Source: Mantamonas sphyraenae STR306 (Eukaryota > Protista > CRuMs). From it: a DNA stretch of 64,000 nucleotides. How positions within the stretch are numbered: position 1 is the first letter of the stretch; every line of letters starts with the position of its first letter. Below, in pieces: positions 1 to 64,000 of the stretch. The stretch covers positions 124,001 to 188,000 of the forward strand of contig JAPMXV010000070.1 in the NCBI GenBank assembly GCA_026936335.1. The letters are read 5' to 3'. Position numbers and translations under genes: made by a program. Under the pieces are notes generated by a model. That model was given only the letters and a program-made list of their open reading frames with translations, searched no databases and was not told where the DNA came from.

Positions 1-3000
1 CCGTATGCAGTCTCGAATCGCGTTGGCAAGCTTCGTGCACGGATTTGAGTCGAACAGACACGAGCGCTTCAGGTTTAGGGGGTCTTGCAGCACGTCCCCA
101 CCACCACCACCACCCTCCATCTCCTCATTGTCCAGGTCACCGCCGCCACCACCACCCTCCATCTCCTCATTGTCCAGGTCCCCACCACCACCACCACCCT
201 CCATCTCCTCATTGTCCACGTCCCCACCACCACCACCACCCTCCATCTCCTCATTGTCCAGGTCCCCACCACCACCACCACCCTCCATCTCCTCATTGTC
301 CAGGTCCCCACCACCACCACCACCCTCCATCTCCTCATTGTCCACGTCCCCACCACCACCACCACCCTCCATCTCCTCATTGTCCACGTCCCCACCACCA
401 CCACCACCCTCCATCTCCTCATTGTCCACGTCCCAACCACCACCACGTTCCCCCTCCAGCCCTCCCCTCCCACCATCCTCGCCACCTCCAACCCCTGTGC
501 CCTCCGCCCCATCACCACCATACTCGCTCTCCACATCCACGGCGCCCTCTGCTGTCCGCTGCCGCTTGCGCGGCGGCCCGCCTTCGTCCCTGCCCACCTC
601 CTGCCACCGCCGCTCCACTTCCTCGGCCCCGTGATTCCGTATGACCCACTCGGTGAGGTACGCCACAACGGCGTAGCAAGCCTGAGCATTCTCCATAAAC
701 CACCGCCCTGTGTCTTGCACAAGCTTTGCACCAGCCATCTCCTCCGCCTCCACGCCCCACACCGCCGTCCCGGGCACATTTCTGTACCTCACCTGCTCTG
801 CAAACTCTTTCAGGGTGTTGATCTTGCCCAGGCGCTCCAGGTACGAGTGCTCCACACTCTGCAGCCACTCGTGAAAAGAGACCCTGGGCATTTTCATCTT
901 GCCCGGTGCGGTCGTCGCTTCCGCCGGCTTGCTCTGCTCCACGTCTTTCTTGTCGTCGTTGTACGTGGCAAACAGTCTCACAAACGCCTGTGCGATGGCT
1001 CTCTCCACGCCGTTGTTCGCACCCCGTACGATGACGTGCACTTTGCCCAGCGCGCTGGTGTCTTCTCCGCCTTCAACCACCACCTGCATGCACGTTGCAG
1101 CCTGGTGCACACCCTCCGCCTCTTTGGCTGCCGAAAGCACCTTCAGAAGGGCCACAGCACGCGCCCACATGGTCGCGACCTCCTCTGCGCTGCTGAACGC
1201 ATACCGGTTGGCCAGGTCCTCGTGGCCTGCGATGCGCGCCCGCGTTTCCACCTCCACGGCCTGACCAGATGACGCCTCGACCTTCCTGTGTTTCCACAGC
1301 ACCTGAAGCAGTGGTGTCGCGGCCGCGACGTTCACTGCGATTCCCTTTGTCGCCATCTTCTTGCCCTTCACCTTCTTGTCACCACCACCCTCCTCCACCA
1401 CAGGCTCCCGTGAGTCTGGCACAACCTCAACCTGCATCCCATCGTCTGCAGACTCATCCACCACCTCATCCACCTCCACCTCCTCCAGCCCCTGTGAATC
1501 AGACACAATCTCCACCTCCACCTCCCCGTTCCGCCGCTTGCGCTTCCTCAGATACGTCCTGAGCACCAGCCGCATCTCCGGCTCCCCCTCTGTCTTGTAG
1601 AACACCCCTCCATCTGCGGTCAATGCGCTTCGCCACAGATACGGGTCCGTGTTCTTGTTTCCCACCGTCACCCGATCGCTCTTGGCGCCGACTTTCTCTC
1701 TCATGTGCTTCACCATGAGGGCACGCAGCCCGACCCCTGCCTCCTGTTCCACCTCGTCCAATGGCCCTCCTGACACCGCCTTGGCGAGTGTCTCTTCCGC
1801 GTCAGCCCTCAGACAGCCCTTTTTGCCGTCCAATCTTGCATACTGGGCACCCCGCCTCCATTCTTGCTGCACGGGGCTGTCATTGCCCGTTGCCATCTTT
1901 GCAAACGCGTCACAGCACGTTTGCAGCTCGTCGTACACCGTGTCCAGCGTCAGGTCCTTGCTCTCCAACGCGTTGAGGCTCCCTTGTCGCAAGCCGAGCA
2001 ACTGCCGCAGGTCGCCTCGTGCATGCGCGCACGCTGCCGAGCCTGGTACGTAGCGATCATCAAAGTGACCGGCGACGGCGTACAAGGCAAGTCTCAGTCG
2101 CGTCTCTCGCCCAAGTCTGTAAAAGTCGCCATTGCGTGCCCTCACCACGATCAAGTCGACATCAACAGTTGGGGCCAGCCGCAGAAAGTCGCCGTCGTTG
2201 GTCAAAAAGACAACCGGCGTCCGTGCGTCCTGATCACCATGCCCCTGCCCCCTCTCCTCACCGTCCTCCTCCCCATCCTCTTCACCATGCCCCTGCCCCC
2301 TCTCCTTGTCTCTGCGTATCTGATCAACAACGTCAGAGCAGGCGTCATCTGCTTCCAGGCGACTGTGCGGTAGTACAAAAACGAACTCTTGGCTCTCTGC
2401 CCACTCCTTGCACACATTCCGCACAAAAACCCAGTATTCGTGGCTGCCAAAGACAAGGGGTTGCTGCAGTGGGTCTGTGAGTGAGTGCCCGGGTCACCTG
2501 TCTCCCACAAAACTCACCAGCTTGTCCGGCCTTTCTCCTTTTCGGTTGGTCCATACCACGAGCTGCCGCTCCATCTCGTCGAGCAGGGCTTCTCTCCAAC
2601 GGTCCCATTTGATGTGCCCCGGGCGCTGTCCAAAGAGAACAGCACTACTGGGCCGCTGTTCCATGACCAGCCAGAGCTGTAGCTCGGACTTCCGTGCGAT
2701 GCGCCCAATCCTCGCCAGCGTTCGCTTCACCTTACGTTCCAGCTCCGTGGTCACAACTTCCGCACTCTTGTCATGCATGCTCAGACGTGCCTTGCCCCAG
2801 AGGCGCTGTGGTGAAACTGCGAGAACTCGCTGTCAGAAATACGAATCCCGGGCAACACACACACGCACACATACACACGCACACACACGCACACACACGC
2901 ACGCACGCACCACATGCACGCGCCCTCACCACACGCGCAAGCTGGAATACGTCCCACACACCGCACAAAATCCAGGCCCAAAAAAAAAACAGTGCGCGAC

Positions 3001-3476
3001 CTCCCGCCCACCCACACCCACCCACACACACACACCATGCACACGCCGCCCTTCCTCCTCCCCCCCCCCCCACCTCCCCCCATCTTCCCCCTTCCCCACC
3101 CCCCCTCCACCCCTCCCTCCGCCGCTGCCGCCACATACGCACGCACACGTCTGCGGCTGATCACAAAAATCTTAAAAACAAGTCTCTCCCCCCAGGCCCC
3201 ATTCTCTCGCAACCTACGGTACGTAGCAGCGTCCACATAAACCTTGTTGGCTCCAGCGTTTCCAGCAGCCTGTAGGGCACGGACGACGTTCTGGTCCTTC
3301 TTCTTGGAGACGTGCACACGGTACCCTGCGAGCCGACTGGCCTCTCGCCACAACACCCCCTTTCCTTTGTTCCCACGCACCACCTGTGCATTTTCGTCGT
3401 CATTCGCGACTTGTGGATAGAGCTCTGGAAGGAACCAGGTGGACTCATCCACCTTGGTCGCCGCCGAAGCAGCCAT
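1..3476 (-). CDS. Hypothetical protein, 3'-truncated by the window edge; acidic Gly-rich repeat ([14 protein letters not shown])n near the C-terminus
   Basis: Long open minus-strand frame from 2463 to the window edge (absent from the ORF track because it has no stop here). It joins ORF 2494..2778 via intron 2464-2517 (GTGAGT...CAG, 54 nt) and probably exon 3147-3476 (MAASAATK) via intron 2830-3146 (GTGCGT...TGACAG, phase 0). Divergent from ARL2 with a ~47 bp gap. Confidence 0.6.
92..445. repeat. 42-bp coding tandem repeat, about 8 copies
   Basis: Unit ccaccaccaccaccctccatctcctcattgtcca(g/c)gtccc; encodes GD(L/V)[11 protein letters not shown] on the minus strand. Confidence 0.95.
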
Positions 3477-3523
3477 CCTCCTACCTTGGACAGTCCAGCG
3501 CACGCCGACGCACACCAACAACC

Positions 3524-4138
3524 ATGGGCCTGCTGTCTATCCTGAAGAAGGTCAAGCTCAAGGAAAAGGAGATGCGCCTGCTGATCCTTGGCCTGGACAA
3601 CGCAGGCAAGACCACTGTGCTGAAAAAGTTTAACGGCGAGGACATTGACGAGATCAGCCCCACGCTCGGCTTCAACATCAAGACGCTGGAGTACGACGAG
3701 TACGTTGGGAGGTGAGAGGGGGGTGACCAGTGGGTGAATGGGGGCTGACGAGCGTGCAGATACAACCTGAACTGCTGGGACGTGGGCGGTCAAACGACGA
3801 TCCGGAGCTACTGGAAGAACTACTTTGAGTCGACGGACGGCTTGATCTGGGTTGTCGACTCTGCGGACACGCGGCGGCTGGAGGACTGCAAGAAGGAGCT
3901 TGCAGAGCTGCTTGTGCAGGAGAAGCTTGCTGGTGCCTCGCTGCTTGTGTTTGCAAACAAGCAGGACCTGACGGGCGCGCTTTCCTGCGAGGAGATTGCC
4001 GAGTTTTTGAATCTGGACGCCATCTCCCCGCGCCACTGGCTGATCCAGCCGTGCTCCGCTGTCACCGGTGACGGCCTTGTGGACGGCATTGACTGGATTG
4101 TGAATGATATTGCGTCGCGTATCTATATGCTGGAGTAA
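3524..4138 (+). CDS. ARL2: ADP-ribosylation factor-like protein 2 (small GTPase)
   Basis: [50 protein letters not shown] motifs. One intron 3700-3759 (GTACGT...GCTGAC...CAG) restores the frame ([18 protein letters not shown]). Confidence 0.97.
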
Positions 4139-4292
4139 CGCGCGTCGGTTACTTTTTTGGCGGGAGGGTCTGGTGCGTTTGGGGGGGCGGCTTTGGACGA
4201 CGGCGTCGGGAGGCGCTTGCGGGTTTGGTGTGTGCATTGTGTGGCGTGATGGGGAGTTGGTGTGTGGGTGTTGGGTGGCCTGTGGTGTTGTG

Positions 4293-5843
4293 CGCGTGTG
4301 TACGCTGACCCTGGATGATGATCACCACAGCCAACGGCCCCCTTGTGTAGGTCCCCCCCCCCATGCCGTGCCATTCCCTGCCCCAACCAGACATACTAGC
4401 CAGTGTGCCTTCCACCCCGTGGCACTCTGGATTCAACGCTGGGAGATTCCTGCCACTCCAACGCGTGTGTGTACGCTGACGCTGGATGATGATCACCACA
4501 GCCAACGGCCCCCTTGTGTAGGTCCCCCCCCATGCCGTGCCATTCCCTGCCCCAACCAGACATACTAGCCAGTGTGCCTACCACCCCGTGGCACTCTGGA
4601 TTCAACGCTGGGAGATTCGATTCCACCTCTCCAACGCGTGTGTGTACGCTGACCCTGGATGATGATCACCACAGCCAACGGCCCCCTTGTGTAGGTCCCC
4701 CCCCCCATCCCGTGCCATTCCCTGCCCCCAACCAGACATACTAGCCAGTGTGCCTACCACCCCGTGGCACTCTGGATTCAACGCTGGGAGATTCGATTCC
4801 ACCTCTCCAACGCGTGTGTGTACGCTGACGCTGGATGATGATCACCACAGCCAACGGCCCCCTTGTGTAGGTCCCCCCCCCCATCCCGTGCCATTCCCTG
4901 CCCCAACCAGACATACTAGCCAGTGTGCCTTCCACCCCGTGGCACTCTGGATTCAACGCTGGGAGATTCCTGCCACTCCAACGCGTGTGTGTACGCTGAC
5001 GCTGGATGATGATCACCACAGCCAACGGCCCCCTTGTGTAGGTCCCCCCCCCATGCCGTGCCATTCCCTGCCCCAACCAGACATACTAGCCAGTGTGCCT
5101 ACCACCCCGTGGCACTCTGGATTCAACGCTGGGAGATTCGATTCCACCTCTCCAACGCGTGTGTGTACGCTGACCCTGGATGATGATCACCACAGCCCCC
5201 TTGTGTAGGTCCCCCCCCCCATGCCGTGCCATTCCCTGCCCCAACCAGACATACTAGCCAGTGTGCCTACCACCCCGTGGCACTCTGGATTCAACGCTGG
5301 GAGATTCGATTCCACCTCTCCAACGCGTGTGTGTACGCTGACCCTGGATGATGATCACCACAGCCAACGGCCCCCTTGTGTAGGTCCCCCCCCCATGCCG
5401 TGCCATTCCCTGCCCCAACCAGACATACTAGCCAGTGTGCCTACCACCCCGTGGCACTCTGGATTCAACGCTGGGAGATTCGATTCCACCTCTCCAACGC
5501 GCGTGTGTACGCTGACCCTGGATGATGATCACCACAGCCAACGGCCCCCCTTGTGTAGGTCCCCCCCCTCCCGTGCCATTCCCTGCCCCAACCAGACATA
5601 CTAGCCAGTGTGCCTTCCACCCCGTGGCACTCTGGATTCAACGCTGGGAGATTCGATTCCACCTCTCCAACGCGTGTGTGTACGCTGACCCTGGATGATG
5701 ATCACCACAGCCAACGGCCCCCTTGTGTAGGTCCCCCCCCATGCCGTGCCATTCCCTGCCCCAACCAGACATACTAGCCAGTGTGCCTTCCACCCCGTGG
5801 CACTCTGGATTCAACGCTGGGAGATTCGATTCCACCTCTCCAA
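4293..5843. repeat. ~172-176-bp tandem satellite, 9 copies
   Basis: Unit starts cgcgtgtgt(gt)acgctgac(c/g)ctggatgatgatcaccacagcc at about 4293, 4462, 4634, 4810, 4981, 5155, 5323, 5498 and 5670. Variation lies mainly in poly-C length and in two alternative 3' ends. Confidence 0.95.
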
Positions 5844-6269
5844 CCAACCCTCTGCACCCTCTCGCTCCTCTCACCCCTCTCACTCTGCACACGACCTGCT
5901 TCTCAGATATACCCACACAATGAACTCAATCGCAAACCCCTGTACCGCAGTCGACCGCCGTTTGCCAATCTTGCATCACCGCCGGCCGATGAGGATGCAC
6001 AAACGCAAACAGGAGAACGGTGAATCCCCCCCTACGAGTTGCCCTTGTCGTAAGGAGGTCAAGTGAGCAGATGGCTTCCTCGCTGCTCTCTGTGACAACG
6101 TCGGTGGGTCAGAAAAGAAAAAACACAAGACTCGCCCATGCTCTCTTCTGAGTTGTGCTCTGTCCAAACGATCCGAAGACAGACTTGCAACACTGGGAAG
6201 TAGGTGCATATTGCACACCACATGCTCGTTGTCTCCTCAATTTTCTCACGTCGTCCTCGCAAATTTTCA

Positions 6270-6980
6270 CTCTCTTCTCCACCAACAACTCACCCAATGA
6301 CCGAAACAACCCTGGCGATAAACATGAAAGAACACGAGGAGTGCTGTTCAACACGGGCACCCTGGACGCATGCATCCCGAGTGCCTGCCTTGGCTGACAC
6401 ACTCTCCCTCTCCTTCTCCACCAACAACTCACCCAATGACCGAAACAACCCTGGCGATAAACATGAAAGAACACGAGGAGTGCTGTTCAACACGGGCACC
6501 CTGGACGCATGCATCCCGAGTGCCTGCCTTGGCTGACACACTCTCCCTCTCCTTCTCCACCAACAACTCACCCAATGACCGAAACAACCCTGGCGATAAA
6601 CATGAAAGAACACGAGGAGTGCTGTTCAACACGGGCACCCTGGACGCATGCATCCCGAGTGCCTGCCTTGGCTGACACACTCTCCCTCTCCTTCTCCACC
6701 AACAACTCACCCAATGACCGAAACAACCCTGGCGATAAACATGAAAGAACACGAGGAGTGCTGTTCAACACGGGCACCCTGGACGCATGCATCCCGAGTG
6801 CCTGCCTTGGCAAACACACTCACCCTCCCCTTCTCCACCAACAACTCACCCAATGACCGAAACAACCCTGGCGATTAACATGAAAGAACACGAGGAGTGC
6901 TGTTCAACACGGGCTCCCTGGACGCATACATCCCGAGTGCTTTGGCAAACACACTCACCCTCTCCTTCTCCACCAACAAT
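6270..6980. repeat. 139-bp tandem repeat, 5 copies plus a partial copy; contains a copy of the 3' coding end of the downstream ankyrin gene
   Basis: Unit ttctccaccaacaactcacccaatgaccgaaacaaccctggcgataaacatgaaagaacacgaggagtgctgttcaacacggg... with 139-bp period; about 85 bp align with 9075-9158. Confidence 0.95.
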
Positions 6981-6992
6981 TCATTGCACCCG

Positions 6993-9242
6993 ATGACCCG
7001 TCTCCACCCACTCTGTGGACGCTTTGGCAGCGTGGACGCACTCAAGGCGGCGCTGCGCGAACCACAGTCTGACCCAAACGCACAGGACGGGTCCAGCGGG
7101 CGCACGGCGCTGATCACCGCGTGTTTGGCCAACCGGCCGGACAAAGCCTGGGTGCTGCTGACACACGGAGCGGACCCATCGGTGGCAGACATGTCTGGGA
7201 TGACAGCGATGCAACACGCTGTGGCACAGGACCACTTTGAATGCGTGCACACGCTGCTGCACTTCCATCCCGCCGCGGCGTTGCAGATCCCACGAGCGTA
7301 CACGCGATCTGCCGTCCTGGCGACGGGATGGAAGGTGTGGGAGGAAGGGAACGCAGGACGACAGTGGTTGCAGACACACTGCTACGGTGGTGGTCGTCGC
7401 GTTCTTCCGTGGTGCCCGTCCCTGCACTTTGCCGTGTCCCCACACGACGACACCGCGGTCGAACTCCTGCTCCTCATTGCACCCCACTTTCTCCTTCCAT
7501 CAAACACCACCGTACGCATCATACACTACCTTACGCTGTCATCGTGCACGGGTGTGCAACGGAACCGCGCACGTGATGCCTCGCCGTCCCGCTTGCTCGA
7601 GTTGGCCGTACGCAATGGGTCGGAGAACGATGTGGCCGAAGTGTGCCGTCTGCACGCAACCGACGCCTCCGTGTGGAAGGCGGCACTCGACCGATGTGTG
7701 CTCTTGGCCGCCGCCAAAGGCAAGGGCCCTGTGCTGCAAGTTCTGATCGACGCAGGCGGAGGGACAGCATACGTGGACAGCAAAGGAAACGGCTGTCTAA
7801 CTGTCGCCGCCGAACGTGGCTTTGTGCAGTGTGTACGCATCCTCTTGGAAGCCGGGGCAAACCCAAACTGCGCCAATCCGCACGGCGAGTCACCGCTCTT
7901 CCTGGCAGCGCTGCGAGGCCGTACCGAGTGTGTGCGTACTCTGGCCACAGCGGGCGCATCGATGGCGTCTGCGTTGGCTGGCGCCGTGGAGAACAAGCAC
8001 CTGGACACTGTCGAGACGTTGCTTGCGCTGGGGGCAGATCCCGACGAAAAGGCCCCGGACGGCACGCGTGTGTTGTACAGGGCCGTGTCACGTGCGTGGG
8101 GGAGAAAGACGCAGATTGCCACGGCGCTGCTGGATGCAGGCGCACACGCAGGGTTGTGCGGTCGCAAGCTCATGTTGGAGTGGAGCGCACTGTACCCGTG
8201 CACAAGGAGGGACGAGCTGGGATTGCGCCTTGTGCAAGCGGGTGCAGACGTGAGCAATGTCAACTTTGGAAGCGAGGCTGGGCGAGCGATGGCATCGGTG
8301 GCCGTCGATGTGGCCACGGCGCCGATCGAGTGTCTGACATTCCTACCGGCGTCGGAAGGCGAGCTGGACTTGACTGACGTGGTGGCAAGCATGACAAGGA
8401 ACCCGGGAAGGGTGGAAAGGATGGTGTTGAAGCGTACGCGTGTGCAACCCTCGGGAGCGATGGCGGTGTTTGCGTCGCAGGTGGCGGCGCTCAATCTGGA
8501 GGTGTGTGACCTGGATGCGGACGCGTGGGAGGCACTCAAGGCAGAGCTGATGCGTGACGAGAGTCTGTTGCGTGAGTTGCATCTGGATGGCATGGAGATC
8601 CCGAGGGATGTGCTTGCGGTCCTCCTTCGGTGTCTGAAGCAAGGGTCCGGTGCGCGTCTGGAAGCGGTGATGGGCAATCTGGAAGGAGTGGAAGTGAGCG
8701 AGAGCAACTGGCACCTTTGTCGCGTGGGCACTTTCATGGATTGGTGGGGCGATGTGTCGGGCGACGCAGAGGCGATTGTTCGGCGCAACTGGGCCGCCGC
8801 ACAGCGGCTGTTGAACATGGCCGAGGATGGAGATGTGGATGGCGTGCGTGAGATGGTGAGGATGGGTGTGCACATCGACACGCGTGCTGGGGGAAGATAC
8901 CGCAACGCGCTGGAGATTGGTGCGTGGAAGGGCGAGGACGGCGACGACGTCGTCCAGCTCGCACGTGAGTTGGGTGCACGCAGATCAGGGGAAGCGGTGA
9001 GGGGGGCCAAAGAGAGTGGCGTGTGGCGCAGGGACATCCACTGGCTGTGGGCCGACGCCCAACTCGACGCCGCCGCCGAAACCGCCCTGGTGATGAACAT
9101 GGAAGAACGCGAGGTGCTGTTCACCACGGGGTCCATGGACGCATACGTCCCGAGTGCCCTGTGGAGCACCCTTCCTGACGAGGTGATGGACCGCGTTCTG
9201 CGATGGATGCACCACCAAGACGGATCATCATGCGTAGGGTGA
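6993..9242 (+). CDS. Ankyrin-repeat protein with LRR-like segment and C-terminal F-box/PRANC-like motif
   Basis: Ankyrin motifs (GRTALITAC, GMTAMQHAV, GNGCLTVAAERG, GESPLFLAALRG), LRELHLDGMEI segment, terminal WSTLPDEVMDRVLRW and an internal W..H..LLL..LP..I..YL motif. First ATG after the repeat array chosen as start. Confidence 0.8.
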   Translation: MTRLHPLCGRFGSVDALKAALREPQSDPNAQDGSSGRTALITACLANRPDKAWVLLTHGADPSVADMSGMTAMQHAVAQDHFECVHTLLHFHPAAALQIPRAYTRSAVLATGWKVWEEGNAGRQWLQTHCYGGGRRVLPWCPSLHFAVSPHDDTAVELLLLIAPHFLLPSNTTVRIIHYLTLSSCTGVQRNRARDASPSRLLELAVRNGSENDVAEVCRLHATDASVWKAALDRCVLLAAAKGKGPVLQVLIDAGGGTAYVDSKGNGCLTVAAERGFVQCVRILLEAGANPNCANPHGESPLFLAALRGRTECVRTLATAGASMASALAGAVENKHLDTVETLLALGADPDEKAPDGTRVLYRAVSRAWGRKTQIATALLDAGAHAGLCGRKLMLEWSALYPCTRRDELGLRLVQAGADVSNVNFGSEAGRAMASVAVDVATAPIECLTFLPASEGELDLTDVVASMTRNPGRVERMVLKRTRVQPSGAMAVFASQVAALNLEVCDLDADAWEALKAELMRDESLLRELHLDGMEIPRDVLAVLLRCLKQGSGARLEAVMGNLEGVEVSESNWHLCRVGTFMDWWGDVSGDAEAIVRRNWAAAQRLLNMAEDGDVDGVREMVRMGVHIDTRAGGRYRNALEIGAWKGEDGDDVVQLARELGARRSGEAVRGAKESGVWRRDIHWLWADAQLDAAAETALVMNMEEREVLFTTGSMDAYVPSALWSTLPDEVMDRVLRWMHHQDGSSCVG

Positions 9243-9381
9243 GAGAATCGGTTGGTTGGACAAAGTACACCCCAGCCCCGGGTGTGCATGGTGGGAAGGA
9301 GACAGAGTGGAGGTAATGGATGAGCGCTGGGGGATCCACACAATGAACGGGACAAGTCAGGGAAAGGAAGGGGCATGGGAG

Positions 9382-11042
9382 ATGGTGAGAGTGGTTCGAG
9401 TGCACGCAGATGGTGTACGAACGGTGTGGATGGGGGTGACGGAGGGTGGGGATGGGATGCGGTTGGAGGTGGGAGTGGACGGGGGCGCGTACATTTGGGG
9501 CCGGTTGGTTTTGGGAGAGATCGGGTTTGCGTGTGGGATGGAGGAGGTGGAGGATGGTGGAGAATGGGTGAGCGAGGTGGGACAGGTGGGGGAGGTTGAG
9601 TGGATGGAGTTGGTCAAGGATGTAGGTTTGGAAGAGATGGTGGGGGGGGGGGAAAGGGGCCGGCACTGACACGGGAAAGCAGAGTGTGATCGTGTGCATG
9701 GTACAGGGAAGGATGATATACTGCAGACGATGGGAGGGCGGGTGTGGAATGGTGGCAAAGGCACAGAGTGAAGAGGCGGTGCAGATGGTGAGGCTGATGG
9801 AAGAGATGGATGCGCGGCGGGAGTTGCTTGTGGCACATGGGGTCACGGGTGGAGAAGGAGTGCCTGACGAGACGATGTGTGCGATGATGGATGCAGCAGC
9901 GGACGGGGATGTGGACATGGTGGAGGCGCTTGTGCTGGAGCTGGGAATGGATGTGGATGCAGTGGATGAGTTTGGGCGGACGGCATTGTTTTACGCGGCA
10001 GAACACGGGTACGGGATGGTGGTAGACAAGTTGGTGGTGGAGTTTGGGGCGGATGTCAACGCTGCGGATGAGGATGGCTGGACAGCATTGTTGTCGGCCG
10101 TAGAGGAGGGGCATGAACCCCTCGTTCAAACCCTTCTGGAACACGGGGCGGATGTCAACGCTGCGGATCAGGATGGCTGGACAGCATTGATGTCGGCCGC
10201 GGAACACGCCCACGAACCCATCGTTCAAACCCTCATCAACCACGGCGCGGATATCCACGCAACCACTTTGGATGGAAACACCGCGCTGATGTCGGCCGCG
10301 GAACACGCCCACGAACCCATCGTTCAAACCCTCATCAACCACGGGGCGGATGTCAACGCTGGGAACCAGAAAAGGATGGACAGCATTGATGTCGGCCGCG
10401 GAACACGCCCACGAACCCATCGTTCAAACCCTCATCAACCACGGCGCGGATATCCACGCAACCACTTTGGATGGACACAACGCATTGATTTCGGCTGTGC
10501 AACACGCCCATGGACCCCTCGCACAAACCCTCATCAACCACGGCGCGGATGTCGACTCCACGTTGACCACAGGGATGACGACGCTGATGTTTGCGGCAGG
10601 ACACGGGCACGTGGATCTGGTGGAGATGCTTCTACGCTGTGGAGCAGACGTGACAGCGAGGCATGCCAACGGGTGGTCCCCGCTAGCCTTTGCGGCCTAC
10701 AACGGCGAAACCCAAGTTGCTCAGCTCCTTGTCGAGCACGGATCCGAGGTGGATGCCCATGATGACAACCATGAGAACGGGTGGACACCGCTGATGTGGG
10801 CGGCACAGCAAGGACACCTGGAGACGGTGGACAAGTTGCTGCAGTGGGGCGCAGACGTCACTCTTGCCACCACGGACGGCTGGACAGCCCTTCACAGTGC
10901 AGCACTAGGAGGACACCCCGAGACAGTGGTGTCACTCGTCCAACAGGGTGCAGACATGAATGCCCGCGAAGATCTTGGCTACACCGTCCTCGACGCGGCC
11001 CTCCAAAGTGCAGACGTTGACACCATCGCCTTGTTACTGTAA
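9382..11042 (+). CDS. Head-domain + ankyrin-repeat protein (about 11-12 repeats) with one frameshift
   Basis: Exon 1 DGVRTVWMGVTEGGDGMRLEV..GRLVLG; intron 9622-9682 (GTAGGT...CTGAC...CAG); exon 2 IVCMVQGRMIYCRRWEGGCG then ankyrins. An extra A in gaaaagga at ~10370 shifts the frame from ORF 9686 to ORF 10350..11042. Start codon uncertain. Confidence 0.75.
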
Positions 11043-11071
11043 CCAACTACATCCACTAATCACCCCCACCC

Positions 11072-13328
11072 TCACTCACTCTCCTCCCCACTATCCACAC
11101 CCCCATCTCCACTCTGCCCCACCAACCGATCCACCAAATTCGCCCTCAAATTCGGCGCCAAGTCCTCCTCCAACTCCACCGCCTGCAACGTCTTGACAAT
11201 CCCATGCATCTTGCCCCTGCCCATCTCCTCCCCTTCCTCCTCCCCGTCCTCCACCGCTTCCTCCTCCATCTCATCCCCGCCCACCCCGCCTCCTCCTCCG
11301 CTCCCGACTCTCCTCCTCCCACCCACTTGCGGGATGTGCACCTTAAAGATATAATACATCTTGCCCCGCCCCGCGCTTGGATTGTCCAGGGCCATTGGGA
11401 AGCCCATCCCCTCAAACACCTTGCGGTGGTTCGGCTGCGTCCCTGGCGCAACCTCCACCTGCACGTGGCTCCCGTCCAGACTCGGCAGCGTCAGCTGCGT
11501 GCCCATCATCGCCTCCGTCAGCGTGATCGGCACATAGCAAATGCAATCAAACCCCTTGCGCCGAAACACCGCGTCGTCCTGCGGCTCGAAAATCAACCAC
11601 AGATGCCCGTACACACTCCGGTCGCTTCCGTGCAGAATCCGGTTCCCTTCGTTCTCAATTCGCTGCTGGTCCCCCTTGCGCACCCCGGACGGAATCTTCA
11701 GCGTCATCCGCATGTGCGTCTCGGTCAGCCCGCGCCCACCGCACTCTCCACACGCACGCACCACCTCGATACCCGTGCCGTTGCACTCTGCACACGGCAG
11801 CTGCACCATGCTCATAAACCCGCCCTGCGTGTGGTGGATGATCTTTGTCCCGTTGCACGCACGGCACACTTGCGTCCCGCCCAGCGCCGCTCGCGTGCCC
11901 CTGCACTGCGCACACAGCAGCAGACGTGCATACGACACCTCCTGCTCGCCCCCCAGCACACATTCCGTCAGACTCACTGGCACCTGCAGCACCACGTCGT
12001 GTTCCCCCGGCGTGATTTCGTTGCTGCGAATCAGCGACATCGCCGCCTTGCCTCCCTCTGCCCCGCCCGACGACCCGCTGCTGCTCCCGCTCCCGCTCCC
12101 GCTCCCACCTGCGCCTCCACCGCCCCCGGTGCTGCGTGTCGCCGACGTCGAGTTGGACGACGTCGTGCTCGTCGACGACACCACCACCCGCCCTCCTTCC
12201 TGCACATTCTGGATCTGCGCACTTGTCGTCTGCGAGTCTGCCGACCACGTACGTGTGTGGCCCGTCGCAAAGCTCGTCTGCGACTCCATTTCCATGTTTT
12301 GCACCCGTCGCTTCAGCAGTTCCATGTCTCCCTGCAGCCGCTGCCTGCTCTCCACCTCGTTCTGCGACTCGGTGCGTGTCACCACCCCACTCGACGACCT
12401 CTCCTGCTGCGTCGTCATCTCGCTGAAATTGCGTTGCATCCGTTCGCCCTGCCTCCTCACCCGCTGTTCCACCGTCACGCTGTGCACCCGGTTCCCGGCG
12501 GTCCCACCCGGCGCCCCTACTGGAATCTTCGCGAACAACCGCGCACGTTTTGCGTCCACAGGGCTCTCCTGCTCCTCCAGGGCTCGCTTCTTGCCCCCCC
12601 ACCATGCTCTTGGCCGCCTGTGCCAGCAAGTCCTCCAGGTGTTCGTCCCGTTCCTCGCGCATGCTCCCGTCCCCCTGTACACCATCCACCTCGGCCCTTC
12701 GCGCAGCCACTTCCCGGTTGTATGCCGCTGCTCGCCTTCGTTCCAACTCCTCCATCCCAAACCGGTCGTACACCGCACGCCATTCCGGCGTCGACAGCAG
12801 CTTGTATGCCTCCAGCGTCCGTTGCCACATGGCGCTGTCCTCCTCCGCCTGTGCCGCCGTCTTTTTTTGCGCCCGGATCTTGTCCACGTGCAGTTGCTTT
12901 GCCTTGCGTGTAAACGCACGCTTGATGGCCCGTCCGTCCGCATTGCTGTCCACGCCCAGCACGCTGTACAGCGACTCTGTCTCGCTCATGCTCTCTGCGT
13001 GCGACCGCACACTTGCTGCACGCATCGTCCCACCAGAAGGTTCGGCCTTGGGCGACCGACACCGCGTCGACGTGCTTCCACTGCTGCTGCTCCGTGCCGC
13101 TCCCGTGCTCTCTCCCGCCACGCTGTTCATTGGTGTCGGAGGCACGCGTACGAGCTCAGGCACCCTCTCTTTGCCGCCTCCTTGCAACCCGCCGGCTCCT
13201 ACCCCACCATCGCTCGAAATTGCTCCGTTTTGGCCTCCGGCCCTGCCTCCGCCTCCGCTTCCCATCCTCTCCAGCTGCCGCAGTGCGGCCGCTATCGTGT
13301 CTTCTTTGCTTGCTTCCATCAAAAACAT
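11072..13328 (-). CDS. DnaJ/Hsp40 type-I-like protein (J-like domain with HVD, 4 CxxCxGx(G/R/K) zinc motifs, DnaJ C-terminal domain)
   Basis: SLYSVLGV..IKRAFTRKAKQLHVDK..EAYKLLS..RAVYDRFG; CAQCRGT, CRACNGT, CAECNGTG, CGECGGRG; VPITLTEAMMG..LPSLDG..PGTQP..GMGFP. Two ORFs join through a frameshift in the C-run at 12594-12600. Start uncertain. Confidence 0.8.
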
Positions 13329-13639
13329 GCACACCGATGCTTCTGCCTCCTCTACCCCTTTGGCCCGGTTTGGTTTTTTCTTGTCTCGGCTTGCGTTTCC
13401 AGAAAGAAACTTCCTGAAGCCTGCTCTCGCCGATCGATTGCCTCCGCCGGCGCACACACACTCCTCCCACTGCACACCCGCCCGCACCCTCCCGCCCTAT
13501 CCCCGAGTCACACAGCCATCCTCCAAACTCTCTTTCTTTCATTCCCTGGGCTCTCACCTCACCCCGGTCATCCCCGGCAGCTTCCCCGCCTCCCCATCCT
13601 CCTCCTCCTCCTCCTCCTCCTCCTCCTCCCTCATCTCCC

Positions 13640-14095
13640 TCAACATCTCCTCCAACCGCTCCACCTCACCATCATCATCATCCCCTCGTTCCACTCACCG
13701 CCCTCGTCCCACTCCTCCCCCCCCTCCCCGTCCTCCACCCCCACCCCCACCCCTCTCCTCCTCCTCCTCCTCCCATGAACACTCCCCACCACAATCATGG
13801 CCCATGACGCCCCACACAACATCACCACCCCGCAAAACAACTGCCGGCTTTCCCCAAACACCTCCACCGCCCTCACCGTCCACCCTGCCTCCCACACACA
13901 CACGACCCCGCTTATACACACCATCCCCAGCCCCATGCACTGTAGCAAATACGCCCACAGTAACGCTAGCCTCCTCATTCTACGCTTTTCCTTTTCCGTC
14001 ACCCGATGCCTCTCTCTCGGCCGTCTCTGCCTCTCCCTCTCCACCACCGCTTCCTCATCCCCACCACATATCCTCCACCCGCATCCTCCCTCCAC
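13640..14095 (-). CDS. Possible small membrane protein
   Basis: ORF with two hydrophobic stretches (LALLWAYLLQCMGLGMVCISGVVCV; LFCGVVMLCGASWAMIVV) in low-complexity sequence; no recognisable homology. Confidence 0.2.
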   Translation of the reverse strand: MEGGCGWRICGGDEEAVVERERQRRPRERHRVTEKEKRRMRRLALLWAYLLQCMGLGMVCISGVVCVWEAGWTVRAVEVFGESRQLFCGVVMLCGASWAMIVVGSVHGRRRRRRGVGVGVEDGEGGEEWDEGGEWNEGMMMMVRWSGWRRC

Positions 14096-14449
14096 GCTCT
14101 CAATGGTCGCTGCAAACCCCGGCGTCCACCCCGTGTCAGCACATCATTCCCACTCCCCACCTCTACTCTCCTCCCCACCCACCCTACCTCCAGATCTCCC
14201 TCCGTCGCTAAGACTGTCACTATCCCACCCGATTCCCACCATGCTCCGCCCTCGTCACTCGATCCTGTCCATCTCTCTTGCCCCACGGGCGCGCTCCGAG
14301 CCAAACAAGGCAAAACTCCACCGTCCGTTTCTCCGCCGTTTCCCCGCCCGCCCTCACACCACCCATCCCGTGCCCAACACGCTGACCCGGCCCTCCTCCT
14401 CCACATCCCGCTTCCCCCCTCCCCACCCCCTCCCACCTCCTCCACAGCC

Positions 14450-14701
14450 ATGGCACTCACGTTCAAGGGCATCGGCAAAAACCTGGGCTACTGCTCTCTC
14501 AGCGTCGCCGTGGTGTTTTTCTTCCTCTCCCTCATCCTGGGTTACGTCGAAGGCGGCCTCACCCTCACTGCCCTCGACTTTATCGGCTCTTCCAACCAGC
14601 TCTTTATTGCCATCATCTGGTTCGTTGCCGCCTCTCTCATCCTCACCCTCAACCCCTACTACGACGAGGACGAGCTCATCGACGCGCGCAACGACGAGTA
14701 G
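14450..14701 (+). CDS. Small two-helix membrane protein (83 aa)
   Basis: MALTFKGIGKNLGYCSLSVAVVFFFLSLILG...LFIAIIWFVAASLILTLNPYYDEDE; regular C-ending codon usage, two hydrophobic segments, acidic tail. Confidence 0.55.
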   Translation: MALTFKGIGKNLGYCSLSVAVVFFFLSLILGYVEGGLTLTALDFIGSSNQLFIAIIWFVAASLILTLNPYYDEDELIDARNDE

Positions 14702-14846
14702 ACACGTTGCCCCCACCCCCCCCTCCCCCCTCCCCCTCTCCCTCCTCCCTCCTCTTGCACAATCACACTCAATGGACCTGTTCTCAAACCAACCCACTTC
14801 ACCTTCCCTCTCCCACCCACCCAAACCCCCGCCCCCCGTCGCACCC

Positions 14847-16528
14847 ATGTCCACACGCTCCCCATGGTCTGAGCACATCGCCCCCAACGGTGCCAAGTAT
14901 TACTACAACGCCATCACCAAGCAGTCCACATACACCCCGCCTCCAGGCTGGCCCAATCCAGGCGCACCTCCCGCCCCGCAACTGGGCCCCAGCACCAACC
15001 TCCTCCCTCCGAGTGGAAAACATACTACCACCAGGGCAAACCCTACTACCACAACCCACGCACGGGTCAAACCGTCTGGGAGCTCCCCACCGCCTCCTCC
15101 TCCTCCTCTGCAGCGCCCTCCCAATCCTCACCCACCCCCACTGCCACCCCCACGGCCACCCCCACCACCACCACCACCACCAAACCATCCGCGAGCCCGT
15201 CCAAACCCAAACGAGGTGGCAAACCACACTACAAGAACAAACAGGCGCGGCAGGATGCGTTCACCGCCATGCTCGACGAGCTGCAGGTGCCGTCGGACCA
15301 GCCCTTTGAAGACGCCTTTGCCACCATTTCACAGGACGAGCGGTACAACGCAGTCACCAAACACAACGACCGCAAACGCATCTACGCGGAACACATGCAA
15401 CGGAAACGCAAGGAAGAAAAGGCGGCGGCACGGGTTGCTCGCAAACGAGCACGCGACCGTTTCCTGGCCATGCTCACAGACACACCCACCCAGGATCTGC
15501 CCATGCATCTGTCCTACACTGCGTTTGCCCACCTGCACCGCGACCACGAGGCCATGCAGGACGGCACGCTCTCCCCTCAGGACAAGATCGACCTGTTTGA
15601 AGACCACATGCACACACTCGAGTCCACCCATCGTCGTATGCGTTCCACCCGGCACGAACAACACGCGCTGGCCCTCCACGAGTTGTACCGCCAGCACCGC
15701 ATCCATTCCTGGGCCCAAGCACAGGCCAAACTTGCCAACGACAAACTCTTTGCCCATGTCCACCCGTACCATGCCCTACGTGCCCTCCAGGACTATCTCC
15801 AACGCGTTGGCTTGCATCCTTCCCACTCTGTGCGCTCGCTCAAGCAACACACCTTTCGCACCGAACGCAAACGGCGCGAGGCCTTTGCCACCCTCCTTCG
15901 CTCACTTGCGGACGACGGCCAGTGGCACGCACGCTCGCCCTGGGCCGATGTGCTGGGCCTCGTCAGGCCACACGACGCATACACACAGCTTCTGGGCCAG
16001 CTGGGTTCCACTCCGGTGGACATTTGGCGCGAGGTGCTGCGTGAACGCCAGGACATCCAACGCAAGCAACGGGCCATTGTGCGAGACATCCTGGCCCACA
16101 ACGAGTTTGTAGTGGCCACCGACACAACCCTGGACCAGCTCACCCAGGCCCTGGCAGACCATCCGGACACCAAACGCGTCAACAGCGCGCTCCTGCCGGC
16201 CATCCTCGACGACCTGCGTCACCGCGCCCAGCAGGACAAGGATCGCAAAAAGGTGCGCTTCCAACGCTTTGTCGACCTCCTCAAAGCCACCCCGGACATC
16301 CACTACGACACACCCTGGTCCACAGCACGCGACCTCCTCCTCAACCACCCGGCCTTCCAAGACATTGAAGCCGAAGACGAGCGCACCACACTCTACACCG
16401 GGTACACACGCGTCCTCCGCAAGCACCTCGCCCCATCATCCTCAGCCGCTGCAGGTGACAAGCGCCCACGTGACGACGATGACGGTGACGAGGGTCGCGA
16501 CGACAAGAGGCAACGTGTCGAAGAATGA
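14847..16528 (+). CDS. PRP40: PRP40/PRPF40-like splicing factor (2 WW domains + FF repeats)
   Basis: WW1 WSEHIAPNGAKYYYNAITKQSTY; WW2 EWKTYYHQGKPYYHNPRTGQTVWELP in the frame of ORF 15269 (one base missing at ~15008); FF repeats (AFTAMLDE..F......DERYNAV; AFATLLRSL..W; FVDLLKA..W). Confidence 0.8.
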
Positions 16529-16540
16529 ACCTGTTCACAT

Positions 16541-17568
16541 TTACACATTGCTGGACTTGTTGTTGGCACTGCTGCGGCGACGTATGCGTTGCGGAAGCAC
16601 TGCACGCACCACACGCTGCCCGTTGCCCAGTTGGATTTGGTAGCGTTTGTCCACGCGTCCCTTGTGGTACGCCTTTACCAACTTGCGTATCTCCTTGCCA
16701 TGGCGACTGACCTGTTCCACCTGTGCCACCACCCCGCGTGCTTCCACCACCTCCTCCTCCTCCACCTCCCCCTCTGCCCCGACCTTCTTCTTGCCCACCT
16801 CACTGCTGCCACTGCCCAACGACGACGACACCACCGAGCTATTCTTGCTGCCAATCCCACTGCTGCTGCTTCCCACCAGGTTCGAGGGCAGCTTCAGCCA
16901 CAGCTTCTGCTGTTCGCGGACGGTGAAAAACTCCAGCTGCTCCAGCCGGAACGTCTTCCAGTTGCTCGACGGCTGAAACAGAAAGATGCGCAGCCAAACC
17001 ATGCCTGTGCTTGCGTCAAACGAGCCGTCAAACTGGCGTGCGTCAATCAGATGCCACAGCTGAGCCTCGCTCTCGCAGTGCGGCCGCTTCATCAGCGTCA
17101 CCTCCTTCAACACACTCTCCCATCCCTCCGCCTTGTAGTCCGACATGGTGTACGGCGTCCGTGTGTGCACAATGCTTAAACTCGCCGTGTAGTAATTTTT
17201 GAATCGAATGTACATCAGCTGTGGGTGTGGGCGCGTGATGTTTAGCGCGGGAACCGCCACTTCTCAGCCCCCCCCGGGCCCCGGGGCCCCTTCTCACCAC
17301 TCACTGGGTCGCTTTGCTTGAACGACACGTCCACGTAGAACTGCACCGGCTTGTCCGACTGTTCGTGGGTGTGCGTGTGCAGCACCACGGGCATGGGCAC
17401 GCAGATGAGGCCACCACCGCGTTGCTGCTGCTTCTTTGCCCCGCCACCTTGTTTCCTCTTGGCTGTCGTCTCCCCTCGTCGATCCTTCCTCCCTCCTCCT
17501 CCTTTGATCAGTGTCCCACTGCTGCTGCTCGACCCACCCATCACCACCGAGTTGGCTGGGGTCGACAT
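16541..17568 (-). CDS. NICN1: Nicolin-1 (tubulin polyglutamylase complex subunit 5)-like
   Basis: IRFKNYYTASLSI, LMKRPHCESEAQ and LRIFLFQPSSNW match nicolin-1 motifs as I recall them. Intron 17219-17304 (GTGAGT...CTAAAC...CAG, phase 0) joins ORFs 17242..17568 and 16541..17260. Confidence 0.85.
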
Positions 17569-17633
17569 TGCGTGCGTGTGGGTGTGTTTCTGTTCAATTG
17601 GCGCCGCGCGTGCTCACCCAACCCACCCACCAA

Positions 17634-20600
17634 ATGCCCATCCAGGTGCGCGTCCACCGTGTTCAGTGGGACCGTGCCATGGGCGCTGGTGTGTGGACAG
17701 GTGTCACCGAGTCGGGCGACCGCGTGGACTTTCAGGTGGCACCCAACACGCCATCGCAGGTGGGCATCACCCTGCGTGTCCAGGACAACGACTCCAATGC
17801 GTGCAGAATCTACTCTGCCACTTTGGACGGCCCTCGCGCTTCGCATGCGTGTCACTGGGTGCATGGCCACACGTTTGACCTGTGCTGGGACGGTGGGGAT
17901 CCTGATCCTCTGGTTTCCCTGTTTGGCCAATCCCCAGGCTCAGAAATCACCCTCGCTGCAGACACCAATGCGCACACAGAGGCAGCAATCATGTCCATTG
18001 GCAATGCACACGACCCACAGGTGACCACGGCACTGATTGACGCGGTCAAGCACGGTTCCTTGGCACCGTTTGCAGAACACGGCCTCCCTCCAGCCCACCA
18101 GCTCGATGGTGCAGACGACGACGACGACGAATTGGCCTCGTCTGCGCTCATGTGGGCTGCCAGGTTGGGCCACGTGGACATCTTTCGGGAACTGTGCCAA
18201 GCCGGCGCAGATTTGCACTTTTTCAACATTCTGGGCGACACGGCACTCGTCTGGGCCGCAAAGGCCGGCAACATGGATGTGATTGATGAAGCGTGCACTC
18301 TGTTTGGGCCCACGGTGCTGTTGTCCACCACCGTGTATGGTCGCACTTTGTTGATGGTTGCAGCCGTGCTGGGCAACGAGGAGCTGGTGCACAGGCTCCT
18401 CCAGGTCGCTCCCATCGAGTACTTGGACGCAGTCGATGCAAACGGGAAAACAGCGTTGCGTTTGGCATGGGACGAGTATCACGAAGGGATTGTGCAGATG
18501 CTTGCAGACAAAGGGGCTGCCATGGAGAACCCATCGCAGATGCTGGTGGACTCTGCCAACGAGGGCCTGGAAGACATGGTGCAGACCTTGTTGTTGCGAT
18601 TCGGCAACCACGACGTAAACGCGTACAGCGAAGAAGGATGGACGGCATTGATGGCTGCTGCGATCAATGACCACACGAGTGTGGTCAACCTTCTCCTGGA
18701 CCACGGGGCAGACGTCAACGCTGTGGAAAGCCATGGCAAGGGGTACACAGCCCTCACCATGGCCATTGCGTACAATCGCACCACCACGGCCCTTGTGTTG
18801 ATTGAACTGGATGGGATCAGGCTGGACCAACGCACCGAGGATGGCTGGACGCCGCTGATGTTGGCTGCAGAACGCGGCTTGGAGGACGTGGTGGCATCTC
18901 TCCTTGCACACGACGTGCCTGTGAATGCCGTCAAGGACCACCTTGGATGGACTGCATTGATGAGTGCCTGTCTCAACGGCCACGTGGGCGTTGCGCGGAT
19001 GCTGCTGGAGGCCAATCCCGAACCCGTCATCCCTTGCATGGCCAACGGGTGGACGCCGTTGATGAGTGGGGCCGAGCGAAATCACACGGACATTGTGGAT
19101 GTGCTTGTGGAGGAATACGGCGCCGATGTGAACCAGCGTTGCGACGATGGCAGTGCTGCGCTGGACATTGCCGTGCAATCGATGGCGGAGGACGTAGCGT
19201 TGCGTCTGCTGGCCAAGGGGGCGCATGTGAATGTGACACGCGACAACGGATGGACTGCATTGATGGTGGCCTCGGAAAAGGGCATGGTGGACCTCGTGGA
19301 TGCGATGGTGCGTGTGTATGGGGCCGAGTTGCACGCTCGCCGCGACGGCGGATGGACCGCGCTGATGAGTGCATGCTTGCATGGGCATGTGGACATGGCA
19401 AGGCTGCTGTTGGGCCACGGGGCCAATGCCAACGACCGGGTCAACAACGGGTGGACGGCCATGATGAGTGCGGCGGAACAGGGCCACACAGACGTGGTGG
19501 TGGTGTTGGTGGAACACGGTGCGGATGTCAACGCACGCAAACAGGACGGATGGACGGCGTTGGCACGTGCGGCGGCAGAGGGCCACGTGGACACCGCGGT
19601 GGCGCTGTTGGACGCAGGGGCAGACATCGACTCGTCCGCGTCTGGTTGGACGCCTGTCATGTCAGCTGCGCAGAGGGGCCGTGGAGACATGGTGGAGATG
19701 TTGATCGCACGTGGAGCCTCTGTAAACCGCACCTGCGATGTGGGGTGGACGCCGTTGATGGTGGCAGCAGAGAGTGGGTTGGTCGAGGCGGTGCGTGCCA
19801 TGGTGCAGGTGCACGAGGTGAATGTGAACCAGGGCATGCCGGATGGATGGACGGCACTCATGAGTGCGTGTGGCCAGGGGGGCAGTGAGACGGTGCAGCT
19901 GTTGCTGGAAGCTGGGGCGGATGTGCACCAGTGCAAGAGGGATGGGTGGACGCCGCTGATGAGTGCGGCCGAGGGAGGCAACGTGGACGTGCTTGCCATG
20001 CTGTGTGACGCAGGCGCAGAGGTGAACGAGTGCAAAGGCAACGGGTGGACCGCGTTGATGTGTGCGGCGGACAAACAGCAGGAAGAGGCTGGATTGTGGC
20101 TGGTGGACCACGGCGCACGCGTCGATGCATGCACCCGGGATGGCTGGACGGTGCTGATGATGTGTGCCAACAAAGGATTGACACGGCTCGTGGAGGTGTT
20201 GGCGGACCGCGTGGACATTGCGCATCGACGCCCCGCAACAGGGTGGAATGCATTGATGAGCGCCTGTGTCGGCGGCGTCCTCCCCACCGTCGAGGTGCTC
20301 ATGGCACACGGTGCAGACGCAAACTCGTGCAACACGGATGGTTGGACCGCCTTGATGGCCGCTGCCGAGCTGGGATGGGCGGACATTGTGCGTGCCTTGT
20401 TGCGAGAGGGTGCTCACGTCGACACACGCAAGGACAACGGGTGCACTGCGTTGTGTGTGGCGTGCGAGATGGGACGCAGCGCCGTGGTGGAGGTGCTCTT
20501 GGACGCAGGCGCAGATGTGTACGTGTCCATGGACAACGGTTGGACTCCGTTGCGCTGGGCCCTGAACGCAGGCGCCTTTGACATTGTCACTGCGTTGGTG

Positions 20601-20654
20601 GAGGCAGGTGCGGATGTGAACGAGGTGGATGGCATCGTGGTCATGTGGGACTAG
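17634..20654 (+). CDS. Long ankyrin-repeat protein (about 25 divergent repeats) with a divergent head domain
   Basis: Repeated GWTALMxAxxxGH...GADVN. The N-terminal VWTGVTESGDRV resembles VWMGVTEGGDGM of the 9382 gene. Confidence 0.88.
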   Translation: MPIQVRVHRVQWDRAMGAGVWTGVTESGDRVDFQVAPNTPSQVGITLRVQDNDSNACRIYSATLDGPRASHACHWVHGHTFDLCWDGGDPDPLVSLFGQSPGSEITLAADTNAHTEAAIMSIGNAHDPQVTTALIDAVKHGSLAPFAEHGLPPAHQLDGADDDDDELASSALMWAARLGHVDIFRELCQAGADLHFFNILGDTALVWAAKAGNMDVIDEACTLFGPTVLLSTTVYGRTLLMVAAVLGNEELVHRLLQVAPIEYLDAVDANGKTALRLAWDEYHEGIVQMLADKGAAMENPSQMLVDSANEGLEDMVQTLLLRFGNHDVNAYSEEGWTALMAAAINDHTSVVNLLLDHGADVNAVESHGKGYTALTMAIAYNRTTTALVLIELDGIRLDQRTEDGWTPLMLAAERGLEDVVASLLAHDVPVNAVKDHLGWTALMSACLNGHVGVARMLLEANPEPVIPCMANGWTPLMSGAERNHTDIVDVLVEEYGADVNQRCDDGSAALDIAVQSMAEDVALRLLAKGAHVNVTRDNGWTALMVASEKGMVDLVDAMVRVYGAELHARRDGGWTALMSACLHGHVDMARLLLGHGANANDRVNNGWTAMMSAAEQGHTDVVVVLVEHGADVNARKQDGWTALARAAAEGHVDTAVALLDAGADIDSSASGWTPVMSAAQRGRGDMVEMLIARGASVNRTCDVGWTPLMVAAESGLVEAVRAMVQVHEVNVNQGMPDGWTALMSACGQGGSETVQLLLEAGADVHQCKRDGWTPLMSAAEGGNVDVLAMLCDAGAEVNECKGNGWTALMCAADKQQEEAGLWLVDHGARVDACTRDGWTVLMMCANKGLTRLVEVLADRVDIAHRRPATGWNALMSACVGGVLPTVEVLMAHGADANSCNTDGWTALMAAAELGWADIVRALLREGAHVDTRKDNGCTALCVACEMGRSAVVEVLLDAGADVYVSMDNGWTPLRWALNAGAFDIVTALVEAGADVNEVDGIVVMWD

Positions 20655-21668
20655 CCGAGCACAGTGCGGCCACTTCGACGTGTCCTTTGGCTATCGCCAA
20701 CGAGTGTGCCGTGTGTCCTGTGCCGGTCATAATGGATGTGTTTGCACCGTGGTCGAGCAGGAGTTGCGTGGTGTCCAGGTGATTGTTTCTTGCCGCGTGC
20801 ATCAGCGCCGTCCACCCAGACCGTGTGGCGATGGACACGTCTGCGCCATGTTTGATCAGTGTGGCCACAGTCGAGGTGTGTCCGTTGCGTGCCGCGTGGA
20901 TGAGCGGGGTCTCGCGCCTCAGCCGCGTTCCAAACGGAGTGTCCTCGTGTTCCAGGTTCACGTCTGCCCCAAGGTCCAACAGGATGGCCACAGTGTCGTT
21001 GTGGCCTTGTTGGGCGGCGCATATCAGCGCAGTGCGTCCGTCGGTGCCCGTGGCATTGACATCAGCCCCCAGTGAGATCAGCGTCTTCACCATGTCCTCG
21101 TGACCTCCCTGCGCTGCAATCGTCAGTGCCGTCCAGCCGTACGTGGTGGATGCGTCGACGTCGGCGCCGTGGTTCACCAGCGCTGTCGTGGTGGTTGTGT
21201 CGCCGTTGTGGGCGGCAATCATGAGCGCAGTCATCCCGTTGTCTCGCGTGTCGTTTGCGTCCTCGCCCAGGGTCAACAGACGTTGGACGATGGTGTGCAG
21301 ACTTTTCCTCGATGCTGCCATGAGCATGGTCTCACCTCCGTCGCCCCGCCATGTGAGAGGGTGTGTCAGTGTGCCGTGTTCGTCGAGCGAGAGGAGATCG
21401 AAGACGGAGTGCACAATGGATGGTCGGGAGGCTTTGCAGGCCACGGCCATGGTCGCTTCTAGTGTCTCCCTGGAGATGGAGTGTGCTGTGCGTTTGCGGT
21501 GAATCAGGTCCAGCATGGTGGCGACGGTGTGGAAGCGCCCTGCGTTGGCTTGTTGCAGGATGTCTTGTTCAAGGACGCACTCCTCCAGGCGTTGGATGCG
21601 GGATTGCATTTGGCAGAGGTTGATCTGGGCAGAGGTGATGCTTGCTGCAGCCATGCTCTTGGCCAGGG

Positions 21669-21706
<38 letters not shown>

Positions 21707-22159
21707 CCGCACTCGTCGACGACGAGCGTGAACTTGAGCATGATTCCACGAACAGTGCATGTCAGAGTGGGAAGGGCGGTGGGTGTGTGGGCGGCCTGGA
21801 GGATATCCTGGAGTGGGGGGGGGGAGGGGGAGGGGGTTGGAGTGTGAGGAGAGGGAAGGGAAGGGGGGGTAGGGTGGAGGAGTGGGAGGACGTACGGTGG
21901 CTTGCAGGTGCTTCCACTTGAGGGTTCCAGGGTTGCCAATGTCATGGACGAATGCTTTTCTGTCCAGAGACTGCTGCAGGGTGCATTCGTATGCTGCTGC
22001 GCCGCAGAAGAGGCGGCCTTGGACGGGGTCTGAGAAGCGGAGCTCAAGGCGGATGCCAGGGGTGTCATGGGAGGGGATGAGGCCTGACCACATGGCGAGG
22101 TGGCCGTCGTAGTATTGGCGGTGGATGGGCGTCTGGAGGTGTGGTTGGTGGGTGGACAT
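20641..22159 (-). CDS. Head-domain + coiled coil + about 7 ankyrin repeats (inverted, diverged paralog of the cassette genes)
   Basis: MSTHQPHL..YYDGHLAMWSG..GIRLELRFSDPVQGRLFCGAAAYEC. Intron 21808-21895 (GTACGT...CAG) lies at the equivalent position to that in the 23167 gene; then RIQRLEECVLEQ and ankyrins. 3' end overlaps the 17634 gene by 14 bp. Confidence 0.85.
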
Positions 22160-22202
22160 TCTTTGGTGGAGAAAGAGAAAGGGGAGATTCACGTTTCATC
22201 GC

Positions 22203-22844
22203 TCAATCGCGTGCTCGCACCACCTCCATCAGCATCCCCACCTGCTCCTCCAGCTGGTTCACACGTCGTTGCAGCATCCACACACTCTGCGACGTCTCCT
22301 CACACCCACTCAGCTTCACCTCCTCCAGTCGCACACGCACAAACCCATACACAAAGCTCATCCTCCCGTCCTTCATCTCCACATCCCTCACCTGCTGCTC
22401 CTTCACATCCACCAGATCCAGATCCAGATCACAGGAGCCAGTGAAGAACTTGCCTCCCACACGTCCCACCACACGTGTGGCACCCTCAGCTGTGGTGCTG
22501 GTCATGGTGATGAGCATGTGGTCGTCACCCAGTCGACCCTGGATGTCCACCTTGGTGGCGGGAGTGTCCTCGAGTGTCGCATCGTCGTCGTCGTCGTCGT
22601 CGTCAGTGTGGTGGTGGTTGTTGTTGGGGATGGTCGAGTGGGAGTGCTTCACACTGGTGCTGGTGCTGGTGCCGCGGGTGGAGGAAGAGGAGGAGGAAGA
22701 GGAAGGTTGATGGGTGGTGTCACTGGTGTGGGTGGCGATGGCAGTGGTGTCTGCGTCGTGGGGAGTGGTGGTCTGGTCATCATCGTGGGTGTTGTTGTCG
22801 TTGTCCTTGTTGCTGGTCTTGGTGGTTGCAGTCATGGTGAACAT
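22203..22844 (-). CDS. Cassette partner protein copy 1 (Thr/Ser/Asp-rich N-terminus, beta-rich domain, C-terminal coiled coil)
   Basis: MFTMTATTKT...KVDIQGRLGDDHML...RVRLEEVKLSGCEETSQSVWMLQRRVNQLEEQVGMLMEVVRARD; the ORF is intact in 3 of 4 copies. Confidence 0.65.
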   Translation of the reverse strand: MFTMTATTKTSNKDNDNNTHDDDQTTTPHDADTTAIATHTSDTTHQPSSSSSSSSTRGTSTSTSVKHSHSTIPNNNHHHTDDDDDDDDATLEDTPATKVDIQGRLGDDHMLITMTSTTAEGATRVVGRVGGKFFTGSCDLDLDLVDVKEQQVRDVEMKDGRMSFVYGFVRVRLEEVKLSGCEETSQSVWMLQRRVNQLEEQVGMLMEVVRARD

Positions 22845-22948
22845 CGTCCGTGTTTGGTGTGTGTGTTGGTTGTTGGTTGATTGGTTGGGTGGGTGGGCGC
22901 AGTGGGGTTGGGGTGTGCTTTTGTACTGACCCATGGACTGGTGAAGGG

Positions 22949-22965
22949 TGAACTTTGAATGTTCA
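22949..22965. promoter_or_regulatory. TGAAC-N7-GTTCA palindrome in the divergent intergenic region (also at 30718, 37288, 40870)
   Basis: tgaac-tttgaat-gttca lies between the two divergent ATGs; copy 4 has 7-bp arms (ggtgaac...gttcacc). Function is inferred only. Confidence 0.4.
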
Positions 22966-23166
22966 GCTGGTGAGAGAGTGCGGCATTCCCACCCCCACCA
23001 GCCATCCGTGTGTCCATGGCACCCACACACCACGTCATCATCTGTGTGCATCCCATCACATCCCACTACCAGTGCATCCATGTTCATCCCAAGGTCATGG
23101 CACAAATACAAACGGGAACCGGGATGCGCCTGCTCAGCAACAACAAACAACCCAGCAGCAGAAACC

Positions 23167-26100
23167 ATGTCCACACAAGAACAGCTGCTGACAAGCATCT
23201 ACAGAGAGCACTACGATGGACACCTGGCAGTGTGGATGGGAGTGGTGGAGAACAAGGAGGAGGAGCTGGCACAGAGGGTGGGAGTGCGTTTGGAGCTGCG
23301 GTTTGGTGAGAAGGTGACGGGGAGGCTGTTCTGCGGGACGGCAGCGTACGAGTGTGAGCTGCAACAGGGACTGGATGGGAAGGCGTATGTGCGCGGTGTG
23401 GGGGACCCGGGAGTGATGAAGTGGAAGAAGATGGGAATGGAGGTAAGTGGAGAGGGGGAGAAAGGGAAGAGGATGAGCTGGAAGAGTGCGGCAACACAGG
23501 AAGAGAGGGTGGACATGGAATGGGATGGGGAAGGGGGAGTGACTGACACATGATTGCAGGAGGTGATGGAGAAGGCATGCAGGGCAGGGGAGTTGGATGG
23601 GATGGTGTGCACGGTGCGTGGGGTGATGCTGCGGTTCAGGATCTGGGAGGACGGGTGTGGAGAGGTGGCGTTGGAGAAGAGCATGGAGGCAGCAAGGACA
23701 GTGGCAGTGCGTGTGCAACTGGCAGGGATGGATGAGCATGTGCAACAGCTGGAGGAGTGTGTGATGGAACAGGATGTGGCTGAGCTGGCACGGGGTGGAC
23801 GATGGAAGAGTGTGGCAGTGGCACTGGAGTTGATGAGACGAGATAGAGTGCATGAGGGTGTGACGGGAGAAGCAGTGGAGGAGGCGGTTGCGTTGGGGAG
23901 CAAGGCAGGGAAGGAAGAAGTGGCAGAAGCTGGGTTAGAGGTGTTGGAGCTGATGATGGCAGATGGGAGGATGGAAGGGATTGGGTGGAGAGGAGAGAAA
24001 GGAGAGACACTAATGATGGTGGCTGCGGGGAATGGATGGACGAGGACGGTGGAGCAGCTGGTTGGGCTTGGTGAAGATGTGAATGCTGCCAGGGAAGACG
24101 GAAGGACAGCGTTAATGAGTGCTACGTCGAACGCGCACACGGAGACAGTGGGCAAGCTGATTGAGTGTGGAGGCGATGCGAATGCTGCTCAGGAGGACGG
24201 GTGGACTGCACTGATGATTGCAGCACAGAAGGGACACACGGAGACAGTGGGCAAGCTGGTTGAGTGTGGAGGAGATGTGAATGCTGCTAGGGAGGACGGG
24301 TGGACTGCACTGATGAGTGCAGCATCGAAGGGACACACGGAGACTGTGGGCAAGCTGATTGAGTGTGGAGGGAATGTGAATGCTGCTAGGGAGGACGGGT
24401 GGACTGCACTGATGAGTGCAGCATCGAAGGGACACACGGAGACAGTGGGCAAGCTGATTGAGTGTGGAGGAGATGTGACCGCAACGAAAGCGAACGGGGC
24501 GACTGCACTGTTGATTGCGGCAGAGAACGGACACACGGAGACAGTGGGCAAGCTGATTGAGTGTGGAGGAGATGTGAATGCTGCTCAGGAGGACGAGTGG
24601 ACTGCACTGATGGTTGCAGCACAGAACGGACACACAGAGACAGTGGGCAAGCTGATTGAGTGTGGAGGAGATGTGAATGCTGCTCAGGAGGACGGCTGGA
24701 CTGCACTGATGACTGCAGCATGGAACGGACACACGGAGACAGTGTGCAAGCTGGTTGAGTATGGAGGCGATGCGACCGCAAAGAAAACGAACGGGGCGAC
24801 TGCACTGTTGATTGCGGCAGAGAACGGACACACGGAGACAGTGGGCAAGTTGATTGAGTGTGGAGGCGATGTGAATGCTGCTCAGGAGGACGAGTGGACT
24901 GCACTGATGGTTGCAGCACAGAACGGACACACAGAGACAGTGGGCAAGCTGATTGAGTGTGGAGGAGATGTGAATGCTGCTCAGGAGGACGGGTGGACTG
25001 CACTGATGAGTGCAGCATCGAAGGGACACACGGAGACAGTGGGCAAGCTGATTGAGTGTGGAGGAGATGTGAATGCTGCGAAGGAGAACGGGTGGACTGC
25101 ACTGATGAGTGCAGCATCGAAGGGACACACGGAGACAGTGGGCAAGCTGATTGAGTGTGGAGGAGATGTGACCGCAACGAAAACGAACGGGGCGACTGCA
25201 CTGTTGATTGCGGCAGAGAACGGACACACGGAGACAGTGGGCAAGCTGATTGAGTGTGGAGGCGATGTGAATGCTGCTCAGGAGGACGAGTGGACTGCAC
25301 TGATGGTTGCAGCAGAGAACGGACACACGGAGACAGTGGGCAAGCTGATTGAGTGTGGAGGCGATGTGAATGCTGCTCAGGAGGACGAGTGGACTGCACT
25401 GATGGTTGCAGCACAGAACGGACACACAGAGACAGTGGGCAAGCTGATTGAGTGTGGAGGAGATGTGAATGCTGCTCAGGAGGACGGGTGGACTGCACTG
25501 ATGAGTGCAGCATCGAAGGGACACACGGAGACAGTGGGCAAGCTGATTGAGTGTGGAGGAGATGTGAATGCTGCGAAGGAGAACGGGTGGACTGCACTGA
25601 TGAGTGCAGCATCGAAGGGACACACGGAGACAGTGGGCAAGCTGATTGAGTGTGGAGGAGATGTGACCGCAACGAAAACGAACGGGGCGACTGCACTGTT
25701 GATTGCGGCAGAGAACGGACACACGGAGACAGTGAGCAAGCTGATTGAGTGTGGAGGCGATGTGAATGCTGCTCAGGAGGACGGGTGGACTGCACTGATG
25801 ATTGCAGCACAGAACGGACACACGGAGACTGTGGGCAGGTTGATTGAGTGTGGAGGAGATGTGAATGCTGCGAAGGAGAACGGGTGGACTGCACTGATGA
25901 TTGCAGCACAGAACGGACACACGGAGACTGTGGGCAGGTTGATTGAGTGTGGAGGAGATGTGAATGCTGCTAGGGAGGACGGCTGGACTGCACTGATGAC
26001 TGCAGCATGGAACGGACACACGGAGACAGTGTGCAAGCTGATTGAGTGTGGAGGAGATGTGAATGCTGCTCAGGAGGACGGCTGGACTGCACTGATGACT

Positions 26101-27732
26101 GCAGCATGGAACGGACACACGGAGACAGTGTGCAAGCTGATTGGGTATGGAGGCGATGTGACCGCAACGAAAACGAACGGGGCGACTGCACTGTTGATTG
26201 CGGCAGAGAACGGACACTCGGAGACAGTGGGCAAGCTGATTGAGTGTGGAGGCGATGTGAATGCTGCGAAGGAGAACGGGTGGACTGCACTGATGAGTGC
26301 AGCACAGAAGGGACACACGGAGACAGTGGGCAAGCTGGTTGAGTGTGGAGGCGATGTGAATGCTGCTCAGGAGGACGAGTGGACTGCACTGATGGTTGCA
26401 GCATGGAACGGACACACGGAGACAGTGGGCAAGCTGGTTGAGTATGGAGGCGATGCGACCGCAAAGAAAACGAACGGGGCGACTGCACTGTTGATTGCGG
26501 CAGAGAACGGACACACGGAGACAGTGGGCAAGCTGGTTGAGTGTGGAGGCGATGTGAATGCTGCTCAGGAGGACGAGTGGACTGCACTGATGGTTGCAGC
26601 ACAGAACGGACACACAGAGACAGTGAGCAAGCTGATTGAGTGTGGAGGAGATGTGAAAGCTGCTCAGGAGGACGGGTGGACTGCACTGATGAGTGCAGCA
26701 TCGAAGGGACACACGGAGACAGTGGGCAAGCTGATTGAGTGTGGAGGCGATGTGAATGCTGCGAAGGAGAACGGGTGGACTGCACTGATGAGTGCAGCAC
26801 AGAACGGACACACGGAGACAGTGGGCAAGCTGGTTGAGTGTGGAGGCGATGTGAATGCTGCTCAGGAGGACGAGTGGACTGCACTGATGGTTGCAGCACA
26901 GAACGGACACACGGAGACAGTGAGCAAGCTGATTGAGTGTGGAGGAGATGTGAAAGCTGCTCAGGAGGACGGGTGGACTGCACTGATGAGTGCAGCATCG
27001 AAGGGACACACGGAGACAGTGGGCAAGCTGATTGAGTGTGGAGGCGATGTGAATGCTGCGAAGGAGAACGGGTGGACTGCACTGATGAGTGCAGCACAGA
27101 ACGGACACACGGAGACAGTGGGCAAGCTGGTTGAGTGTGGAGGCGATGTGAATGCTGCTCAGGAGGACGAGTGGACTGCACTGATGGTTGCAGCACAGAA
27201 CGGACACACGGAGACAGTGAGCAAGCTGATTGAGTGTGGAGGAGATGTGAAAGCTGCTCAGGAGGACGGGTGGACTGCACTGATGGTTGCAGCATCGAAG
27301 GGACACACAGAGACAGTGGGCAAGCTGATTGAGTGTGGGGGCGATGTGACCGCAACGAAAAAGAACGGGGCGACTGCACTGATGATTGCGGCACAGAACG
27401 GACACACGGAGACAGTGAGCAAGCTGATTGAGTGTGGCGGCGATGTGAATGCTGCCATGATGAAGGGGAAGACTGCACTGATGATGGCAGCACAGCACGG
27501 ACACATGGAGACAGTGGGCAAACTGATTGAGGGTGGTACCGATGTGAATGCTGCAATGATGAACGGCTGGACTGCACTCATGATTGCTGTCCGTCACAAC
27601 CATCCCGACATTGCCCAACTCCTTCTCTCCAACGGCGCCGACCCATCCGTCACCAACACCGCCGGCGAAACTGCCCACACCATCGCCGTCAAGTACTCCA
27701 ACAACGACCTCGCCGCCCTCCTCTCACAATAA
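23167..27732 (+). CDS. Cassette ankyrin gene copy 1: head domain + coiled coil + about 38 ankyrin repeats
   Basis: ATG 23167 (MSTQEQLL); intron 23443-23559 (GTAAGT...CTGAC...CAG, phase 0); exon 2 corresponds to ORF 23554..27732. Confidence 0.92.
24076..27580 (+). repeat. 99-bp coding tandem repeat (ankyrin modules) with very high internal nucleotide identity
   Basis: Near-invariant core ggacacacggagacagtgggcaagctgattgagtgtggagg(a/c)gatgtg recurs every 99 bp. Confidence 0.97.
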
Positions 27733-27807
27733 ACCCACCCCCTCTCCTCCTCTTCATCATTCAACATCATCTCCACCTTCATTCCTCCTTCCCTCCCCAC
27801 CCCCTCC

Positions 27808-28509
27808 TCACAACAACGCCATCTCCCCCTCCTTCACCACCCCCTTCCTCCACTCCTCAAACCCTCCCAAATACAACCTCTTCACCAGCCCATCAAACAC
27901 CTCCTCCCTCTCCATCCCCTCCTCAATCTCCCTCTGGAACTCAATGCACTCTCCAAACTCCAAATCCCCCGTCTCCCCCACATACTCATCACTGTCGTCA
28001 TCAAAGAACCGTTCCAGCACCTCCATCACCTTCTCATGATGCCTCGCGTGCCCCACCCCCAGATCCTCCCCTGCCTCCACCGCACTCATCATCACCACAA
28101 ACATCTTGCACGCCGCCCCGCTCAGCCCACTGTCCTCCGCACTCCTCCTCAAGTACCTCCTCTTCATCCACCCGCTCCACACTCCACGCACATGGCTGTC
28201 CCGCATCACCGTCTCCACGTCCTTCACACGCTCCTCCACAGGCACACTCGACACCTGCTGGCCCATGTACTCTGCAAACCGTTCAAACACCACCCCGTAC
28301 ACCTCCACCATCGCCTCGTCAAACACAAACTCGCTTGCCTGGCCCTCCCCCACTGCACGCATCAGTGCTGCCTGCACTCCGTACTCCACTCCCAGATACT
28401 TCTCGCTCTCGTCCTCGTCAAAGTACGTCTCTACAATCTCGCTCATCTCCCTCGCCGCCTCCTCCTCGCTCATCTCTGCACTTGCCACTCCACGCTGCAG
28501 CGCACGCAT
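27808..28509 (-). other. Near-identical duplicate of the giant receptor's 3' end (43101-43804); intact 233-aa ORF with RGS-like sequence
   Basis: MRALQRGVASAEM...GVVKEGEMALL matches the C-terminus of ORF 43101..60173 except for two residues. Confidence 0.9.
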
Positions 28510-28658
28510 CCTGTTCCGAACGGTCCATTGCGATGCGATGGGTGGATTGCACGCTCCATGACATCACAGGGCACGGCAGGATGAGGAAGAGAGGACATGT
28601 GAAGAGCTGATTGTCAGCGATGATGGTGCCACTGAAGTCGTACACACATCCATGGTCT

Positions 28659-29693
28659 TCATTGCTGGCGCATCTTGTCCATGTGTTTGTACGCGTTGGA
28701 GCGGTTGCGGAAGGGTTCGCCGCACAGACACTGGCATGGCTCGCGTGCCTTCTTGCCCCGTCTTTGATCCGCATCCGACAGCTTGATTCCATGCACCACT
28801 CCATCCCTGTCCCTCACCCTTGTGTCCACTGTGTACTTCACCGGCCTGTTCCTGCCTCCGCGCTGTGCTCGTTCCTTCATGCTCTTCACATGCTTCTCCA
28901 GATTGCACTTCTTCTTGTACGTCTTTCCACACTGGCAATGGTACTTCCATCCACCCTCCACACACCTCCTCTTGCCTGCAAACCCATGCTCGTCCCGTTC
29001 CTGCTTGTTGCTGACCCCGTCGAACAGCTGCCGTGATGCTCTTGACGAGGATGCTGATGACGATGATGACATCGAAGAGGGTTGTGACTCGCACACATCG
29101 CCGTACTCATGATGGGACTCCTCTGGTGTCCTGTCCACGTCCGCCTCTTCCATCTCGAACGTCACATCGCTTTTGGGCGACCCACACGACTCCAGCTCCA
29201 TGCTGTCCATGTCTGGGATGACTTCCACGCTATCCTCCACTTCGTTGCAGCTGCTGTCCAATGTCCATCCACCATACAGATGGAACTGCTCTGGTGTCAC
29301 ATCCACATCCAGCACACCCATCTCGAACACATCCTCGCTCGTGAGCCAGTCCCACGGCACCATGCTCTCGGCGTCCATACCATCCTCCTCATCACCATCC
29401 CAATCTCCATCAGCGTCGTCCTCATTGCTGCTCCCTTCCTCATCCTCATCCCATGGACTTCCTCCAGGAGAAACGGGTATGCCACCCCTTGTCCCCAAGC
29501 CACCCATGGTGTGACACTCGTCGTCACTGGACAACATCCCTCCATCCTCCTCCCTCTCACACATGCCTCCCATCCATCTGTCATCAACTTCTTCCGAGTT
29601 GTACCAATCGCAGCCCCCGTCGTCCTCGTCGAGCCCGTCGAGCGGAACCATGTCCAGTGCTGTCCTCAGCTTCCTCGTGCGTGCTCCGTACAT
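28659..29693 (-). CDS. Acidic protein with two C-terminal atypical C2H2-like zinc fingers, copy 1
   Basis: YHCQCGKTYKKKCNLEKHVK and CQCLCGEPFRNRSNAYKHM; long D/E-rich N-terminus; paralog at 35181..36218. Confidence 0.7.
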   Translation of the reverse strand: MYGARTRKLRTALDMVPLDGLDEDDGGCDWYNSEEVDDRWMGGMCEREEDGGMLSSDDECHTMGGLGTRGGIPVSPGGSPWDEDEEGSSNEDDADGDWDGDEEDGMDAESMVPWDWLTSEDVFEMGVLDVDVTPEQFHLYGGWTLDSSCNEVEDSVEVIPDMDSMELESCGSPKSDVTFEMEEADVDRTPEESHHEYGDVCESQPSSMSSSSSASSSRASRQLFDGVSNKQERDEHGFAGKRRCVEGGWKYHCQCGKTYKKKCNLEKHVKSMKERAQRGGRNRPVKYTVDTRVRDRDGVVHGIKLSDADQRRGKKAREPCQCLCGEPFRNRSNAYKHMDKMRQQ

Positions 29694-29790
29694 GGTTGTT
29701 GGTAATGTCTTCTGCTACGTTGTCACCAAGTAAAGTTGGCCACATGCACGCACCCCAACTCGGCTCCACCTGAAACCTTGGTGTCAAAGT

Positions 29791-29841
29791 TGAACTTTCA
29801 AGGTTCGGCCCGCTGCTGAAAAGTGAACTTTCAATGTTCAC
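29791..29841. promoter_or_regulatory. Two tandem (T)GAAC-N7-GTTC(A) palindromes upstream of the zinc-finger gene (repeated at 36315-36365)
   Basis: tgaac-tttcaag-gttcg at 29791 and gtgaac-tttcaat-gttcac at 29823, about 100-150 bp upstream of the ATG at 29693. Confidence 0.4.
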
Positions 29842-30016
29842 CGCGACACGTTTCCGCAAACTCACCCCGACGCACACAGGACATTCTTCACACGTCACAC
29901 ACGACACCAATGCATGTCACAAGATGAAGATGACATGCTACTGGACACAGATGGATGATGGTTGGACTGGCATGGCTTGTGCATTCCCTTCCTCACCCGC
30001 ACACTCCCACACACAC

Positions 30017-30611
30017 TCAATCACGTGCTTGCACCACCTCCATCAGCATCCCCACCTGCTCTTCAAGCTGGTTCACACGTCGTTGCAGCATCCACACACT
30101 CTGCGACGTCTCCTCACACCCACTCAGCTTCACCTCCTCCAGTCGCACACGCACAAACCCATACACAAAGCTCATCCTCCCGTCCTTCATCTCCACATCC
30201 CTCACCTGCTGCTCCTTCACATCCACCAGATCCAGATCCAGATCACAGGAGCCGGTGAAGAACTTGCCTCCCACACGTCCCACCACACGTGTGGCACCCT
30301 CAGCTGTGCTGGATGTCCACCTTGGTGGCTGGAGTGTCCTCGAGTGTCGCATCGTCGTCGTCGTCGTCGTCAGTGTGGTGGTGGTGGTGGTTGGGGATGG
30401 TCGAGTGGGAGTGCTTCACACTGGTGCTGGTGCTGGTGCCGCGGGTGGAGGAAGAGGAGGAGGAAGAGGAAGGTTGATGGGTGGTGTCACTGGTGTGGGT
30501 GGCGATGGCAGTGGTGTCTGCGTCGTGGGGAGTGGTGGACTGGTCGTCATCGTGGGTGTTGTTGTCGTTGTCCTTGTTGCTGGTCTTGGTGGTTGCAGTC
30601 ATGGTGAACAT
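30017..30611 (-). pseudogene. Cassette partner copy 2, frameshifted by a 41-bp deletion
   Basis: Relative to copy 3, tcatggtgatgagcatgtggtcgtcacccagtcgaccctgg is missing at ~30311 between CTGG microhomologies, splitting the ORF in two. Confidence 0.8.
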
Positions 30612-30935
30612 CGTCCGTGTTGGTTGGTTGTTGGTTGTTGGTTGATTGGTTGGGTGGGTGGGTGGGCGCAGTGGGGTTGGGGTGTGCTTTTGTACTGACC
30701 CATGGACTGGTGAAGGGTGAACTTTGAATGTTCAGCTGGGGAGAGAGTGCGGCACCCCCACCCCCACCAGCCATCCGTGTGTCCATGGCACCCACACACC
30801 ACGTCATCATCTGTGTGCATCCCATCACATCCCACTACCAGTGCATCCATGTTCATCCCAAGGTCATGGCACAAATACAAACGGGAACCGGGATGCGCCT
30901 GCTCAGCAACAACAAACAACCCAGCAGCAGAAACC

Positions 30936-32333
30936 ATGTCCACACAAGAGCAGCTGTTGACAAGCATCTACAGAGAGCACTACGATGGACACCTGGCAGT
31001 GTGGATGGGAGTGGTGGAGAACAAGGACGAGGAGGAGGAGCTGGCACAGAGGGTGGGAGTGCGTTTGGAGCTGCGGTTTGGAGAGAAAGTGACGGGGAGG
31101 CTGTTCTGCGGGACGGCAGCGTACGAGTGTGAGCTGCAACAGGGACTGGATGGGAAGGCGTATGTGCGGGGTGTGGGGGACCCGGGAGTGATGAAGTGGA
31201 AGAGGATGGGTGTGGAGGTAAGTGGTGAGGGAGGGAAGAGGAGGAGCTGGAAGAGTGCGGCAACACTGGAAGAGAGGGTGGACATGGAATGGGATGGGGA
31301 AGGGGGAGTGACTGACACATGATTGCAGGAGGTGATGGAGAAGGCATGCAGGGCAGGGGAGGTGGATGGAATGGTGTGCACGGTGCGTGGGGTGATGCTG
31401 CGGTTCAGGATCTGGGAGGACGGGTGTGGAGAGGTGGCGTTGGAGAAGAGCATGGAGGCAGCAAGGACAGTGGCAGTGCGTGTGCAACTGGCAGGGATGG
31501 ATGAACGTGTGCAGCAGCTGGAGGAGTGTGTGATGGAACAGGATGTGGTTGAGCTGGCACGGGGTGGACGATGGAAGAGTGTGGGGGTGGCACTGGAGTT
31601 GATGAGACGAGATGGAGTGCACGAGGGTGTGACTGGAGAAGCAGTGGGGGAGGTGGTTGCGTTGGGGAGCAAGGCAGGGAAGGAAGAAGTGGCAGAAGCT
31701 GGGTTGTTGGTGTTGGAGCAGATGATGAAAGATGGGAGGATGGAAAGGATTGGGTGGAGAGGAGACAAAGGGGAGACACTGATGATGGTAGCAGCTGGGA
31801 ACGGATGGACGAGGACGGTGGAGCAGCTGGTTGTGCTTGGTGAAGATGTGAATGCTGCCAGGGAAGATGGAAGGACAGCGTTAATGAGTGCTACGTCGAA
31901 CGCGCACCCGGAGACAGTGGGCAAGCTGATTGAGTGTGGTGGCGATGTGAATGCCACGGAGAAGAACACATGGACTGCACTAATGATTGGAGCATGGAAC
32001 GGACACACGGAGACAGTGAGCAAGCTGATTGAGTGTCGAGCCGATGTGAATGCTGCCATGAAGGACAAGTGTACTGCACTCATGATTGCAGCAGAAAGAG
32101 GACACACAGAGATTGTGGGCAAGCTCATTGAGTGTGGAGGCGATGTGAATGCTGCAAAGGATAGCGGATGGACTGCACTGATGTTTGCTGCCCGTCTCAA
32201 GCAACCCGACGTTGCCCAACTCCTTCTCTCCAACGGCGCCGACCCATCCCTAACCAACACCGCCGGCGAAACTGCCCACACCATCGCCCTCAACAACTCC
32301 AACGACGACCTCGCCGCACTCCTCGAACAATAA
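30936..32333 (+). CDS. Cassette ankyrin gene copy 2: head + coiled coil + about 6 ankyrin repeats
   Basis: ATG 30936; intron 31218-31328; exon 2 corresponds to ORF 31323..32333. Confidence 0.9.
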
Positions 32334-32407
32334 TCACAACAACCCATCCCCAATACATTCCGTTTTTCCTTCCTCCCTCAATTCCTATCCACCGTCATTC
32401 CTCCCTT

Positions 32408-32590
32408 CTCGCCCATCTCTGCACTCGCCACTCCACGCTGCAGCGCACGCATCCTCCTCCACGCCTCCACCTTCACCTCCTTCATCGGTGCCAACGTCGC
32501 ACCCAGCACCCTCTCCACATGCTCATCTGCAAACTCAAAGAACTTTGCTCGCAGTCGCTGCTCTCGCAGCACTTCCATCGGCCTGCGGAT
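32408..32590 (-). pseudogene. Fragment of the giant receptor gene (copy of 43758-43940)
   Basis: Near-exact match ctcgcccatctctgcactcgcc...gcctgcggat; encodes MEVLREQRLRAKFFEFADEHVE... Confidence 0.9.
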
Positions 32591-32641
32591 CCATGTCCTT
32601 CCTGGCCACCAGCAGCTTCAGCTCCTTCATCTCCTTCGTTC

Positions 32642-34105
32642 TCACTCAAACACAACCACATCCACTGCCCACCCATGCGCCTCTGCATACCCTGCATCCA
32701 CCACATCCGCCACCCGTGTCTCCATCTCTCCAATCCAGATCTCCACCACCACCACTCCCCCCTCCACATCGCTCGACACCCCTCGGCTGAACCTTGCCTG
32801 CGTCCCATCTCCCCGCAATGTCACCACCACACTCGATGGCTCCTTCTCCAGACCCAATCCACTCAAACTCACCTCCTTCTGCAGCACAATCCCCCGTCCA
32901 AACTCGTCCTCCCGTGTCTTCTTTTCCCATCCCGTTCGCCCACCCCGCAGCACAAACCCGTTTGCCTTTTCCCACTTCCTCGTCCCCTCCACCCTCCTTC
33001 GCACCTCCTCCCGTTTGCCCGTCTCCCCATGCACCACCAGCAGCCCTGCTCCAGGTCCAAACTGGTTGTACTGCACTCGCACCATCTTCACCCTCCTCCC
33101 CTCCCGTTCAAACTCACTCTCCACCACACACGACTCTGCCAGCTCCTGTGCCGTCTCCGCGTCGTCTCCGTCGTAGTCTTTCATCTGCACAGAGAACCAT
33201 CGCCTCCCTTCCACCTCCCCCTCCTTCCCATCCACAGCATGCAACCGGATCTCCAACCCCAGGTCCGACTGTTCTGCATCCCCCCACACACTCACCCTCC
33301 ACCACTTGCTCTGTTGGTCCTCCACCCACGCCCTTGCCAGCTCCTTTGGCTTCCACACGTTCTGCTCCCAGCTGCTTGTCTCTGCTTCACTCTCCTCCTC
33401 CTCCTCCTCCATCATCATCCTCCCACTGCTGCTCTTTCCCATTCCCGATTCCATCTCTTCAGCCTTGGCTGCACGTGCTGGTGCTGCTCCCACCTGTCCC
33501 TGTGCCGCACTCTCCTCCTTCCTCACCACCGACCCGCTTCCCAAGTCCTGCTTTGCCGCACTCTTGCCCTTTGCCTCTCTGAGTCCCTGTGAGCTCGCCC
33601 ACGACTCCTCACTCGATGACAACATCGAATGCTGCACCCCTGCCTCCCCTTCCTCACTCTCCTCCTCCTCCTCTTCCTCAAGTCCCAGCTCGCCACGCAC
33701 CACCGCCAGCCATCCATGAGCACGTGCCACACTCTCTCGAATCTTGTGGTCGTTCTCCAAATGGTACGCATTCACCACCTCCTGCAGTGTGCCCATTGCC
33801 TTCGCACAGTAGGCCAGCCTCTGCACAATCTCCTTCAATTCCTCCACCGTTGCGTTCTTTGCGTTCTTGCACCGCTCCTCCAACCCACCCACAATCTCAA
33901 TCACCTTTTCCCGTGCCTTTCGGTTCACCTCCACTCCGCTATCCCTCTCCTCCACCTTCCTCTTCCATGCCTGGACGTCCCCGGCGTCGTCGTCGTCCCG
34001 ACCGGGTCCAGGAAGCGGACGAGCAGACCCTGGGTCGCTGTGCACAGTCACCTGTGTCCCTCCCCCCTCCTCCCCCGTCGATTCCTTCTGGTGTGAGTGT
34101 GTCAT
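32642..34105 (-). CDS. Hypothetical protein (N-terminal helical region, acidic linker, beta-rich C-terminus)
   Basis: Long open frame with G-rich coding-like codon usage; ATG 34105 is divergent from ATG 34205; no recognised family. Confidence 0.6.
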   Translation of the reverse strand: MTHSHQKESTGEEGGGTQVTVHSDPGSARPLPGPGRDDDDAGDVQAWKRKVEERDSGVEVNRKAREKVIEIVGGLEERCKNAKNATVEELKEIVQRLAYCAKAMGTLQEVVNAYHLENDHKIRESVARAHGWLAVVRGELGLEEEEEEESEEGEAGVQHSMLSSSEESWASSQGLREAKGKSAAKQDLGSGSVVRKEESAAQGQVGAAPARAAKAEEMESGMGKSSSGRMMMEEEEEESEAETSSWEQNVWKPKELARAWVEDQQSKWWRVSVWGDAEQSDLGLEIRLHAVDGKEGEVEGRRWFSVQMKDYDGDDAETAQELAESCVVESEFEREGRRVKMVRVQYNQFGPGAGLLVVHGETGKREEVRRRVEGTRKWEKANGFVLRGGRTGWEKKTREDEFGRGIVLQKEVSLSGLGLEKEPSSVVVTLRGDGTQARFSRGVSSDVEGGVVVVEIWIGEMETRVADVVDAGYAEAHGWAVDVVVFE

Positions 34106-34204
34106 CTCTCCACTGCGTGCTTTGTTGTTGCGTTGGTGGCAAGAGTGCGGGAGGGAAACCAACGAGACGAAAAGGGCACTGGGCACACACGTCAGAGGCA
34201 CGCC

Positions 34205-34969
34205 ATGAGCAGGGCGGGCACCACGAAGGCAAAGAAACCGAACAGACTCAAGTGGGAACTTCTGTGTAGGAACAGGGATGATCGGGGACACACGTGCTGG
34301 GAGCAGATCGACTTGGCAAGTGACCCACGCGACGTGGACATCTGCAACGTGTGTGTGAATCAATGTGCAGCACTGCAATCCAAGCAACGTTGCAGGGGCC
34401 ACCTGTGGTCATGTAGCAAGCACACCAATGCCCCTTGTCGACGCTATCCACGGGACTTTGGACGGGGGTGTCACGAGTTGAACCATGCGCCGCTTTGCCG
34501 ACGGTGCGAGAGGTATCGTGGCATGGTACCAGGTACACGAGAGGAACTGGAGACTGAAGGCGGGGCTGAGCATGCACGTGTGCAGGCAGAGAGAGCAGAG
34601 GAGGTGCAACAGTTGTTTGCACGGCAGAGGGAGCTGCTTGAGGGCGGGCAGCTAGCAGAGGAGGGGATGTCAAACACATCAAACAGCCGAAAGAGAGAAC
34701 GGGCGGAGCAGCAGGAGATGGATTTATTGTATGTCAACATGCAAAGCGAGTCGGCGCTGGAGTTACTGCGAACGGAAGACGGGAGCGCAAGTGGATTCTC
34801 CCCAGCTGCGATGTCGGAGATGGACGAGGACATTTCGACGACTTTTGGACAGGATGGCATGGATGTGGAGGGCGAAGGACAATCGTCCACCAGCAGCAGC
34901 AGCTGGAGGGAGGAGGAGGAAGAGGAGGAGGAGAGTGCGGCAAAACGTCAACGCCCTTCCCGAGGGTAG
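34205..34969 (+). CDS. Cys/His-rich putative zinc-binding nuclear protein
   Basis: CNVCVNQC, CRGH..CSKH..C, CHELNH..LCRRC motifs; basic NLS-like RKRER and AKRQRP; acidic tail. Confidence 0.6.
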   Translation: MSRAGTTKAKKPNRLKWELLCRNRDDRGHTCWEQIDLASDPRDVDICNVCVNQCAALQSKQRCRGHLWSCSKHTNAPCRRYPRDFGRGCHELNHAPLCRRCERYRGMVPGTREELETEGGAEHARVQAERAEEVQQLFARQRELLEGGQLAEEGMSNTSNSRKRERAEQQEMDLLYVNMQSESALELLRTEDGSASGFSPAAMSEMDEDISTTFGQDGMDVEGEGQSSTSSSSWREEEEEEEESAAKRQRPSRG

Positions 34970-35180
34970 GCCAGAGTGTGGGGCGGTGGGTTGTTTGGTG
35001 GAGAGTGTTGTGTGGAGAGCAATGGCAGTGACGGGTGTTGCAAGGGTCCATTGCGATGCGATGGGTGGAGTGCGCTCCATGAACAACACAAGGCACGGTT
35101 GAATGAGGAAGAGAGGACATGTGAACAGATGATTGTCAGCGATGATGGTGCCACTGAAGTCATACACACATCCATGGTCT

Positions 35181-36218
35181 TCATTGCTGGCGCATCTTGC
35201 CCATGTGTTTGTACGCATTGGAGCGGTTGGAGAAGTGTTCACCACACAGACACTGGCATGGCTCGCGTGCCTTCTTGCCCCGTCTTTGATCTGCATCCGA
35301 CAGCTTGATTCCATGCACCACTCCATCCCTGTCCCTCACCCTTGTGTCCACTGTGTACCTCACCGGCCTGTTCCTGCCCCTGCGTTGTGCTCGTTCCTCC
35401 ACCCTCTTCACATGATTCTCCAGATGGTATTTCTTCTTGTACGTCTTTCCACACTGGCAATGGTACCTCCATCCACCCTCCACACACCTCTTCTTGCCTT
35501 CAAACCCATGCTCGTCCTGTTCCTGCTTGTTGCTGACCCCGTCGAACAGCTGCCGTGATGCTCTTGACGAGGATGCTGATAATGACGATGATGACATCGA
35601 AGAGGGTTGTGACTCGTACACATCGCCATACTCATGATGGGACTCCTCTGGTGTCCTGTCCACGTCCGCCTCTTCCATCTCGAACGTCACATCGCTTTTG
35701 GGCGACCCACACGACTCCAGTTCCATGCTGTCCATGTCTGGGATGACTTCCACGCTATCCTCCACTTCGTTGCAGCTGCTGTCAAATGTCCATCCACCAT
35801 ACAGACGGAGCTGCTCTGGTGTCATATCCACATCCAGCACACCCATCTCGAACACATCCTCGCTCGTGAGCCAGTCCCACGGCACCATGCTCTCGGCGTC
35901 CATACCATCCTCCTCATCCCCATCCCAATCGTCATCAGCGTCGTCCTCATTGCTGCTCCCTTCCTCATCCTCATCCCATGGACATCCTCCAGGAGAAACG
36001 GGAATGCCAGCCCTTGTCCCCAAGCCACCCATGGTGTGACACTCGTCGTCACTGGACAACATCCCTGCATCCTCCTCCCTCTCACACATGCCTCCCATCC
36101 ACCTGTCATCCACTTCCTCAGAGTTGTACCAATCGTAGCCCCCGTCGTCCTCGTCGAGTCCGTCAAGCGGAACCATGTCCAGTGCTGTCCTCAGCTTCCT
36201 CGTGCGTGCTCCGTACAT
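35181..36218 (-). CDS. Acidic zinc-finger protein, copy 2
   Basis: Close paralog of 28659..29693; ORF intact, with a 3-bp in-frame indel. Confidence 0.7.
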   Translation of the reverse strand: MYGARTRKLRTALDMVPLDGLDEDDGGYDWYNSEEVDDRWMGGMCEREEDAGMLSSDDECHTMGGLGTRAGIPVSPGGCPWDEDEEGSSNEDDADDDWDGDEEDGMDAESMVPWDWLTSEDVFEMGVLDVDMTPEQLRLYGGWTFDSSCNEVEDSVEVIPDMDSMELESCGSPKSDVTFEMEEADVDRTPEESHHEYGDVYESQPSSMSSSSLSASSSRASRQLFDGVSNKQEQDEHGFEGKKRCVEGGWRYHCQCGKTYKKKYHLENHVKRVEERAQRRGRNRPVRYTVDTRVRDRDGVVHGIKLSDADQRRGKKAREPCQCLCGEHFSNRSNAYKHMGKMRQQ

Positions 36219-36550
36219 GGTTGTTGGTAATGTCTTCTGCTACGTTGCCACCAAGTAAAGTTGGACACATGCACGCACCCCAACTCGGCTCTACTTGACC
36301 CTTGGTGTCAAAGTTGAACTTTCAAGGTTCGGCCCGCTGCTGAAAAGTGAACTTTCAATGTTCACCGCGACACGTTTCCGCAAACTCACCCCAACGCACA
36401 CAGGACATGCTTCACACGCCACACACGACACCAATGCATGTCACAAGATGCAGATGACATGCTACTGGACACAGATGGATGATGGTTGGACTGGCATGGC
36501 TTGTGCATTCCCTTCCTCACCCACACACTCCCACACACTCCCACACACAC

Positions 36551-37189
36551 TCAATCACGTGCTCGCACCACCTCCATCAGCATCCCCACCTGCTCTTCAA
36601 GCTGGTTCACACGTCGTTGCAGCATCCACACACTCTGCGACGTCTCCTCACACCCACTCAGCTTCACCTCCTCCAGTCGCACACGCACAAACCCATACAC
36701 AAAGCTCATCCTCCCGTCCTTCATCTCCACACCCCTCACCTGCTGCTCCTTCACATCCACCAGATCCAGATCCAGATCACAGGAGCCAGTGAAGAACTTG
36801 CCTCCCACACGTCCCACCACACGTGTGGCACCCTCAGCTGTGCTGGTCATGGTGATGAGCATGTGGTCGTCACCCAGTCGACCCTGGATGTCCACCTTGG
36901 TGGCTGGAGTGTCCTCGAGTGTCGCATCGTCGTCGTCGTCGTCGTCGTCAGTGTGGTGGTGGTGGTGGTTGGGGATGGTCGAGTGGGAGTGCTTCACACT
37001 GGTGCTGGTGCTGGTGCCGCGGGTGGAGGAAGAGGAGGAGGAAGAGGAAGGTTGATGGGTGGTGTCACTGGTGTGGGTGGCGATGGCAGTGGTGTCTGCG
37101 TCGTGGGGAGTGGTGGACTGGTCATCATCGTGGGTGTTGTTGTCGTTGTCCTTGTTGCTGGTCTTGGTGGTTGCAGTCATGGTGAACAT
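36551..37189 (-). CDS. Cassette partner protein copy 3
   Basis: Intact ORF nearly identical to 22203..22844. Confidence 0.65.
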   Translation of the reverse strand: MFTMTATTKTSNKDNDNNTHDDDQSTTPHDADTTAIATHTSDTTHQPSSSSSSSSTRGTSTSTSVKHSHSTIPNHHHHHTDDDDDDDDATLEDTPATKVDIQGRLGDDHMLITMTSTAEGATRVVGRVGGKFFTGSCDLDLDLVDVKEQQVRGVEMKDGRMSFVYGFVRVRLEEVKLSGCEETSQSVWMLQRRVNQLEEQVGMLMEVVRARD

Positions 37190-37503
37190 CGTCCGTGTTG
37201 GTTGTTGGTTGTTGGTTGATTGGTTGGGTGGGTGGGGGCAGTGGGGTTGGGGTGTGCTTTTGTACTGACCCATGGACTGGTGAAGGGTGAACTTTGAATG
37301 TTCAGCTGGTGAGAGAGTGCGGCACCTCACCCCCACCAGCCATCCGTGTGTCCATGGCACCCACACACCACGTCATCATCTGTGTGCATCCCATCCCATC
37401 CCACTCCCAGTGCATCCATTTTCATCCCAAGGCATGGCACAAATACATACGGGAACCGGGATGCGCCTGCTCAGCAACAACAAACAACCCAGCAGCAGAA
37501 ACC

Positions 37504-39708
37504 ATGTCCACACAAGAACAGCTGCTGACAAGCATCTACAGAGAGCACTATGATGGACACCTGGCAGTGTGGATGGGAGTGGTGGAGAACAACGAGGAGG
37601 AGGAGGAGCTGGCACAGAGGGTGGGAGTGCGTTTGGAGCTGCGGTTTGGAGAGAAGGTGACGGGGAGGCTGTTCTGCGGGACGGCAGCGTACGAGTGTGA
37701 GCTGCAACAGGGACTGGATGGGAAGGCGTATGTGCGGGGTGTGGGGGACCCGGGAGTGATGAAGTGGAAGAAGATGGGAGTGGAGGTAAGTGGAAGAGGA
37801 GGAGCTGGAAGAGTGCGGCAACACAGGAAGAGAGGGTGGACATGGAATGGGATGGGGGGGAGTGGCTGACACATGGTGCAGGAGGTGATGGAGAAGGCAT
37901 GCAGGGCAGGGGAGGTGGATGGGATGGTGTGCACGGTGCGTGGGGTGATGCTGCGGTTCAGGATCTGGGAGGACGGGTGTGGAGAGGTGGCATTGGAGAA
38001 GAGCATGGAGGCAGCAAGGACAGTGGCAGTGCGTGTGCAACTGGCAGACTCGCTTCAGAAGCAGGTGGAGGTCACCACGGTGATGCGTGATGTGTTGTGT
38101 GAAGCGAACGTTGTCCAAGCTGCAAAGGCTGGGCTCTGGACGCTTGTGGAAACACTTCTGCATGGTTTTTCGTCCCTTGGATTGGTTGAAGTGCCTCGAC
38201 GGACATCTGACGTGCCGCATTCCGATCTGATGGAAGTGTACTGTGCCGCATGCCGATGCGGCAAAACTGCGGTTGTTCACCTCCCGAACGAGAAGCTGTA
38301 CCAGTATCCGAAGGGGATCGACGTGCAACACGCCACATACGGGGGACAGGATGTGACTTCTGTTGTGCGTGATCTTGTCGAAGAAGCAATGGCGCAGGGA
38401 GAGCTCCGCCTGGTGATCAAAAAGGGTGGCTACAACTCGCTCTTTGGTGATGGCAGGATGGGCAAGGTGAAGCAGCTGCGGATTTGGTGGGAACGGGACT
38501 CTGTGCTCGAAGCAGGAGAGTGGAACGAGGACACACAGTGCACGTTGTTGCTGCGCGAGTGCCTGCGCACAGACTCGAGCAACATGACGCCGGTGATGCA
38601 CGCTTGTGCCGGTGGGCACATGGAAACGCTGAACGTGTTGCTGGAAGACAGGGCGCACCACGACACGCTGGGTGCCCGGTTCCCAGAGGAAGGAGGCACG
38701 GCGCTGCATGTGGCGAGCGAAGCAGACTTTGCCGACGGTGTCATCAGGCTCATGGACACGGGCGTGTTTGACTTGGAAGCACGCAACGATCGAGATATGA
38801 CGCCGCTGATGTTGGCTACGAGGTGTGGAAACGCAAAGACAGTGCAAGCGCTGCTCCAATTGGGTGCCGCGGTGGACGCCAAGGAATCCTCAAAGGGCCG
38901 AACTGCACTTTTCGACGCATGCGCACTGGGGAAGGCCGACGTCGTGCGTGTTCTGTTGGAGAACGAGGCCGATGCAAACGCGAAGGAGGAACGATCCCAG
39001 TGGACGCCGATGTTGTCGGCGGTCAAGAGGGACAACGTGGAATGTGCCAAGCTGCTGATCGAATACGGTGCAGATATCAACGCTATGAATGCCCAAGGGC
39101 GAACTCCGTTGCACGTGGCTGTGGAAAAGGGCAGTGTGCACAGTCTCTGCGTACTTCTTGCCCTTGGAGCAGACACGAGCGTGACCAGAGGCGGGAAAAC
39201 GATTTGGGAGTATTGTTCATCGCATGAGCAATTTGAGTGCTATCGTGCGTTGATGACGGCACGGGAAAACGATGGGGCGGTGGACGAAGATGTGCTGTTG
39301 GTCGCAGCTGGCCGGCTGGTGGACAATCCAGGGAAAGAGCTGCCTCATTGGGAGGGCTTGTACAGACTGAAAGCATGTAATGGGATGTTCCTTGCCTTGG
39401 ATGAGGACGGAGAAAACGAGGAGGGTAAGGCGCGGACGAACAAGGGGGAGTGTGTGCTGGAGCTGGTGGAGACACACGTGCGCAAAGTTGCCATTGGCCT
39501 TCCCGGAGTGGGAAAGTACCTGGACTGGAATGGGCTGTGTTTCAGCGAACCACGGGCGATCGGACGCCAATGGCAGGTTATTGAGCTTGTGGACAACAAG
39601 GTGGCGTTTCGCTCCGCTGAGGGCAAGTTCCTGGTGAAGGATGTGGACGGGCAACTACTGCTCACGTCATTCCTCGGAGAGGGTGGAGAGTGGGAGTGTG
39701 TGCCATGA
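37504..39708 (+). CDS. Cassette ankyrin gene copy 3: same head, different body (lectin-like insert, about 7 divergent ankyrins, C-terminal fascin-like beta-trefoil)
   Basis: Intron 37786-37881. Identity to the other copies ends at ~38047; then HATYGGQDVT..NSLFGD..GKVKQLRI, ankyrins, and YRLKACNGMFLALD / VAFRSAEGKFLVKD motifs. Confidence 0.85.
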
Positions 39709-39850
39709 CAAAGGAATGGATCAATGTGTGGATGCTGGTGTCCTTGAAGATGTCTAGGGTAAACAACGCTCATACCCCACAGACTTCTCATGTGACTGAG
39801 ATCAACGTTGTTCTTAGTTGCCAGCACACATAAAGGCACCGTTGGTGCAT

Positions 39851-39989
39851 CATGGGCAGGGCAAGGGGGAATCGATAGCACAAAACAATAGAGAGGGAAG
39901 TAGACTCATGTCTATCGTCCTCCAACCTGTAGCAATTGAACACGGCAAAGGTGCCCTTGCTCACCGTCGGGTGCAGGTTGACCATGATG
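39851..39989 (-). pseudogene. Degenerate fragment of the giant receptor TM region (about 44718-44887)
   Basis: catgggcagggcaaggg and tcgtcctccaacctgtagcaattgaacacggcaaag(g/a)tgcccttgctcaccgtcgggtgc are shared; encodes HPTVSKGTFAVFNCYRLEDD. Confidence 0.85.
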
Positions 39990-40132
39990 AGCAACGGACA
40001 GTGACACTGAATGAAATGCAGGTGCCCAATGTGACGATGACATGCCAAGCCCAACCATGAAGACTGATGGATGATGGTTGGACTGGCATGGCTTGTGCAT
40101 TCCCATCCTCACCCACACACTCCCACACACAC

Positions 40133-40771
40133 TCAATCACGTGCTCCCACCACCTCCATCAGCATCCCCACCTGCTCTTCAAGCTGGTTCACACGTCGTT
40201 GCAGCATCCACACACTCTGCGACGTCTCCTCACACCCACTCAGCTTCACCTCCTCCAGTCGCACACGCACAAACCCATACACAAAGCTCATCCTCCCGTC
40301 CTTCATCTCCACATCCCTCACCTGCTGCTCCTTCACATCCACCAGATCCAGATCCAGATCACAGGAGCCAGTGAAGAACTTGCCTCCCACACGTCCCACC
40401 ACACGTGTGGCACCCTCAGCTGTGCTGGTCATGGTGATGAGCATGTGGTCGTCACCCAGTCGACCCTGGATATCCACCTTGGTGGCTGGAGTGTCCTCGA
40501 GTGTGGCGTCGTCGTCGTCGTCTTCGTCAGTGTGGTGGTGGTGGTGGTTGGGGATGGTCGAGTGGGAGTGCTTCACACTGGTGCTGGTGCTGGTGCTGGT
40601 GCTGCGGATGGAAGAGGAGGAGGAAGAGGAAGGTTGATGGGTGGTGTCACTGGTGTGAGTGGCGATGGCAGTGGTGTCTGCGTCGTGGGGAGTGGTGGAC
40701 TGGTCATCATCGTGGGTGTTGTTGTCGTTGTCCTTGTTGCTGGTCTTGGTGGTTGCAGTCATGGTGAACAT
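40133..40771 (-). CDS. Cassette partner protein copy 4
   Basis: Intact ORF nearly identical to copies 1 and 3. Confidence 0.65.
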   Translation of the reverse strand: MFTMTATTKTSNKDNDNNTHDDDQSTTPHDADTTAIATHTSDTTHQPSSSSSSSIRSTSTSTSTSVKHSHSTIPNHHHHHTDEDDDDDATLEDTPATKVDIQGRLGDDHMLITMTSTAEGATRVVGRVGGKFFTGSCDLDLDLVDVKEQQVRDVEMKDGRMSFVYGFVRVRLEEVKLSGCEETSQSVWMLQRRVNQLEEQVGMLMEVVGARD

Positions 40772-41086
40772 CGTCCGTGTTGGTTGTTGGTTGTTGGTTG
40801 ATTGGTTGGGTGGGTGGGGGCAGTGGGGTTGGGGTGTGCTTTTGTACTGACCCATGGACTGGTGAAGGGTGAACTTTGAATGTTCACCTGGTGAGAGAGT
40901 GCGGCACCCCACCCCCACCAGCCATCCGTGTGTCCATGGCACCCACACACCTCGTCATCATCTGTGTGCATCCCATCCCATCCCACTCCCAGCGCATCCA
41001 TGTTCATCCCAAGGTCATGGCACAAATACAACCGGGAACCGGGATGCGCCTGCTCAGCAACAACAAACAACCCAGCAGCAGAAACC

Positions 41087-42983
41087 ATGTCCACACAAGA
41101 ACAGCTGCTGACAAGCATCTACAGAGAGCACTACGATGGACACCTGGCAGTGTGGATGGGAGTGGTGGAGAACAAGGAGGAGGAGGAGGAGGAGCTGGCA
41201 CAGAGGGTGGGAGTGCGTTTGGAGCTGCGGTTTGGAGAGAAGGTCACGGGGAGGCTGTTCTGCGGGACGGCAGCGTACGAGTGTGAGCTGCAACAGGGAC
41301 TGGATGGCAAGGCGTATGTGCGGGGTGTGGGGGACCCGGGAGTGATGAAGTGGAAGAGGATGGGTGTGGAGGTAAGTGGTGAGGGAGGGAAGAGGAGGAG
41401 CTGGAAGAGTGCGGCAACACTGGAAGAGAGGGTGGACATGGAATGGGATGGGAAAAGGGGGAGTGGCTGACACATGATTGCAGGAGGTGATGGAGAAGGC
41501 ATGCAGGGCAGGGGAGGTGGATGGGATGGTGTGCACGGTGCGTGGGGTGATGCTGCGGTTCAGGGTGTGGGAGGACGGGTGTGGAGAGGTGGCATTGGAG
41601 AAGAGCATGGAGGCAGCAAGGACAGTGGCAGTGCGAGTGCAACTGGCAGGGATGGATGACCGTGTGCAGCAGCTGGAGGAGTGTGTGATGGAACAGGATG
41701 TGGCTGAGCTTGCACGGGGTGGACGATGGAAGAGTGTGGCAGTGGCACTGGAGTTGATGAGGCGAGATGGTGTGCATGAGGGTGTGACTGGAGAAGCAGT
41801 GGTGGAGGCGGTTGCGTTGGGGAGCAAGGCAGGGAAGGAAGAAGTGGCAGAAGCTGGGTTAGAGGTGTTGGAGCTGATGGTTGCAGATGGGAGGATGGAA
41901 AGGATTAAGTGGAGAGGAGACAAAGGAGAGACACTGATGATAGTGACAGCGAGGAATGGGTGGACGAGGAGGGTGGAGCAGCTGGTTGTGCTTGGTGAAG
42001 ATGTGAATGATGCGAAGGAGGACGGGTGGACTGCACTGATGAGTGCTGCAGCTCGCGGACACCAAGAAACAGTGGGCAAGCTGATTGAGTGTGGAGGCGA
42101 TGTGAATGCTGCCAATGAGAACGGAACGACCTCACTGATGAGTGCAGCACAGAGGGGACACACGGAGACAGTGGGCAAGCTGATTGAGTGTGGAGGCGAT
42201 GTGAATGCTGCTAACCGGCATGGGTGGACTGTTCTGATGAGTGCAGCACAGAACGGACACACAGAGACAGTGGGCAAGCTGATCGAGTGTGGAGGCGATG
42301 TGAATGCTGCCAATGAGAACGGAACGACCTTACTGATGAGTGCAGCACAGAGGGGACACACGGAGACAGTGGGCAAGCTGATTGAGTGTGGAGGGAATGT
42401 GAACGCTGCTAACCGGCATGGGTGGACTGTTCTGATGAGTGCAGCACAGAACGGACACACAGAGACAGTGGGCAAGCTGATTGAGTGTGGAGGCGATGTG
42501 AATGCTGCCAATGAGAACGGAACGACCTCACTGATGAGTGCAGCACAGAGGGGACACACGGAGACAGTGGGCAAGCTGATTGAGTGTGGAGGCGATGTGA
42601 ATGCTGCTAACCGGCATGGGTGGACTGTTTTGATGAATGCAGCAGAGCACGGACACACGGAGACAGTGGGCAAGCTGATTGATTGTGGAGGCGATGTGAA
42701 TGCTGCCAATGAGAACGGGACGACCGCGCTGATGATTGCAGCAAAGAACGGACACACGGAGACAGTGGGCAAGCTGATTGAGTGTGGAGGCAATGTGAAT
42801 GCCGCCAATCGGCACGGGTGGACTGCACTGATGAGTGCTGTCCGTTACAACCATCCCGACATTGTCCAACTCCTTCTCTCCAGTGGCGCCGACTCATCCC
42901 TCACCAACACCTCCGGCGAAACTGCCCACGCCATCGCCCTCAAGTACTCCAACAACGACCTGGCCGCCCTTCTCGAACAATAA
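41087..42983 (+). CDS. Cassette ankyrin gene copy 4: head + coiled coil + about 11 ankyrin repeats (alternating NENG/NRHG dimer)
   Basis: ATG 41087; intron 41372-41483; exon 2 corresponds to ORF 41478..42983. Confidence 0.92.
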
Positions 42984-43100
42984 GCCCGACCCCAATCCCC
43001 CCCCTCCCTCTCCCATCCTCTTCATCAATCAACATCCATCTCCACCTTCATTCCTCCTTTCCTCCCTCCTTCCCTCCTTCCTTACCTCCCCACCCCCTCC

Positions 43101-46100
43101 TCACAACAACGCCATCTCCCCCTCCTTCACCACCCCCTTCCTCCACTCCTCAAACCCTCCCAAATACAACCTCTTCACCAGCCCATCAAACACCTCCTCC
43201 CTCTCCATCCCCTCCTCAATCTCCCTCTGGAACTCAATGCACTCTCCAAACTCCAAATCCCCCGTCTCCCCCACATACTCATCACTGTCGTCATCAAAGA
43301 ACCGTTCCAGCACCTCCATCACCTTCTCATGATGCCTCGCGTGCCCCACCCCCAGATCCTCCCCTGCCTCCACCGCACTCATCATCACCACAAACATCTT
43401 GCACGCCGCCCCGCTCAGCCCACTGTCCTCCGCACTCCTCCTCAAGTACCTTCTCTTCATCCACCCGCTCCACACTCCACGCACATGGCTGTCCCGCATT
43501 ACCGTCTCCACGTCCTTCACACGCTCCTCCACAGGCACACTCGACACCTGCTGGCCCATGTACTCTGCAAACCGTTCAAACACCACCTCGTACACCTCCA
43601 CCATTGCCTCGTCAAACACAAACTCGCTTGCCTGGCCCTCCCCCACTGCACGCATCAGTGCTGCCTGCACTCCGTACTCCACTCCCAGATACTTCTCGCT
43701 CTCGTCCTCGTCAAAGTACGTCTCTACAATCTCGCTCATCTCCCTCGCCGCCTCCTCCTCGCCCATCTCTGCACTCGCCACTCCACGCTGCAGCGCACGC
43801 ATCCTCCTCCACGCCTCCACCTTCACCTCCTTCATCGGTGCCAACGTCGCACCCAGCACCCTCTCCACATGCTCATCTGCAAACTCAAAGAACTTTGCGC
43901 GCAGTCGCTGCTCTCGCAGCACCTCCATCGGCCTGCGGATGCGTTCCTCCATCGACAGTCCCATCTGCACAGAGTCTGCACGTTCCTGCAGCCTCGCCAG
44001 CAGCGTCGCACGCCTTGCAGCTGCCTTGAACTTCAGCCGTGCGTTGGCTGCTGCCATCACCTGTGTCTCGGACAATCCTTCCACCTTGCGCACTGTCTTT
44101 CCACTCGATCCTGGGCTTGCCGGGCTCGCATCAAACTTCTCCAACAAACTGTCCCGCATCGCCTGCTTCTCCGCCTTGATGCGTCGTTCCTCCAGCTGTG
44201 CTGCCAGGTTCGCTTCCATCTCCTGCACGTACTTCTGCTTGCGTGCAATCTTGATAAACTCGCGCACAATGACGACGCCAAACACAGACAGCACAATCGC
44301 ATTCACTGCCAGCAGCACCGCAGAGATCATCGTCTCCTCCGCCTTGGTTGTCTCTCCGCTGTAGAACATCAGTCCCGTCAGCAGCGTCACTGTCGTTGCC
44401 AGCAGACTCATCGTCTCCAGGTTGGTTGCCTGCTGCTGCTGGAACGGCCGTGCGTACAGATGCACCACAAGTGCACCCATGCTCATCCACAGTCCGCTGT
44501 ACAGCTGCGACAGCGGCTCAAACCGGAAGTACACAATGATGGCCACCACACTCAGCTTGCGCACCACAATCATGATTTCCCAGAAGTACCGCTTCTTCGA
44601 GTAGCCATCGTACAGGAATCGGTACCGTGCCATCACCGTCGGTTTGGACAGGAACTTGCGGTTCTTGTACAGCACACCCAGCGCAGCAAACGGCACACCC
44701 AGGCAAAAGATAAACACCATGGGCAGGGCAAGGGAGAAGCGGTAGTACAGGTACAGCGGGTCTGTGCACGAGATGCTCATGTCTGTCTCCAGATACGTCG
44801 AGTCGTCCTCCAACCTGTAGCAATTGAACACGGCAAAGATGCCCTTGCTCACCGTCGGGTGCGAAATGAACAGGATGACCATGATGCTCAGAGCATACAT
44901 GTTCTTGAGATGGTATCGCCACGCCTCCATATCGCTCATGCGTGCCTCTGTGCCCACACGCCTGCCCGACGCTGCCAATGCCTTCTTGTCCTGCTCCTTC
45001 TTCAACAGATCCAGAAGCTTGGCACGGTCGTCCTCATCCTCCACGTTAAAGTTGGTCGTGCGCTCAATCTCCAGCTCCGGACGCTTCACCTTGATGCCCA
45101 GACGCGGGGCAACCCAGCGCACCCAGACATACACAAGGGAAAACACCACCGCCGGCGCACTGACGGCAAAGAACGGCAGCATTAGGTAGCCGTTGAGGCG
45201 GTCAAAGTAGTTCCAACCCGTGGCACAGTCGATGGGATGCAGCTTCAGCGTAAACAGGGCCAACTGCGACGTTTCCATCAGACTCTGTGTTTCACTCGTC
45301 CAATTCAGTCGGAACTCGCCCACAAAGGCCAACACCTGCAGGTAGTTCAGCAGGATCTTCATGATGATCGACGCCGACGACTTTTCGCCCGTGGCCGTGC
45401 GGATGAGAAACAGGATCATGGCGGTGGCCGCGAGGAAGAAGAGGACGACCAGCACGTAGTCGCCGCCTCCGTTGTCACAAATCAGACACTTGACGCCAAA
45501 CTTGCCATAGTTGGGTTCGCACACGGAGCACAGCGGACCCGTGTAGCCCACCGCACACGTCGAGTTGGGTCCTCCCTCACACGCCTCCTTGACCTGGCAC
45601 TTTTCAAACCGCGACGATCCGGGACGGATGCTGTAGTATCCTATCTGCGCCTCGATCTCCTTGCCCTGCACACACACGCCGCCTGTGGTGCACTTCTTGC
45701 ACGTTCGGACGCCGTCCACCAACACTTCAAAGAAGCCACCCACACAGGAGCAGCCTGCGAGCGAAGGCACGCTCTTGAGACCACTGGTGTCCATGTTGGC
45801 CGGACACGCGGTGCACTCCACCTGCCCTGCCTTGTCCTGGTACGTGACCGGAGGACACGACTCGCACACCTGTCCCGTGGCTGTGGGCAACGAAAAGAAG
45901 CCCTCCAGGCATTGGCACACAAACGCATTGTTGGGATCCGGTTTGCTGTTGGGTGTCACCGACGAGCATGGCACCACCGTCACCGCCTTGGACAGACGCA
46001 ACGGTGTGACACCAACCAGCACAGGCGCAGAAAACACAAGGTCGTACTGCACGCCGTACTTGCCACGGAAGCCCAACGAGGCAAAGGTGACGTTGCCCTT

Positions 46101-49100
46101 GGCATCGCTCACCTCGGCTGTGTTGCGCAGCAACAGTGTGGAATCGCCCTCCACCTCCACAATCAACGAGACCCCACTGCGGTTCACTGCATTGCCCAGG
46201 CGATCCTGCAGCTGCACACTCAACGGAGGCGACAGTGCATTCACGTTGTCCAGGGTGCGGTTCATGTTGGCATCCAGCGGTTTCAGCTGGGCCACGGGGC
46301 CCGGCAGCACCCACACACGCACACGGAACTCCTGGTAGCCCGTGGCACCAAAGTAGATGTTGTACGGTCCCTCCAGCGACGCCAACAGCAGCGTGTTGAA
46401 CGTCACCTGCGTCGTCACCTGCAGCGTGGTGTTGCCACCCACCAGTTCCGGTCCACGCAGGTTGAAGTTGTTGTGTCCCTCTGCCGTGTCGCCACCATCC
46501 GTGGACGGCAACTCGTCGCCCGTGTCCGGATCCGTTTCCACCTCACCCGACGGCCTGTCTGCACGTGCAGTCACGGTCAGTGGATGGGCCAGCTGCGGCA
46601 CGGCGTTGCCTCCTGCGTCCACCAACAGGATGAGCATGGGAGGCACCTGTGTGCCTGCGCCCGCCACCCCGGAGTACGTGGCGTAGCGTGTGCGTGTGCC
46701 GTTCACAATCAGCTGGTCGGGCTGGCCCACCGTCACGTTGACCGACACCTGCGCCGGTTGCAGGTTGGGTGCACTCAACACAAACGTGTGCACGCCCACA
46801 CGCGGACGCACCAGTTGCACACTTGCAAACGTGGCCGTGCCACTCGTCGTCTGCTCCTCCACACGTCCGCGCACAACCACATTGCTCAACACACGATCCT
46901 CACTCCTGGAGTACGACCCGGGCGACGACACAACCGTCGCCGTCACCTTGCGGCTCGACGCATCCACAAAGCCCAACTTGTTGCCACCCACATCACGCAC
47001 ACTCACCACCACAGGCGGCACCACACTCACAATCGAACACGTCAACTGCCGCACCCCGGCGGCATCCACCACCAGCTGCGTCGCCGATCCCTGCACCACA
47101 CGCAGCGCAAACGTCACGTTGGACAGGCCCACACTGGACACGTTGAACACATAGCGTCCCACTTGCGGTGCATACACCTCCATGCTGCGCACCACAAGCG
47201 TGCCGTTGCGCATCACGGTGTCCACCCCCTGGGCAAAGTCCAGTGGCTGTCCCGCGTCGCTGCTCACCATCTGCACACGCACGGGACGCTGGTTGGCCAT
47301 GTCCGACACACCCACCGGTGTGCCTCCTGCATCCAAGGCCACCAACGACAAGGCCTTGAGCTTCATCGTGGCCACACAGGCACGCACGCTGTCCTGCACA
47401 CGCTGGTCACTGGCGATGTACAACGCACGCGCAGGGCCCACACGCACACCCACAGCCACCGTGGCACTCGTCAGTCCCGTGCCACTCAGCGTCACTGTGT
47501 ACGTGCCCACTGCGGGACGCACAAACGCAAGCGAGGCCCACTGAGCACGTGAGCCTGCAACCACCGCGGTGCCATTGCCCACCATGGTCGCTCCCGTCAC
47601 AGTGGCACTCAAGGCCATCCCTGCGTTCAGCGTGGTCGCACTTCCACCTGCGTCCAGCAGAGTCACCGCAATCGTGTCCAGCGCCGTCTCCTCCACACTT
47701 GCGTGTGCCACACTCGTGTAGGCATCCGCACGCAACGACACGGCAGGGCCTTCCAGCACACGCACAGACACGGTGACGTTGGACAGACCCGCTGCCATCA
47801 GTGTCATCCAATGCACACCCTGCGTCGGGTTGCGCACACGCACACTTGCATTCACCACACCCGCACTGCTGCTCCAGCTCTGTCCGCTCACCACGTCCAG
47901 TGTGTCGCTCACCACACGCACCGCGCGTGCACTCGTGTCCAGTGTGCCCACAAAGAAGCCGCTTGCCTCGATGGCATGCGACACCACAGCACCCACCGTC
48001 ACCTCGTGGCGACTGGCCACCGCGGTGTTGTTCCCTGCCACCAGACGCTGATCCAACGCGGGTCCAGGCACCACCGTCACGTTCACCGACACGTTGACCA
48101 ATCCCACAGAGGTCAGTGTCAACACATACGACCCATGCGTGGGCCTCTGCAGCCACAGTCCGCTCACCGACACGCTGCCATTCACCATGCTCCAGCTCAT
48201 CTGTCCCTGCACGGGCACAGGCACACTTGTGCCCTGCACCGTCACCGTACGCACGGTCTCGTCGGTGCCACCCACCGCCGTGCCACTGGCATCCACAGCC
48301 TGCACACCCAGCGCCGGCAGCATGGTTTGCACCAGACTCGCACGCGTGGCAGACGTCGTGTTCACCACCAGACGCACAGGCGGACCCACCCGCACCTCCA
48401 CCGTCTCTGTCGTCGCCAGCAGTCCCGTCGACGAAAACCCAAGTGTGTACGTGTCGGCCACCGGTGCCACCAGCGCCAAATCCGTAAAGTTGACCCGGCC
48501 GCCTGTCATCTGTCCAATCACCGCGCCTGTCAGCGTGGGCAACGACGCACCGTTGGCCGCCGATTGCAGCTGCACAAACACAAAGCGTGTGGCCGTGTCG
48601 CTGGATCCCACTGTGTTGCCACCCACGTCGCGCAACTCCAACGCAAGCGCAGGGAGTGCCGTCGATTGCAACGTGCGCACAGACGGGCTGGTGGCGCCCG
48701 TGGGACGCACCAGACGCACGGCGGCGCCCACCTTGATCGCAAACGAGGCCGTGGTCGGTGCCAATCCCGTGCTGGTAAACGTGAGCAGGTAGCCACCCAC
48801 TGTGGGTGCCACCATGCGCAGATCGCCAAAGGTGGCGTTGCTCTCGCCTGCACCAAACGTCACTGTCTTTGTGCCCACAAACGCACTTGCGCTCGCGTTG
48901 ATGCTCACGCTCACCGTGCGTCCGGCCAGTCCGTTTGTGCTCACACTCCCGCCTGCATCCAACGCCTCCATCACCACCGGCGGGATGACCACACTCGATG
49001 CACTTGCAAGCGCACCTGTCAGTGCCGCACTTGCCTTGCGCAGTCGGCTCACAGGGCCCACCTGCACCGTCACACCCACACTCACGTTGCGCAGACCGTT

Positions 49101-52100
49101 GCTGGACAACACCAGTGCATACGCACCCGCAGGTGCCGCCTGCATGGCCAGTCCCGTCAACACCGTGCGTCCCTGCACCATGCTCCACGTGGCATTGCCC
49201 GAAAGCAGCGCCACATTGCTGCTGCCTCCTTGCAACCACACCGCCACCGTGCGCACACTTGCATCGGTGCTGCCCACAAACGATCCGCCGGCGTCGTGTG
49301 CACGCACCTCGATGGCCTCCAGCGGCGCGTACGGCACACTCTCCACACTCGTCGACGTCACATTGCTCCTCAGTTCCACCGCAGGACCAATCACCACCGT
49401 CACGTTCACACGTGCACTCGTCAATCCTGCGCTCGTCAATCGCACCGCGTACGCACCGGCGCGGGGTGCGATCAACGTCACGTTGTCAAACAGGGCCGTG
49501 CTCACGTTGGTCAGCGTCGCCGCAAGCGTGCCAGCCAACACAGACGTGGTGGATGCATCCACACCCTCCACACGCACCGTGCGTGTGTCTGCATACTGGC
49601 TGGGCACCACGTTGCCCGCCGCGTCCAGCACAGTGGCCGTCAGGGCGCTCAGCGACAGACTGGCCACACTTGCAAACGGGCCCATTGTGTTGGGAGACGC
49701 CTGCAACGCAAAGGGGAACCCTGGCGTGATGGCCAGGGTCACCGAGGCACTCTGCAACGACATGACGGCACCCGTGGAATACACGTGCAGGGTGTACGTG
49801 TCGTTGGCCGGCTTGGACACAGCCAGACCGGACAGGGAAACCAATCCGTTGGCGCTGTTCTGACTGGTGGTGCCTTGCAACACCAGACCCTTGGTGGCAT
49901 TGATGGCCACCGTCACACTGCCTTGTTCCACGAGTGTGCCAGCCACATCCAACACACGCACGGCCACGGTGGGCAGCGACACAGACGCCTGTGTGGGCAA
50001 CACCACACTGGTGCCACTGGTCACTTGCAACTGGTACGCCGCACCCACCAACACACGCACCGCCACACGTGCCTGCGACGTGACACCGCCACTGATGCCC
50101 AAACGCAGTTCATACACACCTGCCTTGGGTGTGTCCAGCTGCACGCCGTCCAACACACCCACGGCGCCACTCAGTGTGATGTTGGTCACACCCACCACGC
50201 TCAGTTGCGTGGAGTTGCTGCCCACCACGGCGGCCGTCAGGTTGGCGGCACGCGTGTCGTCCACCACATCGCCGCCTGCGTCACGCACACGCACGGTCAT
50301 GGCAGGCAGGGTCACACGTGCACTGGCCACCACGTCGCTCACCTGTGCAGGTGTGCTGCTGATGCTTGCCGGCGGTCCGGCTTGCACCGTCAGGGCAAAC
50401 GTCACCGAGGTCAGATTGGCACTGCTCAGCGTCAGTGTGTACGACCCACGCGGAGGCGAGCGCAACACAAGCGCGTCAAAGACCACGCTGCCATTGATCA
50501 TGTACGCAGTGGCACCCACGGTGTCCAACATGGTCGGGTTGGGACTCACGGAGGCCACCACCGTGCGGTTGTTGCTGCCATCCGAGTCGGCCACAAAGAA
50601 TCCACCGCTGTCCAGGGCACGCACGGTGATGGCACCCAATTGGGTCACCGTCTCACTCTCGCGTGCCATGCTGTTGGGACTGTGCACACGCAGCTGCGAG
50701 GCAGGACCCACCGTCACAGCCATGGGGACATCCACACTGCTCATGCCAGCCACGCTGAAACGCAACACGTAGTCGCCCACGGCAGGCGCCACCAGCTTCA
50801 CGTTGCTGATGGTCACTGTGCCGTTGACCATTCCATACGTCGCGTCCTTGACCAGAGTCAGGGTGCCGTTCAGAGTGCTCACCACCACATTGCGTGTGCT
50901 CGTGTCACTGTCCCCCACAAACGTGCCACTGGCATCGTGTGCGTCAATCGTCACACTGGGCACATCCACCTGCGCCACACTCGGTTTGCTCAACACCGCC
51001 CCTCCCGCACGTCGTCGCAACTCCACAGGCGTGCCAATCGTCACCACCGCCACCGTGCTCGTGTTGCTGGCCACAAACGGCGCCGTCACACTCAGCACAT
51101 ATGTCCCGGGAAGCGGTGCAGCCATGCGTGCTCCCGTCAGCGTACACGTCCCATTCACGGGCGTGCATGCCACGTAGCCGCCTGCCACCGCCAGTGGCGC
51201 CGTGCCGTTGACACTCGCCATGCGCACTTCCGTCAGTGCGTTCTTCACAAGCGTCACCATGCCCGACACGTCCAACACACGCACCTCCACCGCACTCAAC
51301 GCCGTCAGCGACGACGTGCCATACCGTGCCGCCTCCACAGCCGCACGGTTCACAATGTCCAGCGTGTGTGGCTCGCCCTGGGTCACTGTCACCGTCACGT
51401 TGACGCTGTTCAGTCCCGCCGTCTCCATGCGCAACACATACACACCGGGCACAGGTGCAGCCAGACGCACGTCCGACTGCACAAGTGCACCTGCGCTCAT
51501 GTTGCCCTGCAGCGTGCCGCTCAGCGCAAGCGTGCTGGGTCCGCTCACCTGCGTGATGTTCACCCACCTCTGCGCAGCCGCATTGCCCACAAACTGCGAT
51601 GCCACGTCGTACACACGTGTGCTAATGCCAGGTGACAGCAGAGACGACGCCGTGCTCTGAACCGTGTACGACGATGTGCTTTCCAGGCGAAGCGACGTGG
51701 CCACGCCCACCGTCACCGTCATCGACGTGTTTGCTTGCAGGCCCGTGTTGCTGTCCAGAACCACAGTGTATGTGCCCACCAGCGGTGCCGCAAGTGCCAG
51801 GTCCGTAAAGTTGGCCTCTCCGCCCACCACGGCGCGCGTCAGCGTTCCTGTCAGGATTCCGCCTGTCACCGCCACGCCGTTCCGACGCAGACTCGCCTTG
51901 ACCCACGTCGTGCTCGTATCGTTGCCGCCAAGCACCTCGTTCTGGTGGTTCAGCGTACGCACGTGGATCGGAGGCAGGGCCACCGTCGCTGCGCTGCGCT
52001 GTGCCGCAAGTCCGCTCAGGTCGCTCGTCAGCTGCAGCGTCTCGGGCACGTCTGTGTACACACCGTGCACCTCTGCCTCGTACAGCCATGCGCCGTCGGT

Positions 52101-55100
52101 CGTGTCGCCAAACACGCCCATCCTTGCCTGGCTGTTGTTGAAGCGCAGCCGGAAGGCGGTGGCGCGCACTTCCGCGTTCAAAAAGTCCAGACACAACGAG
52201 GCGTCCAGTTGGTCTGACGGCACAAAGAAGCACGGCTTCTGGGTGCCAAACGCAAGTGCGCTCACCTTGGTCACACGTGTGAGCAGGGGCACCCATGGCC
52301 CACCGGCCTCCACCGCATAGTCCACCAGATAGTAGTCTGGCTGGTTGCGACACGGCTGGAACCACGATGTCAGGAACTCGTTCACAAACGCCTGTTTCGG
52401 CAGCGTCAGCACAACCTGCTGCAGCACGTCGCTCGTGTTGGTCACCTGTTCCGGGAAACGCACGCCACAGTACAATCCCTGTGTCACTGCCGTCTTGGCA
52501 CAGCAGCGGTCGCCGTCAATCAGCCCCTGTTGCAGGTTCAGCGACGCAATGCCTGCCGTGGTGCCGTTCAGCGACGCGTTCACAGCCAGGTTGGGCAGGT
52601 ACACCTGACCCTTGGCTTCACGCTCGGGCACACCCACAGGCAGCTCCGTCGTCAGACGACACAGCGGCGAAAACGGTTCAATGTACTTGAACAGGGTGCC
52701 CGCGTCTGTCACCGACGCCACGTACTGCTGGCCATTGTTCGACACCTGCAGGGCCACGTCGCCCACCTCGCTTTCCGGCGACGTGCAAATCACCTTTGTG
52801 GACGACACCCACTGTGCCTTGGTCGTGGACACAATCGTCCCAAAGCGACAGTTCAGGTAGCCGTTGTTCACAAAGCCCGTGCCCACCACCTCCACCTCGG
52901 TGCGTCCGTACACGGGTCCGTTGTTCGGCGAAAACACACCCACTGTCTCTGGGGTGTAGTACGTCACCTGCAGGTTGGCCGCCGACACGTCGCCTCCTGC
53001 GTTGTTGCTCACCGTCACCCCAGCCTGTCCCGGGGTCCCGCGTGCGGGGCTCGTGCACACCACCTGTGTGCGACTCACGTACGCCACACTCAGGCACGAC
53101 ACGCCGCCCACCTTGACCTCCATCCCGGGCGTGTTGGTAAAGTTCACTCCCGTCAATGTCACCAGCGTGCTGCCTGTCGGTCCCAAATCCGGCACCACAC
53201 TCGTGTAGTTCGCCGGTCCCAGCGATGTCACGTCAAACGGCGACCCGCTGATCGGCACCCCTCCGCTTGTCACAGCCACGCTGATGGCCATCGCCTGCGT
53301 CACGTTGTATCCGTACGTGTACAACGCACCCGCCTTGGTCGGTCCCGATGTCGTCAGCGTCCCTGTCGCCGCCGTCACCGTCACGGCAAACGAATCCGTT
53401 TCTGCCGTGCGAAGGTTGCCAAACGCATCGCGTGCCTGCACCACAAAGAACGCACCCGTCTGCACACCAAAGCTGTTTGCTGTCGCCGTGCATGCGGGTG
53501 CATACAGGGGACCCGGTGTGATGCTGATGCTTCCCCCGCTGCCCAGGATTGCCTCGCGTGTGCCGTTGCCGTACACAAGCTGCACACGCACCGTGTACGT
53601 GCCACTCACCGTCAGGTTGAATCCCATCGTGTACACGCCCGTCTGTGCCGCGTTGCTCTGGGTCGCATTCACCTCCACCCCGGCCACGTTGTTGTTGCTC
53701 AGTGTCGTTGCAAACACGTCCCCGTACTCCGTGCGCACGTTGTTGAACTTGTCACGCGCACGCACCGTGAATGTGCCTGCCGTGCCTGCCTGGTACGTGC
53801 CCAGACCCTCCACAATGCTGTTGCCCGACGCAGGACCCGCCAGCAGCGTGCTGTTGTACGCGCCGTTGCTCAGCAACACCCCGCCCAGACGCACACGCAC
53901 CATAAACACACCCGCCTGGTTGGCTTCGTACGTCAGACGCATGCCCACACCGGGCAGACCCGACGCAGATGCCGTTACCACGCCGCCGTTCACGCCGTGT
54001 GTCAGCGTGGCACTCACGTCGTCGTTGTCCTGCGTGCGGTTGTTGCCAAAGCCGTCGCGCACAATGACATCGATGTACTGCGGGGTGCCCGCCTGTGCGG
54101 TGGCTGTGTTTGTGCGATCCACAAGGGTGGTGCCTGCATAGGCACCCGCAGGTTGCACGGGCACACTCAGAGGCGAATCGCTGCTGGGCAGACCTGCCAC
54201 ACGCAGTGTCAACAAACGCACGCCACTCTGTGTCAGGTTGGCCAGCACACGGTACTGTCCCTGTGCCATCGCTGTGATGCTGCTGCTGCCATCGTTGGTC
54301 ACCAACGACACATCCGCCTCCATCGTCACCTGCACCCCACCGGTGCCCGTCAGCCCGTTGCCAAACGCATCACGCACTTGCAACACAAGATCTGCAGGCA
54401 CCCCAGCCACCACACTCGTGCCTGGTCCAGACACCACACTGCTGCGTGGTCCGTGGGCCACACCAGGCACCACCTGCAACGTGTACGGCGACCCAGACAC
54501 GTGTGCGCCTCCAAAGAGCACCCCCACAGCGTACGTCTTGGCCTCTGTCAGGTTGTACGTCACCGCGTACCGTCCCTGGCCGTTGCTGCTCAGGGTTGCC
54601 GTGGCCAGGGACACCGCAAAGCCAGCCTCCCCCGTCAGTGTTTGGTTGTTGTTGTACACATCGCGTGCCTGCACTGCAAACGTGCCTCCTGCGCCAGCCA
54701 CACTCGTGGCCAGGGCAGATCCGCTGGCAAAGCTGTTGGCGGCCACAGTGGCACCGGGGTTGATCGTCACACTGTACGGACTGCCCAACAGTTGCACGGC
54801 TCCGTTGCCGGCCACACTCTCCACGTGCACCTGGTGGCTGCCGGACACGTACAACCGCGTCGTGATCACAGATCCACCCGTGTACGGTCCCCCTGCGTTG
54901 ACACTCACGTCGCTGTTGGGTGTCTGTCCACCCGTGTGCACCACACGCACACGCATCAGCGACGGTGTGCTTGCACTCGTCCGGTTGTTGTCAAACGCAT
55001 CCCGTTCCTGCGCATACAACGTGCTCAGTGCACCTGCGGTCAACACACCGCCCACCGGCGCCTGCAGCACAATCGATCGTCGCAGATCCGTCTCTGACGG

Positions 55101-58100
55101 CACCACCGCAACCGTGTACGTCTGTCCCGACGCAAGCTGGTTGCCAGGCTGCAGACTCACCGTCAGTGTGTACGATCCACTCACCGTGGCGTTGTACCGT
55201 GCCGTGTACACTCCCTGTCCCGGGGTGCCTGGTGTCACACTGCCTGTCACCGTCGACACCGCTCCCGACACACTCGACGTGTGGCTCAGACTCACACTGT
55301 ATGTGTCTGTCTCCACCGTGCGTTCGTTGCCAAACGCATCCCGGCTGGCAATGGCAAACACAGCCTCGGCATGCGCTGCACTCGTCGCCAATCCGGCCAC
55401 AAGGGTCATCGGCGCATGCGTCGCCGCAGGCGTCGTCTGCACCACCGTTTGCACGCCGCTGCTGGTGCCGTCGATGTGGACGGTCAGCGTGTAGGACCGT
55501 GCAAGGGTTACGTTGAAGGCCAGGTTGTACAGACCGTTGCTTGCCGGGGTCACACTCACGCCGGGGTTCAACACGGGACTGGTCACCACCGTCACCGCAT
55601 GAGCCACCGTCGCCAGGTTGTTCTCGTGCACGTCACGCAGCTGCACCTGGGCCACACGCGACGTGCCTGCAATGCCACTGGCCAACCCGGCGCCACTCAG
55701 CACCGTCTTGGCGGGTGACACCACACCGGGCACCACATTCAACGTAAACGGGGAGCTGGGCACGTGGACCCCTCCTGCAAACACACGCAACGCATACGCC
55801 CCCGACACCGTCGCCGTGTACCTCAGTGTGTACACGCCGTTGCCCACACCCGTGGGTGTCACCGTCGGCGTCTGTCCACCGTGCACGTTGTGCTGCAGAC
55901 TGCCCGTGATGGCGTCGGCTGTGCCCGGCCGCGAGTTGTTGCTTGCGTCACGTGCATACACCGTAAAGGCACCCTCGGTGCCAGCCACCGCAGCGTACAG
56001 AGAGGCACCCTCTGCCTGCGACTTGCTCGCATCCAAGGGTCCTGCGGCCACAGTCAGGGTCTTTGGGAATCCCTGCACATTCTGTCCTGCAATGGTCAGT
56101 GCAAACGTGTAGTCACCCGACACCGTGGCTGTGTATGCCACCTGGTACGCCCCATTGCCCTGCGGCGTCGTCACAGGCGTCACCGCAGCTCCTCCTCCAC
56201 CCACACTCGTGTGTGTCAGAGTGCCCACCACTCCGTCGCCTGTCCCTCCACGCGGATTCCCATACTGATCCCGAGACTGCACCGTCAACGACGTGCCCAC
56301 TGCACTCGTGGCTCCCGTCGCTCCGGCTCCCGACACGGTGCTCGATGCACCGTTCACCCCGGCGGCGACCACCTGCACGCTCACACTCGTGCTCACATCC
56401 GCCAACACCTGCTGTGTGTCCTTCAACGCAAACGTGTACGTCTGTGCACCCTCTGCACGCATGCTGCTCACCACAGACCCTGCGTACGGCACGCGCACGT
56501 CACTGATGCTCGGTGCACTCGTCATGCTCCCCGACGTCGCCGTCAGTGTGTACCGTGTGGCCAATGCTGCCGTCTCGCTGCGCACGTGGTAGCTGTACCC
56601 TGCGTTGCTGCTCTGCTTCCACGTCAGATGACGTCCGTTGCCACTGTGGTCGTACAGTGTGTCTCCTTGACACTCGTGCATGGGCAGGTACAGCCACAAC
56701 TCGGGCTCAAAGCCCATCGGTGCCCGTCCTGCTGCCAGACGCCCCACTGCCGTCGCATCCATGGCCGTCGACCACACACTCAGATCCGTCACCATGCCCT
56801 TCCACAATTGGTGCGCTTGGATGCCTCCGTCCAAGCTGTCCTGGTCTGCGCCCACGGCAAACGACCCTGGCGATCGCACCTCGCCCAGGCCCGTGGCCGA
56901 CTTCACCGATGCGCCGTTCACGTACATGATGCCACTTCCGCCGTTGCCAATGTCCAACACCAGGGCCACGTGGCTCCACGTGTCCTCTGTCAACGGCGTG
57001 ATGCCACCCTGCACCGAGCCACGCACGCGGAACTGCATCTCCGACGCAGACACCTGCCGGATCACAAGCTCGTTGTCCAGGTTCGGCGACGCGTAGTACT
57101 GCACCAGATTCGGCGAGGTGTTGCCACCCGACGCACGGAACGCCCACAGACTCAGGGTCAACGTCGTGGCAGGCAGATCCATGTTGGGGTTGCGTGCATA
57201 GTCTCCCGTGTTGGTATTCTCAAACTGGGCCGCACACTGCTCCGAACGCATAAAGTCACCCGCTCCCACGCCGCTCAGCACCGACATGTGCTGGGTGCCC
57301 TTGTAGTCGTATGCCGTGCTGCCACGACACTCGTCAAACGTGTACAGGGCCACAAGCAGTGGGTCGTCCTGCGAGGGCAGATTGTACATCGTGTGACGCC
57401 TCACCTCGTCTGCTGAGCTGAAGAATGTGTTCCACAGTTGCACGTTGTCCTCTGCGTGACGTGCCGTCTGGTCGGCCGATCCACACCCACCCAGGCAGTT
57501 TTGGTTCTGGCCCAACATCAGCGATCCCGTGGCTCCCATGTTGGCCCCTGCCGCCACTGTGGCTGTGTGTCGCAGCACCCCATCCACGTACAACTCCGTG
57601 CGTCCGTCGCTGCGACGCCACTGCATCAGCATGTGGTGCCATGTGTCGTCGTTCACGTTGACCCCGTGCGTAATGCTGCCCGTGCATCCGGACGCAAAAC
57701 ACACCGTGGGATTGTTGGGATTCACAGACGACACCCTGAACGTGCCCGGTTGGTCCGCACGATAGTTCAGTCCAAACGCCTCCAAGGGCTTGGTGCCCTT
57801 GGTGCGCAGCCACAGCGCAGACACCACGTTGGCGGTGGGGAACCCGTTGAATGGATTCACCACCAATCGTTCATCGATGGCATTGCCAGGCATCTCCAAC
57901 ACGCACCGACGCGCCGCACGCTGTGTGGCATTGTTCAAGAAGCGATCCTGCGGTTGCAACACGCCACCCGATGCAAGTTGCACTCCGGCCGTCAGTTGCA
58001 ACCCCGTACGGAAGGCACCCAGCACCTGCGACTCTCCGGGACTCGCTGCACCCGGCGTGATGCTCAACCACAACGCAGGGTTGGTCGCCGTCACCGCCGT

Positions 58101-61100
58101 CCCCGACAGCTTCACCACAAGGGCATACTCGCCCACAGTTGTGGCGTTGTACGTGCCCACATACGTCCCTGTGGTGGCTGTGGTGCTCACAGCCACAGGC
58201 ACTGCGGCGCCTCCGTCCCTGCTGGTCAGTTCCACCGTGTACGAGTCGGTGTTGCTCGTGCGTGTGTTGCCATACTCGTCTCGCGAGGCAATGTACACGT
58301 AACCCGTCTGTCCGGCTTCGTTGTGTCGCGTGTGGGGTCCACTCACCACCGCAGTGGCAATGGATGCCGTCGACTTGGCCGTCACCGTGTGTGTGCGTGC
58401 CCCATTGACAATCGTCGTGCCACCAAACTGCACCGTCAACGTGTAGTCTCCCGCCAGGGTGGCTGTGTACGTCAGCGTGTACGTGCCTGGGTTGGCATGG
58501 TTGGACACCGCCAACCCTGCGTTGTCTCCACCCTTCACCATCGTGTATGTAAACGTGTCCCCGTGTCCCGTCTGCGTGTTTTCGTACGTGTCCTTGGCCA
58601 CAATGGTGTATGTGCCCGTGCCTGCCACACTCGACGCAGTGCCCACCAGTTCGCTCTTGCTGGCCACCGTCGCCGCAGGCAGGATCGTCACCGTGAACGG
58701 CGAGTTCAATGCATGCGCGTTGCCCGCCTGGATGCTCACCACAGACAGACTGTAGGTGCCAGACACCGTCGGCGAGCTGCTGATGCGATACACGTTGCCA
58801 TTCACGGCACCGTCCACTTCAAATGTCGCCAGCGCCGTGCTGGTCGAGTCCCAGATCGCCTTGAAGCGTTTGTTGAACTGCGGCGTGGCGTCGTTGTCGT
58901 AGTTGTCCTTGGGCGTCACGTCGATGGTGTTGCCCGTTCCTGCCACGTCGTTGTTGTAGTCGCCGCTCACCACACACTTGGTGTTGACCTGCGCCGCAGG
59001 GCTGACTGTGAATTGCTGCGGCTGCGCTGTGATGTCCGCCCCGTTCATCTTGATCACCACGTTGTACACGCCTGTCTTTGTCAAGAGGTAGGTGGCCACA
59101 TACGTACCGGCTCCCTGGGCAGACGACGTGGGCTGGAACGGAGCAAGTGCTCCGTTTGTCGAGTGTGTCACCACCGTCGTCACAGAGTCACTCGTTGTGT
59201 CCCGCAGGTTGCCATACTGGTCTCGTGCGTACACCGTCACCGCACGATCGTCTCCAGCCACGTAAGCGGCGTTCCATCCGGCTGCCATGGTCGACTGTGT
59301 GGCCACCGTCGGTCCGGGTGTCAGCTGAAAGTTGTTCACCGTTGTCAGCAGCGTCGCTCCCATCGTCACCAGGTTCACAATGTTGAATTCCACCGTGTAC
59401 GTGCCACTCTTGGTCATGGTGCGTGAGCACGCATAGGTCGAACCCGTCGCCAAGGTTGCATCCACCGTGGCCGTCGCCTCTCCGTTGCCCGAGAACGTGC
59501 ATGTGAACTTTTGTTGGCATGTGATGGTGTGGTCCACGTTGCTGCGCTTCGAGTGCACCTGCACCGCAATGGCTCCCACCACTTGCGACGCCGTCGTCAC
59601 TGTCGACGTGCTCAGGTCCTCGCTCACCGTGTAGGTGGGTGTCTGCTGCACCCACGTCGTGCCTGCGTCTTGCGAGTAGCACAGCTTCAGCGACGTCGGC
59701 GACATCGAACTCGTGTCCACATTCATTGTGGTCGACGTCAGTGTCGTCACCAGCTGTCGTGCTGCCGTCGTACACGTCGCCGTCGACGCCACAAACCCAA
59801 TCTGGAAGCGTGCCGCGCCGCTGGTGTCCGTCTGGGCCCCTGTAAACGTCACCGCCGTCACCTGACACGCACCGGATGTCGGACTGATGGCTGTGATTGC
59901 CCCGTACGTGGTGTCTCCCGTGGTGATGTAGTGCTGCTCGTTCAGGTTGGTGCCCACCGCCGGAAGAGTGCCAGTGCTCCAATGGTGTTCAGGTCGTTCG
60001 AGTTGCTGCTCCAATCGGTCACTGCCGCCGTTTGGTCGCCATTCGCAAGTCCGTTGGTGTCCCAGAAGCCCACCACGTTTGTGTTGAACGCATCCGTCCT
60101 CTTGAGACGCACGTACATCGCCTGTTCCGCCGACAGTGCAATCTTCCACAGGCGCATCATAAACACATACCACCGATACCCATCCTTGTCCGGCACACCT
60201 GTGTTGTCACCGTACAGGCCGATGGACACATACGTCCCCGTGGTTGGCAGGACATCGCACGTCGTAGCCGCCAGCGGTGTCTGCAGCTCGCCGTTCATGT
60301 ACAGCTTGGCGGTTGTGCCATCATAGGTGCCAACCGCATGCACAAATGAGTCGTCGGGACACATGTCTGTGGACACAATGCAGTCGTCCGTCCCTGTCCC
60401 GTAACGGAAGATGAGCTGTGCGTTTTGGCTGCTGGATGGCGTGTACGAACCCAATCCCAGCACCTTTGATCCCGAATTCACCGATGCAAACCATCGCTGT
60501 CCTGCTCCTTGGCTGTCGTCGTACGCTCGGCTGCGAAACGCGATCTCAATCGATGCCGTGGACGACCCGGTAAACATGTCCGTGGGTGAGGTCTTCAAGA
60601 AGTACTGCGTCTTGTCCTTGGGGTTACCATTCCTGTCGTACGACGACATGTCCCACGCAGCCGCAGTGGCAACGTTTCCCAGCGTCTTGTCTGTGGGCAA
60701 CCCCGCAGTGACCCAGGTTGGATCGGCACCATTGGTCACAATGTTCGACCCCTCTCCTGCCGTGACGGCACATGGCAAAGAAGTCACTCCGTTGCAGGCA
60801 TACAGGGAACTGCCCTGTGTCTCGACGTAGTCAGTCCACAACGACGTGTACACGTGCATCGCCGGCGCATCGTGCCTCTGCCCAAACCGCAGAAGATACA
60901 ACTGCCCGTTGTATGCCTGGTTGTTGTCGTAGTTGTTGCCCAGGTAGATGTCACGTGCATAGTCCTTCACAAAGTTCATGCGAAGGTAGTTGCTGTTGGT
61001 CTGCGTCGCCGTTTTGCCTGTTCCACGCACCACACCGTCCACATGCAACTCGCATCCGAACCGATCGCTGTCACGTTGCGACACCTGTGTGCACATTGCC

Positions 61101-62194
61101 ATGTGATTAATCCCCAATCGCGCCGTGTCGACGTGTCGACGTGTGTGAGCAACTTCAGGCAAACCCGCACCGCAAAGCGTTTTCAACAACGAAAACGACC
61201 AAACGCAAACCCACGCAAACACGTACCACAAAGTGCCAGTTGCCGTCGTTGTATGTGACTGTGCTCGAGGCTGTGCACTCAAACACCTCTGAACTACCCT
61301 TGTGGTGTTGGTTGTACAGATACGTCGTCGGTTTGCCCCCGGTCATGCTAATCCGCCAGTGGGTTTCTGAATTTGCCTTGACCGATTTGTCGCTGATGCT
61401 TGCTTGCGCAGTGAACTGTGTCATCATATGTCAGCTGGGTTGTCCCATGGGATGCAATGGAGGAGGTAGAGGAGCCTCTCCTCCACCCTCCTCCCCTCTC
61501 TCTGCGTTTTCACTCTCCACACCTACCTGCCGATAGTGCAACAATGTCGCGTCCGTCGTGCTTGTGTCCTGCGACGTCTTGAACCACAGCGAGATGAAGG
61601 CTGCCCTGCGGCTGACCCTGTGTGGAGTTGGACCATGCAAGGTGCAACCAAACGCAAGCGTGCGCCAGTGTCGGGGGTGTCAACGAGCTGCACGGCCAAA
61701 GAGACGGCGACGGAGGAAATCAAAGGGCCGAAGGGCCAAAAAAAAGGGCGTTTGGAAGCTTGTCGGGACAACCTCGCAACGGGGCCAGATGGACCCTGAC
61801 AACATGCATGGACATCCACAATGGAAGGTGGTGGGGACATGGAAGAAATCTGGAAACCCACTCGAATGCATCACTGCTGGCAGGCATGGCAATCAAGGCC
61901 TTTTGCGCGCCGTTGAAGCTCATAGCAGCTGGTGTAGCTGCCACATCCTGGGCCATCACTTTGAGGCACACACAATGGGGCAAAGGTGGAGACAGGCCAC
62001 ACGGGGGGGGGGGGGGGTCAGTGCTTGTGGCAAACGCAACGCGGGGTGGACAACGAGGGGAGGGGGAAGAAGAGGACGCAGGCGCATTCCTTGGGAGCAC
62101 GTCAACCCATTCACTTACTGTGCACCATGATGGCTACAATCAAACAAGACAGAGTCAAAGGTGACGTGTAGACGAATCCTAGTCTTCCCGTCAT
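43101..62194 (-). CDS. Giant (~6,250 aa) cell-surface receptor: signal peptide, LamG/pentraxin domains, filamin/Ig-like repeats, IPT/TIG, Cys-rich GCC2/EGF-like region, multi-pass TM domain, tandem RGS-like cytoplasmic tail
   Basis: ORF 43101..60173 plus ORF 59942..61282 (single frameshift at ~59980) plus small upstream exons (NDGNWHFV, ISLWFKT, AMSFNGA). Putative start MTGRLGFVYTSPLTLSCLIVAIMV at 62194 followed by GTAAGT. Motifs: ARD.YGN filamin-like repeats, WHH/WSHV LamG, GPxxGxTxVxxxG IPT, C..C..G.GP.C..C, KILLNYLQV and FLYDGY...YFWE. 5' exon boundaries are approximate. Confidence 0.85.
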
Positions 62195-62289
62195 GGCTCT
62201 GGTGTGACTGTGTGTGTGTGTGTTTGTGCTGAATGTTTGGAAAAGTTGCAAGGTTTGCTTTGCGCTGGCGGGAGCATTGACTTGAAAGC

Positions 62290-63668
62290 ATGGAGCATTA
62301 TAACAGTGGCATCCACCAGCTGCTGGACGGAGAGCTCAAGGAAGCACTGGAGAGTTTCAACCAGGCCATTGCTGAAGACGACAGCAATCCAAACTTTTAC
62401 GTCAAGCGAGCACAGACGCATTGTTGTCTGCGCCAGTTCATGGGTGCGTCTCTCCTTCTCGTCCCCTGTGTGCCCCTGTGTGGTGGTCTGTATGCTGACA
62501 CCCCCACTCCCCCCCCACATTCCTTCCCACAGAGGCAGTGGATGATACCAACAAGGCCATTGAGCTGAACCCAAGCGAGCACATGGCGTATCTGCGCAAA
62601 GGGTGAGTTTCCGCCCAGCCCGAAAAACCACCTTTGCTCTTGCTTCCTTCCCCACACACACACCGTGTCCTGTCGACACGCCCACGCTGACACCCACGCC
62701 CATGGTCCACTGCCCACAGCCAAGCTTTGTTTGAAACGGGCGAGTACGAGGCCGCGCAGGAGGCGTTGAAGCAGGGCAAGGCTCTGTCCGATTCTGACCA
62801 GTTCGACACTTGGCTGCGCAAATGCGAGGCTGAGCTGGAGGAGGAGGAGGAGGAGGGCGATGGTAGTGACGATGCCACCCCTTCCACCACCGCCACCACC
62901 ACCACCACTTCCACTGCATCCTCTGACGAAGCAGACAACAACAGCAGCAGCACAACGAGCACAACAAGCACGACGTCGGCGGAAGCGGAAACCAGCCAGG
63001 CGGAAGACTCGGAACCCATTGTGGCACCACCGCCCAAGTACAGGGAGGATTGGTACCAAACCAACACTCAGGTGTTCCTGACCCTGTTTGTGCGCAACCT
63101 GAACCAGGACAGTGTGCAGGTGGATGTGACGCCCTCGCAGGTGACCCTGAAGTTTGCCCTCAATTCGGGCGAAGACTTTGAACACACGTTTGGCCCTCTG
63201 TATGAACCCATCGATGCCAAGGATTACCAAGTGACCACTCGCACACGCAAGATTGAGGTGGCTGTCACCAAGAAGGCTGCCAATGTGCAGTGGACAACCC
63301 TCTTGGAGACGGGCATCACCGACGAGGAGCGCAAATCGGTGAGCAAGGTCCAGTTTGCAGACACCAGCAACGTACGCAAGGACTTGTACCCATCTTCCAA
63401 GGGCGATAAGAACTGGGATGAAATCGAAAAGATGGTGGTCACCAAGGAGGACGAAGACGAGGCGGACGGAAAGGACGGCCTCACCAAGCTCCTCCAGCAG
63501 ATCTACGGCAATGCCAGCGAAGAAACACGCCGTGCCATGAACAAGTCCTTTGTTGAGTCCAACGGCACCGTCCTCAGCACAAACTGGCAAGATGTCGGCT
63601 CCCGCTACGTGGAAGGCTCCCCGCCCGACGGCATGGAGATGCACGACTGGAAGGAGGCTCACAAGTGA
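62290..63668 (+). CDS. SGT1: SGT1 co-chaperone (TPR-CS-SGS)
   Basis: TPR N-terminus; CS domain (YREDWYQT..V.LTLFV..KIEV...K...WTTL); SGS domain (YPSS..KNWD..LLQQIY....EETRRAMNKSFVESNGTVLSTNW.DVG). Introns 62444-62532 and 62603-62719. Confidence 0.96.
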
Positions 63669-63803
63669 GACCCGTGTGGGTGACACAACGCACACAGGAC
63701 CAGCTCAAAAAGCACAACTTCCACCCCCACAACAAACACAGACGCTTCTCCCCAAACAACCCCCAAATCCCCTCCCGCTTCATGGAGTCTGTCTTGCACG
63801 ACG

Positions 63804-64000
63804 TCATCCGAGAGCAGAGGGAGCAAATGGTGGCCTACAAGGTGTGTGTGCGGCGATTCCGCGTGGGTGGGTGTTTGCTCGAATGTGCTCGGCTGACATC
63901 AGGAACACAGCGCGAGGTGGAGCAACTGCGTCGGCGTGCACAAGAGGCTCAGTGGGCGCTGGAGGAAAAGGAGAAGCAGGCAACGGCATGTGTGCGTATG
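63804..64000 (-). CDS. Possible 3' end of a gene entering from the right edge
   Basis: Short open frame ending at 63804, convergent with SGT1; no recognisable motif. Confidence 0.2.
   Translation of the reverse strand, partial: YAHMPLPASPFPPAPTEPLVHADAVAPPRAVFLMSAEHIRANTHPRGIAAHTPCRPPFAPSALG

Follow-up and report, generated by a model that had tools for sequence, protein, structure and literature searches.

The locus described here lies in a 64,000-nucleotide stretch of a Mantamonas sphyraenae contig (the window), and its core is a block of approximately 1.5 kb (22202–23725) that recurs at 30016, 36550, and 40132 with 95–98% identity by self-BLAST, bearing out the four copies (A–D) of the original prediction. 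The block consists of a minus-strand open reading frame (ORF) of 210 aa, termed the partner, a divergent spacer, and exon 1, an intron, and roughly 55 codons of exon 2 of a plus-strand gene in which a head domain precedes an array of ankyrin repeats. The features are as follows:

9316–10762, plus strand: paralog F (genome search), head approximately 35% identical, 61-nt intron at the same position
20641–22159, minus strand: paralog E (genome search), head 57–58% identical to that of A, 88-nt intron at the same position, about 7 ankyrins
22203–22835, minus strand: partner copy A (ORF and translation), 210 aa plus stop
22836–23166, unstranded: divergent spacer of copy A, a candidate bidirectional promoter, with the palindrome TGAACTTTGAATGTTCA at 22949–22965
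23167–27732, plus strand: head-ankyrin gene A (translations, Pfam ankyrin), exon 1 23167–23442, intron 23443–23559, exon 2 23560–27732
27734–28512, unstranded: 3′ flank of copy A, a duplicated 3′-end fragment of a neighboring giant receptor gene, 95.5% identical to 43000–43805
28659–29693, minus strand: ZnF-like 1, an acidic orphan ORF with two degenerate C2H2-like fingers (zf-C2H2 22.9 bits, below cut-off)
30017–30611, minus strand: partner copy B, split by a 41-nt deletion into ORFs 30300–30611 and 30017–30352
30936–32333, plus strand: head-ankyrin gene B, exon 1 30936–31217, intron 31218–31328, exon 2 31329–32333, about 6 ankyrins
35181–36218, minus strand: ZnF-like 2, a duplicate of ZnF-like 1 by sequence match, in a 3-kb tract common to B and C
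36551–37180, minus strand: partner copy C, intact (ORF)
37504–39708, plus strand: head-ankyrin gene C, chimeric, exon 1 37504–37785, intron 37786–37881, exon 2 37882–39708
40133–40762, minus strand: partner copy D, intact (ORF)
41087–42983, plus strand: head-ankyrin gene D, exon 1 41087–41371, intron 41372–41483, exon 2 41484–42983, about 11 ankyrins

The expectation that every copy differs beyond the block proved correct for the bodies of the arrays but not for what precedes them: near-identity among A, B, and D continues through the linker to approximately 23955, and only copy C departs at 23725. At the left edge, the block ends in copy A just 1 nt beyond the stop codon of the partner, and at least 70 bp more are common to B, C, and D. 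An identity profile of A against D gives 95–98% for head and linker, 77–88% for the ankyrins, and 95.5% for the 3′ flank; fragments of the giant receptor gene trail copies A, B, and C. A match of 88.8% had raised the idea of older flanks around a homogenized block, but this figure was lowered by its ankyrin part, and the value for the pure 3′ flank indicates that the duplications themselves are recent. Furthermore, the tract 28512–31494 of copy B matches 35036–38047 of copy C over 3 kb at approximately 95–96%, ZnF-like ORFs included. These alignments point to a locus pieced together by segmental duplication and gene conversion.

Collapsed or duplicated haplotypes might produce spurious copies in a diploid genome such as this, whose arrays are highly repetitive; the assembly was, however, built on 112x PacBio reads (PMC10492846). 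An artefact is made very improbable by the private substitutions, indels, flanks, and entire downstream genes of the copies, as well as by independent short-read contigs that bear the C-type junction (present in read run X3), the C-type 16-nt intron deletion, the D-type 9-nt insertion, and the alternative flank at 22202. GC is slightly lower at 22–46 kb of the window (59% across the searched assembly of 25.06 Mb in 78 contigs), and insertion from a giant virus or another foreign source was rejected, given that the genes contain spliceosomal introns removed in RNA and that older paralogs are located in flanking higher-GC DNA.

All four head-ankyrin genes carry a phase-0 intron with GTAAGT..CAG ends (117, 111, 96, and 112 nt in A–D, respectively) and an open exon 2 frame. 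The intron of gene A is skipped with GT..AG ends in a contig of read run X4 and that of paralog E is likewise spliced out, these two contigs being the basis on which X4 is taken to be RNA. Exon 1 is under purifying selection among the copies, with pN/pS of 0.06–0.19. In gene A, exon 2 runs from the remainder of the head through a degenerate helical linker and an N-cap to 36 regular repeats at exact 33-aa spacing and a C-cap, in agreement with the 38 ankyrins originally counted; the counts for B (about 6), D (about 11), and the ankyrin block of C (about 6–7) were likewise upheld. Ankyrin families of Pfam (PF12796 and PF00023, clan Ank) match B, C, D, E, and paralog G above cut-offs, at E values from 1e-37 to 1e-158.

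Gene C leaves cassette identity at 38047, beyond which lie a divergent linker, a further non-ankyrin region, the ankyrins, and a possible fascin-like C-terminus. Beyond the junction its body is present in one copy and shows homology to the linker of paralog E (E value 1e-5). At the level of sequence, gene C is thereby seen to be an old member of the family that has come to bear the cassette module at its 5′ end. Of the two extra domains proposed for it, the beta-trefoil corresponds to a weak, sub-threshold Fascin match (E value 0.0016), and the lectin-like domain found no support in family searches.

The head itself is a strand-rich N-terminal orphan domain of approximately 150 aa, common to six genes of the window (A–F) and split in each by a phase-0 intron at a single conserved position. 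Paralogs E and F were recovered by genome search with the head, F having a frameshift near 10370 in its ankyrin array; G was found at the margin of that search and is, judged by its similarity, probably a seventh member of the family. The ORF at 16541–17260, the divergent neighbor of G, was considered as a diverged partner and has no similarity to it. The start codon of E is located 43 bp downstream of the stop codon of partner A, and 9 of 14 differences between the read-run contigs and the assembly in E fall on third codon positions. The constant-head cassette that had been proposed thus describes A–D, which share head and partner, but not E and F (certain) or G (doubtful), which stand outside it. 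Since E, F, and probably G have no partner, head-partner pairing is not a property of the whole family.

Head searches and structure predictions were run exon by exon. Exon 1 gave 0 matches among 1.84 billion representatives, an exhaustive HMMER search with the exon-1 profile returned no outside homolog, word-based searches with the head parts of D and of E gave none either, and no family was found by Atlas feature searches or by Pfam down to an E value of 10. The exon-1 model (pLDDT 68) is a five-stranded curved antiparallel sheet, and two further likely strands and a long helix are predicted for the head part of exon 2. Queried with the exon-1 model only, Foldseek found no match in the PDB at E<=0.001, Atlas shape matches were SRPBCC clusters at TM 0.54–0.62, and VIA gave a best Z of 6.5, with START-like lipid-transfer domains at 4.9–6.2. 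As a weak lead, the head may therefore be modeled as a curved antiparallel sheet with a C-terminal helix, of helix-grip or START-like type. These partial models resemble SRPBCC, START, and Bet v 1 proteins in the curved sheet of exon 1 and the strands and long helix of exon 2, but differ from them in the lack of sequence similarity and in the missing pair of short helices after strand 1; porins and designed barrels, moreover, score equally high (Z up to 6.5). The helix-grip fold has a seven-stranded antiparallel sheet wrapped around a long C-terminal helix, and the exon-1 model, with its five strands, covers part of such a domain.

The number of repeats varies among the arrays, each of which has its own repeat types, and array D is built from a two-repeat unit peculiar to it. 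Within array A, stretches of 300 nt (100 aa) are mutually 87–100% identical, many of them 97–100%, whereas single repeats average 88% pairwise identity in nucleotides and 80% in amino acids. Dyrka et al. (2014) defined high internal conservation as more than 85% identity between the repeats of one gene over a total of at least 100 aa (PMC4986451); array A has this level by its 300-nt stretches, the amino acid mean of its single repeats being the 80% given above. Between arrays, the best-matching repeats are 85–92% identical, with pS of 0.16–0.19. Surface positions 1–5, 10, 13, 14, and 33 of the array repeats have pN/pS of 1.1–1.3 compared with 0.30–0.45 for the framework, in comparisons that are not independent of one another because ankyrin repeats are copied as blocks. 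A variable binding surface is a general property of ankyrin proteins, and diversifying selection is therefore unproven by this pattern. The constant module joined to variable repeats was confirmed as an architecture, but its variable part stems from the amplification, in higher-order units, of a small number of repeat types rather than from a large combinatorial repertoire. The same array type is also fused to a gene with RNI-type leucine-rich repeats (LRRs) on contig C54, which shares the ankyrin repeat type and N-cap (about 80% nucleotide identity from approximately 23919) but starts with the LRRs and a different middle domain and has neither head, nor intron, nor partner.

The partner occurs in only four places genome-wide, all at head cassettes, so that of the anticipated head-to-head co-occurrence one direction holds (partner with head) and the other, as seen in E, F, and probably G, does not. 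Its constancy is also partial: the gene is intact in A, C, and D but frameshifted in B by the 41-nt deletion, equivalent to A 22498–22538. The N-terminal ~95 aa are of low complexity, with runs of Ser, Thr, Asp, and His, and the C-terminal ~115 aa are predicted to form strands followed by a long helix. No relative was found in Pfam (down to an E value of 10), in a word search with the C-terminal half, or in an Atlas feature search. Exact-sequence look-ups of the partner and of the ZnF-like ORF, in records from which this genome seems to be absent, likewise gave no match.

Such an ORF could be incidental, lying on the C-rich strand of a G-rich promoter-proximal region as a low-level upstream antisense product and being constant only because it sits in a duplicated or converted tract. 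Its orphan status and the broken copy fit this explanation, as do the neutral pN/pS of 0.7–0.9 in the low-complexity half, the low confidence of the AF2 model (mean pLDDT 48), the common occurrence of long overlapping ORFs on both strands of GC-rich sequence, and the fact that the non-coding spacer (96–98% identical among copies) and the intron are conserved nearly as well as the ORF. A 267-nt contig of the RNA-like run X4 maps to partner A at 22368–22573, and its low coverage, about 5 compared with 21 for the head gene, also fits. Against an incidental ORF, six of the nine substitutions in the C-terminal half fall on third codon positions, and A differs from C and D there by 4–5 synonymous changes to 1 non-synonymous (pN/pS 0.06–0.08), whereas C and D differ by 1 synonymous and 2 non-synonymous (0.61); these statistics comprise only 7–9 substitutions (p about 0.04). 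Every indel that separates the three intact copies has a length divisible by 3, the tract duplicated in copy A stops right after the partner stop codon, and ordered strands and an amphipathic helix are predicted. The C-terminal half thus looks selectively constrained, on few substitutions, and we regard the incidental ORF as a serious but distinctly less favored explanation: in all probability the partner is a genuine protein-coding gene, expressed at a low level and regulated together with the head gene from a shared promoter.

The 331 bp between the start codons of partner and head would house that promoter. Each of the four spacers contains the palindrome TGAACTTTGAATGTTCA, which also lies upstream of the two ZnF-like ORFs (at 29824–29840 for ZnF-like 1), giving 6 matches in the window where 0.1 would be expected, a third (6/18) of those genome-wide. 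Depth of X4 over spacer A is zero. The palindrome was also read as a heat-shock element, a reading that was dropped because its nGAAn units are not arranged in the canonical 5-bp phasing.

According to the original prediction, the head-ankyrin proteins would be intracellular sensors of foreign or altered targets, and the partner their adaptor, inhibitor, or executor, as a NOD-less analogue of paired NLRs. NLR and STAND proteins possess a central NACHT or NB-ARC P-loop NTPase between effector and repeats, and by Pfam the cassette genes fall outside this class: as had been claimed, they match only ankyrin-type families, apart from a few marginal sub-threshold hits. Searches with PF05729 and PF00931 gave no match within the 64-kb window and matches on other contigs. 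In plants, paired NLRs such as RGA4/RGA5 and RRS1/RPS4 combine, head to head, a sensor bearing an integrated domain with a helper. The present genes are similarly divergent across a short common spacer and duplicated as a unit, and copy C has added unrelated domains; however, neither gene is an NLR, as head-to-head NLR pairing implies for both, the partner being a 210-aa orphan with one broken copy. In HET-S/NWD2 pairs, a short amyloid motif is common to the receptor N-terminus and the C-terminus of the adjacent partner. This model was rejected, as the sole stretch shared here, V-x-Q-L-E-E-x-V in the terminal helix of the partner and a helix of the head, is helical and lies ~150 aa into the receptor. 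Homology between partner and head, collinear by eye, was not significant (BLASTP E values of 0.23 and 81; hhalign 0.12 and 0.086). Prediction of a complex from head exon 1, the head part of exon 2, and the partner C-terminal half as three separate chains gave a score of 0.01 and a mark of 0.34, an outcome that weighs neither for nor against an interaction.

Resemblance to the repeat arrays of fungal NLRs is closer in the repeats than in the remainder of the gene. Both have closely similar tandem repeats within a gene, repeat numbers that vary between paralogs, variable residues at the binding surface of the ankyrins, a reshuffling of repeats both inside one gene and from gene to gene, and one repeat type behind different N-termini, here the orphan head and the LRRs of C54 (PMC4986451). 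The genes described here differ in having no NACHT or NB-ARC between head and repeats, a head without a recognized effector domain, and a CRuMs protist rather than a fungus as the organism. A sensor/adaptor role would accord with this internal conservation, typical of fungal NLR ankyrin arrays (PMC4986451), with the exclusive divergent linkage and common palindrome of partner and head, with array variation on the binding surface and in repeat number, and with the extra domains of copy C, which resemble integrated domains; the shared V-x-Q-L-E-E-x-V stretch points the same way but is at noise level (hhalign E value 0.086). It is countered by the lack of any NTPase, death-fold, TIR, HET, or other signaling or execution domain in the cassette genes by Pfam, the intact ankyrin gene beside frameshifted partner B, the partnerless E, F, and G, the mere four copies with few repeat types, and at least 20 NB-ARC/NACHT candidates elsewhere in the genome that could fill the role. 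We judge this role unlikely. Its fullest form is improbable as well, namely a two-gene, NOD-less recognition module with a diversifying array on a possibly ligand-binding head, an orphan adaptor or inhibitor co-regulated through the palindrome, and a 5′ module kept uniform by conversion.

We instead favor, at a probability of roughly 60%, a tandem family of cytosolic ankyrin binding proteins that is young and restricted to its lineage, accompanied by an orphan neighbor gene that was duplicated along with it and is probably real, the function of the family being read from gene architecture only. Tandem segmental duplication would have produced the four cassette copies, gene conversion or unequal crossing-over would have spread or homogenized the 5′ module, and the arrays would have evolved as higher-order repeat units multiplied inside the individual genes, shaped also by relaxed or diversifying selection on the binding surface. 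The outcome would be a shared head that carries a distinct binding surface in each gene. Recent duplication and gene conversion of the 5′ module account better for the uniform head than does a designed split into constant and variable parts.

Mantamonads are members of the CRuMs, which branch near the base of Amorphea and about whose cell biology, to our knowledge, almost nothing is known. The locus offers a clean, datable case of a protist building new binding proteins, in which duplication and gene conversion keep an orphan domain and an orphan neighbor uniform while the attached arrays are remodeled by amplification and exchanged with an LRR-ankyrin family. Should the pair prove to be a recognition system, it would demonstrate that a NOD module is dispensable for sensors whose repeats are strongly conserved internally; otherwise, the locus would still be an instructive example of how a de novo or orphan gene arises beside a bidirectional promoter.

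A block of about 1.5 kb at 22202-23725 is repeated at 30016, 36550 and 40132 in a self-BLAST of the window (copies A, B, C and D, respectively), and the four-way alignment contains 45-50 identical columns per 50 across the block, with identity dropping to chance level at once to the left of 22202. Every copy comprises, head to head, an orphan minus-strand ORF (the partner) and the orphan N-terminal part (the head) of a plus-strand head-ankyrin gene. The components in copy A, with pairwise divergence among copies, are as follows:

22203-22835, minus strand: partner ORF, 210 codons (C-terminal half, 0.8-1.9%)
Partner to exon 1: spacer, 331 bp (2.1-3.7%)
23167-23442: exon 1 of head gene A, 92 codons (1.4-2.9%)
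23443-23559: intron of head gene A, 117 nt, GTAAGT..CAG, with an in-frame stop inside (1.8-4.5%)
Last part of the block: start of exon 2 (first 55 codons, 1.2-3.0%)

Phase-0 intron models are consistent, and the second exons open, in all four head genes. Array A consists of an N-cap, 36 regular 33-residue repeats and a C-cap, while genes B and D carry approximately 6 and 11 ankyrin repeats, respectively, and C continues into other sequence. Because self-BLAST, alignment, gene models and repeat counts agree, the original prediction was correct in describing a near-identical block in four copies, each followed by a different downstream part.

The genome searched has 78 contigs totalling 25,061,354 bases. 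For Mantamonas sphyraenae, a diploid organism, a FALCON assembly built from PacBio (112x) and Illumina data is reported at 25.06 Mb in 78 primary contigs, with a GC content of 59.19% (PMC10492846). Four public runs from one study contain the stretch, and their contigs were compared over 20600-24600. In these independent contigs, copy C is recognisable by its 16-nt intron deletion and by its own junction sequence at 23725, copy D is recognisable by its 9-nt insertion, and an alternative left flank at 22202 is similar to that of B, C and D; thus, the four copies are real, which speaks against the assembly artefact that had been considered earlier. One run (X4) behaves as RNA, though its record does not class it so, since its contigs omit exactly 23443-23559 (GT..AG), the intron of head gene A, as well as the 88-nt intron of the older head paralog E, and no depth is present on the spacer.

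Downstream of the block, the arrays have diverged far more than the head. Head and linker are 93-98% identical in collinear A/D and A/B alignments, compared with 77-88% from about 23956 (the N-cap) on, and identity rises again to 95.5% beyond the arrays, in the 3' flank. This drop does not reflect register alone, because even the best-matching repeats between arrays are only 85-92% identical (pS 0.16-0.19, pN/pS ~0.55); each array is composed of its own few repeat types, amplified in multi-repeat units. Variation in array A sits at repeat positions 1-5, 10, 13, 14 and 33, the beta-turn and first-helix residues that make up the binding surface of ankyrins and are randomised in designed ankyrins. 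At these positions pN/pS is 1.1-1.3 versus 0.30-0.45 elsewhere, a contrast that is descriptive only, since the repeats do not represent independent samples. The N-cap and array type of A (~80% at the nucleotide level, from ~23919) was also found fused to leucine-rich repeats (LRRs) and another middle domain on a different contig, C54, indicating that the ankyrin module has been exchanged between families:

C54:31619-34273, minus strand: LRR-ankyrin gene with ten RNI-type LRRs, a middle domain and ten ankyrins of the A/B/D type

The junction in this gene lies at the equivalent of window position ~23919, and the 3' end of its ORF looks frameshifted. Neighbouring paralogs on C54 have the LRRs and middle domain without an A/B/D-type ankyrin array.

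Copy C parts from the shared sequence at 38047, which corresponds to 23725 in copy A. Since the sequence past this junction is single-copy in the genome, yet homologous to the linker of paralog E (E-value 1e-5), C is an old member of the family in which the first 1.5 kb at the 5' end has been replaced, or 3 kb once the tract shared by B and C is counted. This replacement speaks directly for gene conversion of the 5' module or for its spread by recombination. As for the extra domains originally proposed for C, the beta-trefoil is weakly upheld by a two-stretch Fascin match (E-value 0.0016) in the C-terminal 140 aa (39283-39705), which also give an FRG1-like match, whereas the "lectin-like" region (38173-38562) has no family match and a single 33% relative, on contig C35.

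The surroundings of the cassettes form a patchwork of duplications. The segment 28512-30312, which includes an acidic ORF bearing two degenerate C2H2-like fingers (ZnF-like), is repeated at 35036-36846 with 95% identity. Behind A, the 3' flank (27734-28512) shares 95.5% identity with the 3' end of the neighbouring 5,690-codon receptor-like gene (43000-43805), and pieces of that gene also lie behind B (32404-32590, 98%) and C (39848-39993). Such leftovers are a probable signature of tandem segmental duplication, and D, which adjoins the intact receptor gene, is presumably the original copy. The cluster lies mid-contig on the 303-kb contig C70 rather than at a chromosome end. The fragments behind A, B and C are successive 3'-end pieces of the giant gene (43000-44881) at 86-98% identity; the gene itself (43101-60173, minus strand) is a single ORF with Filamin repeats, a GEX2-like Ig domain, pentaxin/laminin-G, TIG, an ephrin-receptor-like module and a TRP-like membrane region. 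Between B and C lie overlapping ORFs of 586 codons (32642-34402, minus strand) and 474 codons (32168-33592, plus strand), neither with a Pfam match. GC content is 56-59% over 22000-46000, the cassette region, versus 60-64% in the flanking DNA on both sides.

The head occurs at six places in the genome, all within the window, namely copies A-D and two older paralogs, E and F; a third candidate, G, is doubtful:

22159-20641, minus strand: paralog E, exon 1 57-58% identical, spliced intron at the same position
9316-10762: paralog F, ~35% identity, 61-nt intron at the same position
17511-20654: gene G, 1047-codon ankyrin ORF with a marginal head-profile match (E-value 0.36) and a similar N-terminal motif

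The ankyrin part of F is frameshifted near 10370, making F either a pseudogene or the product of a homopolymer error left in the long-read assembly; frame is lost at a run of A's (10340-10400). Over 20600-22200, public DNA-run contigs differ from the assembly by ~1.3% in the E coding sequence, mainly at third codon positions, and at 8 of 88 positions in the E intron, probably representing the second haplotype of the diploid. No partner is present beside E, F or G, and the divergent neighbour of G is unrelated to the partner. Constant head-to-head co-occurrence of partner and head had been proposed as a check; a genome-wide six-frame search found the partner at only four places, all in blocks A-D, so co-occurrence holds for the partner and fails for the heads of E and F.

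Whether the partner ORF is a gene at all must also be weighed. The ORF is an orphan with a low-complexity, neutrally evolving N-terminal half, copy B is frameshifted (a 41-nt deletion splits the ORF in two), long overlapping ORFs are frequent in the GC-rich DNA of the locus, and the non-coding parts of the block are conserved nearly as well, all of which would suit a chance reading frame. Against this, the C-terminal half shows 4-5 synonymous changes and 1 non-synonymous change in A versus C and A versus D (pN/pS 0.06-0.08), six of nine substitutions among copies in this half fall at third codon positions (binomial p ~0.04), indels between intact copies are all multiples of three, and one 267-nt contig of the RNA-like run X4 covers part of the ORF (22368-22573), at a depth of ~5 versus ~21 on the head gene. 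On balance, we regard the partner as probably a real gene. Five or six strands and a 27-residue helix are predicted for its C-terminal half at pLDDT 48, too weak for a fold search with the model. The start codon of E lies 43 bp downstream of the partner A stop on the same strand (22159-22205); with so short an interval, the E promoter must overlap the partner gene, or E must be co-transcribed with it. Read-through from partner A into E is unsupported, X4 depth being absent at 22208-22341.

A putative sensor/adaptor system formed by the ankyrin protein and the partner is possible, although no direct support for it was found: the helical motif common to partner and head is at noise level, the partner copy in B is broken and the older family members lack a partner.

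Each of the four spacers contains a single copy of a 17-nt palindrome private to the locus, TGAACTTTSAATGTTCA (S = G or C), which is also present ~130 bp upstream of both ZnF-like ORFs (28659-29693 and 35181-36218, minus strand), whose promoters hold a second, degenerate copy ~35 bp farther upstream:

22949-22965, 29824-29840, 30718-30734, 36348-36364, 37288-37304 and 40870-40886: TGAACTTTSAATGTTCA

These 6 matches compare with 0.1 expected in the window and represent a third of the 18 general-pattern matches genome-wide. The palindrome is plausibly a shared regulatory site; binding of the ZnF-like protein to it is speculative.

Among Pfam families, the cassette genes match ankyrin types, plus marginal sub-threshold hits, with nothing for the partner or the head part. 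The exon-1 profile has no match at E<=0.001 among 1.84 billion representative proteins, word-based searches with the head parts of D and E and with the C-terminal half of the partner returned no relatives, and Atlas feature searches gave nothing usable. The head was modelled and searched exon by exon rather than as a complete domain. An AF2 model of exon 1 (six sequences) is a five-stranded antiparallel meander (pLDDT 68), and the start of exon 2 has two likely strands and a long helix. By shape, the exon-1 model resembles SRPBCC/START-like clusters (TM 0.54-0.62) and START-like lipid-transfer domains (Z 4.9-6.2), with porins and designed barrels scoring equally high and no significant match in Foldseek; a helix-grip fold for the head is thus a possible reading of the models.

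Among described phenomena, the nearest is found in the ANK, TPR and WD repeats of fungal NLRs, which show high internal conservation (PMC4986451) and whose mode of repeat evolution is shared by the arrays of A-D. Unlike fungal NLRs (PMC4986451), the A-D genes lack the defining NOD domain, and the head-ankyrin genes are therefore not NLRs. This bears out the earlier view that the system is not a classical NLR: a genome-wide search for NACHT and NB-ARC domains gave at least 20 candidates, on contigs other than C70, and none in the window. The cassettes probably represent a family of cytosolic binding proteins with ankyrin arrays that is young, restricted to its lineage and growing by tandem duplication, in which the 5' module, including the neighbour gene and a bidirectional promoter, is kept uniform while the ankyrin arrays are remodelled.

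Follow-up and report, generated by a model that had tools for sequence, protein, structure and literature searches.

A 35-unit ankyrin repeat array with a constrained scaffold and a variable surface in the protist Mantamonas sphyraenae

Does a long tandem array of 99-bp ankyrin modules in the genome of Mantamonas sphyraenae STR306 represent a natural counterpart of the designed ankyrin repeat proteins (DARPins), in which a fixed framework carries variable binding-surface positions and new surfaces arise by shuffling of half-repeats, as a sequence-only reading of the locus had proposed? We addressed this question in a window of 64,000 nt (GenBank assembly GCA_026936335.1, contig JAPMXV010000070.1, positions 124,001–188,000 of the forward strand), to which all coordinates refer. 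The array is harbored by an intact gene on the plus strand (g1, about 23167–27732) and is contained in frame in an open reading frame of 1392 codons (23554–27732, plus strand). Tandem Repeats Finder revealed a single array (24129–27587) with a period of 99, 34.9 copies, 87% matches, no indels, and a score of 4940. With the register set so that unit k begins at 24034+99k, g1 and its two paralogs in the window are organized as follows:

23167–23442, plus strand: probable exon 1, 92 codons from the ATG at 23167, the presumed start codon
23443–23559, plus strand: intron of 117 nt (GTAAGT...TTGCAG), conserved in all three paralogs of the window
23560–24033, plus strand: head of 158 aa, which probably consists of degenerate helical repeats of ankyrin-like type
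24034–24132, plus strand: unit 0, the N-terminal capping repeat, orthologous between paralogs
24133–27399, plus strand: units 1–33, highly self-similar ankyrin units of 99 bp (33 aa)
24851–25734, plus strand: recent 5-unit block duplication; 389 nt at 24851–25239 recur exactly from 25346
26617–27285, plus strand: recent 3-unit block triplication; 372 nt at 26617–26988 recur exactly with a lag of 297 nt
27400–27597, plus strand: units 34 and 35, two diverged inner units, 12–31 nt from units 1–33
27598–27732, plus strand: C-terminal capping repeat, tail, and stop codon, orthologous between paralogs
31323–32333, plus strand: paralog g2, head and caps as in g1, three inner units, other hairpin and helix-1 residues
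41478–42983, plus strand: paralog g3, head and caps as in g1, eight inner units, same scaffold, different surface residues

The last codons of exon 1 (GGA ATG GAG) are followed by a GTAAGT donor, and the reading frame continues into position 23560. One contig of run X4 joins 23440 to 23558, leaving out 117 nt with GT..AG ends; this spliced contig derives from a paralog or from another strain. In the alignment of the paralogs, the intron revealed one 1-nt and one 6-nt indel. Exons 1 and 2 were searched separately. No recognisable domain was found in exon 1 (no Pfam match, and Atlas leads weak at best). For the head, the nearest Atlas clusters were all ankyrin (score 0.96–0.97) and Pfam detected an Ank_2 match at residues 124–192 of the stretch 23554–24132, while a word-based homolog search with 165 residues of the head, for which proteins of 275–877 aa were eligible, returned 5388 candidates and none at E≤0.001. 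Pfam analysis of the head, exon 1, and the upstream ORFs revealed nothing besides Ank, a NACHT or NB-ARC domain being absent N-terminal to the repeats. The g1 protein is essentially one long ankyrin solenoid.

Units 1–10 reached 270.6 bits with Ank_2 (PF12796, cut-off 27.3) and 228.6 bits with Ank (PF00023, cut-off 21.1), and the best sequence matches in the PDB were Ankyrin-1/2 at 5e-104 and NOMPC at 4e-61. An AF2 model of units 8–13, built with an alignment of 22 in-register windows, had a pLDDT of 95.3, while a single-sequence model of six units was poor (pLDDT 59.6, wrong helices). The former displayed helices at positions 7–13 and 17–25 of each unit and bridges at positions 33 and 6, and Foldseek superimposed it on DARPin 6moi_A with a TM score of 0.95, an rmsd of 1.4 Å, and 44% identity. 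By profile and by model, the units are ankyrin repeats with the predicted solenoid fold of helix-turn-helix and beta-hairpin.

Within the array, units 1–33 (1089 aa) share a mean pairwise identity of 0.884 at the nucleotide level and 0.80 at the amino acid level, with a mean identity to the consensus of 0.86. They fall into five recurring types set in higher-order blocks, the recurring order being A-B-C-D. Type A is divergent and lacks Trp, and its successive units lie 3, 4, 5, 5, 3, and 9 units apart, i.e., with an irregular period. The 5-unit duplication is reflected in identical units 9=14, 10=15, and 11=16 and the triplication in 25=28=31 and 27=30; both end at arbitrary phases of the repeat. 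At the N-terminal edge, unit 0 differs from the inner units of g1 by 26–43 nt, from unit 0 of g2 by 2 nt, and from those of g3 and g4 by 19–21 nt, and the C-terminal cap is 54–67 nt away from the inner units, while its counterparts in g2 and g3 differ from it by 8 nt. The divergence of units 34 and 35 is in line with the common observation that the edges of arrays escape homogenisation.

Across units 1–33, 38 of the 99 nucleotide sites are variable. As the sequence-only reading had stated, this variation is concentrated in hairpin and helix 1, where 23 of 51 sites vary (pi 0.173), compared to 15 of 48 in the scaffold (pi 0.056), so that its density is about threefold higher in the beta-turn and helix 1. 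This contrast is real, but the accompanying description of a framework almost invariant at the DNA level was overstated, because the 16-residue framework is exact in only 15 of the 35 units and occurs in 12 protein variants and 20 DNA variants. The hairpin and helix-1 alleles listed in that reading all exist, as do their mixed combinations (eight hairpin alleles, 11 helix-1 alleles, and 18 observed combinations).

Following DARPin numbering, the register of which was confirmed by alignment with solved DARPins, the most variable positions are 10, 13, 1, 3, 31, 14, 4, 21, 2, 33, 24, 5, and 9. The claimed coincidence with the positions randomised in DARPin libraries (2, 3, 5, 13, 14, and 33) could be reproduced, all six ranking within the first 12 of the 33 positions (hypergeometric P=8e-4; Mann–Whitney p=0.002). 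What it was taken to mean is not supported, since these six positions were picked as non-conserved in natural ankyrin repeats (PMC9611651) and the match is therefore expected in any ankyrin family; an unrelated ankyrin family of the same genome revealed the same set of variable positions. Moreover, positions 10, 1, 31, 4, 21, 24, and 9 vary as much as the library positions or more. Variation is therefore not restricted to the six positions as in a DARPin-like library, and the framework is not fixed. The term library would also imply that alleles or individuals differ from each other.

Regarding selection, dN/dS was about 1.2–2.4 at surface codons and 0.3–0.45 in the scaffold (surface versus rest, Fisher p=0.003–0.04), so that the expected rise at hairpin and helix-1 codons was found relative to the scaffold, but the data do not establish that the ratio exceeds 1. 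Counts at the six DARPin codons gave 13 non-synonymous changes to one synonymous (pN/pS 2.4), an excess over neutrality that is not significant (p=0.34). Based on diversity, piN/piS was 0.31 in the scaffold and 1.6 at the a priori DARPin positions, and piN of these six codons over piS of all codons was 1.9 (codon bootstrap 95% interval 1.08–3.8, P(≤1)=0.01). Pooled over four arrays, pN/pS of the six codons fell to 0.67–0.69, and between arrays surface pN (0.34) was close to surface pS (0.33). Altogether, a surface dN/dS above 1 is weakly suggested within the array, while it is about 1 between paralogous arrays. Plain relaxed constraint explains much of the pattern, because the 13:1 count is not significant, the pooled ratio is about 0.67, and surface pN approximates pS between arrays. 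The head is under purifying selection: its dN/dS among g1–g3 was 0.29–0.47 with a dS of 0.09–0.14 (ORF codons 1–160, 23554–24033), which indicates that the three genes were kept functional. For the C-cap, dN/dS was about 0.7–1.7.

Hairpin and helix-1 alleles are truly reassorted among units. Recombination beyond a simple duplication tree, as previously suspected, is evident from the PHI test (p<2e-4, with and without type A units), from 171 incompatible pairs of 496 site pairs, and from an Rmin of at least 6, and multi-nucleotide alleles occur in all four combinations, e.g., REDG or QEDG with T-WN or S-SK. The proposed exchange of half-repeats is not what we found. Hairpin and positions 9–11 stay together as a single block, with free reassortment of positions 13/14 and of the scaffold, and block analysis revealed several exchange intervals, one of them between codons 11 and 13, which rules out strict half-repeat modules; the duplications also end at no preferred phase. 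Much of the allele mixing accompanies the duplications of 5-unit and 3-unit blocks. Where type A units show fixed differences from all others, synonymous ones included, these lie in sites 49–89 and none in the scaffold, in line with a scaffold that is homogenised or constrained. An import of the type A hairpin/helix block from an extant donor gene was rejected, since a 60-nt probe matched seven copies in the assembly, all in this array. Directed mutation, RIP-like or other, was rejected as well (transitions to transversions 23:21, no excess of C>T).

The gene is one of a young, lineage-specific family of tandem duplicates, the host being a GC-rich protist. Paralog arrays comprise 3, 8, 9, and 35 inner units, and each paralog displays its own surface alphabet on the common scaffold. 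In g3, the units form a two-unit higher-order repeat of 198 bp (period 198, 93% matches). For 34 of the 35 g1 units, the nearest neighbour is another g1 unit, in agreement with the concerted evolution postulated earlier, while the caps are orthologous between paralogs. Caps and stop codon are conserved in three paralogs, and a frameshift terminates one member of the family, on contig C54. That g2 is an unexpanded form of g1, with inner units matching units 34 and 35 of g1, was unsupported at the nucleotide level. When the three paralog proteins, each read from its first ATG, were looked up by exact match, none was present in the protein collection searched. Paralog g3 adjoins, tail to tail, a receptor-like gene of 5690 aa with filamin, TIG, pentaxin/LamG, and TRP-like domains.

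Taken together, we consider it reasonably probable that the array is the repeat domain of a young NOD-less ankyrin family that grows by blocks and exchanges segments between repeats, with a constrained scaffold and a fast-changing putative groove surface. Unequal crossing-over has recently copied blocks of 3 and 5 repeats and thereby lengthened the assembled array, and inter-repeat exchange, either by gene conversion or by crossover inside units, has reassorted hairpin, helix-1, and scaffold segments. Purifying selection holds the scaffold residues (helix 2, loop, and TALM core), and units are more similar to their neighbours within a gene than to those of its paralogs. At the tip of the beta-turn and on the helix-1 side that faces the groove, residues are replaced at a rate that is roughly neutral or somewhat higher. 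The concave groove is a putative protein-binding surface, the specificity of which may drift or diversify quickly between paralogs and probably between strains. By analogy, this would be the evolutionary regime of the high internal conservation (HIC) repeats known from the NLR sensors of fungi, although the g1 protein has no NOD domain.

A less probable account, though one to be taken seriously, is that the pattern is a neutral by-product of a recent expansion by replication slippage or unequal crossing-over, with unconstrained surface positions, unavoidable recombination, and no selected diversification. The near equality of surface pN and pS between arrays, the pooled ratio below 1, and the non-significant count fit this account, as do the same variable positions in the unrelated ankyrin family and the definition of the DARPin positions as non-conserved (PMC9611651); in addition, duplication of repeats is reported to be followed generally by relaxed selection (PMC5120217). 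It sits poorly with an amino acid diversity at DARPin positions of 1.9 times the synonymous one within the array, with the persistence of unit types whose linked synonymous differences are confined to the hairpin/helix block while their scaffolds are alike, and with an own surface alphabet in every paralog on a common scaffold.

That the solenoid of about 37 repeats mainly serves as a spring, spacer, or multivalent platform, with docking sites at regular intervals, in which the 3- to 5-unit pattern and its recurring Trp-less type A units would matter instead of diversification, appears improbable. Its length does match or exceed that of long natural solenoids (Ankyrin-1/2, NOMPC), the unit types recur as A-B-C-D, and g3 lies next to the large receptor-like gene, but g2 and g3 keep the same head and caps with only three and eight units, so that array length is not conserved, and the spacing of type A units is irregular. 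Hardly credible is an artefact or dead gene, i.e., assembly errors behind the array length and the exact duplications, or a decaying pseudogene. Short reads do not allow such arrays to be reconstructed (Ament-Velasquez et al. 2025, PMC12222747), and in four DNA-type runs of one study (short-read Logan contigs) no contig spans the array, the matching pieces being 75–230 nt long and mostly multi-mapping and the contigs of the 5' flank paralog-like; the frameshift on C54 also points in this direction. On the other hand, the frame remains open over 4.2 kb, its 35 units are free of indels, purifying selection acts on the head, caps and stop codon are conserved in three paralogs, and the assembly comprises 78 contigs for 25 Mb, which suggests that long reads were used. 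At least three other isolates of the species carry SNPs next to the array, at 28159, 28207, 28295, and 28312.

Returning to the reading of block growth and inter-repeat exchange on a constrained scaffold, it would extend the HIC regime, documented mainly in fungal NLRs and in bacterial and fungal WD40 proteins, to a NOD-less protist ankyrin family, with 35 units being an unusually long array. A further step, which we regard as rather doubtful, is that such solenoids serve in recognition, as a diversifying repertoire directed at prey, symbionts, viruses, or self/non-self, fed by block duplication and inter-repeat exchange. If true, this would be a third independent use of a strategy that combines conserved scaffold, hypervariable face, and unstable repeat number, the others being fungal NLRs and, in jawless vertebrates, the LRR receptors. 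Should the number and order of repeats vary between isolates, the family would offer a tractable model for how unstable repeats give rise to new binding surfaces and also a natural source of well-behaved ankyrin scaffolds, with a predicted fold 1.4 Å from DARPins. Since short-read assemblies miss such arrays, comparative work needs long reads.

Compared with known systems, g1 shares with DARPins an almost superimposable predicted fold and variability at all six library positions. In contrast, DARPins are synthetic, with 2–3 inner repeats plus capping repeats, and their diversity is that of a population of binders, while that of g1 lies among the units of one polypeptide and among paralogs; in g1, positions 1, 4, 9, 10, and 31 vary too, position 26 is Cys, and TALM replaces TPLH. 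Very long uninterrupted repeat stacks are also found in ankyrin-R/B (24 repeats) and NOMPC (29 repeats), the repeats of which are old, each conserved between species, and of low similarity to one another. The TAL effectors of bacteria, like the g1 array, consist of near-identical tandem repeats of about 34 aa in recombining arrays, but they bind DNA with a different fold, and two adjacent residues per repeat set their specificity.

Similar in evolutionary style are the WD40 repeats of the HNWD genes of Podospora (het-e, het-d, nwd), which, like g1, show high within-gene repeat identity (80–100%, the figure for HNWD), few hypervariable codons on an interaction surface, unequal crossing-over, and clustering by gene of origin, and which likewise call for long reads (PMC12222747). 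They differ in forming a beta-propeller and in having an established ligand (HET-C) and an established function in allorecognition. Close counterparts are the HIC ankyrin repeats of fungal NLR-like proteins such as Podospora anserina Pa_3_8560 and Pa_2_8180, HIC meaning that repeats are 85% or more identical to one another over a stretch of 100 aa or longer (Dyrka et al. 2014, PMC4986451). The g1 units exceed this value in their identity to the consensus (0.86) and stay just below it in their mean pairwise amino acid identity (0.80). As in g1, their 33-aa repeats are about 85% alike within a gene, the variable positions lie in the beta-hairpin and inner helix on the concave binding face, and copies differ in repeat number, with reshuffled repeats and concerted evolution inferred. 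Unlike these fungal genes, g1 comes from a protist, lacks NACHT, NB-ARC, and any known effector domain, and has 35 units, where 7 to more than 16 have been described; in Podospora, both positive selection and polymorphism between strains are demonstrated, while the units of g1 were compared within one assembly. The array is real, and its evolutionary style is one already known from the repeats of fungal immune receptors.

The ankyrin gene under study (g1, about 23167–27732, +) carries a single array, which Tandem Repeats Finder placed at 24129–27587 with a period of 99, 34.9 copies, 87% matches, and zero indels, in frame within an ORF of 1392 codons (23554–27732, +). Cutting the protein into rows of 33 residues from 24034 (unit k starting at 24034+99k) revealed the following organization:

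Unit 0 (+): N-terminal cap
Units 1–33, 24133–27399 (+): 33 very similar units
Units 34 and 35 (+): two diverged units
Unit 36 (+): C-terminal cap

Pfam Ank and Ank_2 scored far over their cut-offs on the array, and its top solved-structure relatives were Ankyrin-1/2 (5e-104), together with many designed ankyrin repeat proteins (DARPins). An AlphaFold2 model of units 8–13, built with an alignment of 22 in-register windows drawn from g1 and other arrays in the genome, reached a pLDDT of 95.3 and superposed on DARPin structures with a TM of 0.95 and an rmsd of 1.4 Å. Since DSSP on this model puts helix 1 at positions 7–13 (DARPin numbering) and helix 2 at 17–25, with the beta-turn flanked by bridges at positions 33 and 6, the labels “hairpin” and “helix 1” of the sequence-only reading are correct. 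Position 5 in the beta-turn is Trp in 26/33 of units 1–33 and Ala in the seven units of type A, a divergent unit type; on the modeled solenoid, these tryptophans would make a long exposed row, broken every 3–9 repeats. Cys occupies position 26 in 30 units of 24133–27399. An antisense ORF of 1188 codons (24112–27678, −) also crosses the array; this ORF results from the repeat unit being free of stops and does not count as evidence of a gene.

The 1392-codon ORF is not the gene start, as it is preceded by a consensus intron (GTAAGT...TTGCAG, 23443–23559), and in one contig of the public run X4 precisely these 117 nt are missing. The frame upstream of the intron is open and in phase with the ORF, so that exon 1 probably extends from ATG 23167 to 23442 (92 codons). 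This 117-nt intron is conserved in all three family copies of the window. With both exons searched as separate queries, exon 1 revealed no recognisable domain. The 158-residue head (23560–24033) is similar to degenerate ankyrin repeats, and a word-indexed protein search detected no homolog of it. Probable exon 1 overlaps the annotated start (23198) of a divergent ORF (22203–23198, −), and the two starts cannot both be right; in the latter ORF, the N-terminal half is of low complexity, rich in T/S/D/H, and may be non-coding. The only public runs with this DNA are sets of short-read contigs, obtained from four samples in a single study; none of these contigs spans the g1 array, and paralog-derived pieces align onto it. 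Run X4, labelled “DNA?”, showed very uneven depth on 22900–28400 (0 to 176, unique flanks), and may be an RNA/cDNA data set or contain a processed copy.

Among units 1–33, 38/99 nucleotide sites were variable, namely 15/48 in the scaffold and 23/51 in the hairpin/helix-1 half. Nucleotide diversity was 0.056 and 0.173, respectively, which bears out a concentration of variation in hairpin and helix 1. The framework had also been called almost invariant at the DNA level; the contrast with the surface half is real, but the wording is too strong, as just 15/35 units match the quoted 16-residue framework exactly and it occurs in 20 DNA variants. Ranked by descending amino-acid heterozygosity, the positions were 10, 13, 1, 3, 31, 14, 4, 21, 2, 33, 24, 5, and 9. 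Thus, all six DARPin library positions (2, 3, 5, 13, 14, 33) fell in the top 12 (P=8e-4; Mann–Whitney p=0.002), in keeping with the large overlap that had been noted. This overlap is expected, since the library positions were picked as the non-conserved ones of natural repeats (PMC9611651). On contig C51, an unrelated ankyrin family with variability highest at positions 1, 2, 3, 5, 9, 10, and 13 has nearly the same variable set as g1. This large family (C51:209759–217765) consists of tandem genes with the scaffold GHTETATMLLDRGA[DE]VDKA and a TPL core.

The g1 units fall into five recurring types. Two long exact duplications, one of 389 nt with a lag of five units (24851–25239 and from 25346 onwards) and one of 372 nt with a lag of three units (26617–26988 and from 26914 onwards), show that the array grew by blocks, and the duplications end at arbitrary phases of the unit. 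Even apart from this block copying, a simple duplication tree cannot account for the units: 171/496 pairs of informative sites were incompatible, Rmin was at least 6, and the PHI statistic lay below all 5000 permutations (p=0.0002 without type A), all pointing to recombination. The mixed hairpin/helix combinations recur as described, with alleles 2–4 nucleotides apart in all four combinations. Recombination as half-repeats is, though, a simplification, since there are several exchange intervals. Hairpin and positions 9–11 hold together as one block, against which positions 13/14 and the scaffold reassort, as they also do with each other, and some scaffold variants go with helix 1 of the preceding unit, e.g., WN followed by GHTETVC. 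Type A differs from all other units by eight fixed differences, several of them synonymous, all in sites 49–89, and the scaffolds are alike; this pattern fits a homogenised scaffold with distinct surface blocks retained. A search of the assembly revealed no donor for the type A block elsewhere. The mutation spectrum was unremarkable (23 transitions to 21 transversions).

The window contains two paralogs:

31323–32333: paralog g2
41478–42983: paralog g3

Two further family members at C54:27000–36500 carry RNI-type LRRs ahead of the same head. One of them, with nine inner units on the same scaffold, is probably a pseudogene, judging from a frameshift inside a repeat (...GKEGVDCTDARSIE...) in which it ends. 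Among the three window copies, identity was 97–100% over the upstream 1.3 kb (22234–24033 region compared with upstream of 31323 and 41478) and only 93–95% in the heads, and the arrays were far more different, so that divergence increases toward the repeat domain. In-frame (AGG)n length differences of 0, 6, and 9 nt occur at 23254. Head divergence (dS 0.09–0.14, dN/dS 0.3–0.5) indicates that the genes are maintained. The N- and C-caps are orthologous across paralogs: C-caps differ by 8 nt, and the g1 N-cap differs by 2 nt from g2, 19 nt from g3, and 21 nt from g4, a member on C54. Inner units have no one-to-one counterparts across paralogs, and for 34/35 g1 units the closest unit is another one of g1. 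The scaffold GHTETVGKLIECGGDVNAA is common to all arrays, with hairpin and helix-1 residues particular to each. In g3, the array is organized as a higher-order repeat of two units.

Nonsynonymous (N) and synonymous (S) variation at surface and scaffold/rest codons.
pN/pS, segregating changes in g1: DARPin library positions 2.4 (13 N : 1 S); ten hairpin/helix-1 codons 1.26; scaffold/rest 0.45
pN/pS pooled, 55 units of four arrays: surface 0.67–0.69; scaffold/rest 0.42
Pairwise diversity in g1: surface piN 0.25–0.26, piS 0.16–0.21; scaffold/rest piN 0.038, piS 0.12
Between g1 and g3: surface pN 0.34, pS 0.33; scaffold/rest pS 0.195

The anticipated rise of dN/dS at hairpin and helix 1 held relative to the rest (Fisher p=0.02–0.04 in g1; p=0.003 for the pooled 55 units), but the surface excess over neutrality in g1 was not significant (p=0.34). 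For the library positions as an a priori set, piN over array-wide piS was 1.9 (codon bootstrap, 95% interval 1.08–3.8, P(<=1)=0.01). The scaffold is thus under clear constraint and the surface changes at the neutral rate or moderately faster, and diversity-enhancing selection within the g1 array is suggested.

The assembly (25 Mb, 78 contigs, about 0.6 GC) contains more than 140 ankyrin matches, and ankyrin arrays of the self-similar type seem to recur throughout the genome. Another 99-bp ankyrin-type array lies at 10046–10553 (5 copies, two-unit period of 199 at 88%), and two non-coding-looking tandem arrays were found at 4292–5844 (173 bp, 9 copies, 95%) and 6270–6983 (139 bp, 5 copies, 97%). 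Tail to tail with g3 lies an ORF of 5690 codons (43101–60173, −) with a GEX2-like Ig domain, at least 8 filamin repeats, pentaxin/LamG, TIG, and ephrin-receptor-like domains, and a TRP-like membrane end, a predicted content that agrees with a eukaryotic, protist origin.

Fungal NLR-like proteins with WD40, ANK, or TPR repeats are the setting in which high internal conservation (HIC) was described, with a minority of such repeats found outside NLRs and outside fungi (Dyrka et al., PMC4986451). The g1 array shares with them repeats about 85% alike within the gene, a concave face with hypervariable positions, a repeat number that differs between gene copies (35, 3, 8, and 9 inner units in the four arrays, as assembled), and reshuffling within and between paralogs. 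Unlike the fungal NLRs, g1 revealed no NOD domain and therefore does not qualify as one; its host is a protist, and its array is much longer. The g1 array probably follows the same regime, here outside the NLR setting.
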